Notes: generated from the letters alone by a model not told the origin. A stretch of DNA of 64,000 nucleotides from Leptonemataceae bacterium (GCA_965227295.1 OZ245742.1:704001-768000); one strand, 5' to 3'. Shown: positions 1-64,000, counted from the first letter of the stretch. Numbers and translations are program-made.

Positions 1-1
1 T

Positions 2-502
2 CTCGACGAAGGCAATCGCATGGGCGAAAAGTCCTGGGCCTCTCTCGCTCCGCTGCTGGACCATCGTCGCTACGTCGAGTCCATCGTTGCCGGCGTAAAG
101 CTCAAGGCCCACCCGGACTTTCGCTTTTGTACGACGATGAACGAGGACGCCTCAACGTACGAAATCCCGGAGTACATCCAGTCCCGCCTCCAGCCGCAGA
201 TCTACATCGACTTTGCCGACGCCGACGAAGAAAGCGAGATCCTGCGCGCGAACATGCCCTTCGCCCCGGAAGAGATCATCGCCTACGTAGTGGAGTTTTT
301 ACAACGCGCCCACGAAGCGGACGAGCCCTATTCCGTGCGGGACGGCATTAACATTACTCGAATGGTACTTAAGCTCGGCGCCGGCCGCAAAGGCGAGACG
401 GACTTCCGGCAACTCGGCGCCGATCCGGGCAAACTGCGCGGGCTCATGCACGACGCCGTCATGGGCATCCTGGGCGACGACGCCCTGCGTTACCTGGGCT
501 GA
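2..502 (+). CDS. MoxR-like AAA+ ATPase, 5'-truncated by the window edge
   Basis: The frame is open from base 2 and reads LDEGNRMGEK (Walker B), then HPDFRFCTTMN (sensor I) and IPEYIQSRL (Arg finger). Confidence 0.8.
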   Translation, partial: LDEGNRMGEKSWASLAPLLDHRRYVESIVAGVKLKAHPDFRFCTTMNEDASTYEIPEYIQSRLQPQIYIDFADADEESEILRANMPFAPEEIIAYVVEFLQRAHEADEPYSVRDGINITRMVLKLGAGRKGETDFRQLGADPGKLRGLMHDAVMGILGDDALRYLG

Positions 503-505
503 ACG

Positions 506-2467
506 GTGAAGAACGCTCGCGACACTTACGCTGCTCTTACGATCGAACTCGCGCCCCGGGTACGCGCGCTGCCCATAGTACACGGCTCCCTCGAATTCAC
601 CGCCGCAGTTCGGCGATTATTTCTCAGCGCCCCCCCGGCCCTGTGTGCCCTGGAATTGCCGGTGGTCTTCGCGTCGTCCCTGCAACGCGCTCTGCGCTAC
701 GCGGACCAGGTACCCGTGCTGACAGCACCGGAAAACGAACAACGAGCGGCACTGCACTTCGTCCTGGAACCGCTCGAACCCCTCGTCGAAGCGGCCCGTT
801 CGTCCCTGGAAGCGAACATTCCGTTTCACTGCATCGACGGATTGGAAGCAGGACCGGGCCTGGTCTGGGAAGCGGAAGATTTTCCGGATACGTTTTGCCT
901 GACGGCCATGTCCGTATCGACGCTCTACGCGGCATACAGAAACAGCACCGGTCCTGCACCGACGCCTGCCGGCGATCGCCGAAGGGAAATCTTCATGGCC
1001 CGGGAACTGCGCAATCTTACGCACGTGGTCAGCGGCAGCCTGCTTTCGGAGGAGCGACCGCTGCTGGTGGTTTGCGGCATCCGCCACGTAGAATCTCTGG
1101 CGCGCCTCTTAAGTTTGTCTGAATCGTCATTTAGACGCTACACCGAGCAGGAGAGCGCGAACGTCGACGGCGGCGAAGAATCCGAAGATGACGACGCCGA
1201 ACCTCTGGAAGCCCTGCTGGAACGGCACGAGCGCCGGGAGGAGCACGCCGACGACGATCCCATTGAAATTACGACGCTGTCCCGGGAAACCGCCGAGGTT
1301 CTCGTGCAGCCCGGTTACTATAACACCGCGTGGTTGTATGCCCGGCGCGGCCTCGCGGCGGTGGATCGTTTCCAGCGGGTCTTTTTGCAACGCCAGGTCT
1401 ACCGGGATACCGTGGAACGCTACGAACGCGAAAGCGGGGAACTGGTGCCGCCCCAACGGGAAAAGCTGTTCTTTCAATTTACGCGCAACTGGAGCTGGCT
1501 GCGCGGTAAGTTACTTCCGGATACGTACCGCCTGGTGATGGCCGCCCGGGCCTTCGGCAACGACAACTTCGCGCGCATCTTCTTCGATCTGCTGGCCTTC
1601 CTTCCGCCGCTGAACGCGCCGCCCTTTCCCGAACGCAAACTCAGCCTCGATGACCTCTACCGTGACAAACGCTTAATTCGTTTTCGGTTGCAGTTAAACC
1701 GCCCCCGTCGTAAAACGCCCGGTTCCATCTCCCGGCGCTTCCAGCGGGAAAAGTATCCGGGCGAGTGGGCTGAACAATGGCAGGGCGGCGGCATCTGTTC
1801 GTATCCGCCGGAAGATCTCATCATCGAAAACTTCGGCCGGGATTTACAAAAGTCCGCGACGGCCATTCTCCGCGGCAGCGGGGAACGCACCGTACCGTTT
1901 ACCTCCAGCATGCTCGACGGCATCGACTATCGCGAGACGATTCGCAATTATCATCTCGGTCGCATTTACGTGAAGGACTTGCAGATTCGCGGCATCGACG
2001 CGGGCAGCGTGGTCATCATCTTCAGCGAGAACCATGACGAACACGCCTGGCGCGTAGTGTGGTGGGGCGAACACGCCGGCGAAAGCGACATGGCCTTTTA
2101 CGCTACGAATCCCGCCGAACGGTTGCGCGGTCCCGGCATCTGCCAGAGTCGCTACGGCGGACTAATGATGACGTATCCCCCCGGGCGGTTGCACGACATC
2201 TGGAACGACGAGGACTACGCCGACTTTCCGGGCCCCGGCGATCGCCTGGTGGCCGCGGCCATAGAGTACAATGAAAAACGCGCGGTCGTCCATCTGGCCC
2301 ATCGCCCGCCGTCACCGCGCATGTACAATCTCGCCGCTCGTTACGGACAGAAGATCGTGCACATCCCGCTCTCGACGATCAGTCCGGTGATGCTGGCCCG
2401 GGTGCGACGCTTTCACGTTCTTGACAGCCGGGATCGACGGAACGATGCAGATGATTATATTTGGTAA
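506..2467 (+). CDS. Conserved hypothetical partner of the MoxR ATPase (TraB/YehM-like N-terminus)
   Basis: 653-aa ORF 3 nt after the ATPase. Motifs IVHGSLEF, LELP and VVCGIRH resemble the TraB/Tiki fold; GIDYRETIRN lies in the C-terminal half. Confidence 0.6.
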   Translation: MKNARDTYAALTIELAPRVRALPIVHGSLEFTAAVRRLFLSAPPALCALELPVVFASSLQRALRYADQVPVLTAPENEQRAALHFVLEPLEPLVEAARSSLEANIPFHCIDGLEAGPGLVWEAEDFPDTFCLTAMSVSTLYAAYRNSTGPAPTPAGDRRREIFMARELRNLTHVVSGSLLSEERPLLVVCGIRHVESLARLLSLSESSFRRYTEQESANVDGGEESEDDDAEPLEALLERHERREEHADDDPIEITTLSRETAEVLVQPGYYNTAWLYARRGLAAVDRFQRVFLQRQVYRDTVERYERESGELVPPQREKLFFQFTRNWSWLRGKLLPDTYRLVMAARAFGNDNFARIFFDLLAFLPPLNAPPFPERKLSLDDLYRDKRLIRFRLQLNRPRRKTPGSISRRFQREKYPGEWAEQWQGGGICSYPPEDLIIENFGRDLQKSATAILRGSGERTVPFTSSMLDGIDYRETIRNYHLGRIYVKDLQIRGIDAGSVVIIFSENHDEHAWRVVWWGEHAGESDMAFYATNPAERLRGPGICQSRYGGLMMTYPPGRLHDIWNDEDYADFPGPGDRLVAAAIEYNEKRAVVHLAHRPPSPRMYNLAARYGQKIVHIPLSTISPVMLARVRRFHVLDSRDRRNDADDYIW

Positions 2468-3219
2468 TGATGAAGTCATCCCCCGCCGACCCATTGCGCG
2501 CCGCCGTGATTGAAGCTTATCGCGGAGAACTGAAGCATCGCTACAGCTCTGAGAACGTGCGACGTTTCTCGCAGTTCGAACACCTCGATCAAAAGCTCAT
2601 CGACGACATCCGTAACTTCTTCCTGGAGTATATTTACCCGCCCTACGCAAAGCGCGGCGCCCGCGACAACTCCTTCGAAGAAATGGGCAACGTGCTCAAG
2701 TCCCCTCGCAAACTGCTGCCCCTTTTCGGGACGGCCCTTACCTCCGTGTGGAAACTCGGCGGCCACCTGGGTCAGGCCATGAAGGCCGGCTTTCGCACTC
2801 TGGAGACCTACATCGAAAGCAAACGCCTGGAAGAACAAATGATTCAGCTCGCCCAGGAGCGCGGCCTGGAGGCGGAACACGTTGCGGACCGCGAATCCAT
2901 CACGACTCTGGTGCGCGGCATTCCCGAAAAGAAAGTCCGCCGTTTTCAGAAAGATATGGTCCGCCTCTTCGAGTCCCTGGCAAACGTCGAGCTCCTGGAA
3001 CGCACGCTGGAAATCATGGCGGACTCGCGCAAGATCATGGAAGAACGCCCGGACGTCTACACGGACAGCGAACGTGCCGGCTTAGGGTACGGCTACGAAC
3101 TCTTAGAGGGCGGCTTTGAGTTGTTCCGGGAGATGAACGACCAGGAAGTCGAGGCCGTGCTCTCGGGCGTGGAAGTCGTGGAAAAGGATTGGTACAAACA
3201 GGTGATGCAGAGAACTTAG
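2467..3219 (+). CDS. Hypothetical helical protein
   Basis: The ATG overlaps the upstream TAA (TAATG) and codon usage is typical for the window. Confidence 0.65.
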   Translation: MMKSSPADPLRAAVIEAYRGELKHRYSSENVRRFSQFEHLDQKLIDDIRNFFLEYIYPPYAKRGARDNSFEEMGNVLKSPRKLLPLFGTALTSVWKLGGHLGQAMKAGFRTLETYIESKRLEEQMIQLAQERGLEAEHVADRESITTLVRGIPEKKVRRFQKDMVRLFESLANVELLERTLEIMADSRKIMEERPDVYTDSERAGLGYGYELLEGGFELFREMNDQEVEAVLSGVEVVEKDWYKQVMQRT

Positions 3220-3596
3220 TGCCCCTCCGCCGCCAGGGGATGCGGAAAGTTGTCCGACTCGTCCTCGCCGGGCCGTTCCGTCAGGCATTGAAAATCTTTC
3301 TCAATCAAGATCCGTAACTCCGCGCCCGATTCCAGGGGCTGCCGCTGCTCGAATCCTACGCGTTCGGTACTGCTCCACTCATCGGCAAGGGCCGGCGGAA
3401 CCCGGACCATAATCCCTTCACCGGCAAACTCGGCACGCACCTCGCCGACCTCCTCATCCCGCTGAAGGGCATAAGTCAGTCGGCCGCTACCGGGAAAACG
3501 AACAGAGTCGGCGACCCGACCGCTTTCCGCGAAACTTTGCAGTTCCGTCTGTGACAGGCGCAATCGCAGGCTATCGCCCTTAATACGCAGCTTCAT
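3216..3596 (-). CDS. Conserved hypothetical protein, last gene of the Moco operon
   Basis: MKLRIKGDSLRLRLSQ...LIEKDFQCL...DNFPHP; ATGA overlap with mobA. Confidence 0.75.
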   Translation of the reverse strand: MKLRIKGDSLRLRLSQTELQSFAESGRVADSVRFPGSGRLTYALQRDEEVGEVRAEFAGEGIMVRVPPALADEWSSTERVGFEQRQPLESGAELRILIEKDFQCLTERPGEDESDNFPHPLAAEGH

Positions 3597-4279
3597 GATG
3601 ATTGCTCCGCGGCCGCCTGTAGATCGGCCTGGTTGTTAAAATTTCTGAGCGCTCGTCGCGCATCTTCCTCCGCGTGCAGCAGCATGGTCAGCCCGGTGGA
3701 GAGCAGCTTGCGCGGGCAGTGAATGAAGTGATCGTGTTCGTCGTTCGCTCCGCCGGCATACCTTTCACGCAATCGCTGTAGGGCCCGCGCCGTGTAAACG
3801 GCACACAGTGGTTCGATCCCCCCGCGTTCGCCCACGGGGTTGTTGTACGCGAAATACTCATATTCACCGGGCGCGTGATAGGCATCAACCACACGACGCA
3901 TGACGTCGATGGTCATGCAGGGAAGATCACAGGCAAGCACGAAGAGATCGCGTTCCGGAAAACGATCGGCAACGCTCAGGATTCCGCGGAGGGGGCCGTG
4001 AGCGCTCGCGAATTGATCGTCGTCCTCGATAAGAACGTCCGCATCGAAACGATGCGCGTACTCCTCGTGCTGCTCCGCGTTTACGGAAAGGACGAACGAC
4101 AGTCCGAGCTCCTCGAACAGAGCACCGGCGCGCTCACTCCAGGTTTCGCCGACGGAGATTCCCGTCTCCGCCTCTCCATCGCGGAGTGCGCTCAGTGGGA
4201 GCAGACCCTTGTCCCGCCCCATTCGCGTGCTGCGCCCCCCGGTGAGCACCACGCCCAGAATGTCCGCCGCATTCTTCAC
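3593..4279 (-). CDS. mobA: Molybdenum cofactor guanylyltransferase
   Basis: VLTGGRSTRMGRDK, GPLRGI, LACDLP, EPLCAVY and NFN motifs; GTG start chosen at 4279. Confidence 0.9.
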   Translation of the reverse strand: MKNAADILGVVLTGGRSTRMGRDKGLLPLSALRDGEAETGISVGETWSERAGALFEELGLSFVLSVNAEQHEEYAHRFDADVLIEDDDQFASAHGPLRGILSVADRFPERDLFVLACDLPCMTIDVMRRVVDAYHAPGEYEYFAYNNPVGERGGIEPLCAVYTARALQRLRERYAGGANDEHDHFIHCPRKLLSTGLTMLLHAEEDARRALRNFNNQADLQAAAEQSS

Positions 4280-4304
4280 AATACTAACTGAACCTTGGAT
4301 AACA

Positions 4305-4748
4305 TTAATGATCGCATGCGGCCGTCCATTGGGCGCTGCCGTCGGCGAAGTGCTCGCGCTTCCAGATCGGCGCACGGCGTTTGACCTCATCAATGACGTA
4401 ACGATTCGCCGCGTAAGCCTCGTCACGGTGCGAGGCGGCGCTCACGACGGCCACCGCCGCCTCGCCGATTTCCAGCCGCCCCACGCGATGGACGCACAAC
4501 ACGGCGTGCAACGACCAACGCTCCCGCGCTTCGGCAAGAATCGTGCGGATCGTTTTCGCGGCCATGCTTTCGTGCGCCTCGTACTCGAGATACAGGACGT
4601 CCTTGCCGTGACTGTGGTTTCGAACGTTACCGGTGAATACCAGAACGGCCCCCGCTTCCGGCCGGTTGCAGGCTTCGCTCAATGTCTGCATGTCGAGGAC
4701 GTCCGCGCTGATTTCGGGGTAGGCCGTGGTACCGCGCTGCATGATCAT
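4305..4748 (-). CDS. moaE: Molybdopterin synthase catalytic subunit
   Basis: GAVLVFTGNVRN, LEYEAH, HRVGRLEIGE, HRDEAY, PIWKRE. Confidence 0.95.
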   Translation of the reverse strand: MIMQRGTTAYPEISADVLDMQTLSEACNRPEAGAVLVFTGNVRNHSHGKDVLYLEYEAHESMAAKTIRTILAEARERWSLHAVLCVHRVGRLEIGEAAVAVVSAASHRDEAYAANRYVIDEVKRRAPIWKREHFADGSAQWTAACDH

Positions 4749-4996
4749 CCTCCTCCGAACGGCGGGAACACATGGACATGCGTTCCGTCTTCGAGAAGAT
4801 AATCATTCTCCACCATCTCGTCGTCCACCGCAAATCGACAGATCGCAATCAACTGCGCACTGGCCGGCCGTAGTTCCACGAGTGCCCGACTTAGATCTTC
4901 GAGACGGGCAGTGTCCCCGCCGACCTCGATCTCCAGGCTGGCCGGAAAAAAATCCTTCCACCCACCGTATCCGCTCACGACGATCCGGCGCTTCAT
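4745..4996 (-). CDS. moaD: Molybdopterin synthase sulfur carrier
   Basis: 83-aa ubiquitin-like protein ending FPPFGGG, between moaA and moaE. Confidence 0.9.
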   Translation of the reverse strand: MKRRIVVSGYGGWKDFFPASLEIEVGGDTARLEDLSRALVELRPASAQLIAICRFAVDDEMVENDYLLEDGTHVHVFPPFGGG

Positions 4997-5970
4997 CCAC
5001 CGATCTCCTTCATGCTCAGTTCGCTTCCGGTGAAACCGTCGCGGCGTTTGTCGGCGAGCGCCGCGCGCAGAACCGTGCGAATGTCCGCATCATCTTGCGG
5101 CAGGGCGTGGCCCCGGGCCGAACTCAAACAGCCGTAAACGTTGCCTGCGGCGTCCAGGCGCAGGCGATCGCAGTCGCCGCAAAACGGTCGCGAGTGATTC
5201 GCGATGATGCCGAAGATCGCACCGGCGTGCGGTCCGCCGCGCATGCGCCAGTAGCGTGCGGTGGCATGGCTCTCCCGCTGCAGTTCTTCGGCGGCGTCAC
5301 CGTTCAGGACCTCGGCGAGGATTTCCGCTTCGGACAGGAACAACTCCTCGTGATCCTCGCGAACCGGCCCCATGCGCATGAACTCCAGGTAACGAATCGT
5401 TAACTTACGCTCGGCAGAAGCTTCGAAGAGGGGCCGCAGTTCGTGATCGTTGTAGCCGCGCAGCGCCGTGCAGTTCAATTTCACCGCAAGGCCCAAATCC
5501 GCGGCCCGATCTACGGCGGCGAGAACGTCCCGCGGTTCGCCGCGGCCGCCGAGATCCTGGTGGCTTTCCACGCTCAGCGCATCGAGGGAAACGTTGAGGT
5601 CATCCAGGCCGGCCGCCCGCAGTTCGCCGAGGAGCGGCCCGAGGCGGAGACCGTTCGAAGTCAGCGCCACTCTTTCGATACCCAGATCTTTCAGGCCACG
5701 GCAGAGTTCCGCGAGATGCGGATACAGCGTCGGCTCACCGCCGGTGATGCGCACCGTATGAAAGGCATTGGCCCGATGCAGGCGACGAACCGAATCCAGC
5801 AGGGCGCCGGGCTCTGGAAAACGAGCGCGGCTTTCCCCGCTACTCTGCGGGGCGCAGTATCGGCACGCGAAGTTGCACAATGCCGTGACACTAATACGCA
5901 GTGAGCGAAAGTTACGGCCGAGATCGTCCGTTACGTCGACGTCCTGCTCTGTCTTCCAGACGGTATTCAA
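4993..5970 (-). CDS. moaA: GTP 3',8-cyclase (radical SAM)
   Basis: LRISVTALCNFACRYC, ITGGEP, FCGDCDRLRL...GC and C-terminal IGG; the TTG start overlaps the moeA stop. Confidence 0.93.
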   Translation of the reverse strand: MNTVWKTEQDVDVTDDLGRNFRSLRISVTALCNFACRYCAPQSSGESRARFPEPGALLDSVRRLHRANAFHTVRITGGEPTLYPHLAELCRGLKDLGIERVALTSNGLRLGPLLGELRAAGLDDLNVSLDALSVESHQDLGGRGEPRDVLAAVDRAADLGLAVKLNCTALRGYNDHELRPLFEASAERKLTIRYLEFMRMGPVREDHEELFLSEAEILAEVLNGDAAEELQRESHATARYWRMRGGPHAGAIFGIIANHSRPFCGDCDRLRLDAAGNVYGCLSSARGHALPQDDADIRTVLRAALADKRRDGFTGSELSMKEIGG

Positions 5971-7193
5971 AACTGCTCCCAGGGAAAATAGCGCACAACG
6001 GCGCCCGCGGCCAGTTCCGATTGCTCCGCCGGATGCAGGGCCAGGCCCGTGGAGCCCAGGCCGGCCCGCACATCCCCGCTGCCGTTGAACGTAACTTCCA
6101 TGAGTTGCATCGCCCCGCTCCCGGTGGGAACCGGGCGGCACGGGAAGAACTCGTGACGCTCTCCTTTCTTGCGACGCCCGCCGGCCAGCGGGAACCGCTG
6201 TACGGGCTCCTCGGGGAAACGGAGCGCGGAACGAAGATAACTTTCCACAAAAATTCGACAGCACGCCTGAACGGAAAACGGATTTCCCGGCAGGCCGAAG
6301 ACCGCCGTGCGTTCGCCCGTTCCAAACCACAGGGGCTTGCCCGGTTTGACGTTGATGCGATGAAAGACGTTACGAATTCCCGCCGACGCCAGGGCCGCCG
6401 GAACAAAGTCTCGATCCCCCATAGAAACACCGCCGGTGAGCAGCAGAAGTTCGGCGGCATAACCTCGCGGGTCCAGGAGTTCACGCAATGCCTCTTCGAT
6501 GGCGCCGCGATCATCGCCGCGGTGTTCCATGCGCGCGTCGACGCCGTAGCGCCGCAATTGCGCGGCAAGCACGAACCCGTTGGACGCACGGATCTGATGC
6601 GCCGCCGGAGTCTGCGCCGGATCCACCAGTTCGTCTCCGGTGGTCAGGATCGCCGTGCGCGGCGGACGGTACACCGTGGGACGCACGGTACCGGTCGTTG
6701 CCAGTACTCCCGTTACCGCGTGATCCACCCGACTGCCTTGCGCGGCCATCACTTCGCGGGCGCGCAGATCTTCGCCGCGGCGAGCGATGTTCCGCCCGGG
6801 TTCCGGCGCATCACACACAAAACGCACGCGTTGATTTTGCTCCGTGCTGTCTTCAATGCGAATCACGGCGTCGAAGCCGGCAGGAACCGGCGCCCCCGTC
6901 ATGATGCGCACGCAGTGGCCCGGCGCGGCCGTGTTTTCCGGTGCCGCCTCGCCGGCGTTCACCACGGCCGCCACGATCAGCTCCCTTCCCGGATCCGCGG
7001 CGAGGTCCGCGCTGCGTACGGCGAAGCCGTCCATCATGGAACGATCAAAGGGCGGGTAATCGCGATCGGCACGCACGTCCGCGGCCAGAACACGACCGAA
7101 AGCGGCATCGTACTTCAGCTCTTCGACATCGGCTAACTTAATGTGATCTTGTACCAAGCGGAGCGCCGCGTGTAGATCCAGGAGTGAACTCAC
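5967..7193 (-). CDS. moeA: Molybdopterin molybdotransferase
   Basis: PPFDRSMMDGFAV, IMTGAPVP, TGDEL, TGGVSMGDRD, KPGKP, LPGNP; GTGA overlap with moaC. Confidence 0.95.
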   Translation of the reverse strand: MSSLLDLHAALRLVQDHIKLADVEELKYDAAFGRVLAADVRADRDYPPFDRSMMDGFAVRSADLAADPGRELIVAAVVNAGEAAPENTAAPGHCVRIMTGAPVPAGFDAVIRIEDSTEQNQRVRFVCDAPEPGRNIARRGEDLRAREVMAAQGSRVDHAVTGVLATTGTVRPTVYRPPRTAILTTGDELVDPAQTPAAHQIRASNGFVLAAQLRRYGVDARMEHRGDDRGAIEEALRELLDPRGYAAELLLLTGGVSMGDRDFVPAALASAGIRNVFHRINVKPGKPLWFGTGERTAVFGLPGNPFSVQACCRIFVESYLRSALRFPEEPVQRFPLAGGRRKKGERHEFFPCRPVPTGSGAMQLMEVTFNGSGDVRAGLGSTGLALHPAEQSELAAGAVVRYFPWEQF

Positions 7194-7633
7194 CGGCGAT
7201 CGATCTCCGGATGATGAAAGTCCCCGCTCTTGCCGCCGGTCTTGCTTTCGAGTAAAAGGCCTTCGACGACCATGGTTTTGTCGACGGGCTTGAGCAGATC
7301 GTAGACCGTCAGCAGGGCCACACTGACGGCGGTCATCGCTTCCATCTCCGGACCGGTCCGCGCCAGGCAACGCACGGTCACGCGACACAGAACGCCGTCG
7401 CCCTCCGTTTCGAAGTTCACGGCGGTTTCTTCGATGGGTACCGGATGGCAGTGCGGAATCAGGGCCGGCGTTTGTTTCGCGGCCAGAAGCGCGGCCGCCC
7501 GGGCCACGTCGAAGAGATTGCCCTTGGGCAGGCGTCCCTCACGAATGCGGGCAACCGTTTCCGGCAGACACTGTAACCGGCCGCGGGCAACAGCGGTACG
7601 CAGCGTTACGGTTTTTTCGCTGATGTCGATCAT
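7190..7633 (-). CDS. moaC: Cyclic pyranopterin monophosphate synthase
   Basis: MIDISEK, LIPHCHP, TGPEMEA, YDLLKPVD, KTGGKSG. Confidence 0.95.
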   Translation of the reverse strand: MIDISEKTVTLRTAVARGRLQCLPETVARIREGRLPKGNLFDVARAAALLAAKQTPALIPHCHPVPIEETAVNFETEGDGVLCRVTVRCLARTGPEMEAMTAVSVALLTVYDLLKPVDKTMVVEGLLLESKTGGKSGDFHHPEIDRR

Positions 7634-7769
7634 GCTGCTACAGAATCCAGGCGCAGCATCTTCCACGCAAGCAGAAGATGAGACCGTGTCTGAGAGTACG
7701 TCTCAGCTCCGCCTCACCTTAACAGCGAGTACCGGCTTGCCATCCCAACGCGGCGCAAAACGATCCACC

Positions 7770-9194
7770 ATGCTCTCGTCCGTGGATCTGGCCTCCCTGC
7801 TGCGTAAGTACGATGCTCCGGCGCCGCGCTATACCAGCTATCCCCCCGCCCCGGCCTTCCGAAACGACTTCGACGCCGTCGACTACGCCACGCTTCTCCG
7901 CGAGGCATCGCATCATAAAAATCCACTGTCACTCTACGTGCACATTCCCTTCTGCCGGAATGTTTGTTGGTTCTGCGCATGCAACGTCGTCTATACGGCC
8001 AATCGCAAACGTTGCAGCCCGTATCTCGATCTTGTACGCCGGGAGATGCAACTCGCAGCGGAACACCTGCACGGCGGATCACGCCAGGTCCGGCAGTTGC
8101 ACTGGGGCGGAGGCACGCCGACCTTTCTCGCACCGGAAGAAATTCTTCGTTTGTTCGCGGACATCGAGGCGTTCTTCGAGACGGCGCCCCGGGCCGACCG
8201 GGAATTCAGCGTAGAACTGGATCCGCGCGAAACTACGGCCGAACACGTAGCCGCTCTACGAAAATGCGGCTTTACCCGGGCATCTCTGGGCATTCAGGAT
8301 TTCGATCCGGACGTGCAGTCGGCGGTGCATCGCGTTCAGCCTTTCGAACAAACGGCGGAACTTGCGGACACGTTGCGCAATAGTGGTTTTCGCAGCATCA
8401 ACGCCGACCTCATCTACGGCCTGCCCCTCCAGGAGTTAAGTCGTTTTGAACGCACATTAAGAAAAGTAACGCAAATCCGGCCCGATCGCGTGTCCCTGTT
8501 TCACTTTGCGTATCTGCCGGAGCTCAAGAAACACCAGAAGAACATCCGCGCCGACGACATCCCGACCCCCGGAACGCGCCTCCGACTCTTTGAGCTGGCC
8601 GTAGAGATTCTTACCGCCGAGGGTTATGTGCACATCGGCATGGACCACTTCGCGCTGCCCGGCGACGAACTCGCCGTAGCCCAACGCGAGCGCCGGCTGC
8701 ACCGCAACTTTCAGGGCTACACGACCATGCCGGACGCGGACCTGCTCGGTTTCGGCGTATCATCCATAGGCGCCCTGGCAGGAAACGACGGGAGCCGGGC
8801 GGCCTACATTCAGAACGCGAAAGATCTAAGTGACTACGAGCAGCGATTAATCCGCGGAGCACTGCCCGTAATGCGGGGCCTGATTCTGAGCGATGCCGAT
8901 CGCTTGCGCCGGCATATCATCAACGAATTGATCTGCCACTTTGAATTGCACTTCCGCGCGGTAGAATCGCGTTTCGGCGACGTGCTGCATGACGATTTCG
9001 TGCGGTGTTTCGCGGGTGAACTCAACGCCCTGGAAGATTTCGAACGCGACGGCCTCGTGCACGTGGATCGCACGGGCGGGCGCATCGAAGTCACCCGCGC
9101 CGGCCGCTTCGTGGTACGTCACATTTGCGCCGTATTCGATGCGTACGCGCAGCAACTCGCGGAAGCCGGGCAGCGGTTCAGCAAGGTTTTGTGA
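7770..9194 (+). CDS. hemN: Oxygen-independent coproporphyrinogen III oxidase
   Basis: PRYTSYP, YVHIPFCRNVCWFCAC, HWGGGTP, IGMDHFA, LHRNFQGY. Confidence 0.95.
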   Translation: MLSSVDLASLLRKYDAPAPRYTSYPPAPAFRNDFDAVDYATLLREASHHKNPLSLYVHIPFCRNVCWFCACNVVYTANRKRCSPYLDLVRREMQLAAEHLHGGSRQVRQLHWGGGTPTFLAPEEILRLFADIEAFFETAPRADREFSVELDPRETTAEHVAALRKCGFTRASLGIQDFDPDVQSAVHRVQPFEQTAELADTLRNSGFRSINADLIYGLPLQELSRFERTLRKVTQIRPDRVSLFHFAYLPELKKHQKNIRADDIPTPGTRLRLFELAVEILTAEGYVHIGMDHFALPGDELAVAQRERRLHRNFQGYTTMPDADLLGFGVSSIGALAGNDGSRAAYIQNAKDLSDYEQRLIRGALPVMRGLILSDADRLRRHIINELICHFELHFRAVESRFGDVLHDDFVRCFAGELNALEDFERDGLVHVDRTGGRIEVTRAGRFVVRHICAVFDAYAQQLAEAGQRFSKVL

Positions 9195-9195
9195 T

Positions 9196-9762
9196 TCAAT
9201 CGCGCTTGCGAAACATTTCCTGCCAGTAGGCGACCTCGTCTGCACCGAGTTCGACGTCGACGTCTTTGTCAGCATCCTCGTCTTTGCGTTTGCGATTCTT
9301 GCGCAGCTCGCTGCGCCCCGGACGATCATCCAGCAATCCGCCGCCCAGGAAATCATCCACCCACAACGCAAACTCGTCCGAAGTCTTGCGATGGCAGCGA
9401 TGCTTGCGCGCGTAGTCGAGGACCTCTTTGTCACTGGAAACCACCGTCACCTCTCCCGGCGACGCTACGGACTTCAGAAACTCGCGGATCAGATGATCGG
9501 CGCTGAGATCGTGGGAATAGTAGAGTTGCAATCCGCCGAGCTGCAGGCGCCTGGTTTCGTCACCGGCCTTGCGTTTGCCGTCAAAGAATACGTGCAGTTC
9601 CGGGAGGCGTTTGCCGCGCTTCACCTTGCCGTGCTCGCTGCGCAGACGAGTGAGGACATCGGTAAGACCGCGCATGGCCTGTTCCAGTTGCCCGCGATAC
9701 ATGTGCTCTTCGAGTTCGGGGAACTTATAGATCAAATTAAACGCGTCGATAACGTAGATCAT
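9196..9762 (-). CDS. NYN-domain (YacP/Rae1-like) ribonuclease
   Basis: IDAFNL, VFFDG, SADHLI, VVSSD are the acidic PIN/NYN motifs. Confidence 0.85.
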   Translation of the reverse strand: MIYVIDAFNLIYKFPELEEHMYRGQLEQAMRGLTDVLTRLRSEHGKVKRGKRLPELHVFFDGKRKAGDETRRLQLGGLQLYYSHDLSADHLIREFLKSVASPGEVTVVSSDKEVLDYARKHRCHRKTSDEFALWVDDFLGGGLLDDRPGRSELRKNRKRKDEDADKDVDVELGADEVAYWQEMFRKRD

Positions 9763-10199
9763 GATTCCCGCCGCCAGGTTTCTTTGTACCCGAACTTCAC
9801 CGCGTTGTCGGTAAATTTTATGAAGTCCGGCACAAACTTCCAGAACGTGGCGCCAGGGACATTCCGCGCGTACGGAAAGGCATCGTAGTAGGCCGCCCGA
9901 TCCTGATCCGCGCCTTCGTCAAGTTCCTGGATCAATCCGGTGCACTGCACGCCGCGAATCTCCGCCACGTTCGCCGCATCCGAGGGCTCCGCGTAAATCG
10001 TCACCGCCGCGCGCGGGTCGGACGTCATTTCCTGAGCATGCCTGGTTTTTTTATCCGACAGAAATACGAGCGCCGGCTCGTTTGCCCGGAAGACGTAATA
10101 GACGTTACAGGCATACGGCCCGGCCACGGAGAGAGTGGACAGCGAAAGCACAAAACGAGATTCAAGAAATGCGCTGATACCGGACGGGAGGGCGGACAC
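9759..10199 (-). CDS. Pyridoxamine 5'-phosphate oxidase-like split-barrel protein (YhbP/UPF0306-like)
   Basis: LSLST, PYACNVYY, SDKKTRH, IRGVQ, IKFTDN..FGYK. Confidence 0.8.
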   Translation of the reverse strand: MSALPSGISAFLESRFVLSLSTLSVAGPYACNVYYVFRANEPALVFLSDKKTRHAQEMTSDPRAAVTIYAEPSDAANVAEIRGVQCTGLIQELDEGADQDRAAYYDAFPYARNVPGATFWKFVPDFIKFTDNAVKFGYKETWRRES

Positions 10200-10207
10200 G
10201 TGGCCGG

Positions 10208-10236
10208 ATAGTAAGAGTTGCTGCGTGGATTGTCAA
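10208..10236 (-). promoter_or_regulatory. Sigma-70 promoter, probably leaderless
   Basis: TTGACA-17 nt-TACTAT ends 8 nt before the GTG at 10199. Confidence 0.7.
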
Positions 10237-10246
10237 CTGTAATGAC

Positions 10247-12040
10247 TCAGCCGTCCAACGGCTGACCGCTCTTCGAGAAGTACCCCGCCGGTTTGTCCAC
10301 GGACCACATGTGAAAGTACGTGCCGTCCGGCATCGTGAAACGCCGTTGCCCGCTCGCCCAATTGATGATTACATAGCCGCCCCTGTGCATGGACGTTTCC
10401 TCGGGTCGCACATAGACCTTGAAATCCTTTCCGTAGACCATATAGATCGATTTGTCCTTCCACACGAACACGCCGTGACCCTCACCCGTTCGCATCGTAA
10501 GATCAGACGCACCGTAGAAATTTTCGATGCCGGCGATTTCGAAGGGCGTCTGGATGTCGGGCACCATCGTAATCGAACGCAGGTCTTTCGGCAACAGCGG
10601 CGGAGTGCGATCGGCGGACGGCCAGGCGAAGGCAAGCTCGTGCAACCCGTCAATGCTCCAATCGTGAAACCGCGCTTCCAGGCGCGGTCGTTGTTCCTGA
10701 AAGTACCGCAAGGATTCGGCGTAGACCTCCGCCGGCGAAAGTCCCGTGAGTCCGCGCATGGCCTGGCGCGCCCGGGTTCCCAGGCACGTGGCGTCATAGT
10801 ACTTGCGGACGTTATCCCCCCCGTACCGTTCGACGAGAAAATAGATCATCATGCGCCCGAAGATGTAAGCCCGGCGATTGCCGTAGTCCAGTTGCTCGAA
10901 AGAAGGCGGGCCCCCGCGATCCGTGCGCTCGTAGAACTCACGCATCATGGCCGTCCGCTGCCGTGCGTCGGAACGCATGACCGCGTAGTCCGCAATGCCT
11001 TCAATGAACCAGTGTCCCGGATGTTCCTCCGGCGGCAGATCGCCGCGGCCGTCCCGACGGGCGTAACAGTAGTTCTGCTGAAGATTGTGCGTAACTTCAT
11101 GTAGAATGACATTAAAGTTATCCGCCCGGCGCAGGGCCTCGGCGCGTGCCGGATTCGACTCCGGCGGCGGCTGTAAATCGCCGCAGCACATGACGACGCC
11201 GAACATTCCGCCGTAACCACCGGGACCGGCGGAACGATTGTTGGCATGCGTGCGAAACGAACCCAGCTCGGGAAACATGCGCACGGGAACACGGCCGGGG
11301 TGTCGAAAGCCAAAGCTTTCTTCCATGTACCTTAAGAAATCGTCGAAGCGATCGTAGCGCGCGAAGTGTTCGACGTGCCGGGCCCAGGGCTGCGAGTATT
11401 GCAAGCGGAGGATGCCCACGTCCCGCTGAAGCGGATACAGCTTCGCATCCGGAGCGGTCATCTGAAAGGCCTGGCTCCGGCCGTCGCTCACACGCGTGTA
11501 AAAAAACTCGAAGTTACCCGTGCGCGGGTGCCGGGACTTACGGATCTGCGCCCTGTCGGGGAACGTCCAGTACCACCAGCCCTGCGCCGCGCCGTCGCCG
11601 TACTGTACAATCTGGTGGCCGGCCTGCTGATCCTCAACGGTCCAGGTTCCGTTGGGGTACTGAATAAAACGAGCGCCGGTCTGCATATCCCAGGCATAAT
11701 GTGACCGGCTCCACTGATACACCCGCCCGCCGTCCGGCCCGGAATAGGCGCCGGCTTTGTCGCGGTAGCGGCCGAAGTCCAGGGCGAAGTGACGCTGCTC
11801 CGGAAAAACCAGAGCCGCGGCGTCGCCTGGCTCGGTGGGAGCTTGCGCCGGTAGTTTCTTGAAGTCAAAATCAAGGCGGCCGCTACCCGCGTCGGCGAAG
11901 TCGAGGGCCGGTCCCAGGTCCCCACGCGCCGTAGTCGGTACGGGACTCTGCGGCGCGGAGAACCGCGGGACCGGAACGCTTTCCGCGAATAGCGGGATGG
12001 CTACGCAGATAGCAGCCGACAGGGCCAGGCGTTTCCTCAT
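10247..12040 (-). CDS. Secreted gluzincin (peptidase MA-like) metallohydrolase
   Basis: Signal peptide, HEVTH, and downstream WFIEGIADY. Confidence 0.8.
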   Translation of the reverse strand: MRKRLALSAAICVAIPLFAESVPVPRFSAPQSPVPTTARGDLGPALDFADAGSGRLDFDFKKLPAQAPTEPGDAAALVFPEQRHFALDFGRYRDKAGAYSGPDGGRVYQWSRSHYAWDMQTGARFIQYPNGTWTVEDQQAGHQIVQYGDGAAQGWWYWTFPDRAQIRKSRHPRTGNFEFFYTRVSDGRSQAFQMTAPDAKLYPLQRDVGILRLQYSQPWARHVEHFARYDRFDDFLRYMEESFGFRHPGRVPVRMFPELGSFRTHANNRSAGPGGYGGMFGVVMCCGDLQPPPESNPARAEALRRADNFNVILHEVTHNLQQNYCYARRDGRGDLPPEEHPGHWFIEGIADYAVMRSDARQRTAMMREFYERTDRGGPPSFEQLDYGNRRAYIFGRMMIYFLVERYGGDNVRKYYDATCLGTRARQAMRGLTGLSPAEVYAESLRYFQEQRPRLEARFHDWSIDGLHELAFAWPSADRTPPLLPKDLRSITMVPDIQTPFEIAGIENFYGASDLTMRTGEGHGVFVWKDKSIYMVYGKDFKVYVRPEETSMHRGGYVIINWASGQRRFTMPDGTYFHMWSVDKPAGYFSKSGQPLDG

Positions 12041-12082
12041 GCCGTATTGGACGCCAGGGCCGTTCGAACGGCAATGAATAAA

Positions 12083-12793
12083 TCACTCCTTCGGGCTGAA
12101 CTGCGCGATCTTTAGATCGAGTACGTACAGAATGTCCCGAAGATAGCCCAGCACCCGCCGCATGGCCCGCAAACGAACCGGGCCGTCCATATCGTTCAGG
12201 CTCACCGCATGCTTGCGGCCCGGCACCACGGTTTCAAAAACAATGTCGAATTCATCGCCGGCCGCGGCGTTTTCCGCATGGGCCATCGTCGCCTGCACCC
12301 GGGCAATGCGGCGGGTCCACTGCTCCGGCCGCTCATCGTGGCGCACAAACGAATCGACGATGACACAACGCAACGGGCCGGGGCCCGCCTCCGTGGCGGC
12401 ACTGTAGCGTACCGCCGCCGTACGGCGCTCGTGGAACAAACCCAGGTTACTGCGCTGAAAGGCCAGGTCTTCCAGCACGACGATGTGCCGTTCCGGCGTT
12501 AGATTTCGCTGAAGTAACATTAAGCGCCGGTGCTTCGCTTCCAGCTCACGGAGTAACGTGCGGCCTTCGTTCTCCAGGGAACGCAGTTGCCGTTGCTCGT
12601 GCGGCTCGTACTCGTGGCGTACGCGAGGAGATTCAAACGGGGCTTCCGTCGCGCAGACGTGCAGCGGATCCGGACCGCTGGTCAGAACAATGTCACCGTT
12701 GCGGCCGGAAGTCGGCGTCGCGCGATCCGTACCGGGCCGCAGCGCGGCGAAAACCAGCACGACGGCACCCAGGAATCCGACGAACGTCCTCAT
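12083..12793 (-). CDS. Hypothetical exported protein
   Basis: Hydrophobic N-terminus MRTFVGFLGAVVLVFAAL; ATGA overlap with the desaturase stop. Confidence 0.6.
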   Translation of the reverse strand: MRTFVGFLGAVVLVFAALRPGTDRATPTSGRNGDIVLTSGPDPLHVCATEAPFESPRVRHEYEPHEQRQLRSLENEGRTLLRELEAKHRRLMLLQRNLTPERHIVVLEDLAFQRSNLGLFHERRTAAVRYSAATEAGPGPLRCVIVDSFVRHDERPEQWTRRIARVQATMAHAENAAAGDEFDIVFETVVPGRKHAVSLNDMDGPVRLRAMRRVLGYLRDILYVLDLKIAQFSPKE

Positions 12794-13899
12794 GACGCGT
12801 CTTTGTTCAGAGCCTGGCCGGCGCTCTGATAATAGACCGTATGCGCATTGCCGTCCACGTAGTGACACGTGCGCATGGAATGAAACCAACCTTTCCAGAA
12901 CGAACCCTTCGCCTCGCGATAAAACTCACCGAGCACCGGCTTCAGCGCTTCGGTGGCCCGGCGCAGGTTGTAGTGCGGAACGTTGATGAAGAGATGATGC
13001 ACGATGTGTGTGCCGATGTTATGATGGATCTCGTTCAACACGCCGTAGTCCCGGTCCACCGTGGACAGCGCGCCTTTTACAAAGTTCCATTCTCCGTTTC
13101 GGTACCAGGGGACGTCCGGATCGGTATGATGCAGGTACGTCACGAGGTCCAGCCAGGAGATGAACACGAGGTACGGGCCGATGTAGTACTTCAGCAAGGC
13201 CATCGCGCCGAACTCATACGTAAACCAGCCGAGGCCGCCCAAAAACGCAAAGTACCAGAGCGAACTCGTTAACACGTCCCACTTCTCCGACGCCTTAAAC
13301 AGATCACTTCCCGGCCAGAAATGCGAGCCGTCCAGGCGCGGCGACCTTCGCCACAGATAAAACGGAAAGAGAAGCAACATCAGCGGAGAGAAGCGCAAGA
13401 TGCGAATAACGAACGGCGTATCACGATACTCGTTCTCCGTCAGCGGATACCAGGCTTCCTCGCGATCGGCGTTGCCGGTCAGTGAATGATGCGTGCGATG
13501 CGAAATGCGCCAGCCGTGATACGGCACGAGCAACGGTGAATGACAGATGTGACCGATGATGCTGTTCAACAGACGACTGCGAGAAAACGAACCGTGGCCG
13601 GCGTCATGGCCGACGACGAAGAGCGCCCAGAACATGGTGCCCTGTAACAACCAGAAAGCCGGCCAGAAATACCAGGAATCCAATCGCCAGGCGACCCAGT
13701 AGAGCACGGCCACGACGGCCCAGTCGAAGAAAAAGAAGTACAGGGATTTCCATACCACCGGCCGGAAACAGTCGGCGGGGATGGCGGACTTGAGTTGCAG
13801 TAGAGTGAACGGTATTTGAACGGTTTCGTTATCGGCGCGCGGAGGCAGTTGCGGTGATGAATAGCTCTGTGCCGGCGCGGGAGCGAGAGTCGGTTGCAT
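12790..13899 (-). CDS. Membrane fatty acid desaturase, omega-3/delta-15 (DesB/FAD3-like)
   Basis: His boxes HDAGH, HRTHH and HIVHH; LVPYHGWRISH, GALSTVDRDYG, PHYNL. Confidence 0.9.
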   Translation of the reverse strand: MQPTLAPAPAQSYSSPQLPPRADNETVQIPFTLLQLKSAIPADCFRPVVWKSLYFFFFDWAVVAVLYWVAWRLDSWYFWPAFWLLQGTMFWALFVVGHDAGHGSFSRSRLLNSIIGHICHSPLLVPYHGWRISHRTHHSLTGNADREEAWYPLTENEYRDTPFVIRILRFSPLMLLLFPFYLWRRSPRLDGSHFWPGSDLFKASEKWDVLTSSLWYFAFLGGLGWFTYEFGAMALLKYYIGPYLVFISWLDLVTYLHHTDPDVPWYRNGEWNFVKGALSTVDRDYGVLNEIHHNIGTHIVHHLFINVPHYNLRRATEALKPVLGEFYREAKGSFWKGWFHSMRTCHYVDGNAHTVYYQSAGQALNKDAS

Positions 13900-13980
13900 T
13901 CGGCGGCCCCGTAGAGAATGAGATTGGGAATCTATTTGTATTGGAGGAGCAAGCCTCGAATTTCGGCGACAGAGCGCAAG

Positions 13981-14721
13981 TCATTCCCGGGGACCGGTAC
14001 CCATGCGGGCTTCGTACTCGGCACGGTACCGCGGATGGTAGAGCAACAATTCCTCGTGGAGTTTCGCGGCGGAGAGCTGGCCCGGAGCGTTCGGTTGATC
14101 CAGGAAACCATAGGTCAGCACCGATCCGGAGAAGGGCGCCGCGATACGAGACAACAGGCCCTCGGGCCCCATCGCGATCGTAACGAGCTGCGGGAAATCG
14201 CATTCCCGTGTGAAGGCTAGCAAGTCGAGGAGATCCACCCGGCTGCCGGCAAAAACTGCCAGCTTGATGATGTCCGCGCCGAGGTCACGGCTCTCCCCGA
14301 CGATGGCCTCCAGTTCCGAACGAGACGGCGTCCGTTCGAAGTCGTGCACCGATACAATGACCAGGCGCTCCTTGCTTCTGGCCGTATCGATCAAGGACTG
14401 GCGCAACGGGGACTCGAATTCGACATCGATGCAATGGACGAAGTCCAGCAGGCGCTCAAAGATTGCAAGGCGGCGGTCGCGGTTGGCATCGTTTTCCCGC
14501 ACGGTGCCGATCAAAGCAAAGTCCGCCAGGTCCGGCCGGCGACTGTCTTCCTCGAGGCGGTCAAGAAGCTGCGGATCCTCCGGAAAGGCGTCCACGCGAA
14601 ACTCCAGTGCGGTGGCACCGTTCCGCCGCACACCCACGAGCTCTTCCGGAGACAACAGCCGCTCGACGATGGCGACGATGTGTGGAATCTCTTCTCCCAG
14701 AACGATCGGACCGAGCTGCAT
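13981..14721 (-). CDS. aroD: Type I 3-dehydroquinate dehydratase
   Basis: EFRVD, IDVE, SVHDFERTP, ADIIKLA, AMGPEGLLSR, APGQ. Confidence 0.9.
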   Translation of the reverse strand: MQLGPIVLGEEIPHIVAIVERLLSPEELVGVRRNGATALEFRVDAFPEDPQLLDRLEEDSRRPDLADFALIGTVRENDANRDRRLAIFERLLDFVHCIDVEFESPLRQSLIDTARSKERLVIVSVHDFERTPSRSELEAIVGESRDLGADIIKLAVFAGSRVDLLDLLAFTRECDFPQLVTIAMGPEGLLSRIAAPFSGSVLTYGFLDQPNAPGQLSAAKLHEELLLYHPRYRAEYEARMGTGPRE

Positions 14722-14757
14722 AGGAACGATGTGCGGAGACGGGGCCGGGGCGTCACG

Positions 14758-14790
14758 AAAAAAGGGACGACGCAAAGCATCGTCCCTTTT
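14758..14790 (-). terminator. Intrinsic terminator after the loa22-like gene
   Basis: Minus strand reads GGGACGATGC-TTT-GCGTCGTCCC followed by TTTTTT. Confidence 0.8.
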
Positions 14791-14837
14791 CGCGTTCACC
14801 CCTTCCGCAGAAGAGGCGAAACAGTTTCGGTTCCGAA

Positions 14838-15368
14838 TTAGCTGTTCGGAGCCTTTACAACCTGAAAGGTTACACGGCGCTGCTTTTGATCCTTCGGATC
14901 GACGCCGGGCAGCAGTTGGGTGTCAGCAACACCTTTGTAGGTCATCTGGTTGGCCGGGATGCCGGCGCGGCGGAGGCCGTCGTAGACGCCTTTTGCACGC
15001 TGCTCGGACCAGTGGTAGTTGCCTTTCTTCCCGCCGGTCGCGTTACGCGGGCCGATGGTGCAGGTGTGGCCGGTTACCTGGATGACGTAGCCGGTTCCGA
15101 CTTGCGAAAGAGCCTGCTCGATTTGCGGTTTTGCGGCGCTGGCCCAGGTCGGGAAGTCCGAACCGGTAGCGGTGGCTTTGTAGCCGTAGCCGTTGTTGCG
15201 GGGGGAATAGCTGACAGACTGAAGTGCACGGTTTGCTACCGCCACACCGCCGGTTTCAACATTGCCGCCACGCTCCGTCGAATCGCTGGAGGAACATGCT
15301 GCGAAAAGAATGGAAGCCGCGAAAACGGCACCAACTGCGGTAATTTTTTTGCCAATTTTGAAATCCAT
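14838..15368 (-). CDS. loa22: OmpA-C-domain lipoprotein, Loa22-like
   Basis: Lipobox FAAC. ITGHT-like QVTGHT, KKGN..WSEQRA, GIPAN and RRVTF match Leptospira Loa22 as recalled. Confidence 0.75.
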   Translation of the reverse strand: MDFKIGKKITAVGAVFAASILFAACSSSDSTERGGNVETGGVAVANRALQSVSYSPRNNGYGYKATATGSDFPTWASAAKPQIEQALSQVGTGYVIQVTGHTCTIGPRNATGGKKGNYHWSEQRAKGVYDGLRRAGIPANQMTYKGVADTQLLPGVDPKDQKQRRVTFQVVKAPNS

Positions 15369-15568
15369 GAGATTAAAAACTCCTTATCTCTCTACCTCGA
15401 CGCAGACGCTTCCGTTCTGGTTCGAACTCTTAAAGCGAGGAAGACACCGGATCGACGTCGATACTGCGAGAGGTACCCGGGTGAGTATCCTGTGTAAATA
15501 AAAAATCGCAGGCCTTTCCTTTGAAAAGGATTTTTTCGAAGATCGAGACGGCCGATAGACGGGAAAAC

Positions 15569-16531
15569 GTGAGTACGAAGCATACATTCCAGGTCCCTCC
15601 GGATTCCGAAGAAGAACGCCTCGACCAATGGCTGACGGCGCAATTGGGCGCGGAAGCCAGCCGCAGTCTTGTGCAAAAAGCCATCAAATCCGGTCGCGTA
15701 ACCGGAGAGGGGATCATCAACGCCCGGCGCAAAATCCAGCCGGGAGAAACGTACACGATCACCCTGGCGGAACCGGAGTCGTCTACGCGCATCGAACCGC
15801 GGCCGCTGGACTTGAACATGGTCTATGAAGACGCGGACCTGGCCGTATTGCACAAGCCGCCCGGCATTGCGGTCCATCCCGGGCCCGGGGATGATCGAAC
15901 CAGCATTGCCCACGGCATACTGCATCGGTGGGCGACTCTACAGAGCGAGTATGACGCTGCCGGAGACAGCGCGGGCAGTGAAGACTCACTGCGTCCGGGC
16001 ATCGTCCATCGCCTGGACCGGGATACAGAGGGTTTGCTCATCGTTGCGAAACATGCGAAGGCGCAGCGCCTGCTCTCGGAACAGTTTGCACGCCGGGAGG
16101 TGCGCAAAGAGTACACGGCCTGGCTGCACGGCGCCCCGCCGGCCGGCCGCGGTCGTTTTGAAGACCCCATCGCCCGCCATCCGAAGCATCGCCGGCGCAT
16201 GCGCATAGACCCGGCCGGTCGCTCCGCACTGACGGAGTACGAGGTCCGCGAGGCAGTCAACACCAGCCGCGGCCGAAAGTTCTGCCGGGTGGACATAAGA
16301 TTGCATACCGGTCGCACCCATCAGATCCGCGTGCACTTCAGCCACGCCGGCGCCCCGGTGGTCGGCGATCCACTGTACTCCCGGAGTCATCAGGACTACG
16401 CGGATTTCGGCATGCTTCTACTCGCACAACGCCTGGGCTTCACGCAACCTCTGACCGGGGCGGCCCTGGAATTTGCGCTGGAACTGCCGCCGCGCTTCCA
16501 GGATTTCGCCGGGCGCTGCCGGAACTTCTAG
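15569..16531 (+). CDS. rluD: RluD-type 23S rRNA pseudouridine synthase
   Basis: S4 domain RLDQWL, KPPG..VHP, GIVHRLDRDTEGL, TGRTHQIRVH, GDPLY. Confidence 0.9.
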   Translation: MSTKHTFQVPPDSEEERLDQWLTAQLGAEASRSLVQKAIKSGRVTGEGIINARRKIQPGETYTITLAEPESSTRIEPRPLDLNMVYEDADLAVLHKPPGIAVHPGPGDDRTSIAHGILHRWATLQSEYDAAGDSAGSEDSLRPGIVHRLDRDTEGLLIVAKHAKAQRLLSEQFARREVRKEYTAWLHGAPPAGRGRFEDPIARHPKHRRRMRIDPAGRSALTEYEVREAVNTSRGRKFCRVDIRLHTGRTHQIRVHFSHAGAPVVGDPLYSRSHQDYADFGMLLLAQRLGFTQPLTGAALEFALELPPRFQDFAGRCRNF

Positions 16532-18060
16532 AACGCCTCGCCCCGGGGATTCGGATGCGCCCGCGCGATCGTTTCCGATTCACGAGTGAGCAGTTGCGCC
16601 TCGCGCTGTTGTGCCGCCGCGGCCAGGTCGGCATCGAGGATGACGAACGTAACGTCGTCCTCAAAGTCGGCGCGGGGAGTGATCCAGTCACGCAGCCCTT
16701 CTTCCAGGCGGGCGGCGAAGGCGTCGGCATCGAGGTCGCGGTGACGGGCGGCAAAATCCCGCAAACGCTCCTCGCCCCAGATATCGCCCTTGCGATTGCG
16801 CGCCTCGGTGACACCGTCGGTGTAGAGGATGATGCGATCGCGCTCGTGCAACGGATCCTCAAAGGTCTCGACCTCGATGTCGGGACGCATGCCGAGGATC
16901 GTGCCGCGCCCGCGGCGAGCCTCCAGGACCGCGCCGCTGTCCCGATCGATGCGCAGTAGCGAAGGATGGCCGGCATGGGCGTAGACCAGCCGGCCGCTTT
17001 CGGGATCCACGCAAACCGCCGCCGCCGTAATGAACTGCTTGCGAAACTTACCGTAGAGCTCGCGGTTCATGGTCTCCAGCAGACGACCGGGCTCCGGCAT
17101 CAGATTCTGCCACTGACTCAACGAGACCTTGAGCATGCTGGCCACGAGCGCGGCTGCCACGCCATGGCCGGAGACATCGGCCAGCAGGACGCCGGTCCGA
17201 CCGGGCTCGAACGAAACGAAGTCGTAGAAGTCCCCGCCCACGGCCGCCATCGGCAGAAAGCTGCCATGAACCCGCAGGCCGTTGCACGACGGCGGGGCCC
17301 CGGGCAGAATGGAGAGCTGAATCTGCCGGGCGAATTCCAGTTCTCGCTGAAGGGCTTCCAGTTCCATTCGGCGACGGAGGGCGTGTTCCTCGCTGCGGCG
17401 CCGGGCGTCGGCGGATTCCACCAGGCGATGGATCATGTGGCGGGAGGTGGCCCCGATGTATCCAGAAATGATACCCAGCGCCAGGAAATAGGTGCAGAGG
17501 TTGAGCAGGCTAGCCAGGGTAAAGAATGGATACTCGTCCTGAATACCGGCCGGGGCAGTCAGGTATGCGTAGTAGAACAACAGGGCATACTGGATCGATG
17601 CCAGGCTGCCGGCGACGACTCCGATACTCATGGACTGCCCCAGCCCCGTGGCCGCGACCACCAGCATGGAAATGCCGGTGAACGCACCGGTGGTGATGCG
17701 CGGGTAGATCCACTCGCCGGGATTGTAGAGCCACTGACCGACGAAGAGCGTGAGCGGCAATGTGACCGGGAGCAGGTAGATTACGTAGAGCATGTAGGGA
17801 GAGATCCGCTCTTTGCCTTCGACGGCACGCTTGAGCATGTGAGAATCCCAGCCCAGCAGCAAACAATAGAGCGCGATGGTCGCTGTATTGATCTTTATAT
17901 TGAAGAAAGTCAGTTCTAATAGGGCGCCGACGTAGATCGTCAGAATCGACGCAACGCCCATGGCAATGACGAAACGCACGTAACGGAGAGCAGAGCGGGC
18001 GGACTCGCGCTGAAAGTCTGCATCCATCGCAGCGACATCGTTTCGCGCCCTACTGTTCAC
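16528..18060 (-). CDS. Membrane-anchored PP2C/SpoIIE-family phosphatase
   Basis: About 6 TM helices, then AVGGDFYDF, ADVSGHG, YTDG and EDDVT. Confidence 0.9.
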   Translation of the reverse strand: MNSRARNDVAAMDADFQRESARSALRYVRFVIAMGVASILTIYVGALLELTFFNIKINTATIALYCLLLGWDSHMLKRAVEGKERISPYMLYVIYLLPVTLPLTLFVGQWLYNPGEWIYPRITTGAFTGISMLVVAATGLGQSMSIGVVAGSLASIQYALLFYYAYLTAPAGIQDEYPFFTLASLLNLCTYFLALGIISGYIGATSRHMIHRLVESADARRRSEEHALRRRMELEALQRELEFARQIQLSILPGAPPSCNGLRVHGSFLPMAAVGGDFYDFVSFEPGRTGVLLADVSGHGVAAALVASMLKVSLSQWQNLMPEPGRLLETMNRELYGKFRKQFITAAAVCVDPESGRLVYAHAGHPSLLRIDRDSGAVLEARRGRGTILGMRPDIEVETFEDPLHERDRIILYTDGVTEARNRKGDIWGEERLRDFAARHRDLDADAFAARLEEGLRDWITPRADFEDDVTFVILDADLAAAAQQREAQLLTRESETIARAHPNPRGEAF

Positions 18061-18140
18061 AGGTCACAAGTTAAGGTCGGCGCATCTCTTTTCAACTGCG
18101 TTCACTTAAATGCATCGAATCCGCGGCAAGGCGCACCGTA

Positions 18141-18180
18141 TCGATTCTGCAACAGGAGTGTCGAATCTGCAACAGATTCG
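18141..18180. promoter_or_regulatory. Direct repeat and palindrome, candidate enhancer (UAS)
   Basis: TCGAWTCTGCAACAG at 18141-18155 and 18161-18175; palindrome CGAATCTG-CAA-CAGATTCG at 18162-18180. Confidence 0.45.
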
Positions 18181-18222
18181 GCCATCCGGGCCCGTCGGAC
18201 ACGAGCATCGATCGCAAAAAAG

Positions 18223-18231
18223 TTATCCACA
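18223..18231 (+). promoter_or_regulatory. Consensus DnaA box
   Basis: A single perfect TTATCCACA in an intergenic region. Confidence 0.4.
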
Positions 18232-18328
18232 CCCCCTTCGTGGCCTGCGCCCTGTAATCGGTGCCAGGCCCCCATTTGTGGCACTCCGTGGTTAAAAACT
18301 CCCGGCCAGGCAAGGTCGGACAACGGGT

Positions 18329-18344
18329 TGGTACGCTTGTTGCT
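18329..18344 (+). promoter_or_regulatory. Sigma-54 (-24/-12) promoter of lpxC
   Basis: TGGTACG-CTTG-TTGCT matches TGGYRYR-N4-TTGCW with exact spacing. Confidence 0.75.
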
Positions 18345-18422
18345 TTACGCAGTGCAGAAAAGAAATGTAGCAGCGCGTCACACTGGCGTCACGCGCAGCA
18401 CTTTACGCGATACGGTATCATT

Positions 18423-19361
18423 ATGAATTATTCCAGACGCACGGATCTCTCGAATGCACGCAGCAACAGCAGCTCTGCTCTGATGGAGGCTCCGGCGGCT
18501 CTCTTCCGTCGCACGGTCCAGGATGAGCTCACGGTCGCCGGCATCGGCCTCCACTCCGGCGAGACCGTCAGCATGCGACTCATTCCCGCGCCCGCTGGAA
18601 CCGGCCTCATCTTCCGCAACAAAGACGCCTCCCTCGGCGAGATTGAAGTCAATCCCTTCAAGGTCGTAAACACGCTGAACGCCGTCACCGTTTCCAACGG
18701 CAAATGGCACGTGCAAACCATCGAGCACCTGCTGGCGGGCCTGGCCACGGCGGGCATTACGGATCTTTACATCGAACTGGATAGCTCCGAAATCCCGATC
18801 ATGGACGGTTCGTCGCAGAAATTCTACGAGGCTGTGCTGGAGGCCGGAGTCCGAGAATTCGAGGACGTCCTTGAACCGATCCGCCTGACCAATGCCGTGT
18901 GGGTCGTCGAAGGCGACAAATACCTGGTAGCCCTCCCCCACGATTCCTTCCGCGTTTCTTACAATATCGATTACAACCACCCGCTGCTCCGCGGCAAAAG
19001 CATCACCATCGACCTGGACGAGTCCGTCCTGGCCGACGAAATCCTGCCCGCACGGACCTTCGGCTTTCTGCGGGACGTCGAGATGCTGAAATCCAAAGGC
19101 CTCATCAAAGGCGGTTCCATCGACAACGCGATCGTGCTCACCGAGGACGGCGTGCTGAATGAGGACCTGCGCTACCCGGAAGAATGCATCCGGCACAAGG
19201 TCCTGGACCTGGTCGGGGACCTGTATCTCCTGGGTCGTCCGATCCACGCCCACGTCATTGCTTCGAAGGCCGGCCACGGCCTGGATGTGGCCCTGGCACG
19301 GCGCATCCTCACGCAGGTTTCCGTCGATGAGCTCGCCCGGAAGCGCGCCGAACGCGGCTGA
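18423..19361 (+). CDS. lpxC: UDP-3-O-acyl-N-acetylglucosamine deacetylase
   Basis: GIGLHSG, TIEHLLA, EIPIMDGS, ARTFGF, HKVLDLVGDL, AGH; an alternative start exists at 18483. Confidence 0.95.
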   Translation: MNYSRRTDLSNARSNSSSALMEAPAALFRRTVQDELTVAGIGLHSGETVSMRLIPAPAGTGLIFRNKDASLGEIEVNPFKVVNTLNAVTVSNGKWHVQTIEHLLAGLATAGITDLYIELDSSEIPIMDGSSQKFYEAVLEAGVREFEDVLEPIRLTNAVWVVEGDKYLVALPHDSFRVSYNIDYNHPLLRGKSITIDLDESVLADEILPARTFGFLRDVEMLKSKGLIKGGSIDNAIVLTEDGVLNEDLRYPEECIRHKVLDLVGDLYLLGRPIHAHVIASKAGHGLDVALARRILTQVSVDELARKRAERG

Positions 19362-19562
19362 ATCCTGAGGCGCGTCGGACGGCGCGCGTCTCCGTTTCTC
19401 ATTGCAGGCGTAACGAAACGGAAATAAATTACTATTGACACTCCCCGATTGCCGATGATTGTACCAAAGTACGCAGGTACACACCGGTAGCGTATGTACG
19501 CCCGGTGACTCCGCTGCTTAAATATAAAACATACAGCAGTATGCGTCGGCGGGGAGGGTTCT

Positions 19563-22500
19563 GTGGAAGCGATCAGCCGGTTTCTCACCGATCACAACGT
19601 CTACTTTAACTACTTTTCGTTCGCCAATCTCCTGGGATTCGTCTTCACGTTTTTCCTGGGCCTCTTCCTGGTAACACTGCCGAACCGTTCGAAGAGTACG
19701 AACCACCTGGGCATCTCGTTTCTGTTTCTGGCGCCCTTCTACCTGGCGTATGTCTTCGCCCACGCGTACTACGGCCCCGCGGCCGCCTACCACCGCTGGG
19801 TGACCGTCGGTGTCATTCTCATTCCGTTCATCCATTTTGTACAGTGGGCCCTCAAGTACCCGCGCAACGACTACCCCGTTGCCGGCTGGCTGTTCGCCGT
19901 CATGCAGTACCTCATTCTCCTGGCGAGTCTCGTGCTGTTCATCGGCATTACCAATAGTTCCGGGGTGAAGTTCCTCTTTACGGCACATCACTGGGACTTT
20001 GACGCGGACTTCTTCAGTGAACGCTACGGCGCCGTCATTTTATTGTACATCGTAATCTTCCTCGCCGTCGGAGTCTTTCGCACCATCTCCGTAAAAACGA
20101 AGGAGCGCTGGACCATTCTGGCCATCGTAATCGCCATTATGATCGCGGCGATCCTTCCGGCACCGCTCAACATCATGAGTCGCGGCGGTTACGTACCGCG
20201 CGGATTCTTCGTCACGGTTTTCGTGATCATGACGGTCCTCGGTTACTTCCTGGTCACGGTGATCTACATCAACCGTACCGAAGACCGCACCACCTTCATG
20301 GTGAAGATCGTCGGAATCTCTCTCGTAACGTTTCTGTTGATGATGCAGGCCATCAGCCTTGTTTCTCTTGAGGACCGCGAAGACGAGTACGACGCCCTGC
20401 ACGTGGAGTACACTCAGCGCGTCCTGGAAGGCGGCTCTCGCAATCCGGACATTCAGTACATTATCCGCTACGACTTACAGACCGGCCAGGCCGAACAAAG
20501 ATTTCCCGCAGCACCGATGCCGGTATCCTTCGAAGAGAACAAAGAAGACCTGGCAAACACCGCCGTCTACGAAGACCTGAAACGACTGCCCGAGGTCGGC
20601 TTCGGCGAGCAAGTGCAGTCCTACTTCGCGGAAAATTCTACGCATCCGTTCTTCGCCGGCTATCGCACCGCGATTCTGAATTTCATCGAAAGCTCCGAGG
20701 CCGAAGACGACGCCCTGGCGGACGCCACGGAGGCGTTCTTCAAGGACGTGAACATCACGACCCGGGTGAATCGCATTAAGATCAACAAGCTGCCCGACGA
20801 CGGCTTTCGCGCGCACCTGAACCGCCACCTTACGGAAGCCGAAGCGGAGTTCGCCCCCTTCGCGGCGGAGATCGATCGATTCCAGAAGAACCGCGAGGAA
20901 CTAAAAGACGCCGCGCTGAAACGCGAAGTTGTGCGCTTCCTCGCTCCGCTCAAACCCGAGTACGCCCGACACTTCCGTAAAGCCGATATCGAAAACTACG
21001 AAGAATTCCGGCACTTTACCGCCTTCACGCAGTACGATCGCAAACAGAACGCGGTCTACGAGGTCGGCTATTCGTACATCAACTATCGCAAGTACATTCA
21101 CGAGTCGGCCTTTACGCAGAAGATTATTCTGCTCGGCGTGCTCTTCGTACTGCTCGTCATTTTTCCGCTGTTCTTTCGCGGTTCGTTGATCAACCCGCTC
21201 AACAATCTGCTCTCCGGCGTGAAGCAGGTGAACGACGGCGACCTCTCGGTTCAGGTGCCCATCAAAGTCCAGGACGAGATCGGCTTTCTGGCCGGCTCGT
21301 TCAACAGCATGGTGGTTTCCATCCGTGACGCCCGGGAGAAACTCCAGGACTACGCTAACAATCTCGAAGAGAAAGTTAAGGAACGCACCGCTGAGTTGAA
21401 CCAGACCCTGGAAGAAGTGCGGGCCCTGAAGACCCAGCAGGACGGCGACTATTATCTCACGTCTCTGCTACAAAAGCCGCTGAACTACGATGCCAACAAG
21501 TCCGACCGCATCACGACGGACTTCTACATCAAACAGAAGAAGCGCTTCGAATTCCGCAGCAAACCGGGCGATCTCGGCGGCGACATCTGCGTTACCGGCA
21601 ACCTGCGCCTGGGAACGCCGGACAACTATCGACGCTATGTCGTCGCGGTGAACGGCGACGCCATGGGTAAGTCCATGCAGGGCGCCGGTGGTTCTCTGGT
21701 GATGGGTGTTGTAATGAACTCCATCCTGGCCCGCTCGGCGAAGGGCGACCGCATTCTCGACAGCACGCCGCAGCAATGGTTGACGGACGTTTACGACGAG
21801 GTCCACGGCGTGTTCACGGCCTTCAACGGCTCCATGGTCATCTCCGCGGTCATCGCGGTGGTCGACGAAGAGAGCGGTGAGATGTGGTACTTCAACGCCG
21901 AGCACCCGTATTCGGTAATCTATCGCAACGGCAAGGCTTCGTTCGTAGAAGAGGAACTACAGTTACGCAAGCTCGGCCTGGAATCCGAGATTCCCTTCGC
22001 GGTGCATTACTTCAAACTGGAACCCGGCGACATTCTGTACATGGGATCGGACGGTCGCGACGACCTGGATCTTACGCCGGACCAACCGGTCCGCACGATC
22101 AACGAGGACGAGTTCCTGTTTCTCAAACGCGTCGAAGAGGCCGACGGCGACATCGATCTCCTGGTGGAAGGCCTCTCCAGTCACGGCGGATTCACGGACG
22201 ACCTCTCGCTCTTACGCATCGCCTTCACCAACGTGCCGGCGCGCTCCCTCGATGACGACATCCCCGACGTGACCGAAGAAGGCGCCGACAACGAAGTCCG
22301 CCCGCCGGTCATCGACATCGACGTGCTCGACGAAGAGGAGCGCGCGTTCGAGGCGAGCATCTCCGGACGCGACGCCTCCGGCGACGATGAAGCTTTCAGC
22401 GGACTCGGCGCAGAGTTCGACGCGCTCTTAAGTGAAGGACGCGCCCTGGCCCGGGACGGCAAACACGCCGAGGCCCTGAACGTGCTGGATCGCGCCTACG

Positions 22501-22859
22501 CCATGCGCCAGGATGTACCCGCGCTGAACAAGATTCTTGCGGTGCTCACATTCAAAGAACGCGACTACGAAAAGGCCATCGAGATCCTCGACCAATACCT
22601 GGAGCACGATCCCGGCATTGTCGACTTCTGGCTGTATCTGTCCATTTCACTGAAGCGCACGGGCGAACTCCAGCGCGCGCTGCGTGCCGGCGAGAAGGTC
22701 CACAGCCTGGACTCCGAACGCGTGGTGAACTTGATCAACCTGGCCGACATCCATCAGAAACTCGGCAACGGCGAACGCGCCCGGGAATTTCTTGATCGCG
22801 CTCTCGAACTGGACCCGCAGAATCGCCAGGCACGCACTCTGAGTTCAGCCATTTCTTAA
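19563..22859 (+). CDS. Multi-TM sensor-HAMP-SpoIIE (PP2C) phosphatase with C-terminal TPRs
   Basis: N-terminal TM bundle, HAMP (DEIGFLAGSFNSM), GGDIC, GDAMGKS, SDGRDD, DDLSL, and a TPR tail. Confidence 0.9.
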   Translation: MEAISRFLTDHNVYFNYFSFANLLGFVFTFFLGLFLVTLPNRSKSTNHLGISFLFLAPFYLAYVFAHAYYGPAAAYHRWVTVGVILIPFIHFVQWALKYPRNDYPVAGWLFAVMQYLILLASLVLFIGITNSSGVKFLFTAHHWDFDADFFSERYGAVILLYIVIFLAVGVFRTISVKTKERWTILAIVIAIMIAAILPAPLNIMSRGGYVPRGFFVTVFVIMTVLGYFLVTVIYINRTEDRTTFMVKIVGISLVTFLLMMQAISLVSLEDREDEYDALHVEYTQRVLEGGSRNPDIQYIIRYDLQTGQAEQRFPAAPMPVSFEENKEDLANTAVYEDLKRLPEVGFGEQVQSYFAENSTHPFFAGYRTAILNFIESSEAEDDALADATEAFFKDVNITTRVNRIKINKLPDDGFRAHLNRHLTEAEAEFAPFAAEIDRFQKNREELKDAALKREVVRFLAPLKPEYARHFRKADIENYEEFRHFTAFTQYDRKQNAVYEVGYSYINYRKYIHESAFTQKIILLGVLFVLLVIFPLFFRGSLINPLNNLLSGVKQVNDGDLSVQVPIKVQDEIGFLAGSFNSMVVSIRDAREKLQDYANNLEEKVKERTAELNQTLEEVRALKTQQDGDYYLTSLLQKPLNYDANKSDRITTDFYIKQKKRFEFRSKPGDLGGDICVTGNLRLGTPDNYRRYVVAVNGDAMGKSMQGAGGSLVMGVVMNSILARSAKGDRILDSTPQQWLTDVYDEVHGVFTAFNGSMVISAVIAVVDEESGEMWYFNAEHPYSVIYRNGKASFVEEELQLRKLGLESEIPFAVHYFKLEPGDILYMGSDGRDDLDLTPDQPVRTINEDEFLFLKRVEEADGDIDLLVEGLSSHGGFTDDLSLLRIAFTNVPARSLDDDIPDVTEEGADNEVRPPVIDIDVLDEEERAFEASISGRDASGDDEAFSGLGAEFDALLSEGRALARDGKHAEALNVLDRAYAMRQDVPALNKILAVLTFKERDYEKAIEILDQYLEHDPGIVDFWLYLSISLKRTGELQRALRAGEKVHSLDSERVVNLINLADIHQKLGNGERAREFLDRALELDPQNRQARTLSSAIS

Positions 22860-22868
22860 TATTCACGC

Positions 22869-24197
22869 ATGATCGTCCGCTTTGAACACGTTTATGAACG
22901 CATTCGTTCCATTGATCGCGACATCGCGGAACTGAAACGCCTGAAGGCCCGGCTGCCCGAGGCCCGCAGCTTCACCGTGGCCATGCAGGTGGCCTTCGAC
23001 AAACAGATCAGCCGCCTCCTCGAAGAAAAGATCGCGCTCCAGGATCTTGAAATCGAAAGTCCGTCCGAGGATTTACTCAGTACCATCTTCCAGGCCGACA
23101 TGGTCACCGCCTCGCAAATCCGCGGGGACCGCGCGGAACTGGAAGCCCTGGCCGCCGAGGAGATCTCGAAGAGCGACCAGAACGTACTCGCCTTCATCCG
23201 CGAGATGCCGAAAACCGAGATCCATCTGCACATGGAAGCGTGCATCTCCAAAGAGACCCTGGCCGGCATGTTCGAAAAGAACAAGATCGACTACAGCATG
23301 GAAGAACTGGAAAAGATGTACCAGTTCACCGACCTCAGCGGCTTCATTAAGCTCTTTCTGTTCATCCTCGACGCCATCAAAACCCCCGACGACTTCGAGT
23401 TGATCTTCCTGAACCTGCGCAACTACTGCGAGGCCAACAACATCCGTTACGCCGAGGTGTTTCTCGCACCGTCGCGCATGATTCAAAACGGCCTCGACTT
23501 CAACGAGATTGCCCAGACCCTCGATCGCGTCGCCAACGAGTGCCGCCGCGACGGCGGCCCCGAGGTCAAGTACCTCATCGATGTGTCGCGGACCTTCGGC
23601 GCCGAGAACGCGAGCAAAAACCTGCAACGCATTATCCGCGCGAAGGCGACGAACATCATCGGCATCGGCCTCGGCGGAGCGGAGTTGATGGGACCGGCCA
23701 GATTGTTCGGCGACGTCTTCGCCCAGGCGCGCGCCCACGGTTTGCGCGCGGTGTGTCACGCCGGCGAAGACGACGGCCCCTGGTCGGTCCGCGACTCGGT
23801 GGAGATTCTCAAGGCCGAACGCATCGGCCACGCCACGTCGGCGATCCAGGATCCCGATCTCATCGAACTCCTCAAGGATACCGAAACGCCCATCGAAGCC
23901 TGCCTCACCTCGAATCTCTTTACCGGCAAGTACGTGCGCCGCCCCGAGGATCATCCCGTCCGTCGTTACTACGACGAGGGCCTGGTCTGCACGGTGAACA
24001 CCGACGATCCGGAAATCTTCAACGTGAACTTAAGCGACGAGTTCTTTAAGTACTACAAGCACCTGGACTTCACGGTTAGCGAGATCATCGATCTGAATCG
24101 CCAGGGTGTGGCTTCCACCTTTCACGACGGCCGCGCAAAGATGTGGAAGGACTTCAGCAAAGAAATCCAGAAGCTTCGCAAGAAATACGCGGTGTAA
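22869..24197 (+). CDS. Adenosine-deaminase-family protein with ~110-aa N-terminal extension (possible cAMP deaminase)
   Basis: PKTEIHLHME, HAGE, RIGH, SN, NTDDP. Confidence 0.85.
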   Translation: MIVRFEHVYERIRSIDRDIAELKRLKARLPEARSFTVAMQVAFDKQISRLLEEKIALQDLEIESPSEDLLSTIFQADMVTASQIRGDRAELEALAAEEISKSDQNVLAFIREMPKTEIHLHMEACISKETLAGMFEKNKIDYSMEELEKMYQFTDLSGFIKLFLFILDAIKTPDDFELIFLNLRNYCEANNIRYAEVFLAPSRMIQNGLDFNEIAQTLDRVANECRRDGGPEVKYLIDVSRTFGAENASKNLQRIIRAKATNIIGIGLGGAELMGPARLFGDVFAQARAHGLRAVCHAGEDDGPWSVRDSVEILKAERIGHATSAIQDPDLIELLKDTETPIEACLTSNLFTGKYVRRPEDHPVRRYYDEGLVCTVNTDDPEIFNVNLSDEFFKYYKHLDFTVSEIIDLNRQGVASTFHDGRAKMWKDFSKEIQKLRKKYAV

Positions 24198-24200
24198 GGC

Positions 24201-24674
24201 TCAGTATTCCTGCGGCAGGCACGGATACAGGACCACCACCCGACACCGCCCCGGCTCGTCGTAGAAGTGATTCCGCACCACGGCCCGATCCAGGCAACGC
24301 TTCCAGGGCCCGCCGGCGCTCATGCTCAGACGCAGGGCCCACTCGGCCTGGGGCTGCCAGTCTCGATCGGTAAGGCTGAGCCACTTGGTGTGGCTGTGGA
24401 TCAGGGCATCCTCGCGGCAGCGCTTCCGCCGCTCGCGTAAGGTCAGAAAGCGCAGCCCGGTTTTACTCTTGCCGTCCGCCGCAGCATTGTCGATGTACTC
24501 TTTAACGGGCGGCAGGTCCGCTTCGCCCTGGATCTGAACGTAGTTTCCGGTGAAGTAGTAGTCCTGGTCGATCAGCGCCGGCTCGATATTCGGCGGCGTG
24601 CCGCGCAGATAGGCGCACCGACCGGCCGCGGTCCACGTCAGAGTCAACAGTAGTAAGATGATGCAACGATTCAT
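24201..24674 (-). CDS. Hypothetical exported or lipoprotein
   Basis: Signal-like MNRCIILLLLTLTWTAAGRC and several Cys residues; overlaps the divergent gene head-to-head. Confidence 0.55.
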   Translation of the reverse strand: MNRCIILLLLTLTWTAAGRCAYLRGTPPNIEPALIDQDYYFTGNYVQIQGEADLPPVKEYIDNAAADGKSKTGLRFLTLRERRKRCREDALIHSHTKWLSLTDRDWQPQAEWALRLSMSAGGPWKRCLDRAVVRNHFYDEPGRCRVVVLYPCLPQEY

Positions 24675-26316
24675 TCGATCTTTGCCGGGCCCGGCGGCGC
24701 TGCTACTCCTCGCGACGGCGCTCTTTCCGGCGGCGTTGTTCGCCCGGGGCGGCCTGGCCGTGTTGCCGTTCCGTGTGGAGGGCGACCCCGCGCGCTCCGG
24801 TCTGAAGCTGCCAGCAATGTCGGAGCGCCTCCAGGAGGCCAGCGTCTTTCTCCTGAGCATTAGCCGGGAGTATCGCCTCCAGAGCACCACGGAAACCAAC
24901 GCCGCCCTGAAAGAGCTGGGCTGGCGACCGGAGCAACCGCTCACTCCGGACCGTGCCGAGGCCGTCTGTCTGCAGGCCGGGGCGGACTATCTGCTGGGCG
25001 GATCGGCGCGCTTCGTCTCTCGTGAGAGTATTTTCCTGAAGGCGACGGTCTACTTTTGCGGCCGCAATAAAACCGTCCAGTCCCAGGCGACGGCGAAACA
25101 CACGACGCTCCAGCAGAACATGCGTCGCATGCTGGACGAGGCCACACCGTTCCTCCAACCCCGCCCGCAGATCGGCGTGGAGAATCCGCAGACCGGCCGG
25201 GCCGTGGACCTGGCCGTCATCCTGGATTTCTCCGGTTCCATGTCGGAAGATCTGCCGGCTATCTTTCGCGGCCTGGACGCGCTCCAGCAACGCCTGCCGG
25301 ACGGCAGTCGCATCGGCGCGATTACGATCCAGGCCGGGAACAACGGCGATCGCCTGGATGCCATCCGCATGACCCGCGCCTGGTCTCCGGTGCTGCAGGA
25401 TTTACAACAACGTCGCGTGGACGGCACCGTAACGGCGAACGGCCTGGAAGAGGCCCTGGGCATTGTCTCGCGCTACCGGGGCTGGCAGGGGCAACGCAAG
25501 CTCCTCGTGTTCTCGGACGCCGCCCTGGGGGGGCGCCGGGCCGATCTGGAAAACTATCTGCGCCGCATCGCACGAAACGGGGTGGAGATCCGCCTCTTCT
25601 CGCTGCTCCGCCAGTCGTACGAGGACCGCGAAGAATGGCGGCGCCTGGCACGCACGTTGCGCCTGGAAGATCCGGGCGTGTTGTACGGGCGCGAGGTCTC
25701 CCTCCAGGACGGTGAAGAATTGTTCTTCGTGATGCAGGGACGGCGGTTCTTTCTGAGCGAACGCAATCTGAAAGGGGACGTGGTGCGCGGACGGCTTTCC
25801 GACGCCGAGATCCGCCCCATCGAAACAATTCACTTCCAGCGCGAGAAACTGAACTTAGAACACATCCCCGATGAGTACGCCCGCCTCCGCGACCGCCGGG
25901 TGAGCGCCATGGGGCCGGTGCATTCCAATCTGGAGCTACGCATTCTGGACGCGGCGGTGAGCGGCCTGCCCGAGGAACACTCCGCCCCGCGGGTGAGCGT
26001 GCGCAACGAGGGCACGGCGTTCTGGCTGCGCGTGAGCGATCGGGACGTCCGCCGGGAACTGGCCCGGGCCCGACAAACCGGGGATAAGATCTACATCGGC
26101 TTCCGTCCGGTACCGGCCTCCAGCCCGGGAGAACGCGTAGCGAATCTGGCCGAACCTGTGTATACTGGATCCCAGGGCGCGGTGCCGCTGCTCTTCGTTA
26201 CGACCTGGCGAGAGTTGAACCAACGGCCGGCGTCCGCGCTGAACGGCCAGGATACGGTCTTTGTCCTGGTGGAAGTCTTAGAGATCGGCGATGACGGATC
26301 AGACATCTTACAATAA
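24658..26316 (+). CDS. Exported VWA-domain protein
   Basis: Signal peptide, CsgG/TolB-like LAVLPF segment, MIDAS motif DFSGS, and LVFSDA. Confidence 0.75.
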   Translation: MMQRFIRSLPGPAALLLLATALFPAALFARGGLAVLPFRVEGDPARSGLKLPAMSERLQEASVFLLSISREYRLQSTTETNAALKELGWRPEQPLTPDRAEAVCLQAGADYLLGGSARFVSRESIFLKATVYFCGRNKTVQSQATAKHTTLQQNMRRMLDEATPFLQPRPQIGVENPQTGRAVDLAVILDFSGSMSEDLPAIFRGLDALQQRLPDGSRIGAITIQAGNNGDRLDAIRMTRAWSPVLQDLQQRRVDGTVTANGLEEALGIVSRYRGWQGQRKLLVFSDAALGGRRADLENYLRRIARNGVEIRLFSLLRQSYEDREEWRRLARTLRLEDPGVLYGREVSLQDGEELFFVMQGRRFFLSERNLKGDVVRGRLSDAEIRPIETIHFQREKLNLEHIPDEYARLRDRRVSAMGPVHSNLELRILDAAVSGLPEEHSAPRVSVRNEGTAFWLRVSDRDVRRELARARQTGDKIYIGFRPVPASSPGERVANLAEPVYTGSQGAVPLLFVTTWRELNQRPASALNGQDTVFVLVEVLEIGDDGSDILQ

Positions 26317-27082
26317 CGACGCAACCGCGCTGTCACCGGCGAACCCCGGTGTGCCGGCGGAGTTGTTGGCGGAGGAACTGCCGGCCCTGGCCGCGGGTCT
26401 CGTGCATGAGGTGAAGAATCCCCTCGCGGCCATCCACATGCATCTGCAGTTGCTTGAGAATTACGTCGGCGACATCGACGAGGCGGAGCTGCGCGGCAAG
26501 ATCGGCGACAAGGTGCGTCTGATCAAAAACGAGATCCTGGGCCTCAACCGTACGTTGCACAACTTCCTGTCGATGATCCGCCCCGGCACGGGTCCGAAAG
26601 AACTCAGTGACGATTTGAACGGCCTCGTCGGCGAGGTGGTGGAACTGCTCGAGCCCCAGGCGCTGCGCGAGGGCATTGAGCTGACGTTTCGCCCCGGGAA
26701 TGTTGCCTCGTTCGAAGCCGCGGACGCTTCGTTCGTAAAGCAGATCGTGTTGAATCTGATTCTGAATTCGATCCAGGCCTTTCAGGGCAGCGAAGACTTC
26801 GACGACCGCCGCATCGAGGTGAGCACGGGCGAGAAGAAGTGTTATCCGTACATCGCCATCGCCGACAACGGGCCGGGCATCCCGGAGAACGTGCAGGAAC
26901 GCATCTTCGACGCGTTCTTTTCGACGAAGGGCGGCAAAGGCAGCGGCCTGGGGCTTACGTTAGTGCGCAAGATGGTGATAGCCCTGGGCGGGCGCATTGA
27001 ACTTCAGTCGACGCCCGGGGAGGGAACGAAGTTCTTGGTGTTACTGCGGGGCAAGGGCGCGCCGCCCGAGATTGAGGGGTGA
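26291..27082 (+). CDS. Sensorless cytoplasmic histidine kinase
   Basis: H-box HEVKNPL, N box NLILNS, DNGPGI, FFSTK, GSGLGL. Confidence 0.92.
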   Translation: MTDQTSYNNDATALSPANPGVPAELLAEELPALAAGLVHEVKNPLAAIHMHLQLLENYVGDIDEAELRGKIGDKVRLIKNEILGLNRTLHNFLSMIRPGTGPKELSDDLNGLVGEVVELLEPQALREGIELTFRPGNVASFEAADASFVKQIVLNLILNSIQAFQGSEDFDDRRIEVSTGEKKCYPYIAIADNGPGIPENVQERIFDAFFSTKGGKGSGLGLTLVRKMVIALGGRIELQSTPGEGTKFLVLLRGKGAPPEIEG

Positions 27083-27260
27083 AAGCCTGAAGTCCTTTGC
27101 ACAAACGCCACGCGTTTGTGGCGGCCCTGGACGCGGCGCGAAACGCGCAAAGGACTGAGCAAAGTGGGTATCAGCGCAACGCACGATGTGTTGCGCGTTC
27201 GGATTTCTGTCATCGCCGTGCATGGGTGAGGGCAGGATGCCCGAGCACATGCGCAACTAT

Positions 27261-28631
27261 ATGGCAAACTTTTTGATCATTGAAGACAACGCGGCGCAGC
27301 GGGCGGCGTTGGAAGAGTATCTCGAAGGACTCTCTTCGAAAGAAGAGAAACACACCGTGTACACCGCCGCCGACGGTGAACTGGCCCAGGCCGTACTCAC
27401 CGAACGTCGGGTAGACGTAATCCTCAGTGATCTCATGTTACCGGATACCACCGGCATCGACATTGTCCGCGAAGTGCGCAAGGGCATGCCTGACGTGCCG
27501 TTTTTGATTCTTACCGGACAACCTTCGATCGAGACCGCGGTCGAAGCCATTCGCGAGGGGGCCACGGACTATCTGCTCAAGCCCGTCGATTTTACGCTGC
27601 TCAAGAAAAAGATCGACGGTTTTCTGGAAACGGCGCGCCTCAAAACCGAAAACAAACAACTGCGCGCACGCATTTCGGACCAGTTCCACACCGGCAACAT
27701 CATCGGCAACAGTGCGGCCTTAAGAGGAGTTCTGGAGAAGTTAAAGCAAGTCGCCCCGGCGGACGTGACCACGCTGATCGAAGGCGAAAGCGGCACCGGC
27801 AAAGAGCTGATTGCGAATCTCATTCACGAAAATTCCGGGCGCAAGGGCAAGCCGTTCATTAAAGTCAACTGCGGCGCACTTACGAAAAGCCTGCTGGAAT
27901 CGGAGCTCTTCGGCTCCGTAAAGGGGGCTTACACCGGCGCCGATCGTGATCGCGAGGGTTTCTTCGAAGCGGCGAACGGCGGGACCATTTTCCTCGACGA
28001 GATCGGCGAGATGGATCCGGAATCCCAGGTGCGCCTGTTGCGCGTGCTGGAAGAACGTGAGATTACCCGCGTGGGCTCGACGAAGTCGATTCCCGTGGAC
28101 GTGCGCGTCGTGGCCGCCACGAACCGCAACCTGCTGGACGCCGTGGAAGAGCAGGATTTCCGCGAAGACCTCTACTATCGCCTGGCCGTAATCAAACTGT
28201 ATCTACCGCCGCTACGGGAACGCACGAGCGACATCCCGCTGTTGTTCAATCATTTCGTCACCGAGTTCAACGATCGCTACGGCAAGTCGGTGCGCAGCCT
28301 TGCTCCGGATCTGCTGTCGTTCTTCGAGGCCTACGAGTGGCCGGGCAACATCCGCGAGTTCCGTAACGTGCTGGAGGGCATGGTGGTCCTGGCGCGGGAC
28401 GACATTTTACAGAAAGGCGAACTGCCCCAAGAACTGCAAAACGTTCCGCAGCGAAAATCCAACAAACGCCTGACCGACAGCGTGATGGCCGGCATCTCCT
28501 TACAGGACTACGAAAAGGCCATCATTGAACGCAATCTGAAACTGAACAACGGCAACCGCGAACGTACCGCGGAGACCCTGGGCATTTCCGAACGTACCCT
28601 CTACCGGAAGATCAAAGAATATAACATCTAA
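27261..28631 (+). CDS. NtrC-family sigma-54 response regulator
   Basis: Receiver domain (ED, DLMLP, KP), GESGTGKE, GAYTGA, LDEIGE, WPGNIRE, Fis-type HTH. Confidence 0.95.
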   Translation: MANFLIIEDNAAQRAALEEYLEGLSSKEEKHTVYTAADGELAQAVLTERRVDVILSDLMLPDTTGIDIVREVRKGMPDVPFLILTGQPSIETAVEAIREGATDYLLKPVDFTLLKKKIDGFLETARLKTENKQLRARISDQFHTGNIIGNSAALRGVLEKLKQVAPADVTTLIEGESGTGKELIANLIHENSGRKGKPFIKVNCGALTKSLLESELFGSVKGAYTGADRDREGFFEAANGGTIFLDEIGEMDPESQVRLLRVLEEREITRVGSTKSIPVDVRVVAATNRNLLDAVEEQDFREDLYYRLAVIKLYLPPLRERTSDIPLLFNHFVTEFNDRYGKSVRSLAPDLLSFFEAYEWPGNIREFRNVLEGMVVLARDDILQKGELPQELQNVPQRKSNKRLTDSVMAGISLQDYEKAIIERNLKLNNGNRERTAETLGISERTLYRKIKEYNI

Positions 28632-28704
28632 CGTGCAAAAAAAGATTGGCACGTCCCTCTCCGACATGTAATCATTACGCAGCTCTTGTTTGTTGAGGTA
28701 TTGC

Positions 28705-29241
28705 ATGCGTCGTATCATCCTGCTCACACTCCTGTGTTCCGTCCCGCTCTTGCTGAATGTTTGCCAGAGTACGGGCGAAGACGCGGAATCCGGACAGCCG
28801 ACCGCCGAAAAGAAACCCGCGGAGACCGGCACGGATCGCGGAAGCGCGACGGGCTGCGTCGCCGGGGATTGCCAGAACGGTACCGGCACCTACGTCTGGC
28901 CGAGCGGCAGTAAGTACGTCGGCCAATTCAGCCAGGGGCTGCGCAACGGAACCGGCACCTATACCTGGTCCGACGGCAGTGAGTATGTGGGCCAGTACGT
29001 CGACGGCAAACGCAACGGCAAAGGGGCTTACACCTGGCCCAACGGCGAATCCTACGTCGGTGAATTCGTGGACGATCGCAAACAGGGCAAGGGTGTTTAC
29101 ACCTGGCCCAACGGAACGATCTACGAAGGCACCTGGAAAGACGACAAGCCCGATGAAGGCGAGTGGATTCGCACGAGCAAGGCCGCCATGAAGGACAACG
29201 AGGCCGCGTCCACGGGAAACGACAGTGAGAACATGGAATAA
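28705..29241 (+). CDS. MORN-repeat lipoprotein
   Basis: Signal peptide with Cys; GCVAGDCQNG followed by four 23-aa MORN repeats. Confidence 0.85.
   Translation: MRRIILLTLLCSVPLLLNVCQSTGEDAESGQPTAEKKPAETGTDRGSATGCVAGDCQNGTGTYVWPSGSKYVGQFSQGLRNGTGTYTWSDGSEYVGQYVDGKRNGKGAYTWPNGESYVGEFVDDRKQGKGVYTWPNGTIYEGTWKDDKPDEGEWIRTSKAAMKDNEAASTGNDSENME
28879..29154 (+). repeat. Four in-frame 69-bp MORN repeat units
   Basis: G(T/K)GxY(T/V)WxxGxxYxGx(F/Y/W) occurs four times. Confidence 0.85.
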
Positions 29242-29247
29242 TCGGCG

Positions 29248-30012
29248 ATGATCCAGGCGGCCACGGGCATAACACTCACCCGCCGCAAACTCGGCGAGGC
29301 GGATGTCATCGGCCGCTTTTTGTTGGAAGACGGACTGCTCATCGAAGTCAAAGCCCACGGCATCCGTAAATCGAAGTCTCGCAGCAATCTTCTGTTCGAA
29401 CCGGGCAGCCTGGTCCGACTTACCTACTACGCCAACGAACGCGACGCGGCGCTGCCCGCTTCGCTCAAAGAGGGCCACGTCGTCGATCGTTACGGCGAGA
29501 TCAAAGACGCCGGCTACGACGGCCTGGTGATCGTGTCGCAAATCCTGGAAACGATCGCCTTCGCGGCGCGCACCGGCGAAGGCGAGGCCTCCGAAGAAAC
29601 GGCCATGGCCTACACGTTGCTCAAGGGCGCCCTCGACGAACTGCGCGACTTCGATTTTCGGAAAGATCCGCTACGCCTGGCGATGCTGCTGCTCTTCGTT
29701 AAGGTGCGCGCACTGAAAGTTATGGGACTGCTGGGGGATCCGCGCTCCTGCGCCGAATGCGGGCGCGCGCTCGGAGGCGAGGTCTTCTGGCATCGACCGG
29801 AACTCTACTTCACCTGCGATCTCTGCGCCGTCGACGCGAACGAGGACGACGGCCGCTGGGCCCGGGTGATTGCCGGCGCGGCCGGCGCACGCTTCGCCAG
29901 GTTCGTCGAACATCTCGGTGACGCGAAGATCGAAGCGCTGAAGATGCTCGATGAGATTCTGGTACGGTGCATTGAGCATTTTCAGGGGGCGCCGTTAAAG
30001 TCCGTGCGGTGA
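29248..30012 (+). CDS. recO: DNA repair protein RecO
   Basis: GEAD, AHGIRKSKSR, and Zn finger CAECG...CDLC. Confidence 0.85.
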   Translation: MIQAATGITLTRRKLGEADVIGRFLLEDGLLIEVKAHGIRKSKSRSNLLFEPGSLVRLTYYANERDAALPASLKEGHVVDRYGEIKDAGYDGLVIVSQILETIAFAARTGEGEASEETAMAYTLLKGALDELRDFDFRKDPLRLAMLLLFVKVRALKVMGLLGDPRSCAECGRALGGEVFWHRPELYFTCDLCAVDANEDDGRWARVIAGAAGARFARFVEHLGDAKIEALKMLDEILVRCIEHFQGAPLKSVR

Positions 30013-30057
30013 ACGGAAGGGGGACGAATCACAAAGCCGCGAACCACAGCTCTTGAT

Positions 30058-31374
30058 TTACCGCAACGTTTCCGTCAAAACCGGCGCGTGGTTACCGTAG
30101 ACCGGGCCGTCGTACGGAACATAGACGTCGTACGGAAACGTCGGTGTAAGCAGGACGATCCGCAAAAACACAAACGCACTCAGCAGTAACATCCCGGCAA
30201 AAAACGGGAGTACGAACGGCCGGCGTTCCCCGACAGGCGTTTCGGCGTACAACAAAATCACCAGTGGAACAACGAGCGTCAGCATGCGCGCCGTATTATC
30301 GAAGACCGACCAGAAGTAATAATAATCCGCAAAGATGACACTGGTAATGGTTAACAGAATCGCCAGCCGAAACGGAAGCACGCGGCGGCGGTCGCCGGTG
30401 AACGCGGCGAAGGCGGCGGCAATCAGCACGATCAACAAAAGAACGTAAGCGGATTGTTTGATGAGCGCAACCAACGTCCCGCCGCCAGGGGCGCGTAGAA
30501 ACGCAAGACTGAGCGTCAACGTTTCACCGAGCATGGCGAAGATGCCCGCGAAGGGCGCAAGGAAGATCGTAAGGATTCCCGCGGGCACCATGCCGTGGAC
30601 TTCGCGCAGGTACACCTGCCAGGCAGCGGCGGGCACCAGGATGGCGATCAAGAACACGGCCTGGATCCAGCGGCGACGCAACAGGGCATGCAATCCCAGG
30701 GGAAACAAGAAGAACAGCGCCGGCTCCTTGGTGAGGATCGCGAGGGCAAAGCAGGCGTAGGTCGCGGCGAGTTTGCGCAGGCTGATGGACTGATGCCGGT
30801 CCCACTCGCGATAGTACGAGTAACCGATCAGCACCAGCGAAACCATGACGGCGTCACTCACCATCAGCACGAAAGACAACAGCGCAAACGGCGAGAGAAT
30901 GTACACGGTCGCTAAGTGTTTTTGACCGTCGGCTAACATCTTGTGCAGGCGATAAATGGAAAACACGAAGAACCCGATCTGCACCAGGAACATGCCGATG
31001 AGCGTGCCCTGGTTGCCGAAAAACGCAAACGGAGCCACCAGTGCCGGATAACCGGCCCGCGGCGCCCGATAGGCGTGAGAGAATCCCCGCGGCCATTCTC
31101 CGGGAATCAACAACGTGCGCGCGTAATAGTAAAAGATCTGCCCGTCGTAGCCGTTGCCGCCGTGGGCCTCGTTGCCGGTGAGTCGTACCGCGCCCGCCGG
31201 AGTGTACTCCGGGTTCTGCGCCACGTAGTCGTGACCGAAGCGAATGAGCACGGACGGATTAAAATCGTAGCGGGCGAGGATCGCCAGACTGGCCAGGCCG
31301 TAGAACACGGCAAAGAGCACGAACTGCGCGCGCAGAGAGGCCGGCCGCTGAAATCTCGACAAACCTCCGCTCAT
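30058..31374 (-). CDS. Polytopic GT-C-like membrane protein (AZOBR_p60025-family-like)
   Basis: GYDGQIFYY, YRAPRAGYP, SD and TKE motifs with about 10 TM helices; follows a GT2 gene. Confidence 0.65.
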   Translation of the reverse strand: MSGGLSRFQRPASLRAQFVLFAVFYGLASLAILARYDFNPSVLIRFGHDYVAQNPEYTPAGAVRLTGNEAHGGNGYDGQIFYYYARTLLIPGEWPRGFSHAYRAPRAGYPALVAPFAFFGNQGTLIGMFLVQIGFFVFSIYRLHKMLADGQKHLATVYILSPFALLSFVLMVSDAVMVSLVLIGYSYYREWDRHQSISLRKLAATYACFALAILTKEPALFFLFPLGLHALLRRRWIQAVFLIAILVPAAAWQVYLREVHGMVPAGILTIFLAPFAGIFAMLGETLTLSLAFLRAPGGGTLVALIKQSAYVLLLIVLIAAAFAAFTGDRRRVLPFRLAILLTITSVIFADYYYFWSVFDNTARMLTLVVPLVILLYAETPVGERRPFVLPFFAGMLLLSAFVFLRIVLLTPTFPYDVYVPYDGPVYGNHAPVLTETLR

Positions 31375-31380
31375 TTCAAG

Positions 31381-32106
31381 TTAGCCTTTCGTGGCAATGA
31401 GATGCAGACCGAAACGCATGCCCTGCTTGAGCACCTTACTGTTAAACGACGAATTCGAGAATACGTAGTGGATGGGAATTTCCGTGACCTGCATGCCCGC
31501 GCGGTAACACAGGGCGAGGGCTTCCATGTGAAAGTCGAAGGCCTTCGATTCCAGTTCGTGCCCGGCGATTTTCTCGGCGGCGCGACGGGAATAACGACGG
31601 AACCCGCTGGTGGTATCGTGCAGGCCGGGGCCGAGAATGTTCAAGTACGACTTCGCAAGGGCGTAGTTCACCACCCGGGCCGCACTCCAGGAGACGAAGC
31701 GCCGGTAGAGCGGAACGTTTTCCGGTTTCTGGCGCATGCCGATGACCACGTCGAACTGCGGGTCGGCGTTGAAGAAGTCCGGCAGGGCGTCGGGATCGTG
31801 AGACAGGCCGGCGTCCATGGTGACGAACCAATCGTAACCGGCTTCCACACCGTAGCGCAAACCGTCCTGGAGTCCGCGGGGAATGTGGGTCGCCTGCTCG
31901 TGGACGACGATGTTCAGTTGATGCGGATGTTTGCCGGCCTTGACCTCGGCCTGGATTTCGCGCAGGATCTCCCCCGTGCGATCCTTGCTGCCGTCGTCGG
32001 TAACGGAGACATCGGCATACTTCAAGGTACGGGTGACGACTTCGTAGATGGTTTCTTCTTCGTTGTGCGCCGGAATGACGACCAGGCGCTTAGCGGAATC
32101 AGCCAT
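31381..32106 (-). CDS. GT2 polyprenol-phosphate glycosyltransferase (DPM1-like)
   Basis: VIPAHNEE, DDGSKDRT, MDAGLSHDP, DTTSGFR. Confidence 0.9.
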   Translation of the reverse strand: MADSAKRLVVIPAHNEEETIYEVVTRTLKYADVSVTDDGSKDRTGEILREIQAEVKAGKHPHQLNIVVHEQATHIPRGLQDGLRYGVEAGYDWFVTMDAGLSHDPDALPDFFNADPQFDVVIGMRQKPENVPLYRRFVSWSAARVVNYALAKSYLNILGPGLHDTTSGFRRYSRRAAEKIAGHELESKAFDFHMEALALCYRAGMQVTEIPIHYVFSNSSFNSKVLKQGMRFGLHLIATKG

Positions 32107-32216
32107 AGGACGACCGGTCTATCATTTCCGCGTTCGACCGCAAGCGATTTCGCGAGCGCAATCGAACGGCCGCGATAGTTGTTGCGCGGAAAGCGCTTCG
32201 CCGTGAAACGGGAAGC

Positions 32217-34613
32217 ATGCAGGCGATTACCGTATTGGCCGGCGTCTACGACGCGAAAGTCTTTCGCGCCTGCATTCACCCGGAGGTGGAAAGCGAGGAT
32301 GCCCTCCACGACTTTCCGGAGGCCTGGCATCTGGAATCCGCGCCGCGCTTTGAGCGCATCTCCGCGCACCGCGACGCCCAGGGCATGATCCAGTGCAAAA
32401 AACGCGGCCTCAAGTTCTTCTACGATCCACCCACCGGTAACTTCAATCTCCTGGACGGCCGCGGAGCCATCGTCAGCGGCATGCTGCAAACAGGAAAGTT
32501 CGGCGACGCCCTCTTCCAGGTGCGCCTGGAACCCGAGGACCACGTCTACGGATTCGGTGCCGCCACGGGCAAGGAAAACCGCAACGAGCAGAGCTTTCGG
32601 CTCATGAACCTCGACACCATCTTCGGCACCATTCCGAAGCGTAACTACTCCAGCTTTCCGTTTTTTCTGATTCGTCGATCTTCCGGTGCTTTCGTCGGCT
32701 TGTTCTTGAACACGACGCTACCCTGCGACGTGCGCATCGATAGCCGAGACGTCGTCGATGGCGAGATGACGGGAGCCTCCGGCGGCGCCGGTGTTCGCCT
32801 GCGCCCGGATACCGGCGGTCCGGCGTGCACCATGGACTTCTTCGTTTTCTACGGCAGCCTCCCCGAAATCCTGCGCCACCACGCCGATCTCACCGGTCGC
32901 CCGTATCTGCCGCCGGTATGGGCTCTCGGCTATCACCAGTCACGCTGGTCCTACAAAACCGAGGAACGTGTGATGCAGTTGGCCCGGCGGTTTCGCGAAA
33001 CCGGAGTCCCCTGCGACGCCATTCACCTCGACATTCATTACATGGACCGCTACATGGTCTTCACCTGGGATGCCAGGCGCTTCCCGAATCCCACCGGCAT
33101 GCATCGCCGCCTGGAAGATATGGGACTGCGCACGGTCGTCTTTAACGATCCCGGCGTCTCCACGCGGGAGTACGACGTCTACCGGGACGGCCTCGCGAAG
33201 GATGTCTATTGCAAACGTTCAGACGGTAACATCTACGTGGGGAAAGTCTGGCCCGGGGCGTCCGTTTTCCCGGACTTCAGCCGCGAAGACGTGCGGGACT
33301 GGTGGGCCGCCCGCCACGCTCCGATCCTGGGCGCGGGGGTTTCCGGCGTCTGCAACGATATGAACGATCCGGTGCTGCGCATCGGGAAGAACTACGACGG
33401 CGCGGCCGAGGACCTGGTGCACGCGGCGGGCAGCCACCGCGAAGTGCGCAACCTCTACGCGAACTACGAGGCCGAGGCCACCCACCGCGCATTCGCGGAA
33501 CATCGTCCGGGGGAGCGCCCGTTCGTACTCACACGTTCCGCCTTTACGGGCATCCAGAAGTACTCGGCGCTGTGGACCGGAGACAACCACAGCACCTGGG
33601 AGCATCTGCGCGAAAACCTGCATCAGGTACTGAACCTGGGTCTATCCGGCGTGCCGTTCACCGGCGCCGACGTCGGCGGTTTCTCCAGCGGTTTCATGCC
33701 GGGAACGTTGAAGGTCCTGAAGATCCGCAAGCAAAAGGAACTCTTCGCGCGCTGGATGGAACTGGGTTCGCTCATGCCCTTCTTCCGCGCCCATACCGCG
33801 CTCATGTCCTTCGACCAGGAGCCCTGGAGTTTCGGGGACGAGGTCCTGGACATCGCCCGCAAACACATCCGCCGACGCTATCATCTGCTGCCGTACATCT
33901 ACGGTTTGTTTTGTGAAAGCCATCGCAGCGGCGATCCCATCGTCCGCCCGCTGTTCTACGATTTTCCGGAGGTCTCACCAGGCGATTGCCACGATCAATT
34001 CATGCTCGGCCCGGCGTTGCTCGCGGCGCCGGTCACGGAACGCAGGGCGAAACGCCGCAAAGTTTTTCTGCCCGCCGGTTGCGATTGGTACGAGTACGAA
34101 ACCGGTCGGCGTTACGGCGGCGGGGAGACGTTCACGTTTCAGACGCGGCCGGGTTATTATCCGCTCTTTGTTCGCGCGGGTACGATCCTGCCGGTTTGTC
34201 CCGTCCGCGACAACGCGGAAACGAGCATGCACGCGGGCCTGGCCCTGGAAATCTATCCCGCCAAAAGCATGGCCGGCAACCTGTGCCTGGACGACGGAAC
34301 CACGACGGCGGCCATCGAAAAAAAACAATACTTCGAACAGCAGTACGCCGCGGAACAGGATCGCAACGGCGACATCCGGCTCACAATCGAAACGAGTCAC
34401 AAGAAATGGACGCCGCCTTACGGCGATCTGGAAATCCGCCTGCCGGCCGGCTACGGTTCCATGAAGGTTTCCGAGAAAGGCAAGGACAAGTTCTTCGAAG
34501 CCACGGCGGCCGACCTCACTCAGGACGACCGCATTGCCGCTATGAATTCGTTTCGCCTGCCGCTAACTTCTACTGAGGCGGAGTTTAAGTTCCAGGGCAA
34601 CCGGCCGGGATGA
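32217..34613 (+). CDS. GH31 alpha-glucosidase-family hydrolase
   Basis: WALGYHQSRWSY, HLDIHYM, NDMNDP, WTGDN, GADVGGF, FFRAH, EPW. Confidence 0.92.
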   Translation: MQAITVLAGVYDAKVFRACIHPEVESEDALHDFPEAWHLESAPRFERISAHRDAQGMIQCKKRGLKFFYDPPTGNFNLLDGRGAIVSGMLQTGKFGDALFQVRLEPEDHVYGFGAATGKENRNEQSFRLMNLDTIFGTIPKRNYSSFPFFLIRRSSGAFVGLFLNTTLPCDVRIDSRDVVDGEMTGASGGAGVRLRPDTGGPACTMDFFVFYGSLPEILRHHADLTGRPYLPPVWALGYHQSRWSYKTEERVMQLARRFRETGVPCDAIHLDIHYMDRYMVFTWDARRFPNPTGMHRRLEDMGLRTVVFNDPGVSTREYDVYRDGLAKDVYCKRSDGNIYVGKVWPGASVFPDFSREDVRDWWAARHAPILGAGVSGVCNDMNDPVLRIGKNYDGAAEDLVHAAGSHREVRNLYANYEAEATHRAFAEHRPGERPFVLTRSAFTGIQKYSALWTGDNHSTWEHLRENLHQVLNLGLSGVPFTGADVGGFSSGFMPGTLKVLKIRKQKELFARWMELGSLMPFFRAHTALMSFDQEPWSFGDEVLDIARKHIRRRYHLLPYIYGLFCESHRSGDPIVRPLFYDFPEVSPGDCHDQFMLGPALLAAPVTERRAKRRKVFLPAGCDWYEYETGRRYGGGETFTFQTRPGYYPLFVRAGTILPVCPVRDNAETSMHAGLALEIYPAKSMAGNLCLDDGTTTAAIEKKQYFEQQYAAEQDRNGDIRLTIETSHKKWTPPYGDLEIRLPAGYGSMKVSEKGKDKFFEATAADLTQDDRIAAMNSFRLPLTSTEAEFKFQGNRPG

Positions 34614-34710
34614 TCCTGGCGTTGCGTTCGGTCGCTCATGCACAGCATGGCGACGGGCGATCCGTATTTCGTTCACGAACCGAATCTAAGTGTAAATATA
34701 TTTAAGTTAG

Positions 34711-34824
34711 TTTGGGCGCGTCGGCGCTTCGCGCCGACCGGGCTGCTTCGGGCTCGCTAATCGCTCGGCCTCGCGCCTCCGGCGCGAGTCGGCCGCTGCG
34801 CGGCCCCCTGCCCATCCCTCGCGC
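34711..34824 (+). ncRNA. Flavo-1-like structured repeat, copy 1
   Basis: TTTGGGCGC-hairpin(TTC loop)-CGGGCTGCTTCGGGCTCGC...CATCCCTCGCGC; family assigned from memory. Confidence 0.5.
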
Positions 34825-34849
34825 GAAGAGGCCGTGCCGCGAACCACCA

Positions 34850-34965
34850 GCGCCAGGGATGCGAAGGGTTGCGCGCAGCGCAATTCCGAGCGAAGCGAGG
34901 AACGAGCGCGAATGCGCGAGCCCGTAGCAGCCCGACCGCCGCCGAAGGCGGCGGGGGCGCCCAAA
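34850..34965 (-). ncRNA. Flavo-1-like structured repeat, copy 2 (inverted)
   Basis: Minus strand reads TTTGGGCGC-hairpin(TTC loop)-CGGGCTGCTACGGGCTCGC...CATCCCTGGCGC. Confidence 0.5.
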
Positions 34966-35055
34966 AAAATACCTGAGCGATTCCCTTGCTATTCGGGCCA
35001 TGTCAGTACATCAGATCGCCCGTCGCCATGCGCAGCATGAGCGGCGACCTTCTGC

Positions 35056-35907
35056 TTAAGCGCTGCGGGAGTTCTTAATTTCGGAAATGAGTTCGCTGAT
35101 CTGCCGCACGCGGCCCAGGGCGCGGCCGCTCAACGCGGGGTAACGTTTGGAAACGTCGCGAAACAGCACCTGGACTCGTGCCAGCTCGCCGATGTAGTCG
35201 CGGATCCAGGAGGTCTTGAATTTATTCGAACGACGATCGAAGCGACGCACGGTTTCCCGCAAGGCCGCCTCGGCGCGAGCGAAGTACTCCACGGCCTGGT
35301 CGTAGGGATGATCCGGGAAGTCGTCCCCGTCGCGCCGGCGAAAAGCCTTTTCGAAGAGCTCGTCCTCGGGACGTTTCTGCTTCGGCCGATACTCGCGGAC
35401 GTTCGAGTGTTTGCCGTAGACGTAGGTCTCTTCGTCGTCGCCCCAGATCATGCCGGAGAGATTTACGTAAACATCTCCCAGGGGAGAGTTAAGATCTGGT
35501 TCCGTGAAGATGGTGCGGTACTGTTTGCGGACGGAGTCGAAACCGCCGCGGCCGTGCTCGTAGCCGGCTTCCTGTGCGCGGCGCAGGCTTTCGTAGATGG
35601 GGTTCGGCCGCGCCGGGCCGTCGGGGCCGTGGGGCCCGCCGCTGCGCGTGGTGCCACCGGGACGACGCCGGCTTTGCTGCTGCGGAGCCGGGCGCGGAGC
35701 CGCCGGCCGCGCGGGTACGCCTTTTTTGAAAACGCTGTAGGCTTCGATTAAGAGCTGTGCCTGATCACCGGCGGCGGTGGCGCCGGCGGTGTCCGGGTGA
35801 TGCTGTTTGATGCGCGAACGAAACGCGCGCTTCACGGTTTCCGCGCTGTCCCCGGAGGTCACACCCAGGATGCGGCAGTACTCTTCGTATTTTTGAATAT
35901 CCTGCAT
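35056..35907 (-). CDS. J-domain (DnaJ class C) protein
   Basis: YCRILGV...VKRAFR...HHPD...LIEAY. Confidence 0.85.
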   Translation of the reverse strand: MQDIQKYEEYCRILGVTSGDSAETVKRAFRSRIKQHHPDTAGATAAGDQAQLLIEAYSVFKKGVPARPAAPRPAPQQQSRRRPGGTTRSGGPHGPDGPARPNPIYESLRRAQEAGYEHGRGGFDSVRKQYRTIFTEPDLNSPLGDVYVNLSGMIWGDDEETYVYGKHSNVREYRPKQKRPEDELFEKAFRRRDGDDFPDHPYDQAVEYFARAEAALRETVRRFDRRSNKFKTSWIRDYIGELARVQVLFRDVSKRYPALSGRALGRVRQISELISEIKNSRSA

Positions 35908-35936
35908 TGACAAACGTGCCGGCGAAAGCGGCTGTC

Positions 35937-36368
35937 TTAAATATCGTCAGATTCGTCGAAAAACTCGTCCCCGGAATATTCGGAATCCCGGCGCTCCGCG
36001 ATTTTCGCCGCGTTGCGGAACATTCTGAAGAAGAAAAATCCCGCGACAATCAGGAAAACGAGGAACAACAGAAAAGACGCAGCCGCCGGATGGCCGAGCA
36101 GCCAGCTCAGAAACTGGTACGCACCCAGCGCCAGGAACCACACGGCAATGAACAAAAACGCCATGCCCAGGCTGAACGTGAGAAAAACGTAAAACGCGAG
36201 CCGCGCGCGGTACTTAGATTCTTCCGAAAGAAAGGCACGCAACGACGCGCCCCAGTTTCGAAAATCCAGGACCATCGCGAAGAAATTTTCGAAGAGCGGA
36301 TAGTACTCCCGCACCACGTAAGATCGCGGCTCGTCGACCTCGTCTTCTTCTCTGAACCGGCGCCGCAC
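35937..36368 (-). CDS. YqjE/holin-family-like two-TM membrane protein
   Basis: Two long hydrophobic helices; follows a DUF883-like gene as in yqjDE. Confidence 0.55.
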   Translation of the reverse strand: MRRRFREEDEVDEPRSYVVREYYPLFENFFAMVLDFRNWGASLRAFLSEESKYRARLAFYVFLTFSLGMAFLFIAVWFLALGAYQFLSWLLGHPAAASFLLFLVFLIVAGFFFFRMFRNAAKIAERRDSEYSGDEFFDESDDI

Positions 36369-36377
36369 GTTGGGGAA

Positions 36378-36644
36378 TTATTTTCCGCGCATGAGCATGC
36401 CGAGGATGAGGCCGGCACCGAGACCTGCCGCCCCGGCGATAAGCGCGGCCCGCTGCGGATTTTCGTTGCAGTACTGCGCCATGGACTCAAGCACTTCGGC
36501 GCCCTGATCCTTGTAGACCTGGCCTTTCTCGCGCAGATCTTTCAGTGTCGCCGCCGCTTTGTTCTGGAGTTCGACAACGTCTTCTTTCAAAGATTGCACC
36601 GTGTCACGCAGACGCATTTCTTCGTTCATATCGGATTCAGCCAT
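36378..36644 (-). CDS. YqjD/ElaB (DUF883)-like tail-anchored protein
   Basis: Coiled coil, then ENPQRAALIAGAAGLGAGLILG and a basic tail. Confidence 0.75.
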   Translation of the reverse strand: MAESDMNEEMRLRDTVQSLKEDVVELQNKAAATLKDLREKGQVYKDQGAEVLESMAQYCNENPQRAALIAGAAGLGAGLILGMLMRGK

Positions 36645-36645
36645 A

Positions 36646-37593
36646 TCAATATTCTCCTGTGTCGTCGGGTACCTGGATGCCGTCGATTTCAATCGAGCCG
36701 CCGACGGTGTCGCTGCGCTGACCGGCGTACCGGTACTGTTCGCCGAGCAATTGCACGCTCACGGCTCCCATCAGCCCGGCGTAGAACGGCATCGTCAACA
36801 GTATGCCTGCACCGCAGCAAACGTAACCCACGATGAGGACCGCGTTGGCCGCGGCGTGGGCAACAACCAATCGCAGCGAAGCGGCACCGCTCATGCGCCA
36901 GGAATGCACCATGGACTCGATGATGTGTTCTTCCCGTTCGAGGATGAGAGGGTACACGACACTGAAGCGGCCGTCGAGATAAAAACCGGCCGGGAAAATC
37001 AGCAGTGCCAGGATGCCGGTAATCGTCGTGGCCAGATCCTCGTTTTCGCCGAGGTATTCGTCGGTCAAGAGGACCGCCATGCCAAGGACAGCCGGCAAAA
37101 ACGTGATCGTAATGAGGCAGAACTTGAGCAGATAGATGAGCAATGCGGCAGAGAAGACCCGGACGAAGCGCCGGAAGCCCAGGAACAGATCCTCGACAAC
37201 GCCCTTCCGGCGGACCGTACCGATGCCGAACATTTGCACTCCGGCGAAGAGAACCTGTAACAGGCCGTAACTGCCCACCCCGGCAATGAAGACTCCCAGA
37301 ATAAACAGGAGCGCGGCCGTATCGTCCACGCCGGCGACGGCCACCCCGATGACCGCGGCGTAAAAGGCGATGACCACCACGGCCAGCACGGAATGGAAGA
37401 TGATCGCAAGGATGAGTCCCGAGGAAAAATTCTTCCATGAGGCGTCCCAGGCCAGGCGGAAGGATTCGGTGAGCGAAAAACGGCCGATGGGAACTCCCGT
37501 GGCCTCAAAAGCCGTCTCCGAGGGGGCGTAGAGGTCGTTCAGGCTATCACTGTCGGGCCTGGAATCGGGCTGATCGGGGGGATGGGGCTTCAT
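36646..37593 (-). CDS. Hypothetical integral membrane protein
   Basis: About 6 TM helices; DLFLGF, SWRM and GYVCCGAGILLT. Confidence 0.7.
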   Translation of the reverse strand: MKPHPPDQPDSRPDSDSLNDLYAPSETAFEATGVPIGRFSLTESFRLAWDASWKNFSSGLILAIIFHSVLAVVVIAFYAAVIGVAVAGVDDTAALLFILGVFIAGVGSYGLLQVLFAGVQMFGIGTVRRKGVVEDLFLGFRRFVRVFSAALLIYLLKFCLITITFLPAVLGMAVLLTDEYLGENEDLATTITGILALLIFPAGFYLDGRFSVVYPLILEREEHIIESMVHSWRMSGAASLRLVVAHAAANAVLIVGYVCCGAGILLTMPFYAGLMGAVSVQLLGEQYRYAGQRSDTVGGSIEIDGIQVPDDTGEY

Positions 37594-37777
37594 CGCTGGG
37601 GCTCCACTGGATCGCAGCCGTTCCGTGTAAGCGATTTCTTTTTCGCACTTTTTCTCAGATTGGAGTCGCCGGTGTTCCGATATTCTGGTTGATTCATGAT
37701 GCGGCGCACAAAAACTGGCCGTTGCGGAGTTCTTCGCATAATACTCACGGAACTCCCCTCACAGGAACCCTACATTT

Positions 37778-39313
37778 ATGGACCGAATTCTGATCTGGTT
37801 GGCCCACGCCCTGGAACGACGTCTGGATGCCCATGCCCGGCGCAGCATGCCCGGTCATTCGCGGAGGGCCGGCTCGAAACTGCTGCTCCTGCTCATCTTA
37901 CTGCCTGCCCTGCTCGGCGGGGCGCTGTCCATGAAGCCGATTCTCGAATCGAAGATGCAGCAACGACTCAGTCCGGCGGAAATCGCCGAGCGCGAGGCCC
38001 TGGCCGCGTACCGGGCAGGTTTCCCGGAGGGCGCCATCGTCACCGCAAACGGCCGAAACGAAACGTTGCGGCACCGCTGCGGGGATTCCGGCGTGAGCGC
38101 CGATAGCCTGGCGCGGTCGTACTACGATTTCAGCGCCATCTTCCAGCGCAGCGAACTGAGCGAGGAACTGCGCTCCCGGAATCCCCACGCCTTCGACGAG
38201 CGCGGTCGCTGCCGGGACGGGGCCGAAGTCGCGATTCCGCAACCGTTGCTCGGGCCGCTGCGGAACAAACCGCTGGGCATCGATATCCTCTCGCGTCCGG
38301 TGGAAGCCGTCTACATGCGAGGCGAGAACTTTCGGCCCGGCCGCGTGGGCCGCGAACTGGCTCGCCTCCGGGAGATCGGCGCGAACGGCGTGGTCTTCGA
38401 CGTAAAAGACATCCTCGGTGTCGTGAACTATCGCTCCCGGGTCGAAGAAGTGGAACGTTATCGCCGCCACCAACCGCCCATTGAAAATCTTGAAAAGACC
38501 ATTCAATATTTGCACTCGCAAGACATCTACGTCATTGCCCGCATGGCGCTGTTCCAGGACGAGAACCTGGCAATTCGCCGTCCGGACCTGGCCATCAAAG
38601 ACCGCGGCGCGCCCGGGGGAATCCTCCTCGTGAAAGGCAAGCCGCTGTGGGTGGACGCCGGCCGGCCCGAGGTTCACAACTACAACCTGAAGATCGTCCG
38701 GGAACTCGTGGAGCTGGGCGTGGACGAGATTCAATTCGACTACGTGCGCTACCCGGCCGAAGGCGATCTTGCGCAGGTGGTGTATCACAATCTGCCCGAC
38801 GCCGCGCACAAGACCGATCACCTGGTCGCCTTTCTTTCCGGCGCCTGGATGATGACCCGTTTCACCGGCGTGAATATCGGTATTGATATTTTCGGCATTG
38901 TTGCCTGGGGTGAGGAAGTGGACGTGCGCGCCACCGGCCAGCGCATTGAACGCCTGACCGCGTTTGTGGACGTGGTCTCGCCGATGCTGTATCCGTCGCA
39001 CTTCAACAAGGGCTTCGACGGCTTCGAGAACCCGGCAGACGAAGGTTATCATTTTTACTACCAGGGCGTGAAACGTGTCCTGGAGAAGAGCGCGAAACAG
39101 GCCATCGTCGTGCGGCCGTGGCTGCAGGCCTTTCGCTGGCGCGTAAATAACTACAACGAACAGTACATTCGCGACCAGATCCGCGGCAGCAACGCCGGCG
39201 GCGGCCTGGGCTGGATGATGTGGAACGCTTCCAATGATTACGATATCGTTTATCGCGCCCTGCGCAAGCACGCACTGACCGGGACGGAAGAGCGCAGGTC
39301 GGACAGGATTTAA
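37778..39313 (+). CDS. Putative glycoside hydrolase (DUF4015-like TIM barrel), membrane-anchored
   Basis: VVFDVKD, YVIAR, GVDEIQFDYVRYP, SPMLYPSHF, RPWLQAF, WMMWNA. Confidence 0.8.
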   Translation: MDRILIWLAHALERRLDAHARRSMPGHSRRAGSKLLLLLILLPALLGGALSMKPILESKMQQRLSPAEIAEREALAAYRAGFPEGAIVTANGRNETLRHRCGDSGVSADSLARSYYDFSAIFQRSELSEELRSRNPHAFDERGRCRDGAEVAIPQPLLGPLRNKPLGIDILSRPVEAVYMRGENFRPGRVGRELARLREIGANGVVFDVKDILGVVNYRSRVEEVERYRRHQPPIENLEKTIQYLHSQDIYVIARMALFQDENLAIRRPDLAIKDRGAPGGILLVKGKPLWVDAGRPEVHNYNLKIVRELVELGVDEIQFDYVRYPAEGDLAQVVYHNLPDAAHKTDHLVAFLSGAWMMTRFTGVNIGIDIFGIVAWGEEVDVRATGQRIERLTAFVDVVSPMLYPSHFNKGFDGFENPADEGYHFYYQGVKRVLEKSAKQAIVVRPWLQAFRWRVNNYNEQYIRDQIRGSNAGGGLGWMMWNASNDYDIVYRALRKHALTGTEERRSDRI

Positions 39314-39339
39314 TATTGGCGGCGAGAGGTTCTCACAGG

Positions 39340-40569
39340 ATGATGTCCTTTGCGATGTCCGAATCTCCCGCCGACAGCAGCGTGCGCGCGGTGCAAAGCG
39401 TCGTGCCGTTCTTTCAGCCGATCCTGTCGGTTGCGAACGGCCGAATCTACGGCTACGAGGTCTTGAGCCGGTTTCAGGACCCGGAGTCCGGCGAGTACCG
39501 GTCCATGGGCGCCTTCTTCCACGACGAAGAGCGCTCCGACGCGGAGAAACTCGCCGTGGATCGCCAGGTCCGGGCGTCGGCCTTTCGGGAGTTCCGGCGC
39601 AGCGGCATCGACAGCCGGCTCTTTGTAAACATCCATCCGTCCTGGATCTTCGATTTCCACGATTCCGAGGACGTCTTTCCCACGATCCGCCTGCTCGAAG
39701 AGACCGGCATCTCCGGGGAAAACATCGTCATCGAAATTACCGAACAACGGTTTCACGACTCGGACTTCGAGTTCTTGAATCGTTTGATCGATCGTTACCG
39801 CGCTCAGGGTATGAAGATCGCCATCGATGACTTCAGCTTTCCGAACTTCGATCGATTGATCGATCTCAAACCGGACTTCGTGAAAGTAGACATCCAGTTG
39901 GTCCGTAAGAGCGCGGAGAACGAGGACTATAAGCGGCTCATCCGCTACATATCGACCTTCTGCCAGGAACTGGGCATCGCCGTAATCTTCGAAGGCGTGG
40001 AATCGGTGCACGAGTTGGAAAATTCCATTGAGGCCGGCGGTTCGTTCATGCAGGGTTTCCTGTTTTCCGGGGCGCAGCCGGAGTTCCAACCGGTAGAAAG
40101 GTACGCCAGGGAGATCGAGTTCGGCCTCAATAACGTCATCTATCGTTCGTTACATTACTCTCAGAATATCTTAAAGATCGAACAGTCCATGAATCGTTAC
40201 CTGGCCATGGTCATTGAGCGGGAGCAGTTGTTCCGCCGCTCGAACCTGGACGATGCGATCAACAAAATCGTACCGTTTTTGCCGCCGCAGTGTTTTCGCG
40301 CCTTCGTCTGCGATGCCTTCGGCAAACAACGTTCTTCGAACTTTACGAAGAGCGACGGCGGCGAGTTTCGGATTTACCCGGAGCACCGCGGCAAAAACTG
40401 GGGCTGGCGCCCGTATTTCTTCAACAACCTGGTGCGCATGAAGGAATGGGGCCGCGGCGTAATCTCCCATAAGTACGTGGACGTCGAAACGAAACGCCAG
40501 TGCCTCACGTTTTCGTTTCCCATCGGCGACGACCTCTACATCTTCGTGGACTTTACGGCCGAGCCGTAA
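39340..40569 (+). CDS. EAL-domain protein with YkuI-like C-terminal sensor domain
   Basis: FQPI, YEVLSR, FVNI, EITE, DDF, VKVD, EGVE, QGF; C-terminal KNWGWRPYF. Confidence 0.85.
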   Translation: MMSFAMSESPADSSVRAVQSVVPFFQPILSVANGRIYGYEVLSRFQDPESGEYRSMGAFFHDEERSDAEKLAVDRQVRASAFREFRRSGIDSRLFVNIHPSWIFDFHDSEDVFPTIRLLEETGISGENIVIEITEQRFHDSDFEFLNRLIDRYRAQGMKIAIDDFSFPNFDRLIDLKPDFVKVDIQLVRKSAENEDYKRLIRYISTFCQELGIAVIFEGVESVHELENSIEAGGSFMQGFLFSGAQPEFQPVERYAREIEFGLNNVIYRSLHYSQNILKIEQSMNRYLAMVIEREQLFRRSNLDDAINKIVPFLPPQCFRAFVCDAFGKQRSSNFTKSDGGEFRIYPEHRGKNWGWRPYFFNNLVRMKEWGRGVISHKYVDVETKRQCLTFSFPIGDDLYIFVDFTAEP

Positions 40570-40586
40570 CTCGTTAACTTTATCTC

Positions 40587-41384
40587 GTGCAAATCTTCGG
40601 AATTCTTAACGTAACGGAAGATTCGTTTTCCGACGGCGGCCTGTATCTCGCTCCGGAGCGCGCGATTGCGCAGGCCCGGGCGTTGCTCGCGGCCGGCGCG
40701 GATGTGCTGGATCTGGGCGCGGCGTCCTCGCATCCGGACGCAGCGTTTGTAGAACCGGCGGAGGAGATTCGCAGGCTGACTCCCGTACTCGATGCCCTGG
40801 CGGGCGCGGAACATGCGCGCGTTTCGGTGGATTCGTATCATCCGGAAGTGCAGCGTTTTGCCATCGAGCGCGGCGCCGAGTTCCTGAACGACATCAACGG
40901 CTTCGCAATCCCGGAGTTTTACCAGGAACTCGCGGCGGCGCGGTGCAAACTCGTGGCCATGCATTCGATCCAGCGCTCCGGTGTGGCCGATCGCGAGTAC
41001 GCCGACCCCGCGAAGATCTTCGACGACGTCTGCGCGTATTTCGAGCAGCGCCTGGGCGCGCTTACGAAAGCGGGCGTGGCGGAAGACCGCCTGATTGTGG
41101 ACCCGGGCATGGGCTTTTTTCTGGGGCGCGACGCCGGGGCGTCCACGGAAATGCTGCGGCGTTTGCCGGAGTTAAAGCAACGCTTCGGCCGGCCGGTGTT
41201 CGTCTCGGTTTCGCGGAAGTCGTTTTTGGGTTCGTTAACGGGACGGCCCGCAAGCGAACGCGGCGCAGGAACGCTGGCCGCGGAGTTGTATGCCACGTTC
41301 GTCGGCGGTGTCGACTTTGTGCGCACGCATGATGTGGGGGCGTTGGTGGATGGCTTGAAGGTGTGGAACCATATCGACGGTTGA
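40587..41384 (+). CDS. folP: Dihydropteroate synthase, sul-like FolP*
   Basis: GILNVTEDSFSDGG, ASSHPDA, DPGMGFFLG, SVSRKSFL, RTHD. Confidence 0.93.
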   Translation: MQIFGILNVTEDSFSDGGLYLAPERAIAQARALLAAGADVLDLGAASSHPDAAFVEPAEEIRRLTPVLDALAGAEHARVSVDSYHPEVQRFAIERGAEFLNDINGFAIPEFYQELAAARCKLVAMHSIQRSGVADREYADPAKIFDDVCAYFEQRLGALTKAGVAEDRLIVDPGMGFFLGRDAGASTEMLRRLPELKQRFGRPVFVSVSRKSFLGSLTGRPASERGAGTLAAELYATFVGGVDFVRTHDVGALVDGLKVWNHIDG

Positions 41385-41393
41385 TTGCTCGAT

Positions 41394-44300
41394 TTACGCC
41401 GAGACCCGTTCTCTAACGTGCTCCAGCATTTCGTAAAACGCCGCCGCGTTCAACGTGCCCTTCTCCTGGGCCGTTAACGTTTGTTCGATAGAATCTAAGA
41501 TATTCTTCCGCAATGCCTTCGCGCTGTCGCCGTCTTTTTTCTTCGTTTTGCCCTCCCCGTTCACGAGGCCCTGCTCCAGGATGCGCAACAGCAGCTCGTC
41601 GATGGACGCTTCGATGCGCGACAGAAAGCGCAGTTCCCAGGTGGATTCGTGGGGCATGGCGTAGGCGGCGCGGCGCAGGGCGTCGATGCGAAACACTTCC
41701 AGGACGCGGAAGTAGTCGGCCGTGGTCCAGGCGGGCGTCGATTTGCGCGCGCCCTTTTTCGCTTTGCCGCCGCCCTGCAACAGATGAATGTTCAGCGCGT
41801 CTTCGAGGGTATCCACCGTGCGGAAGGCGTCCAGCACCGCCTCGGCCGTCTCACGGTCCAGGGAACGCAGGACACCGCGCAGCTCTCGCGGCGGACGATA
41901 CGAAGAATACTCCCGCGCTTCGGTAATGAGTTCGCGACAGGACTTTGAATTGCTCAGTTGCTCGCGAACGTTCGGTTTCTCCAGCAGGCGTTTGTTCATG
42001 CGAAAGATCTTTTCTTCGAGCTGCAGCAGGTACTCGTAGAACAGGTCCGCGGTGATTTCCTGGTTTTCCGTACGATCGTTTTCGGCCCCGCCGGGCGTGA
42101 AGCGCGCCGGACGCAGTCGTGCGCGGAGCGCCGGCAGATCGATGTACTCCGAGAGCCTTAAGTATGTATCGGCGATGCTTACGATGTCGGCATCCGTACG
42201 CATTTGCATACGCTGGAAGTAGGCCAGCCCGGCGTGATTCATGACGTCGTTCAACGCCTCGGTGATGACGATCTCGCGCTTCAGCGGATGCGAGAGAATA
42301 TCCTCGCGATAATCCTTCACCAACTGCTCGGGAAAATATCTTAGTATAAAACGATCGTACCAGGAATCGCGGAAGTGTTCGGAGTCGAGGAAGCGCCGCG
42401 CCAGGTCCAGCTTCGCGAATCCGGTAAGGGCGCAGAGTACCGGGCGCGACAGTTTGCGCGAGCCCTGCTCGCGTTGGTCCAGGTCCGCCTCGAAGGGAAT
42501 GTTGTCGTTTTCGCGATTCAATACGCCGGCCCGGTTGAGTCCTTTAATGAGTGCGCGCGTATAGGCGAAAAGATCCGGCGTGCGGCGTTGATCCAGAGAC
42601 AGGCCGATGTTGTTGTCGATGTTCGTGGCCAGGACCAGGCGGATCATGTCCTCGTTGTGCCGGCGAATGATCGTGTTACGCCGGGCCATGTCTTTGATTT
42701 TGTTTTTCCGCAGCAGACGTTCGAGCAGGATCTTAAGATTCACCTCGTGGTCGGACATGTTGACCCCGGCGCTGTTGTCCACGGCGTCGGTGTTCAGACG
42801 AATGCCGCGGTGCGCCGCTTCGATGCGCGCCGCCTGCGTAAAACCCAGGTTCCCGCCCTCGCCGACGACTTTCGCGTGCAGCTCGTCGCCGTTGATGCGG
42901 ACTCGATCGTTCGCGGGGTCCCGCGCCGAAAAATCATCCTCAAACGAGGCCTTCACGTAGGTGCCGATGCCGCCGTTCCATAAAAGATCCACCGGCGCGC
43001 GCAATATCGCGCGAATGAGTTCTTCGCCGGAAAGCGTATTCGCGGAAATACTCAGGGCTTCGCGAATCTCTTTGGAAAGTTCGATGCGTTTCGCGTCGCG
43101 CTCGAAGACACCACCGCCCTTCGAGATCTTTTCGGGATCGTATTTGTTCCAGTTGCCGACTTCCTGAAAAAGTCGTTCGCGTTCTTTGTAAGATGTTTCC
43201 GGATCAGGGTTGGGATCGAGGAAGATGTAGAGATGATTGAACGCGGCGAGCAAGCGCATGCTGCGCGATAACAACATGCCGTTGCCGAAGACGTCGCCGC
43301 CCATGTCGCCGATGGCCGCAACACTGACGGCATCGCGCTCCGGATCGCGGCCCATCTCGTAAAAGTGCAGTCGCACCGCTTCCCAGGCACCTTTTGCGGT
43401 GATGCCCTGTTTTTTATGATCGTAACCGTCGCGACCGCCGGACGCGAACGCATCACTTAACCAGAAACCGCGCGACACCGAAATTTCGTTGGCGAGATCC
43501 GAGAACGTCGCGGTGCCTTTGTCCGCGGCGACGACGAGATACGCGTCGTCCTCGTCGCGACGCACGATGCCCTTCACCGGTATGACCTTGCCGGCCGGCG
43601 ACAGGTTGTCGGTAAGATCCAGCATGGCGCCGATGTAACGACGGTAGGCCGCCTGACCGCCGGCGAACTGCGCCTGGCGATCCGCGAAACTCTTGTTCTT
43701 GATCACGAATCCGCCCTTCGATCCGACCGGAACGATGACCGTGTTCTTCACCATCTGCGCTTTCATTAAGCCGAGGACTTCCGTGCGAAAATCGTCCGCG
43801 CGATCCGACCAACGAATGCCGCCCCGGGCCACGTAACCACCGCGCAGGTGCACGCCTTCGATGTCGTAGCCGTAAACGTAGATCTCGTAGAACGGCACGG
43901 GCTGCGGCACGAATCCCAGGCGGCCGGAAGCGATCTTAAACGCGATCTCGGACTGCTCGCCGGGAACGGCGTCTTTGCCCTTGCCGTAGTACGTCGTCCG
44001 TACAATCGCCTGTACGATCTTTACCAGGCTGCGCAGCAATGTTTCTTCCAGCACCGACGAGGCGTCGTAGATGGCGGCTTCCAGGGCGTCGATGCAACGT
44101 TCCTCGCGGCTCGGCTTCGCCTCCGGGCCTAACTGCGCGTGAAAGAGATTTACCAACTGCCCGGCAAAGGCCGGATACTTGAGCAACGTCGTTTGCAGGG
44201 ATAGCCGCGAGAACGTGCGATCCACCTGGAAGTAGTAGCCGAGCAGCGCTTTTACTAACTGCAACTCTCCAGCACTTAATCCGCCCTGCACGACCAGGGC

Positions 44301-46079
44301 ATCCAGAATTTCGGCGGTGGCGGCCTTGTTCAGCGCGCGTTCCACGGCCCGCGCGGCACGATCACGATCCTCGCGATCCAGGTGCCTGTATTCGTTGACG
44401 CGAAAGGCGTAGGTATAGCGCACGTCTCCGTTGTCGTGGTCGCGGCGGTACGGGAACGTGAACGAGTCGAGGATTTCGAAGCCGAAGTTGCTGAGCACCG
44501 GTACCATCTCGGAGAGGTGGGCGGAACGCAGGCTGTACACTTTCAGAAACTCTTCCCCGGGAGCGCGACGCGCGTAGAACGAAACGCGATAACCGTCGCC
44601 GGCGCTCATGTGTTCGAGGGTGTCCAGGTCCAGCAACGCTTCTTCGGGGGTCTGGTGCAATTCGTAGTCCGGAGCCAGGCCTTCGAAGTAACGTTGCATG
44701 TACTGCGAGATGTTCGCGTCGCCGACGTACTTGTTGCCGATGAGTTTGCGAAAGCGATGGGACCACGAACTGAAGATACGTGCGCTGCGCTCGGAGATGG
44801 CATGGTGCAATTGTTTTGCGTTTACGGTGTCGGACTTGATTCCCAGCAGCAGGTAACGATTGCGATACAACGCCTCGTCGACGTGATGCAGGACCTTCGC
44901 GTCGAACTCGCGCAGGACCTCACGAAAGTCACGGCCGGGAATGCTGTCGGCGTCGCGGCCGGGGACTACCGTGGAGATCCACACCATGTCGTAGGCCGGA
45001 TCCTCGTTGAGCCGGTACTCGATCTCGTCGGTGTATACATTGGCCAGCGCCAGATCGATCCAGTCTTCGATCAGCTCCGGCCGCGTGAGCAGCAGACCCA
45101 GCGGAATCATTTGCGCGCTGTAGCGAATGCGTTTGTGCGTATACGAGTTCGGCGCGGCGTGACGTTTCTCGGCCAGGGCGCTCAAACGATCGGCCAGAAG
45201 CGGCGACTCGGTGCGCGGCTGGAGCTCGGCCCCGCTTGCGAAATGGCCGGCTACCACGAGACGTTTTTTTTCGCCGTTAAAGATCAAAAGATGGTACGGC
45301 TTCCGGCGATTGACGGTGCTGTAGACCGCGGTCTCCCGACAGACCACCGGTGCCGGCTTTTTGCGTGAGGGCTGCGAACTGTCGCTCGCCTGTACTTCTT
45401 CAACGATGGCATCCCGCGCGGCCGCGTTGCGAAAGATTCCCAGGCGCAGCTTGCCGATGGTGGCCGCCTCCCAATCGGCCACACCCAGGAGAATAAAAAA
45501 TCGCCGCGCCCAATCCGCGGCCGTACGCGTGGCGCCGCCGGCGTTATCCAGGGCCTCGGACATCTTCGGGAAGTCCGTAACCACGGTGCGCAGTTCCTTG
45601 AGATTGTTGCGCAGATCCTGCTCGACGCGGCGCATTTCACTCCCGGCAAGCCGTGAGATTTCGACGTAGACGTAGGACTCACGCCGCGCATCCCCCGGTC
45701 CGCTGCCCGCATGATTCACCGACTGCAACTGTCCCTGCGCGTCACGCTCCGCCGCGAAGATGGGATGGATCACCAGGTTGATGCGCAACTCGCGCCCGGC
45801 ACAGTAATCGATGAGCGTGTCCACGATGAAACGCGAATCGGGCAACACGACTTCGATGACGGTGGAGTTGATGAGCCAGAAAAACTCCGGCGCCGGATTG
45901 TGGACCCGCAGATGGATGTCATCCGCCCGCGCACTGGTGTTGCGATAGAATTCGTAGCGGGCCTGGAGAAACAGTCCGAGGTCCTCGGCCGAGTAGAAGG
46001 CCTTGTGGGATTCGGGGATGTAGTAGGCGTAAGTCTCGCGAAACTCGTCGTAGACGCGGTTGTTTCCAGAGTCTGGCAT
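41394..46079 (-). CDS. gdhB: Large NAD-specific glutamate dehydrogenase
   Basis: EGVHLRGG.VARGGIRWSDR, KAQMVKN..IVPVGSKGGF, AADKGTATFSD, GDMGGDVFGNG, SDHEVN. Confidence 0.95.
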   Translation of the reverse strand: MPDSGNNRVYDEFRETYAYYIPESHKAFYSAEDLGLFLQARYEFYRNTSARADDIHLRVHNPAPEFFWLINSTVIEVVLPDSRFIVDTLIDYCAGRELRINLVIHPIFAAERDAQGQLQSVNHAGSGPGDARRESYVYVEISRLAGSEMRRVEQDLRNNLKELRTVVTDFPKMSEALDNAGGATRTAADWARRFFILLGVADWEAATIGKLRLGIFRNAAARDAIVEEVQASDSSQPSRKKPAPVVCRETAVYSTVNRRKPYHLLIFNGEKKRLVVAGHFASGAELQPRTESPLLADRLSALAEKRHAAPNSYTHKRIRYSAQMIPLGLLLTRPELIEDWIDLALANVYTDEIEYRLNEDPAYDMVWISTVVPGRDADSIPGRDFREVLREFDAKVLHHVDEALYRNRYLLLGIKSDTVNAKQLHHAISERSARIFSSWSHRFRKLIGNKYVGDANISQYMQRYFEGLAPDYELHQTPEEALLDLDTLEHMSAGDGYRVSFYARRAPGEEFLKVYSLRSAHLSEMVPVLSNFGFEILDSFTFPYRRDHDNGDVRYTYAFRVNEYRHLDREDRDRAARAVERALNKAATAEILDALVVQGGLSAGELQLVKALLGYYFQVDRTFSRLSLQTTLLKYPAFAGQLVNLFHAQLGPEAKPSREERCIDALEAAIYDASSVLEETLLRSLVKIVQAIVRTTYYGKGKDAVPGEQSEIAFKIASGRLGFVPQPVPFYEIYVYGYDIEGVHLRGGYVARGGIRWSDRADDFRTEVLGLMKAQMVKNTVIVPVGSKGGFVIKNKSFADRQAQFAGGQAAYRRYIGAMLDLTDNLSPAGKVIPVKGIVRRDEDDAYLVVAADKGTATFSDLANEISVSRGFWLSDAFASGGRDGYDHKKQGITAKGAWEAVRLHFYEMGRDPERDAVSVAAIGDMGGDVFGNGMLLSRSMRLLAAFNHLYIFLDPNPDPETSYKERERLFQEVGNWNKYDPEKISKGGGVFERDAKRIELSKEIREALSISANTLSGEELIRAILRAPVDLLWNGGIGTYVKASFEDDFSARDPANDRVRINGDELHAKVVGEGGNLGFTQAARIEAAHRGIRLNTDAVDNSAGVNMSDHEVNLKILLERLLRKNKIKDMARRNTIIRRHNEDMIRLVLATNIDNNIGLSLDQRRTPDLFAYTRALIKGLNRAGVLNRENDNIPFEADLDQREQGSRKLSRPVLCALTGFAKLDLARRFLDSEHFRDSWYDRFILRYFPEQLVKDYREDILSHPLKREIVITEALNDVMNHAGLAYFQRMQMRTDADIVSIADTYLRLSEYIDLPALRARLRPARFTPGGAENDRTENQEITADLFYEYLLQLEEKIFRMNKRLLEKPNVREQLSNSKSCRELITEAREYSSYRPPRELRGVLRSLDRETAEAVLDAFRTVDTLEDALNIHLLQGGGKAKKGARKSTPAWTTADYFRVLEVFRIDALRRAAYAMPHESTWELRFLSRIEASIDELLLRILEQGLVNGEGKTKKKDGDSAKALRKNILDSIEQTLTAQEKGTLNAAAFYEMLEHVRERVSA

Positions 46080-46089
46080 AGGGCGCCGA

Positions 46090-46118
46090 ATGTTAGTACG
46101 ACGGGCGGGCATTGTCAA
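46090..46118 (-). promoter_or_regulatory. Sigma-70 promoter of gdh, near-leaderless
   Basis: TTGACA-17 nt-TAACAT ends 10 nt before the ATG at 46079. Confidence 0.65.
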
Positions 46119-46285
46119 ACTTTTAATCTCAGCCTGACGACGCCCCGCGGGCGGGAACGCGGTCATTCTGCCACCGCCTCTAATTTGATACAGACTGGTC
46201 TTAGTGCACAAATATTTCACCGGACTCATAGTAATTGTCGTTGTGGCGAATGACGGCCTTTCCCGAATGGTCACTTCCCACAGGT

Positions 46286-46792
46286 ATGCGCCGCCTTGTT
46301 GAAATACTATGTCCCACGGCCCTGGCCGTGATTGCTTTGCTCACCCCCGGCGCGCTCCTGGCCGAGTCCATCGATCCCGCGGCCCACCAGGCAGCGCTGG
46401 AATTCTTGCAAAACAAAGACGCCGGCATCGTGGACCTCTCGCTCCGCACGGACATCGACACCGAGCTGGACGAGGAGTTCGACGCGGCCTTCGAACAGTA
46501 CCGCAAACTCCGCGCGCTCGTGGACCGCGAGGCCGAAGACGAGCAACGCAAAGAATCGTGGGGCTGGCAGTCGGGGTCTGCGCCGTTCGCGCTCGGTATC
46601 TTCGGTGACTCCGTGCCGTTTGCCATGCCGCCGCCCGCATCCCGGGCGTTCTTAGCTGAATCTCCCTCAAACTTAAGCAACTTTTCTTTCGCGGACGCGC
46701 CTGCGCAGGCCGCGATTCCGCTCCGGCCGGACGTGCCGGATCATCTTCGCAATTATCTGGCGAGGCTCCAGCATGCGGGGCCCGTTCACTAA
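46286..46792 (+). CDS. Small secreted leader protein upstream of the giant gene
   Basis: Signal peptide ending ALLA-E, acidic helical domain, C-terminus RLQHAGPVH. Confidence 0.65.
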   Translation: MRRLVEILCPTALAVIALLTPGALLAESIDPAAHQAALEFLQNKDAGIVDLSLRTDIDTELDEEFDAAFEQYRKLRALVDREAEDEQRKESWGWQSGSAPFALGIFGDSVPFAMPPPASRAFLAESPSNLSNFSFADAPAQAAIPLRPDVPDHLRNYLARLQHAGPVH

Positions 46793-46811
46793 CTTTCTAC
46801 GAGTAAACTCT

Positions 46812-49800
46812 ATGAATTTCCGTTTCGCATTCCCTCGATCATTCCTGTCCGTGCGGCGGCGCTACCGGCGCTTCGCCCGCAAATCCAGACTCCACCGTCG
46901 TTCCCTCAGTTCGTTTATGGCGCTGCTCTTTCTCGTGCAGTTCGTCCTGGCACCGACGGGCGTCTTCGCGCAAACATTCGATCGTCTCGATGAGGACGTG
47001 AACAAGAATCGCATCGGCGATTACGCGAACGCCGTCGAGGGCGCGGATGACGAGGATGATTGGAATGAGTTCGTCGGCAGCGGTGCGGATTTGTTGCGCG
47101 CGGAGTGGGAGTATCGCGCGGATCTGTTGCTCGAACAGGAAGTGACTGCCGGCGCGGCTCGGGAAGACCTCGAAGCGGAGAAGGCCCTCGCTCGTGAAGC
47201 CTGGGAAGCGGAACTGGACGACGAGATCGATCAGCGGCGCGGCCGGTGGCGGGCACGCACGGCGGCGCAGTCCCTCGACTCGTTGCTCGATGACATCGAT
47301 TACGACGAACTGGTCGCCGCGGTGAACGATGCGAACGCGCTCATGTTCACCGACGCGGACGATGCGGCGACTCGCGTGGCGGCGTGGGACGCGATTGCCG
47401 GGAATCGCGCGGCGCTTGCGAAGGCGGCGTGGGAATCGCAACTGGACGCGGAGATGGCGGCGCTCCAATCGCAGGGCGCGGGGCTCTCGGCGGAAGAACA
47501 GGCGGCGTTTCTGAGCGAGCTGGAGCGGGTGCGGACGCAGGTCGAGTCCGTTTACAAGGTCGAAGAAAGCGCCGTCGTAACTTCTTCGCGGCGTAAGTTT
47601 GTGACCGAAGCAAACACCGGTGATGACCTCGCGCGTTCCCTCGCGCAAAGCACGGATCCGGCCGAGATCGCGCGCCTGCTCGTTCGGAAAACCGAACTGG
47701 AGATGGAGCGCCTGGGCGTGTTACCGGGCGATGTGCGTTTTGATGGTGTCGATGCGCAACTCATTTTAACCGGCGCGGGGGATTATCAGGACCAGGTCTC
47801 GCAGGCGCTCGAGGCCGGGCAGTCGGCGTGGAAGTCGGCGATCGATGAATTGATTGCGCGCAAGATCGGCTTCGATGAGCAGGTGGCGGCGTCGCGCCAG
47901 GCGGGTGAGAATCAATGGGCGACGGCGTATGCGACGATCTTAGATGCGCGTGAGTCGTGGTTAACGGACGTGGAAGCGCAGATCCAGCGCGGGTTGCAGG
48001 CCTGGGATGCGGCGGAGTCCGAGCTCGCGGAAAACCGGCAGCTTGCGGAGCAAGAACTCGCGCGGCTCATTGAAAACGATCGGCGGGATTTTCAGGAACA
48101 CACGCGCGGCATCGGTCAGCTCGTGAGCGGGGCCTCGTCGACGCTCGCAACGATCGTTGAAAATCAACGCTGGTTTTCGACGAAGATTGCCGACTTACAC
48201 GCGGACATCACGCGTCTTGACGGCGAGTCGCAGAGTTATGCCGGCGGCATTCATCCCATCGGCACGCCGGGCTGGGTGGATCAGTACAACTGGCACCGCG
48301 CGAACTTCACCGACGCCGAGATCAACGATCGTTTCAATCGCATTAATACTTACACCGCCGAGCTCGCGTACTGGAACAGCCTCGAAGGCGAGTACCGGCA
48401 GATCATCGCCGACGCCGAGGGCGTCGTGCACTCCCAGGACATGCGTGACGGCGGCAACGGGCCCGGCTACTTTCACGACGCCGGTACCGGCGGCGACGCC
48501 CTGCTCTTAACCGCCACCGAGTTTGAGTTAAAGCTCGCCCGGGCGCGCCTCGCCGTACTCGAAGAAGAACGCGATCGGGCGCAGGCGGTACTGGACTACG
48601 CCGTGGCGACCACGAAGGACGGGGCCGCGGATATTCAGTCGCAGCTCGCCGCGGCGAAGTCGTCGTATGAGGCCGCGGAAAGTGCCTACTTAACGGAACT
48701 CGCCGCGCTGAACGGCGGTGGTTCGCAGAGTCTGGCGCGGGTGGGTCTGGATGATGAGTCGACGCGCGAAAGCGGGGACGCGGTCGTGGGTGCGACGCTG
48801 CTGGATGATGTGAACGCGCTCGCGTCCGATCTCGAAGCGAAGGCGCGCACGCTGGAACGTTCGCGCACGGCGCTCGATAACGCCCGGGACGCCTACGAAC
48901 AAACGCTCAAGCTGCAGGTCTTAATTCAAAATCCGTCGATGTTAAGTGACATCGGGTTGCTCGCCACGGATTCCTCGGCGATCAACGAGGACGGCGAGAA
49001 CGAGGGCCTGCGCTATGAGATCTTTCGCGCGGAGACGGACTTAACCGAGGCCCGGGAGAAGTTACGCCAGCAGGAGCAGGCGTATCTGCGGCTCATGTAC
49101 GAACGCGAGACGGCGCTGCGTTCGACGGGCTTTTTTAATCAGACCAACGAACGCATCATCTTACACGAACAAACGAAAGACAAACTCGCGCAACTGAGCG
49201 CGGTGCTCGGCGGGGCGGGTTCGTTGAGCGACAAACTCACGGCGCTTTCGAGCGGCTCGCTGCTCGCGGACATTTACGGGAACGCGGCGGCCGATCAGTT
49301 TCGTGATCGCATTGCTGATATTGCGGCGGCGGTGAGTGACGCCGAAGCGCCGGTGGCCACCGAGACCAACGCGCTGAACGGCGGGCTCGCTGAGTTCGGA
49401 ACGGCGCACGGTGCGGTGACATTCGGCGGCGGGGAGCGCGATGCGCTTTCGAACTTTGCGGGCGAGGTGAACCGCATTGTGGACGCGCTGGACGGGATCG
49501 CCGGCGTGGACTGGGGCGGCGGTCTGGATGATTTGCGGACGCTCGGGTCGGCCTTAACTGATTCTGTGGCGTTGTTAGCGTCGCGCGGCGGTGACTACGA
49601 CGCGGCCTATGCGACGTTTGCCGCGGAACTGAGTGATTATGAATCGTATGCGGCGGCGAACGCGGGTGCCGAGGCGTCGGCGGCCTACCAGGCGCGGACG
49701 GCGCGGTTGCTTTCGGCGGCGGATGAGTTTCGTCTGGCGGCGGCGCGTTTCGAGCAGGAGTTCCGGATCGCACAGAGCATGCAACAGCAGGCCGAAATTT

Positions 49801-52800
49801 TGCTCGGGCGTACGCTGGGCAGCGCGCCGATCCTGATTGACGCTTCGATTACCGGCGACGCCCGGTCCGCGGCCCTGCAAACGATCAGCGCGGAGAAGTT
49901 AGCGTTTGATGCGGCGGGGACGTCGGCGTTGGGCGCCATCGAAACCGGGGACGACGGCTTCGCGGCGCTCGCGGAGGCCTTCGGCCAGCACGCGGAGCGG
50001 GTGCAGGTGTATCGCTCGGCCCTCGGCGGGCGGAGCCAGGCGAATCTGGCGGCGGGATCGTTCGTGAACGAGCTGCACGAGACCCTGCGCGGCTCGCTCG
50101 CGAGTCAACGTTCGCAACTGGCCTTTTTATTAGAAGAAAGTGCCGATGAGGCGTTGCTCGATTCGATGCAGGGCGAACTGGAGCGCGGGCAGCGCCTGGA
50201 AGCGGCGGAGATCAATGTGCGCGCGCTGGAGCTGACGGAGGGTTATCTCGCGAGCGGGCGGAGTGTTAACATCTTGCTGATTGAAGTTACGGAGGCTGTG
50301 AACGCCCTTTTGAATGCGTATGACGTCACGGACGGGGCGCAGCGGCGGGAACTCGCGGCTCTACAGGCCGTGGGTCAGTATCTGTCGCAGAACGCCCAGG
50401 GCCTGGCGCTGCTCGATGACGCGGACCGCGCGGAGGTTGTGAGCGGCCTTGCCGATGAGCGCGCCTTTGCCGAAGACCTGCGCGACTGGTTCGCCGCGGA
50501 CGGCTTAATGTCCGATGCGGAGCAGTTAGCGATTCGCACGGGCGGCTCGCCGGTGGAGCGACGGTTGCTCTCGGCGTTTTTTAATCCGGCGGGGCAGATG
50601 GTCTTCGGTCAGGTGGCCTTCGGCGCCGCGCAGGCCGAGGCGATCGTGTTGCAACAGCACGCCGACTTCGCGGCGCAGGTGAACGCGGGCCTCGTGCAGA
50701 GCGCCATGACGGATAGGTATCATGAGGACCAGGAAAACAAGATCACCGGTTTGATCGCCGAGATGAAAGCGGCGGTGCCGGCACTGAATTCGCTCACCGC
50801 TTCGCAATTGTACAACGACAGCGCGCCGGTTTCCCGGGACGGCCTCGCCCACGATACCGACGAAGAGAACGCCCGCAAGGCCGTGCTCGCTTCGCTCCTG
50901 AGTGGCGCGGGCGCGTCGACCGAAGATCGGCTGAATGCGCTCACGGACATGGCTCAGCTCGTGCCGATCTTCGGCGCGGAGGCGGCCGTCTCCGTGTTCG
51001 CGGAGTTGCAGGCGATGCAGGACGCACACTCCGGCGCGGCTGAAGAACTGGCCCGGGCGTCCCGGGCGCTCGTGAACCAGGGCGCGGCCTTTGACGCGGA
51101 AGTGGACGCCCTCTTAGGTGCGTACGGCAAGAAGTCTGCGTACGTAAGTCAGCGGGACGCGTTGCAGGCGGTGCTGGATCTTGCGGATGTGGAAGATGCG
51201 AGCTCGCCGGCCGTTGTGGGCGTGCCCCAGGCGGACGTGGACGCGCATGTGGCTTCGCTCGGCGGCGGGGATGATCCGGCGGTGGATTTTCCGGCAGACT
51301 GGACGCCGGTGGACGACGCCGACGGCGACGCGCCGGGTGACGCGGCCTGGGATCCGACGTACACGCACGAAGACGGCTTTGTGACTCCGTTCGCGGGCCT
51401 TGACTTTGCGAGCGTGACGAACGCACGCAACGACCTCGACGCGGCGCTCGCGGACTGGGACGCGAACGAGGCCACGCTGAGTGCGGCGGTTGCTAACTTT
51501 CGCGCGGCGAAAGCTACGTTCGATGCGGCGGTGCTTGCGAATCCGGCGGGCACGCCGGGCTACGACGCGGCGCTCACGGACTTCGCCGTGGCGGTGAACG
51601 ATATGTACTTTGCGTATCGCGCGCACAACGAGTTTTTCGTGGCGCTGGAGTTCCTGGCGCGGGACGCGGGGGACCAGGCGCGCGGTGTCACGGCGGCGGC
51701 GAAGTCGCTCGCGGGCTTAGATCCGAATCAACAGTTGTTAACGGCGGCGGAGCTGGCGGCGACGCCGACGGAGTTCCAGGACGAGGTGGCGGCGAGCCCG
51801 GCGGCGTACCTCGTGCTCGCGGGCACCGAAGACGCGCACGTGCTGGCGCTGGGCGCGGCGGATTACGCGGCGTTTCAAAGTGCGAACGAAACGCAGTTAG
51901 CAACGGCGGTGCGTGCGAGTGACGAGGGCAGCTTCGCGGGGGCCGCGGCCGGCGTGGGTTTCGCGCGGGAGCGTTATTCGCAGGCGGTCACGGACATGAG
52001 CGCGGCGACGGCCGAGGCGGATGCTTTGATTGCGGCGCTACCGGACCGGGTGGACGTGCGCCTCGATCCGGGCAGCACGGATGAGGTGAGTGCCGCGACC
52101 TTAGTTTCGGTTGTGGATCAGTTACGAATTTTCTTCGCGGAGAAACAGGCGGCCGGGCAAGACGTGAACCCGGCGATTCTGGACGCGCTGGAAGCGGCGG
52201 GCGGCGCCCTCGATGAACTGGAAGCGCTGCGTGATTTTCGCGATCGCGGGGCGAGTGTGAGTGTCGAAGATGCGAAGGCCGAACGCACGGCGGCCGAAGA
52301 AGCCCGCGATGATACGGCCGGGGTCGGCGCGTTGATCGTGGAGTTGCAGCAGTTCATTTCACAGAGCGAAGCGAGCGGCGCGGGCCTGCACGAACAGGGC
52401 GATCGCATTAAGGAGTTGCTTGCGAAGTACGAAGCGGCGCAGGCGGACTTTGCGGCGGTGTACGCGTTCAGTGCGGAGCTGGACGATGCGATGTCGCTGC
52501 TGCGTGATCATGCGTGGGCGCAGCACAAACGCGAGTTGACGCAGGCGTTTCTGGTGCGGCGGGGGGACCTGTCGGTCGATGCGTTTCTTTCTAATATAGA
52601 GCAGGGTCGTTTCGTGAACGTGCCGGGGGCGAACGGCGAATCGATCAGCGTGGATTCGAAGTTTCTCGGCACCGCGCTGGATGCGACGCAGTTAAGTGAA
52701 CTTGAGGCGTTGTTACGGGAGTATGCCGCGCGGGCGCGCGTGGATGATGCCGGCATTGTGGCGGACATCGACGCCCTGCTCGCCCAGGAAGACGCGGCCG

Positions 52801-55800
52801 TGCGGGCCGCCGTGGAACCGGATGCACTAACGTATTCTTACAATAACTTTAACGCGCTGAACACGGCCGGTGTGGGCGACTTTACGGCTCTGCCGGCCGC
52901 ACTCAAAGACTACGGCCTCGTGAGCGCGTATGAAAGCTACACGCAACGCCTGGGGTTGGCCCTGAATGATGCGGATGACCGCGCGACGGGCCTCAGCCGG
53001 TTTCTGGATACGCTGAGTCAGGCGAACCGCGCGGCGGCGGAGCCGGTGTTGCAGGAGTATTTAACGAACTACGACGCGCGCAATCCTTCGTACTATTTGC
53101 CGGCGGATTTGAAAGATCGTTTTGCGCGGGAACGTTATTTCACAAAGCGCTACTCGGATGAACTTACTCCCGGGGATGCCGTGGCGCTGGGTGACTGGCT
53201 CGCGCAGGAGAAATTCGACGCGGGCGTGAGCGGGGCCGTGGAGAGCGCTGTGCGGACGGCCTACGTCCTCGACAACTTCTACGGCGAGGATGCGAACGAG
53301 TACTTAACCGCCATTGATGCGGACTTAAGCGTGCTCACCGGCAGCGGTGTGAGCGCGGAGGAGCGCCAGGCGTTCGTGCTGGGCCTCAGCGGCATGCTCA
53401 GCGCGGCGGGGGATCCGTTCATTGAACCGGACGCGATGCTCGCGGGCACCGTGATCTACGATAACTTTTTGTTCGAAGACAACACGCAGGCCTTGAAAGA
53501 CGCGCTGGATGCGGAGCTTGCGAACTACGCGGGGGTCCAGCGGACAGCGGACGCGGCGGCGACGCGGGCGGGTTTGTTTTTTGATTATAAGTCGGGTGCG
53601 AAGTCCATAAGATCGTACAAATCGTACTTAAACATTGCGCCGACGGGTTTGAGCGAGCCGGATGAGGCGACGCAGATTGCGGGCATGCTCGCGGAACTGG
53701 AGCATCAGGCGGAACATCGTCTGGGGGCGTTCGTGTCGCTCGTGGAGCAGTACTCGAGCTTCGCGTACAACGCGGACCCGGCGTATGCGAACAACCTGAA
53801 CATTCGCGATACCATCGGCGAGATCAACGCGGACTTCGCGCTGCAGGACGGACAGTACGCGCGGGCCGGGGACGGCAGCTACGTGTTCGAGTCCGGCTTA
53901 AATAACACTCAGGTGCGGTTAGACGAATTCGTGAACGCGAACACGGCGGCGTTCACCGCGGCGGATCGTGACGCCTACGCCCAGGTGCAGAAGCAGCAGG
54001 GCGCCATGGATCAGTTGCAGGAGACGATCATCACCGCGGGCCAGGAGGCCGTGCAGGTGAGCTGGATTACGGGTACGTTCGGCTCGGATACGAACGCGTA
54101 TCTGGGGGCGCTGGATCATGCACGCCAGGTGTTCGCGAATCGCGAGGCGGACTTCGACGCGGCGGAAATTGACTACAAAACGGCCGAATCGGCACTGCGC
54201 ACGAAACGCGAGGAGTATCGCGCGCAGCAGGACACGGTGCTCGCGAATTACAACGCACTAAGGGTCGCCGAGGTGGAGTTAGATCGGCTGAGCAGTTTGT
54301 ATGATCAGGCGACGATTGAGGAATACTCGCAGCAGACGGACGCGAACGGCGATACGGAAACGCTGGGGGATCCGGTGGCGGACGCGCAGGTGCGTTTTGA
54401 CGCGGCGCAAGGTGCGTACGAAGCACAGTTAGCGAAGATCGCGGGGCTCGAAGAGAAGCTGGCCCGCCAGGTGACGAAGGCGGAACTCGCCGCGGCGGCG
54501 GAGGTGCAGTTGAATCGGGACGAGACCGAGAAGTGGGCGATGCACGCCATGCGCTTCTCGCGCGCGGAAGAACGCCTGGAGGATAAGATCAATCAGCTGC
54601 ACGCGGACATTGAAGACATTAAGTCGAACATGGAACAGAACTTCGGCGCGCACTTTGATATTTCGATGACGCGCTTCGACGGTTACCGCCAGGAGGTGGC
54701 CGGTTATCTGGACTACGGCAGCAGTGATTATGTGCGCAGTGAGAATCTGCATCGCGATCGCTTTCGGTTGTTGAACGGGCTTGTGACGGGACAGATCGGT
54801 TTTTGGGATCTCGCGTACAGTCAGGCCGGCGGTTATGTGCAGCGGCCGATTTATGAAACGTATACGGACGCGGAGGGCGAAGAGCGCCGGCGGGTGATCG
54901 GTTACACGGACAACGCCGCGTGGAGTACGGGCATTGCAACGAAGAGCGGCGGCGAGTATGATCTGTTCGGTTTCGTGCACGGTTACAACCAGGGTCGCGC
55001 CGGACAAAATGAAACTCTGCGTGAGTTAGCGCAGGATCAGTTCTTATGGTCGTGGGAAGGCGATCTGTGGGCCGGCGCGCGGACGGCGCTGGACACGTCG
55101 AACTTCGACGCGGGCGTGTGGAATAATTATACGACGGGCGTGCTGACGATGGCGGCGATTTTTCTGTACGCCGGGGCGGCGGGGTTGCCGTTCTTGTTTC
55201 AGTTGTACGGGAAGGATCAGGCGTTCATGCAACAGGCGGGTCTCGCCTACGGACGTTTCGCAACGCTCACGGACAGCGCGAATGAGTTAAAGCAGAAGTA
55301 CGCCGAGTTGCACCGGTTGACGGACATAGACACGGTGGATCAACTGCGTGACGTCTTAGATGACGATGAGTTCGGGTTAACGGCCGAAGACCTGGCGCTG
55401 ATCGACGGATCGGGCGGGCTGGGGAACCTGGTGTGGAAGGGCGGCAAAGAGGACCTGGGCTTTAACGAGCTGGTGGGCAGCAACGGCCTGACGATCGCGC
55501 AGCAGAAGGCGATTCATGATGAATACGGTTTCTTCGTGCGCGACGGCACGTTTTCCGCGGGCGCGATAACTGCTACACCGACAGAGACGGATAAGTTCGG
55601 CCGGCGGACGACGCTAATGATCAGCGGGGATGAGTTTACGGATGCGATGGCCGCGATGGCGCAGACGCAGTACGAGATCGAGCGCCAGGAATATTTTCGT
55701 GCGGCCGAGACGATGACGAAGGATCGTGTGCAGGCGGATGATAAAGTTATCTTAGACGAACGGGAAGAATTCTACGCGAATTTACTCACGCAGGCGCAGG

Positions 55801-58800
55801 GTGTCGGTGTGGAGTACGAGATGTATCGTGTGCTCGCGGAGGATTACCACGGTGAAGGCGGGATTGTGGAGCAGGTTGCGGAGATTGAATTTCAGCAACG
55901 GATCGCATCTCAACAAAACGAGTGGGATTTACGCGAGGAGCAATTCGCGAAGAAGCGCCAGGAATGGGAGCAGAACATTGCGCGGTTAACTTCGGTGGGT
56001 GAAGAGCGCTGGAGTGATATGACGACGGAGGTTGCGACGGCCTGGAATAAATGGCGGAAAGATTTTGATCAACAGGCGCGGGATGCGGAGGATCTGTATC
56101 TGGAACGCATCGGTGATGCGGTGCAGGATCAGCAGGAATGGCAGGATGAGTTTACGTCGCTCGCTACGCAAGGGACAGATGAGCAGACGTTACGCGAGTT
56201 GTATGACGAGATTAATGCGATGGTGGCGGGATTGAAAACCGGCCTGCCGGACGATGTGAGCATCGATCTTAACGCCAACGAGATCCTGAACCAGGTACTG
56301 GCGAATCAACCGGACACGTTGAGTGAAGATACGATTTTGCGCGGGCAGTACGCGAATACGCAACTGTTTGTGAATGAGTTGCGGGAGTACAGTTTTGATA
56401 ATTCGATTCAAGACCGCTACGATGAGCTGACCGAGCGTTACGAAGAACAAACGCAGCGGCTCGTGCGTTTGCAGATGCTGGATAGTCTCTATGGCTTGAT
56501 AGACATGTATGATGAGACGATCGCGAAGGCGAACCTCGCGTTGCATAAGGAGCTGGATCTGAGTTTCTCGCGCAGTGAGTGGATGCGCATGGGGCCGGTG
56601 TACGCGAAGTTTATTAAGACACCGGCGGCGGTGATTACGGGTGGCAGCGCGATTCCGGTATACGCGCCCACATATGAAGACTATCAGTATATAAAGCCGG
56701 ACCTGACGATTGAAGCGATCGTAAACGACGCGAACGGACGCGAGTGGAACTTAACTGAAACAGAAAAGATCTTAGCGGACGACGGACCTTCCGGCGCCGA
56801 ACTCGAAGCAATGGTGCGCCTGGTGCGCAACAAATTGCAGAAGGACTTCGAAGAGCACTACGATCCGGACGAAGAAGTGGATTACGAGGCGTCTACCGGA
56901 TTGATCGCGCTGGATCTTGAAAGTGCCTTTGCCGCGAGTGCATCGGCGTTGCAGAATCCTCTGACGTGTTCGGAATCCGAGAGCATGGACGAATGTGCCC
57001 GCAGCATTCTGACTTCAGGCTATACCGTGGGTCTCGTGGAAGGCGGGACGTTCGGTTGGAATCACTTCGAGACATTTTACCGGGCCCTCGCGACGAAGAA
57101 GTTCTTTGATCAAATGGAGGCCGAGGGTCAGGCGGCACGCAACAGCGTGGGAGCACGGATGGGCCGGGACCTGGGCAATAATATTACGGCACCCCAGCGG
57201 GCGATCGCACGGAACGCCAGTTGGGCCCTGGATACCTTTGATCGGAACATCGACGCGCTGGCCTCAACGTTGCAACTGGGTTCATTCGGCACATTCGGTC
57301 TCACCCTGGGAACGAATGATCTGAAGAGCGGCCTGGCAAGGTACAGCGGCGCGATGCGGGATAGCGTGAACGCGTATGATAAGTTTCACCGTGGCATTCG
57401 CGTGGGCATGCAGAAAGGCTGGACCCGGAATGATACTTACATCGATGCGGCGATAACCGTGGCACTGACGGCGTTGTCGTTTATTCCGGTGCTGACGCCG
57501 TTTACGCTGACGGCCCTCGCGGCTTACAAGTCCCTTCGTGGAAGTTACCAGGGCGGCACACGGGGAGCGCTGGTGTCCGCAGGCGGAAGCGCGGCGTCTG
57601 TTCTGGCCGGCATGGCCACCGGCGGCACGGTGAGCATTAACGCGGGTTATAGTTTTCAAGGCGGTTACAATGGCGGCATTAGCCTGGGGCAAGGCGGTGC
57701 AAGTGTCGGCGTGAACTACAGCGAACAGGGCGGCTACGGCATGAGCGTGGGCTCGAATGGTGTTTCGCTGCGATACGGTGAGCAGGGTTCGTGGGGTGTG
57801 AGTGCGGGCGGCTTAAGTTATGATTACTCGCGATCAGGCGGTCACAGTTACGGTGTGGATGTGGCTCACTTTGAAGGCGAGAGTGGATCCGTGACCGGCA
57901 CGTTAACGTATAACAACAAGACCGGCACGGGCGTGAGTGCGAGCGCACAGTTCGGGACGACGGGAAAATACGGAACCTTCGGTGGGAATTCGTCGGTGGG
58001 CTGGTCTCGCTTCGGTGGCGTGAATAGTAACTTCGGTCTGTCTTACACGGCGCCGAATGTGAGCCTGGATTTTGGGTTGAGCGGTGATGAGCCTGTTGCG
58101 CCGACGAATAGTGATGAGTACCTGCTGAGTAACATTTTCGCGGGCGCCGCGAGTCGTGTGGATGAGTGGACGAAGGGCATTGCGGGTGCCGGTGATGCGG
58201 TGGCGGGGTTTGCCGGGAGTGCGCTTGGTTTTGGACGTGGCGGTTTTTGGGAGAAAGCCGGGAACTGGGCGAGTGGTAGTGGGTATCAGACGAATGCGGC
58301 TATTGCGGCTTCGGCAAAAGCAGCAGCCCTCGGGAAAGCTTACTACGACGCGACGACGACTGTCGATGCTTTGATTGATGTAACGAGCGACAACAAGAAT
58401 GAGGCTGGCGAAAACATTGTATCCACGGGGCGGGGAAAAAACATTCTCCAGCAAGCAGCGGGAGAAAACTACAGCGACGAAATCGCGAGCGAGTTTCTGG
58501 GTGATAAGTGGGATGCACAGGTGACAGCCGATATGATCGGTGCCGCCCTCGTTGCCATGGGCGTGGATGCAAACAACGTCGACTGGAACGGCGTGGCTCA
58601 GGCGATTCACGTTGACCAACAGAATTACGAAAAGCAACTTCACTCTGCGCTGGTCCGTTCGCGAAGCGATGATCGTACGATGGCTTTTCTCGAACGTTCC
58701 GGTGAGAAACTTATTTCGAATGTTACCGTAACTTCCGCCGGTACGATGGTAACGGTGATGAACCGTGAGAGCGGTGAGATGATGGTGTTGCCGGGGGACC

Positions 58801-59945
58801 ACCCGGCAGTGAGTGATATGCGGTCGGTTTCTTACGGCGGCAGCACTGCGGATGCCGTGAATGTGAAGGATACGATTTCACAGGCCGTGTGGAACGAACA
58901 GGATGCTCGTTGGGAGGCCCGCGGTCAGTATGCGGAGTTGTACCAGAAGCTCGTTTCTTCCGATGCGACGGACTATCTGTATTACGAACCAGAATTGCGG
59001 TGGGATCAAAAATTGCACGCGGGACTCGCAGGTGCGCATCAGTTTGCGTTCGATTACGCCGTGGCCCCCGTACTGGGCGGCATGGCGGCTGGTCCTCTTG
59101 GTGCGGTCGGCGCCATTTATGCAAAGAGCCTCGGCGGTTTCAGTGCGTATCGCGAAAGCGGTTTGCGCGACATTATGCTCAACAACAGCCGGTACGCTCC
59201 GCAGCAAAAGATCGCCGCGGGAAACATTGCTGATGCAACGGATGAATACGGAGTGCTCGCAGTGGATGCCGGATCGACACTGGCCGGCGGCATCGGCTTG
59301 TGGCGAACATTTGCGAAGAACGGCTTGAAGGCAAGCGCGGCCGCTGCCTGGAATGCAGTGAAGAGTCCGTTTGCGAAGTGGACGGGGGGAGTCGCGGATG
59401 ATGTGGTGGGGGCACCGGAATACAGTCTAGCATTTTTTGGCGACACAAACCTTAGCTATTATACTCGCCAGAATCCGACACTTGGTCGACCAGGTAGATC
59501 GTTTTTTGTTATGCCGCTTGAAGATGGAGCCCATGTGCGCAATGCTCACGATGCAGCAAGGTATACTGGGATGGCTCCTTCCGCCCAAGCTGCATATGTG
59601 AATCAAGGGCCTATCTACGCGCTAAGCATACCCAAGCAAGGTATCCCACACCGGATTCCAACTGCAGCTGATGCAAATGGATGGAAGCACTTCTTAGATG
59701 GCGGTCATACGGCAGTAAGACTTGAATTAAGACCAAGTCTTACGGAGATTAAGCAAATGCTTCGACATGGATATTCGTGGGCAGACATAAGCCATTTCAT
59801 ACTTAAGCCCGCTCAAGCAAGAGGAGGATATCTACTTAATCCCACAAGGGAATTCGTTATCCCGGGTGGTACACCGGTTCCGCCCGGATCAGTATTGTCT
59901 GAAATACTAGCCGATGGCTCATGGAAGCCTATACTAAGGTTCTAA
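46812..59945 (+). CDS. Giant exported protein (TIGR04388 Leptospira long-protein-like) with C-terminal polymorphic toxin domain
   Basis: Uninterrupted 4377-aa ORF with a long signal peptide ending VFA-Q, Ala/Glu-rich helical body, hydrophobic hairpins, a Gly-rich beta-repeat block and a low-GC tip. Confidence 0.8.
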   Translation: MNFRFAFPRSFLSVRRRYRRFARKSRLHRRSLSSFMALLFLVQFVLAPTGVFAQTFDRLDEDVNKNRIGDYANAVEGADDEDDWNEFVGSGADLLRAEWEYRADLLLEQEVTAGAAREDLEAEKALAREAWEAELDDEIDQRRGRWRARTAAQSLDSLLDDIDYDELVAAVNDANALMFTDADDAATRVAAWDAIAGNRAALAKAAWESQLDAEMAALQSQGAGLSAEEQAAFLSELERVRTQVESVYKVEESAVVTSSRRKFVTEANTGDDLARSLAQSTDPAEIARLLVRKTELEMERLGVLPGDVRFDGVDAQLILTGAGDYQDQVSQALEAGQSAWKSAIDELIARKIGFDEQVAASRQAGENQWATAYATILDARESWLTDVEAQIQRGLQAWDAAESELAENRQLAEQELARLIENDRRDFQEHTRGIGQLVSGASSTLATIVENQRWFSTKIADLHADITRLDGESQSYAGGIHPIGTPGWVDQYNWHRANFTDAEINDRFNRINTYTAELAYWNSLEGEYRQIIADAEGVVHSQDMRDGGNGPGYFHDAGTGGDALLLTATEFELKLARARLAVLEEERDRAQAVLDYAVATTKDGAADIQSQLAAAKSSYEAAESAYLTELAALNGGGSQSLARVGLDDESTRESGDAVVGATLLDDVNALASDLEAKARTLERSRTALDNARDAYEQTLKLQVLIQNPSMLSDIGLLATDSSAINEDGENEGLRYEIFRAETDLTEAREKLRQQEQAYLRLMYERETALRSTGFFNQTNERIILHEQTKDKLAQLSAVLGGAGSLSDKLTALSSGSLLADIYGNAAADQFRDRIADIAAAVSDAEAPVATETNALNGGLAEFGTAHGAVTFGGGERDALSNFAGEVNRIVDALDGIAGVDWGGGLDDLRTLGSALTDSVALLASRGGDYDAAYATFAAELSDYESYAAANAGAEASAAYQARTARLLSAADEFRLAAARFEQEFRIAQSMQQQAEILLGRTLGSAPILIDASITGDARSAALQTISAEKLAFDAAGTSALGAIETGDDGFAALAEAFGQHAERVQVYRSALGGRSQANLAAGSFVNELHETLRGSLASQRSQLAFLLEESADEALLDSMQGELERGQRLEAAEINVRALELTEGYLASGRSVNILLIEVTEAVNALLNAYDVTDGAQRRELAALQAVGQYLSQNAQGLALLDDADRAEVVSGLADERAFAEDLRDWFAADGLMSDAEQLAIRTGGSPVERRLLSAFFNPAGQMVFGQVAFGAAQAEAIVLQQHADFAAQVNAGLVQSAMTDRYHEDQENKITGLIAEMKAAVPALNSLTASQLYNDSAPVSRDGLAHDTDEENARKAVLASLLSGAGASTEDRLNALTDMAQLVPIFGAEAAVSVFAELQAMQDAHSGAAEELARASRALVNQGAAFDAEVDALLGAYGKKSAYVSQRDALQAVLDLADVEDASSPAVVGVPQADVDAHVASLGGGDDPAVDFPADWTPVDDADGDAPGDAAWDPTYTHEDGFVTPFAGLDFASVTNARNDLDAALADWDANEATLSAAVANFRAAKATFDAAVLANPAGTPGYDAALTDFAVAVNDMYFAYRAHNEFFVALEFLARDAGDQARGVTAAAKSLAGLDPNQQLLTAAELAATPTEFQDEVAASPAAYLVLAGTEDAHVLALGAADYAAFQSANETQLATAVRASDEGSFAGAAAGVGFARERYSQAVTDMSAATAEADALIAALPDRVDVRLDPGSTDEVSAATLVSVVDQLRIFFAEKQAAGQDVNPAILDALEAAGGALDELEALRDFRDRGASVSVEDAKAERTAAEEARDDTAGVGALIVELQQFISQSEASGAGLHEQGDRIKELLAKYEAAQADFAAVYAFSAELDDAMSLLRDHAWAQHKRELTQAFLVRRGDLSVDAFLSNIEQGRFVNVPGANGESISVDSKFLGTALDATQLSELEALLREYAARARVDDAGIVADIDALLAQEDAAVRAAVEPDALTYSYNNFNALNTAGVGDFTALPAALKDYGLVSAYESYTQRLGLALNDADDRATGLSRFLDTLSQANRAAAEPVLQEYLTNYDARNPSYYLPADLKDRFARERYFTKRYSDELTPGDAVALGDWLAQEKFDAGVSGAVESAVRTAYVLDNFYGEDANEYLTAIDADLSVLTGSGVSAEERQAFVLGLSGMLSAAGDPFIEPDAMLAGTVIYDNFLFEDNTQALKDALDAELANYAGVQRTADAAATRAGLFFDYKSGAKSIRSYKSYLNIAPTGLSEPDEATQIAGMLAELEHQAEHRLGAFVSLVEQYSSFAYNADPAYANNLNIRDTIGEINADFALQDGQYARAGDGSYVFESGLNNTQVRLDEFVNANTAAFTAADRDAYAQVQKQQGAMDQLQETIITAGQEAVQVSWITGTFGSDTNAYLGALDHARQVFANREADFDAAEIDYKTAESALRTKREEYRAQQDTVLANYNALRVAEVELDRLSSLYDQATIEEYSQQTDANGDTETLGDPVADAQVRFDAAQGAYEAQLAKIAGLEEKLARQVTKAELAAAAEVQLNRDETEKWAMHAMRFSRAEERLEDKINQLHADIEDIKSNMEQNFGAHFDISMTRFDGYRQEVAGYLDYGSSDYVRSENLHRDRFRLLNGLVTGQIGFWDLAYSQAGGYVQRPIYETYTDAEGEERRRVIGYTDNAAWSTGIATKSGGEYDLFGFVHGYNQGRAGQNETLRELAQDQFLWSWEGDLWAGARTALDTSNFDAGVWNNYTTGVLTMAAIFLYAGAAGLPFLFQLYGKDQAFMQQAGLAYGRFATLTDSANELKQKYAELHRLTDIDTVDQLRDVLDDDEFGLTAEDLALIDGSGGLGNLVWKGGKEDLGFNELVGSNGLTIAQQKAIHDEYGFFVRDGTFSAGAITATPTETDKFGRRTTLMISGDEFTDAMAAMAQTQYEIERQEYFRAAETMTKDRVQADDKVILDEREEFYANLLTQAQGVGVEYEMYRVLAEDYHGEGGIVEQVAEIEFQQRIASQQNEWDLREEQFAKKRQEWEQNIARLTSVGEERWSDMTTEVATAWNKWRKDFDQQARDAEDLYLERIGDAVQDQQEWQDEFTSLATQGTDEQTLRELYDEINAMVAGLKTGLPDDVSIDLNANEILNQVLANQPDTLSEDTILRGQYANTQLFVNELREYSFDNSIQDRYDELTERYEEQTQRLVRLQMLDSLYGLIDMYDETIAKANLALHKELDLSFSRSEWMRMGPVYAKFIKTPAAVITGGSAIPVYAPTYEDYQYIKPDLTIEAIVNDANGREWNLTETEKILADDGPSGAELEAMVRLVRNKLQKDFEEHYDPDEEVDYEASTGLIALDLESAFAASASALQNPLTCSESESMDECARSILTSGYTVGLVEGGTFGWNHFETFYRALATKKFFDQMEAEGQAARNSVGARMGRDLGNNITAPQRAIARNASWALDTFDRNIDALASTLQLGSFGTFGLTLGTNDLKSGLARYSGAMRDSVNAYDKFHRGIRVGMQKGWTRNDTYIDAAITVALTALSFIPVLTPFTLTALAAYKSLRGSYQGGTRGALVSAGGSAASVLAGMATGGTVSINAGYSFQGGYNGGISLGQGGASVGVNYSEQGGYGMSVGSNGVSLRYGEQGSWGVSAGGLSYDYSRSGGHSYGVDVAHFEGESGSVTGTLTYNNKTGTGVSASAQFGTTGKYGTFGGNSSVGWSRFGGVNSNFGLSYTAPNVSLDFGLSGDEPVAPTNSDEYLLSNIFAGAASRVDEWTKGIAGAGDAVAGFAGSALGFGRGGFWEKAGNWASGSGYQTNAAIAASAKAAALGKAYYDATTTVDALIDVTSDNKNEAGENIVSTGRGKNILQQAAGENYSDEIASEFLGDKWDAQVTADMIGAALVAMGVDANNVDWNGVAQAIHVDQQNYEKQLHSALVRSRSDDRTMAFLERSGEKLISNVTVTSAGTMVTVMNRESGEMMVLPGDHPAVSDMRSVSYGGSTADAVNVKDTISQAVWNEQDARWEARGQYAELYQKLVSSDATDYLYYEPELRWDQKLHAGLAGAHQFAFDYAVAPVLGGMAAGPLGAVGAIYAKSLGGFSAYRESGLRDIMLNNSRYAPQQKIAAGNIADATDEYGVLAVDAGSTLAGGIGLWRTFAKNGLKASAAAAWNAVKSPFAKWTGGVADDVVGAPEYSLAFFGDTNLSYYTRQNPTLGRPGRSFFVMPLEDGAHVRNAHDAARYTGMAPSAQAAYVNQGPIYALSIPKQGIPHRIPTAADANGWKHFLDGGHTAVRLELRPSLTEIKQMLRHGYSWADISHFILKPAQARGGYLLNPTREFVIPGGTPVPPGSVLSEILADGSWKPILRF

Positions 59946-60199
59946 TGGAGTGGGAAAATAAAGGTTGCTATTCATGCCGTCATAGATGGCTTAGCGGAAA
60001 GCCGCCAAAGAAAATTGCGGATAGCCCAACTTATCCGGTCAGCTTGCACCAGTGCAAGGTCTGTGGCTCTCTCTGGGAACAGACAGACCGGTTTGCCGAC
60101 ATCCTTAGTCGAGAAGAAGCTATCAAAGTTTTTGGTCAAATTCCTGAACTTATGGATGAGAACAATGCAGAAGCTGAAGACACTCTCACCGGTGAATAA
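59945..60199 (+). CDS. Candidate immunity protein 1 (CxxC...CxxC)
   Basis: The ATG overlaps the toxin TAA; 84 aa; CYSC and CKVCGSLW; low GC. Confidence 0.7.
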   Translation: MEWENKGCYSCRHRWLSGKPPKKIADSPTYPVSLHQCKVCGSLWEQTDRFADILSREEAIKVFGQIPELMDENNAEAEDTLTGE

Positions 60200-60554
60200 A
60201 CTAGAGTTGCAGTTGGCCTCAACACGCCGCGGTGAGACTAAAATGTCCGAATTTCTGACCACTCTCATAAGTGAATCAGTTTTCGTGCCAAGCGGTACTC
60301 CTGTTGAACGAGATCTGGGCGAGTTGCAACCTATTGTGTACGATAGGGCCGGAATTGAAGTCATCGCCGTTTTTTCTAGCTCAGCCGCCGCCGCAACGGC
60401 TTCAGACATGGCACCATTTGGGCTAGAAATAAACACTCGTGAACTCCTGAAGAGTCTCTCACCAAAGACGGGCATAGTCCTAAATCCCGGCTTTGATCTT
60501 GGATTAGAACTACTACCAGATGGGATCCCAAAACTGCTTGAAGACTTCGGGTAG
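60192..60554 (+). CDS. SseB-N-like protein, candidate immunity protein 2
   Basis: The GTG overlaps the upstream gene; VFVP, IAVFSS and GIVLNPG match the SseB-like pattern. Confidence 0.65.
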   Translation: MNKLELQLASTRRGETKMSEFLTTLISESVFVPSGTPVERDLGELQPIVYDRAGIEVIAVFSSSAAAATASDMAPFGLEINTRELLKSLSPKTGIVLNPGFDLGLELLPDGIPKLLEDFG

Positions 60555-60572
60555 TGTTTGGCCTATCCCTGT

Positions 60573-62917
60573 GTCGAGTAGGGTCAGCCCGTCACCGGGC
60601 CAACCCCCTCTAAGAACCGTACGTGCGAGTTTCCCCGCATACGGCTCAAGCAGTTCCCGCCTTACGATTCGCATGAATCTGCTGATGGCAGAAGAGATGT
60701 ACAAGTTGAAGATTCAGGATGTGGCGTTCACCACCCTGCGAGAGCGGAACCTTGTGATGGATGTGCAGCTTTTCGCCGTTCTCCAGATCCGCGGCACAGA
60801 GCGGGCAAAGACCTTTCTGAATCATTGCGAGGGTACGATGATAGGGACGATCCATTTCCTTCACGGCCTTCAGGCGACGTTTTTCCCAGTATGATCTCAA
60901 ATCGGGATCATCGGGCGAAGCGTCACCACGCACCATAATGTGCGGTCGTTTTTTCACCCACGAGAGTTTTCTCAGTAAACGGAGTTTCCCTCGCGATGGA
61001 TCAACGGTCGCGAACACCCAATGGTCAGAGCGTTCCGGATGGTGTCTTCCCCAATAGCGGGCTTTGGTCCAGCGTTTTCCCTTGTTGGAGTGTCGTCGGC
61101 GAGCCCAACGCCAGAGGCGATGCCAGCAGAAGTGATCGACGCGTGCGAACACCTTGCTTGACGCACAGTGACGATAGTAATTTGCCCAGCCAATGAGCAC
61201 GGGATTCAAAGCGTCGATCAGGGCGAGTTGGGGCGCGCCCTGGTATTGCCTGACAAGATCGCGAACGCGATCTCGCAGGCGACGCTCGTTGTCCCGGGAG
61301 GGACGAATGAGAAGTTTCCGACCTTCGCGTGGATTGCGAAACATGGGATTCTTCGTCATTCGTTTCGTTCCCGATGCTTCCACCTGTTGGAGATGGAAAC
61401 CCAGGAATTCGAAACCGTCGCTGGCGTGAACAATCCGGGTTTTAGATTCCGATAATCGCAACCCGCGCCTGGAAAGCCAGTTCCCGAGCAACGGCAGTAA
61501 CGCTTCCGCTTCGCTACGTGATCGGCAGAAGACCAGAAAGTCATCGGCGTAACGCACGAAGCGGTTGTTCGGAACGAACTCCTGCATACCATCGAGGGCG
61601 ATATTGGCGAGCAAAGGAGAGATAACTCCCCCCTGAGGAGTACCGGATTCAGAATCCGAGAACACTTCGTTCTCAACCACTCCCGCCTTGAGCCATTGTT
61701 TGATCAGCTCGTATGCGGGGAATCGGTGAAGTTTGCGAAGCAGGAATTCATGGGAGATGCGGTCAAAGGCGCTTTCAATGTCGGCGTCAATGACCCACGG
61801 TGTGCGCGATGCTCCGCAGACCTGACGGAAGATCGTTTCGATAGCATCGTGAGCACTCCGGCCCGGACGAAATCCGTAGGATCGAGACTCGAATCGAGCT
61901 TCCCATTGAGGTTCCAACGCGTTTTTGACCATGGCCTGCATGGCCCGGTCCTGAATCGTTGGAATTCCCAGGGGTCTTTGTTTGCCGTTCGCTTTCGGGA
62001 TGTAGATTCTTCGTACCGGGGACGCCTTCCAGGGCTCGTGCAGAGCCAGGAAGTCAACCAGCTTTCCCCTCGCGGCCGGTGTCTTCAGGACGAGACCATC
62101 GACACCCGGCGTGAACTTGCCACGATTCTTCTGCGTCACCTGCCGCACGGCAAGCAGCCGATTGGAAAAGCTCCGCAGCATCAGTTTCTGCAGGGAGCGT
62201 ACTTTGCGCACGTTGCCCTGTCTTTCGGCTCTGAATATTCGTTGCCGCAGACGACGTACTTCTTTCATGGCCCTCTGCCAGTCGACAGAGTTCCAGTCCG
62301 TAGCGGACGCGTAATTCTCATCGCACGATGGTACGATGCCAGTCTCCGCATTTTCCTGAGTCGTCATTGCAAGTGTATTCAGTGAACTACCCTGTCGAAG
62401 TGGGCACCCTTTCGAGTTGATCAAAAGATCTATTCGGCCGGTTATGATTTCCCGTTGCCTTTCGGCTGCCGACGTTCGCTTATTCGACAATCCCATACCC
62501 GCTGAGGAGTCCGGCCTTGTTTACACTCAGCTTGCCGGACATCGGTCCGGACCCCAACGGGCTTACCACGTTCCGCAGGTTGAAGATACGACGGGACAGG
62601 CACCCAATATACCCCGGCGGCTGAGGTGGCTGCACCCGTGTGGTAGTATCACGGGTTCTCCTGTGCCGCGTTTCCTGGCATTCACCTCTGATCCAGGCGG
62701 TTTTTTACGAAGGCTTACTCGGGTTCACTTACGTTTGCCATACCGTCTTTTCCGGTTGCCGGATCCAATGGAGGTTCATCGCGTCCGTTGCAACATCCCG
62801 GCAGCTTCGCACAGTCCGTTACCGTTCTGCGCGTGCCGGGCGGAAATGGAGCCAGCCACAGGCTCATCAGGTCAGTGTTCCACCTCCTGAACTTCTTCCA
62901 GCGACTTCGTGTCGCAC
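60573..62917 (-). mobile_element. Group II intron (IIB/chloroplast-like class, probably intact)
   Basis: 5' end GTGCGACACG at 62917; domain V GAGCCGTATGCGGGGAAACTCGCACGTACGGTTC; domain VI ending CCTACTCGAC at 60573. Confidence 0.92.
60646..62367 (-). CDS. ltrA: Group II intron reverse transcriptase/maturase with HNH endonuclease
   Basis: TPGVDG, RPLGIPTIQDR, SYGFRPGRS, GTPQGGVISPLLANI, YADD, GWANYY, CPLC...HH...GG...NL...H..CH. Confidence 0.95.
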   Translation of the reverse strand: MTTQENAETGIVPSCDENYASATDWNSVDWQRAMKEVRRLRQRIFRAERQGNVRKVRSLQKLMLRSFSNRLLAVRQVTQKNRGKFTPGVDGLVLKTPAARGKLVDFLALHEPWKASPVRRIYIPKANGKQRPLGIPTIQDRAMQAMVKNALEPQWEARFESRSYGFRPGRSAHDAIETIFRQVCGASRTPWVIDADIESAFDRISHEFLLRKLHRFPAYELIKQWLKAGVVENEVFSDSESGTPQGGVISPLLANIALDGMQEFVPNNRFVRYADDFLVFCRSRSEAEALLPLLGNWLSRRGLRLSESKTRIVHASDGFEFLGFHLQQVEASGTKRMTKNPMFRNPREGRKLLIRPSRDNERRLRDRVRDLVRQYQGAPQLALIDALNPVLIGWANYYRHCASSKVFARVDHFCWHRLWRWARRRHSNKGKRWTKARYWGRHHPERSDHWVFATVDPSRGKLRLLRKLSWVKKRPHIMVRGDASPDDPDLRSYWEKRRLKAVKEMDRPYHRTLAMIQKGLCPLCAADLENGEKLHIHHKVPLSQGGERHILNLQLVHLFCHQQIHANRKAGTA

Positions 62918-63001
62918 ACTCCTGAATAACCCATCCGAACAACTCCGGTCCGCTCAGAAAAAGGTTTACCATTCCAATCGGTACGTATAATCTAAGCCAC
63001 C

Positions 63002-64000
63002 GTGGCCACTGCTCCAAAAGGCTACCGATCTCTACTTAACGAGATCGGCAAAATTCATTCGCAGGCAACCCAGGCTTCTCGTTCCGAGATGAACCGGGCC
63101 ATTCTCACTGCACGCCTGGAGATTGGCCGCATGATCGTAGAAGCGGAACAGGGCGGCGAAAGCCGGGCCGGTTACGGCACACGACTGATAGAACGACTCG
63201 CCGAAGATCTGAAAACACGTCTCGGCCCGGGCTACAGTGAACGCAATCTCGGCCAGATGCGTAAGTTCTACAACACGTATGACCACTCCAAACTCAACTA
63301 CAACCTTGGCTGGGCGCACTATCGCGAGTTGCTTCGCGTGCAGGATGACCGGGCAAGAGCACGCATTGAAAAGCAAGCCGCGACGAATGGTCTCAGCGTT
63401 CTTGAAGTGATCGCGCTGGTGCAGGCGGAACGCAGCTCAACGCAAGATCGAATTGATGAACTGCTACGACGTCCAAACGGACGACTGTACTCGTACCGTG
63501 TGAAACGCGAACTGGGCGACTACACAACGAGGAAACCGCTGCTGGACCTCGGCTTCTCGACGTACTTGCCGCTACCTGAAAATTCTCCACATGATGCGGC
63601 TGTGATTCACTCCACTCAAACCTCAAAAGGCTATGTTTTTGAAGTCGGCAGCGAAGAAGACCTGTATCTGTATCGCGCTCAGGTTCGGGACGTAATCGAT
63701 GGCGATACCTTACTTGTTTACGTGGACGCCGGGTTCGGTGTGATTTCAAAACAAAAGATACGGCTACGTAATATAGATGCGCCCGAGTTAACGACGGAAC
63801 GCGGGCGGGACGTAAAAGCCGCTACAGAAAAACGCCTGAGAGGTGTTCCCTTCGTATTGATTCGAACAAGAGCGACGGATATGTACGACCGTTATTTGGC
63901 GGACGTAGTGCTGGGTTCAGGCGATAAAAATGTCGATAATATACTGGAAACGGGAGTTCACCTGAATCGCTGGTTGGTGGAGGAAGGTCTCGCCGTAGCA
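63002..64000 (+). CDS. DUF1016 (YhcG) N-terminal domain fused to a thermonuclease (SNase); 3'-truncated by the window edge
   Basis: Hand translation from GTG 63002 stays open to the end: IGRMIVEAEQ..RAGYG..LIERLAEDL, SERNL.QMRKFY, WAHYRELL, then VIDGDT, IRLRNIDAPE, DMYDRYLA, NRWLVEEGLA. Confidence 0.85.
   Translation, partial: MATAPKGYRSLLNEIGKIHSQATQASRSEMNRAILTARLEIGRMIVEAEQGGESRAGYGTRLIERLAEDLKTRLGPGYSERNLGQMRKFYNTYDHSKLNYNLGWAHYRELLRVQDDRARARIEKQAATNGLSVLEVIALVQAERSSTQDRIDELLRRPNGRLYSYRVKRELGDYTTRKPLLDLGFSTYLPLPENSPHDAAVIHSTQTSKGYVFEVGSEEDLYLYRAQVRDVIDGDTLLVYVDAGFGVISKQKIRLRNIDAPELTTERGRDVKAATEKRLRGVPFVLIRTRATDMYDRYLADVVLGSGDKNVDNILETGVHLNRWLVEEGLAVA

Follow-up and report, generated by a model that had tools for sequence, protein, structure and literature searches.

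The locus at the end of the window (the whole 64,000-nucleotide stretch of Leptonemataceae DNA that was analysed) very probably encodes a polymorphic toxin system carried by a giant protein that is conserved across the spirochaete phylum. This reading was put forward in an earlier note made from the DNA alone and is upheld by: (i) an Ntox30 domain on one paralogue of the carrier, (ii) the occurrence of the window tip on other types of carrier, and (iii) downstream genes that move together with the tip across phyla. The carrier has a constant part of about 3846 residues, which includes a Sec signal, an N-terminal domain, a long body, two hydrophobic segments, a beta module and a junction motif (Table 1). 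The junction is followed by a variable tip of about 540 residues, composed of a linker and a 185-aa putative toxin domain.

All elements of the gene set listed in the earlier note are present, namely a 168-aa gene, the giant open reading frame (ORF), two small genes, an intron and a nuclease fusion. The 168-aa gene shares its last 20 nt with the giant gene, and its product, which has a signal-like N-terminus and a conserved body, is kept upstream of all three full-length paralogues of the genome (A, B and C). The 168-aa protein has no match in Pfam or NCBIfam; in relatives, the same position is occupied by non-homologous ORFs of 249-266 aa. The giant protein has the signal peptide ascribed to it, a Sec-type signal with a hydrophobic stretch at residues 48-66 (Kyte-Doolittle scan). 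The TAA stop of its gene overlaps the ATG of the 84-aa gene (TAATG), and the SseB-like gene that comes next has alternative starts at 60165 (129 aa) and 60243.

The antisense element, an intron in the earlier note, is assigned by sequence to the group II introns, based on a reverse transcriptase (RT)/maturase above the family cut-off and a catalytic domain V. A second copy, 99.9% identical, resides at genome positions 40063-42428. The GTGTG near 62919 is the probable true 5' end of the intron, and a 124-aa ORF (60520..60894) that overlaps the intron is probably spurious. The nuclease gene, recognized by Pfam as a fusion of DUF1016_N and SNase, runs 12 nt beyond the window end. This gene sits within the island and is a candidate member of the system only; its SNase part has a copy, 73% identical, ahead of an orphan module at paralogue B. 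The nuclease gene is not the end of the locus that it was taken to be, since an orphan module of 836 aa follows just past the window. Of the 20 other window ORFs scanned, 13 have Pfam matches and seven do not; none of the 13 is a transporter or secretion component, in agreement with the transporter gene reported as absent from the window.

Table 1. Features of the giant carrier-toxin locus (window positions; residues refer to the giant protein).
Feature	Position	Strand	Details and basis
Small secreted partner gene	46286..46792	+	168 aa; ORF list; signal-like segment at N-terminus
Giant carrier-toxin gene	46773..59945	+	4390 aa; 4377 aa if started at second ATG, 46812
Conserved N-terminal domain	46860..48212	+	Residues 30-480, ~450 aa; most widely conserved part of the carrier
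Hydrophobic segment 1	55131..55205	+	Residues 2787-2811; Kyte-Doolittle scan
Hydrophobic segment 2	57447..57527	+	Residues 3559-3585, right before beta module; Kyte-Doolittle scan and alignment
Gly/Ser/Tyr-rich module	57630..58049	+	Residues 3620-3759; 12 antiparallel beta strands modelled
Junction motif WEKAGNW.SG.GY.TN	58248..58310	+	End of paralogue identity (protein and DNA alignment)
Variable linker of tip	58311..59387	+	Residues 3847-4205; GC3 0.616, intermediate
Putative C-terminal toxin domain	59388..59942	+	185 aa; foreign composition
Four-cysteine gene, candidate immunity	59945..60199	+	84 aa, CxxC...CxxC
SseB-like accessory gene (putative)	60156..60554	+	132 aa; PF07179 E 2.2e-9; overlaps end of 84-aa gene
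Group II intron	60570..62935	-	Bounds from comparison with second copy; 16 nt past cassette
Intron RT/maturase/HNH ORF	60646..62496	-	TIGR04416 361.9 bits vs cut-off 300
Intron domain V/VI	60573..60649	-	RF00029 65.5 bits vs gathering score 40
DUF1016_N + SNase fusion gene	63002..64000 in window, stop at 64012	+	336 aa; DUF1016_N E 5.9e-25, SNase E 2.8e-5

The giant protein as a whole matches no Pfam or NCBIfam family at E<=0.01. The Rhs, haemagglutinin, RTX, PAAR/VgrG and LXG families, also reported missing by the earlier note, are not found in the whole protein (E<=0.01) or in seven overlapping pieces (E<=1), with the best piece match among such toxin and delivery families being to WXG100 (E 0.27, mid-protein). 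Of 301 genomes sampled from the whole phylum, 42 have a match to the N-terminal domain, as do 21 of 41 relatives. In the phylum sample, most of the ORFs that bear it are 2000-4600 aa long, while some are shorter and lie on truncated contigs. In two of five distant genomes tested, the N-terminal domain and the beta module reside within one giant ORF. The body is rich in Ala, Leu, Glu and Asp and is probably helical rather than a beta-helix; residues 3400-3617 form helices, at low confidence, in an AlphaFold2 model.

The earlier note had suggested aligning homologous loci for a conserved carrier with swapped tips and swapped downstream genes, and this pattern is found within the one genome. Up to residue ~3846 (58310), where their DNA identity stops, paralogues A and B are 96-100% identical, and beyond it the tips cannot be aligned; by 100-column block, the identity is 90-100% to residue ~3793 and ~20% thereafter. 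Paralogue C diverges at the same junction motif, and the tips differ among all three. The tip of paralogue C is an Ntox30 domain (PF15532, E 6.9e-26). A 4210-aa Leptospira-type relative bears the PT-HINT pre-toxin domain (PF07591, E 5.7e-22), and one of the relatives from named Leptospira species is called a 'polymorphic toxin-type HINT domain-containing protein' by NCBI.

Behind the main genes, at three loci, are six truncated orphan modules with tips of their own, which retain only the final 300-1060 residues of the constant part. For the five orphan ORFs downstream of B and C, the matches start at residues 2786, 3175, 3248, 3442 and 3542 and end at 3688-3841, after which other tips follow; the sixth is the ORF past the window end. 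The longest match begins at hydrophobic segment 1. The orphan modules are stored spare tips with their own downstream genes, and such arrays are also carried by relatives. The sequencing runs show the assembled arrangement only, with no recombination between modules observed.

The 185-aa tip of the window protein belongs to no Pfam family and has a GC3 of 0.373, compared to 0.741 in the giant body. Its relatives comprise 192 representative proteins at E<=1e-3; in nearly all of the 150 listed (93-4281 aa), the match is at or near the C-terminal end. Among 69 longer matches, the other carriers of the tip include one VgrG, three Rhs, one Fil_haemagg_2 and five WXG100-like (PF25547) proteins, which are from free-living bacteria of several phyla. 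The tip is modelled with a pLDDT of 90.4, and a fold search with this model gives no significant match (best PDB E 0.2, TM-scores <=0.36). The weak neighbours are toxins that use NAD and target eukaryotic cells. A divergent fold of the NAD-using, ADP-ribosyltransferase-like kind offers a weak lead to the activity of the tip.

The two overlapping small genes downstream are of low GC, as previously described, with GC3 values of 0.435 (four-cysteine) and 0.466 (SseB-like). Together with the toxin domain they form a compositionally foreign three-gene cassette that is present in other phyla as well. Of 21 loci, 14 have the four-cysteine gene after the toxin, and in 12 of these it adjoins the toxin gene; it is not found at E<=1e-4 in the other seven. 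All four cysteines are invariant. The SseB-like gene is found in 15 of the 21 loci and not, by tblastn, in six. At one locus (L058) the two proteins are fused. A modelled complex of the tip and the 84-aa protein has an ipSAE of 0.89 (0.02 for the best of three controls); 58 of 80 solved complexes attain this mark, as do 2 of 110 mismatched pairs. At least 91% of contacts are common to the binding-model runs, with a partner pLDDT of at least 81, and the conserved residues 31-40, 60-71 and 96-102 of the tip lie in the modelled interface. The 84-aa protein is a candidate immunity protein that may block the toxin in the producer, while the SseB-like protein is likely a chaperone or accessory factor.

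In the proposed mechanism, an orphan tip would be moved onto a full-length carrier by recombination within the pre-toxin region and the junction motif that they share. The four-cysteine protein would bind the toxin and block it inside the producer, with the SseB-like protein assisting. After Sec export of the carrier, the 12-strand module may insert into the outer membrane, and one of the parts that flank it may pass through or beside the barrel in the style of a type V autotransporter; these last two steps are the weakest of the scheme.

The giant protein could instead be a surface or periplasmic structural protein (adhesin, sheath or scaffold), in which the variable C-termini serve antigenic or adhesive variation and not killing. 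The huge, Ala/Leu/Glu/Asp-rich body lacks an enzymatic domain and the family is widespread in the phylum, both of which suit such a role, and so does the description of TIGR04388 long proteins given in the earlier note. This reading is nevertheless highly improbable given the toxin and pre-toxin domains on a paralogue and a relative, the sharing of the tip with VgrG, Rhs, haemagglutinin-repeat and WXG100-like carriers, the tightly coupled small genes that travel with the tip, the modelling of one of their products onto its conserved surface, and the orphan arrays. If the tip is a toxin, its target may be eukaryotic cells (protists or, for the Leptospira relatives, hosts) and not rival bacteria, such that the downstream genes only shield the producer. 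The weak fold neighbours and the host-associated Leptospira relatives are consistent with this target, as is PT8, a toxin domain specific to Leptospiraceae that is reported to harm fungi in a preprint (10.1101/2021.10.19.465003). However, the fold matches are not significant, the same tip is on four carrier types in free-living bacteria of several phyla, and kin competition typically shows this pattern of multiple tips plus orphan arrays; a eukaryotic target is, thus, considered unlikely.

How the toxin would leave the cell may be related to the beta module. The earlier note saw no recognisable delivery signature, a statement that holds for sequence searches but not for the structure model, which provides a candidate 12-strand barrel before the toxin. 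The beta block has a pLDDT of 73-88 inside an AlphaFold2 model of mean pLDDT 59.3 and pTM 0.36, and hydrophobic/aromatic residues alternate along the strands. Transmembrane barrels account for 20 of the 41 Foldseek matches listed, of which none reaches E<=1e-3. The top neighbour is the invasin beta-domain 4e1t (E 3.4e-3, probability 0.96), and others include a designed barrel (TMt 0.50-0.56), the KdgM porin (TMt 0.48) and soluble barrels (ABBA prenyltransferases and LolA-like proteins). The autotransporter and inverse-autotransporter (IAT_beta) Pfam families match none of 25 module sequences at E<=1, and a PDB profile search with the module finds no type V barrel family. A crude beta-amphipathicity score is 0.74 for the module vs a protein-wide mean of 0.71 and is not distinctive. 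The module, which is present in 30 of 151 genomes of the order as well as in TIGR04388-type ORFs, may be a candidate type-V-like export route through the outer membrane based on this model.

A polymorphic toxin whose module is not a membrane barrel is slightly less probable than an even chance. Since the module is 29% glycine with an imperfect repeat of ~18-19 residues, it could also form a beta-solenoid or an amyloid-like stack. It may be a stalk of this type or, as in colicins, a flexible segment for translocation, with the outer membrane crossed by a route outside the locus (vesicles, lysis or a phylum-specific exporter that recognizes the N-terminal domain). The low overall model confidence, the indistinct beta score and the lack of a type V family by sequence are in favor of a non-barrel module, and the N-terminal domain, as the part most conserved across the phylum, fits a role in recognition by an external exporter. 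By contrast, the alternation of residues along the strands and the nearest solved folds, which are closed barrels (about half of them membrane barrels), argue for a barrel, and no candidate exporter is present among the scanned window ORFs. A broader proposal, somewhat doubtful at present, is that the spirochaete giant proteins, including the Leptospira long proteins, are a self-contained secretion-and-delivery class in which a 12-strand outer-membrane barrel, lying within the protein after a phylum-specific N-terminal domain and a helical body of ~3000 residues, exports or displays a C-terminal toxin that can be swapped. If true, this class would represent a new type V secretion subtype for polymorphic toxins with no need of a separate transporter gene.

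Compared against the criteria for polymorphic toxins (Zhang et al. 2012, PMC3482391), a conserved body with unrelated C-termini is observed among paralogues A, B and C, and the sharing of a C-terminal toxin domain with carriers of other routes is observed, at the sequence level, for Ntox30 and the window tip. The immunity gene expected directly downstream has a candidate in the 84-aa gene (overlap, 14/21 loci and modelled binding), and downstream orphan cassettes are represented by the six orphan modules. The Rhs/YD toxins similarly combine a conserved body with a C-terminal toxin that varies, have immunity genes (a candidate here) and possess orphan tips that replace one another through recombination (inferred here), and some bear the same tip domain as the window protein. 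Unlike these, the giant protein has no YD repeats or Rhs core (RHS_repeat and RHS core give no match to the whole protein at E<=0.01 or to the seven pieces at E<=1). Of the other delivery systems, the type VI sheath gene TssC (PF05943) is not found in the genome by a search that matched its control in E. coli, and the giant protein has neither a PAAR, VgrG or MIX-type N-terminus of type VI effectors nor an LXG/WXG100 N-terminal domain of type VII, for which the only match is the mid-protein one.

The type Vb system CdiA/CdiB/CdiI shares with this locus an exoprotein of very large size that is sharply divided by a junction motif, together with a cognate immunity protein (a candidate here) and orphan modules. 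The CdiA junction motif is VENN, and the window tip is also found on a haemagglutinin-repeat protein. Unlike CdiA, the giant protein has no TPS domain or haemagglutinin repeats and its body is probably not a beta-helix. A CdiB/ShlB partner (PF03865) is not found in the genome, a weak result as the same search matched none of 14 control genomes. The inverse autotransporters (type Ve, e.g., intimin and invasin) likewise have a signal, an N-terminal part, a 12-strand barrel (a modelled candidate here) and a C-terminal exported part. They differ in having only a small periplasmic domain before the barrel, compared to ~3600 residues before the module of the giant protein, and in carrying Ig-like adhesin domains as passenger where the giant protein has a putative toxin; the giant protein also has no IAT_beta/autotransporter sequence match, with the 4e1t fold match below the significance mark of the tool.

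Membership in TIGR04388 (Lepto_longest), the family to which the earlier note had linked the giant protein, is rejected, as the protein has no match at E<=0.01 (curated cut-off 45 bits). The genome has 24 matches to this model, in open frames of 1142-2652 aa, none of which are in the window. The TIGR04388 proteins are long, are from the same bacterial order and share the Gly-rich pre-toxin module; otherwise, they are a separate family, and the first 130 positions of the model weakly match relatives of the giant protein, below the cut-off (E 1.8e-6 and 3.3e-4).

The Maf islands of Neisseria (MafA-MafB-MafI) encode a MafB toxin of a few hundred residues with a DUF1020 domain and, to our knowledge, no dedicated outer-membrane transporter has been identified for them. 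The giant protein is about 10 times longer than MafB, belongs to no Pfam family and has an internal beta module; DUF1020 is not found in it by Pfam, and the resemblance is one of layout only. In both, a gene for a small secreted protein or lipoprotein is upstream of a toxin with a Sec signal, a constant N-terminal part and a variable C-terminus, and an immunity gene (a candidate here) is immediately downstream, followed by arrays of orphan C-terminal cassettes.

The locus is very probably a polymorphic toxin system, as the earlier note had proposed, and this interpretation is supported by swapped tips, orphan arrays, an Ntox30 tip, a pre-toxin HINT domain and co-travelling downstream genes. 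It is located in a genome assembled as a single contig (5.94 Mb, 59.8% GC; window at C1:704001-768000), and the layout described earlier is accurate, with every listed gene present and the order confirmed. The glutamate dehydrogenase gene is an ordinary flanking gene that bounds the island on its upstream side; downstream, the island extends to ~772-773 kb of the genome, where glycosyltransferase genes start. The 124-aa ORF lies nearly entirely inside the antisense intron, has no family match and is probably not a gene.

Positions of the features discussed (window coordinates unless a genome, contig or locus is named)
Feature	Position	Strand	Remarks
NAD-specific glutamate dehydrogenase, 1626 aa	41394..46274	-	Bac_GDH_CD, E 1.6e-212
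168-aa protein, signal-like N-terminus	46286..46792	+	from ORF list
Giant ORF, 4390 aa (copy A)	46773..59945	+	20-nt overlap with 168-aa gene
End of A/B DNA identity	58310		
28-residue insertion in toxin domain	59700..59790		~residues 112-143 of the 185-aa domain
84-aa ORF	59945..60199	+	start codon overlaps the stop of the giant gene (TAATG)
SseB-like ORF	60156/60165..60554	+	PF07179, E 2.2e-9; overlaps end of 84-aa ORF
124-aa ORF	60520..60894	+	
Group II intron	60570..62935	-	opposite to giant gene
DUF1016_N + SNase fusion (nuclease gene)	63002..64012	+	
~400-nt spacer, one of seven places	genome 768007-768406 (window 64007 onward)		
836-aa orphan ORF, window's own locus	locus L015 5158..7668 (genome 768157-770664)		145 nt beyond nuclease gene
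Second copy of window intron	genome 40063-42428		99.9% identical
Group II intron/RT gene in or beside a toxin island	locus L014 8276..9691		
Giant copy B	C1:5013499-5026602	-	
Four-cysteine + SseB-like fusion, 209 aa	locus L058 785..1414		gammaproteobacterial contig
TIGR04388 frames (examples)	C1 5063716-5126700, 21783-28337, 2993298-2995994		
Inverted repeats around 2184-aa ORF	genome 20259-21837 and 29553-32345		864 and 621 nt, 99.7-100% identical

Three full-length copies of the giant gene are present in the genome: the window copy (A), B and C. Copies A and B are 90-100% identical in each 100-column block to residue ~3793 and ~20% identical beyond it, with the break falling within the motif WEKAGNW.SG.GY.TN. 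Copy C, with a body 40-77% identical, keeps this motif and also switches its tip there, while the tip of copy A is unique within the genome. The conserved N-terminal part with exchanged C-termini that the earlier note had asked of homologous loci is, thus, found among the paralogues, which keep the body and differ past the junction motif. An upstream secreted protein of 168-171 aa is kept with all three copies; the upstream small proteins of relatives share no mutual homology detectable by BLAST. The contigs of two sequencing runs from one study carry the assembled arrangement only, and their depth over the constant body is ~2x that of the tip, as expected from paralogues. A joint in these contigs (58296>63794) is most simply explained by a paralogue-B contig aligned to the window, rather than by a deletion.

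The 3' flanks of copies B and C include five orphan ORFs (837, 992, 1018 and 1468 aa, the fifth being cut by the end of the locus examined), which are missing the first 2800-3500 residues of the giant protein. These match the window protein from residues 2786, 3175, 3248, 3442 or 3542 through 3688-3841, and each has a distinct C-terminus followed by small ORFs. The window's own locus has an 836-aa orphan that contains the glycine-rich region and ends in a tip of its own, with an ORF of 98 aa coming next, and relatives likewise have a main gene with orphan arrays (e.g., a 4143-aa frame followed by 870, 1256 and 927 aa in the genome G075). Pfam assigns no family to the tips of B and the orphan modules, with one sub-threshold match to Gln_amidase (E 0.0094). 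A ~400-nt spacer precedes orphan modules at seven places with 80-88% identity and could serve the orphans as a promoter or in recombination; the final 80-120 nt of the spacer form a dispersed repeat with ~50 further genome copies in the BLAST listing.

The SNase part of the nuclease gene recurs together with this spacer before orphan modules, and the gene is therefore placed inside the island. Group II introns and reverse transcriptase (RT) genes also recur in or beside toxin islands. The window intron has one further copy, also beside a toxin-type locus, and RT genes of such introns lie both in the array of C and 5' of B. Just 5' of their GTGTG 5' ends, the two intron copies share a similar 16-nt sequence (13/16 identical), which is probably the insertion site.

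Judged by family, the tips of these proteins are predicted toxins. Copy C ends in an Ntox30 tip (PF15532, E 6.9e-26; cut-off 25 bits), a family that a 2012 survey assigns to the Sec route in spirochaetes (PMC3482391), and a pre-toxin HINT domain occurs in a relative of 4210 aa (E 5.7e-22). A search with a profile of the pre-toxin region yields 18 proteins; the 13 with source names are all from named Leptospira species, and one of these is annotated 'polymorphic toxin-type HINT domain-containing protein'.

The toxin domain of the window protein has no Pfam family, and its conserved core includes F.MP.ED, TG.APS, DA.GW.HF..GG.TA and TREF. Of 1.84 billion cluster representatives searched, 192 match its last 240 residues at E<=1e-3; among the 150 proteins listed (93-4281 aa), the match is at or near the C-terminal end in almost every one. 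By precomputed Pfam annotation, 69 longer matches include one VgrG, three Rhs, one Fil_haemagg_2, five WXG100-like (PF25547), one TNT and two Endonuclea_NS_2 proteins. In the window copy, two of the conserved blocks are separated by an insertion of 28 residues, which is absent from the nine closest homologues and is modelled as two short helices at lower confidence. The tip as a whole is modelled well (pLDDT 90.4, pTM 0.80), and neither a fold search of PDB and BFVD (E<=1e-3) nor a tip-profile sequence search of PDB finds a match. A minority of the weak fold matches are NAD-using proteins of the ADP-ribosyltransferase fold (TM 0.25-0.36), which are treated as a lead only. The SseB domain is described in PMC9503650 as a predicted peptide-binding chaperone linked to ADP-ribose systems. 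On the basis of these two clues, the best guess, a tentative one, is that the tip may use NAD.

The downstream partners of the toxin were compared in 21 loci from other phyla. A homolog of the 84-aa gene lies after the toxin in 14 of these (abutting it in 12), and an SseB-like gene is present in 15. Four cysteines are invariant across the family of the 84-aa protein. In L058, the four-cysteine and SseB-like proteins form one ORF directly after the toxin, a fusion which argues that the two act together. The third-position GC content (GC3) is 0.741 for the body, 0.616 for the linker, 0.373 for the toxin domain, and 0.435 and 0.466 for the two small genes. Modelled binding of the 84-aa protein to the tip scores 0.89, whereas the highest of three controls scores 0.02. 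This mark is reached by 58/80 solved complexes and 2/110 mismatched pairs, a calibration that is rough only, as custom alignments were used. The runs have at least 91% contact agreement with partner pLDDT of at least 81, and the modelled interface covers conserved tip residues, which supports a predicted binding of the 84-aa protein to the tip. The toxin, four-cysteine and SseB-like genes define a three-gene cassette, not in Pfam, that spans several phyla.

The giant carrier has a signal peptide of ~66 residues, whose leader is long and rich in arginine, and two hydrophobic segments (residues 2787-2811 and 3559-3585). A PDB sequence search with the whole protein matches no chain, the ESM Atlas gives no usable match to the N-domain (residues 30-480), and a word-based search of 5.8 billion proteins with residues 30-530 retrieves only the paralogues of the same genome. 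Within the phylum, the N-domain occurs in 42 of 301 sampled genomes (25/126 genera), for the most part within open frames of 2000-4600 aa. The suggestion that the protein belongs to TIGR04388 is not borne out: the HMM search does not match it and, as all 24 matches in the genome (frames of 1142-2652 aa) lie outside the window, it falls outside this family.

The only link to TIGR04388 is a shared glycine/serine/tyrosine-rich pre-toxin module (residues 3620-3759), common to the window protein and four TIGR04388 frames of the genome. About a dozen or more TIGR04388 frames are present in all, several of them clustered at ~5.06-5.13 Mb. In a Leptospira-type relative, the C-terminal part of the TIGR04388 model recurs in several short, orphan-module-like frames; together with the shared module, this suggests that the TIGR04388 family is also a toxin carrier. 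One 2184-aa TIGR04388-type ORF is flanked by near-perfect inverted repeats with SNase-like coding sequence, an arrangement that resembles an invertible or composite element.

By sequence, no known delivery domain is detected in the carrier, consistent with the earlier note: Pfam and NCBIfam give nothing significant for the whole protein (E<=0.01) or seven overlapping pieces (E<=1). The absence of a transporter gene also holds for 20 further ORFs of the window, in which a Pfam scan reveals no secretion component (13 match metabolic or regulatory families only, and seven match nothing). In the genome, no T6SS sheath gene is found; a ShlB-type gene is not found either, by a search that also matched none of the control genomes. 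That the route may be uncharacterised, thus, stands as regards recognizable domains, but a concrete candidate is now available in the module. The module occurs in 30/151 genomes of the order, is also present in TIGR04388-type ORFs, and shares one giant frame with the N-domain in 2/5 distant genomes tested. AlphaFold2 (25-row alignment) predicts 12 antiparallel strands (block pLDDT 73-88; model mean only 59.3) in which hydrophobic/aromatic residues alternate with small polar ones.

This 12-strand module, positioned just before the tip, may provide a type-V-like, self-contained exit; among the mechanisms that can be named, such a step is the likeliest, as a possible rather than a probable one. 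In the main alternative, the module would be a solenoid-like stalk and export would take an unknown route, in line with the lack of any sequence match to autotransporter families and a Kyte-Doolittle beta-moment, a crude amphipathicity score, that is not distinctive. A stalk is less readily reconciled with the Foldseek search, in which the best PDB neighbours are closed barrels, with transmembrane barrels making up 20 of 41 listed rows. At the top is the beta-domain of the inverse autotransporter invasin (E 3.4e-3, probability 0.96), and the transmembrane rows also include a designed barrel (TMt 0.50-0.56) and the KdgM porin (TMt 0.48), although every E-value is above 1e-3 and some of the barrels listed are soluble ones. 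A module-profile sequence search of PDB finds no match. A type-V-like exit through the module would be a testable account of how a toxin leaves a diderm without a T6SS or CdiB partner.

Well-documented polymorphic toxins include those of type V, VI and VII secretion and those on Rhs and Maf proteins. In spirochaetes, toxin domains appear in the available portion of the 2012 survey under no heading but the general Sec route (PMC3482391). The locus offers a concrete carrier for such toxins: a giant family that has orphan arrays, a defined junction and a common pre-toxin module, the last also occurring in the Leptospira 'longest protein' family. In the literature searched, no earlier description of the carrier anatomy or the barrel candidate is found, and the supplements of Zhang et al. 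2012 and the PT8 preprint may list Leptospira carriers. The toxin nature of some Leptospira relatives is already noted in database names and, in PMC4751964, in a remark on the HINT pre-toxin domain of the large L. interrogans protein LA_3725; the toxin reading is therefore not new. The kind of system is, likewise, a known one, and what is new here is the carrier family, the junction and the toxin-partner cassette.
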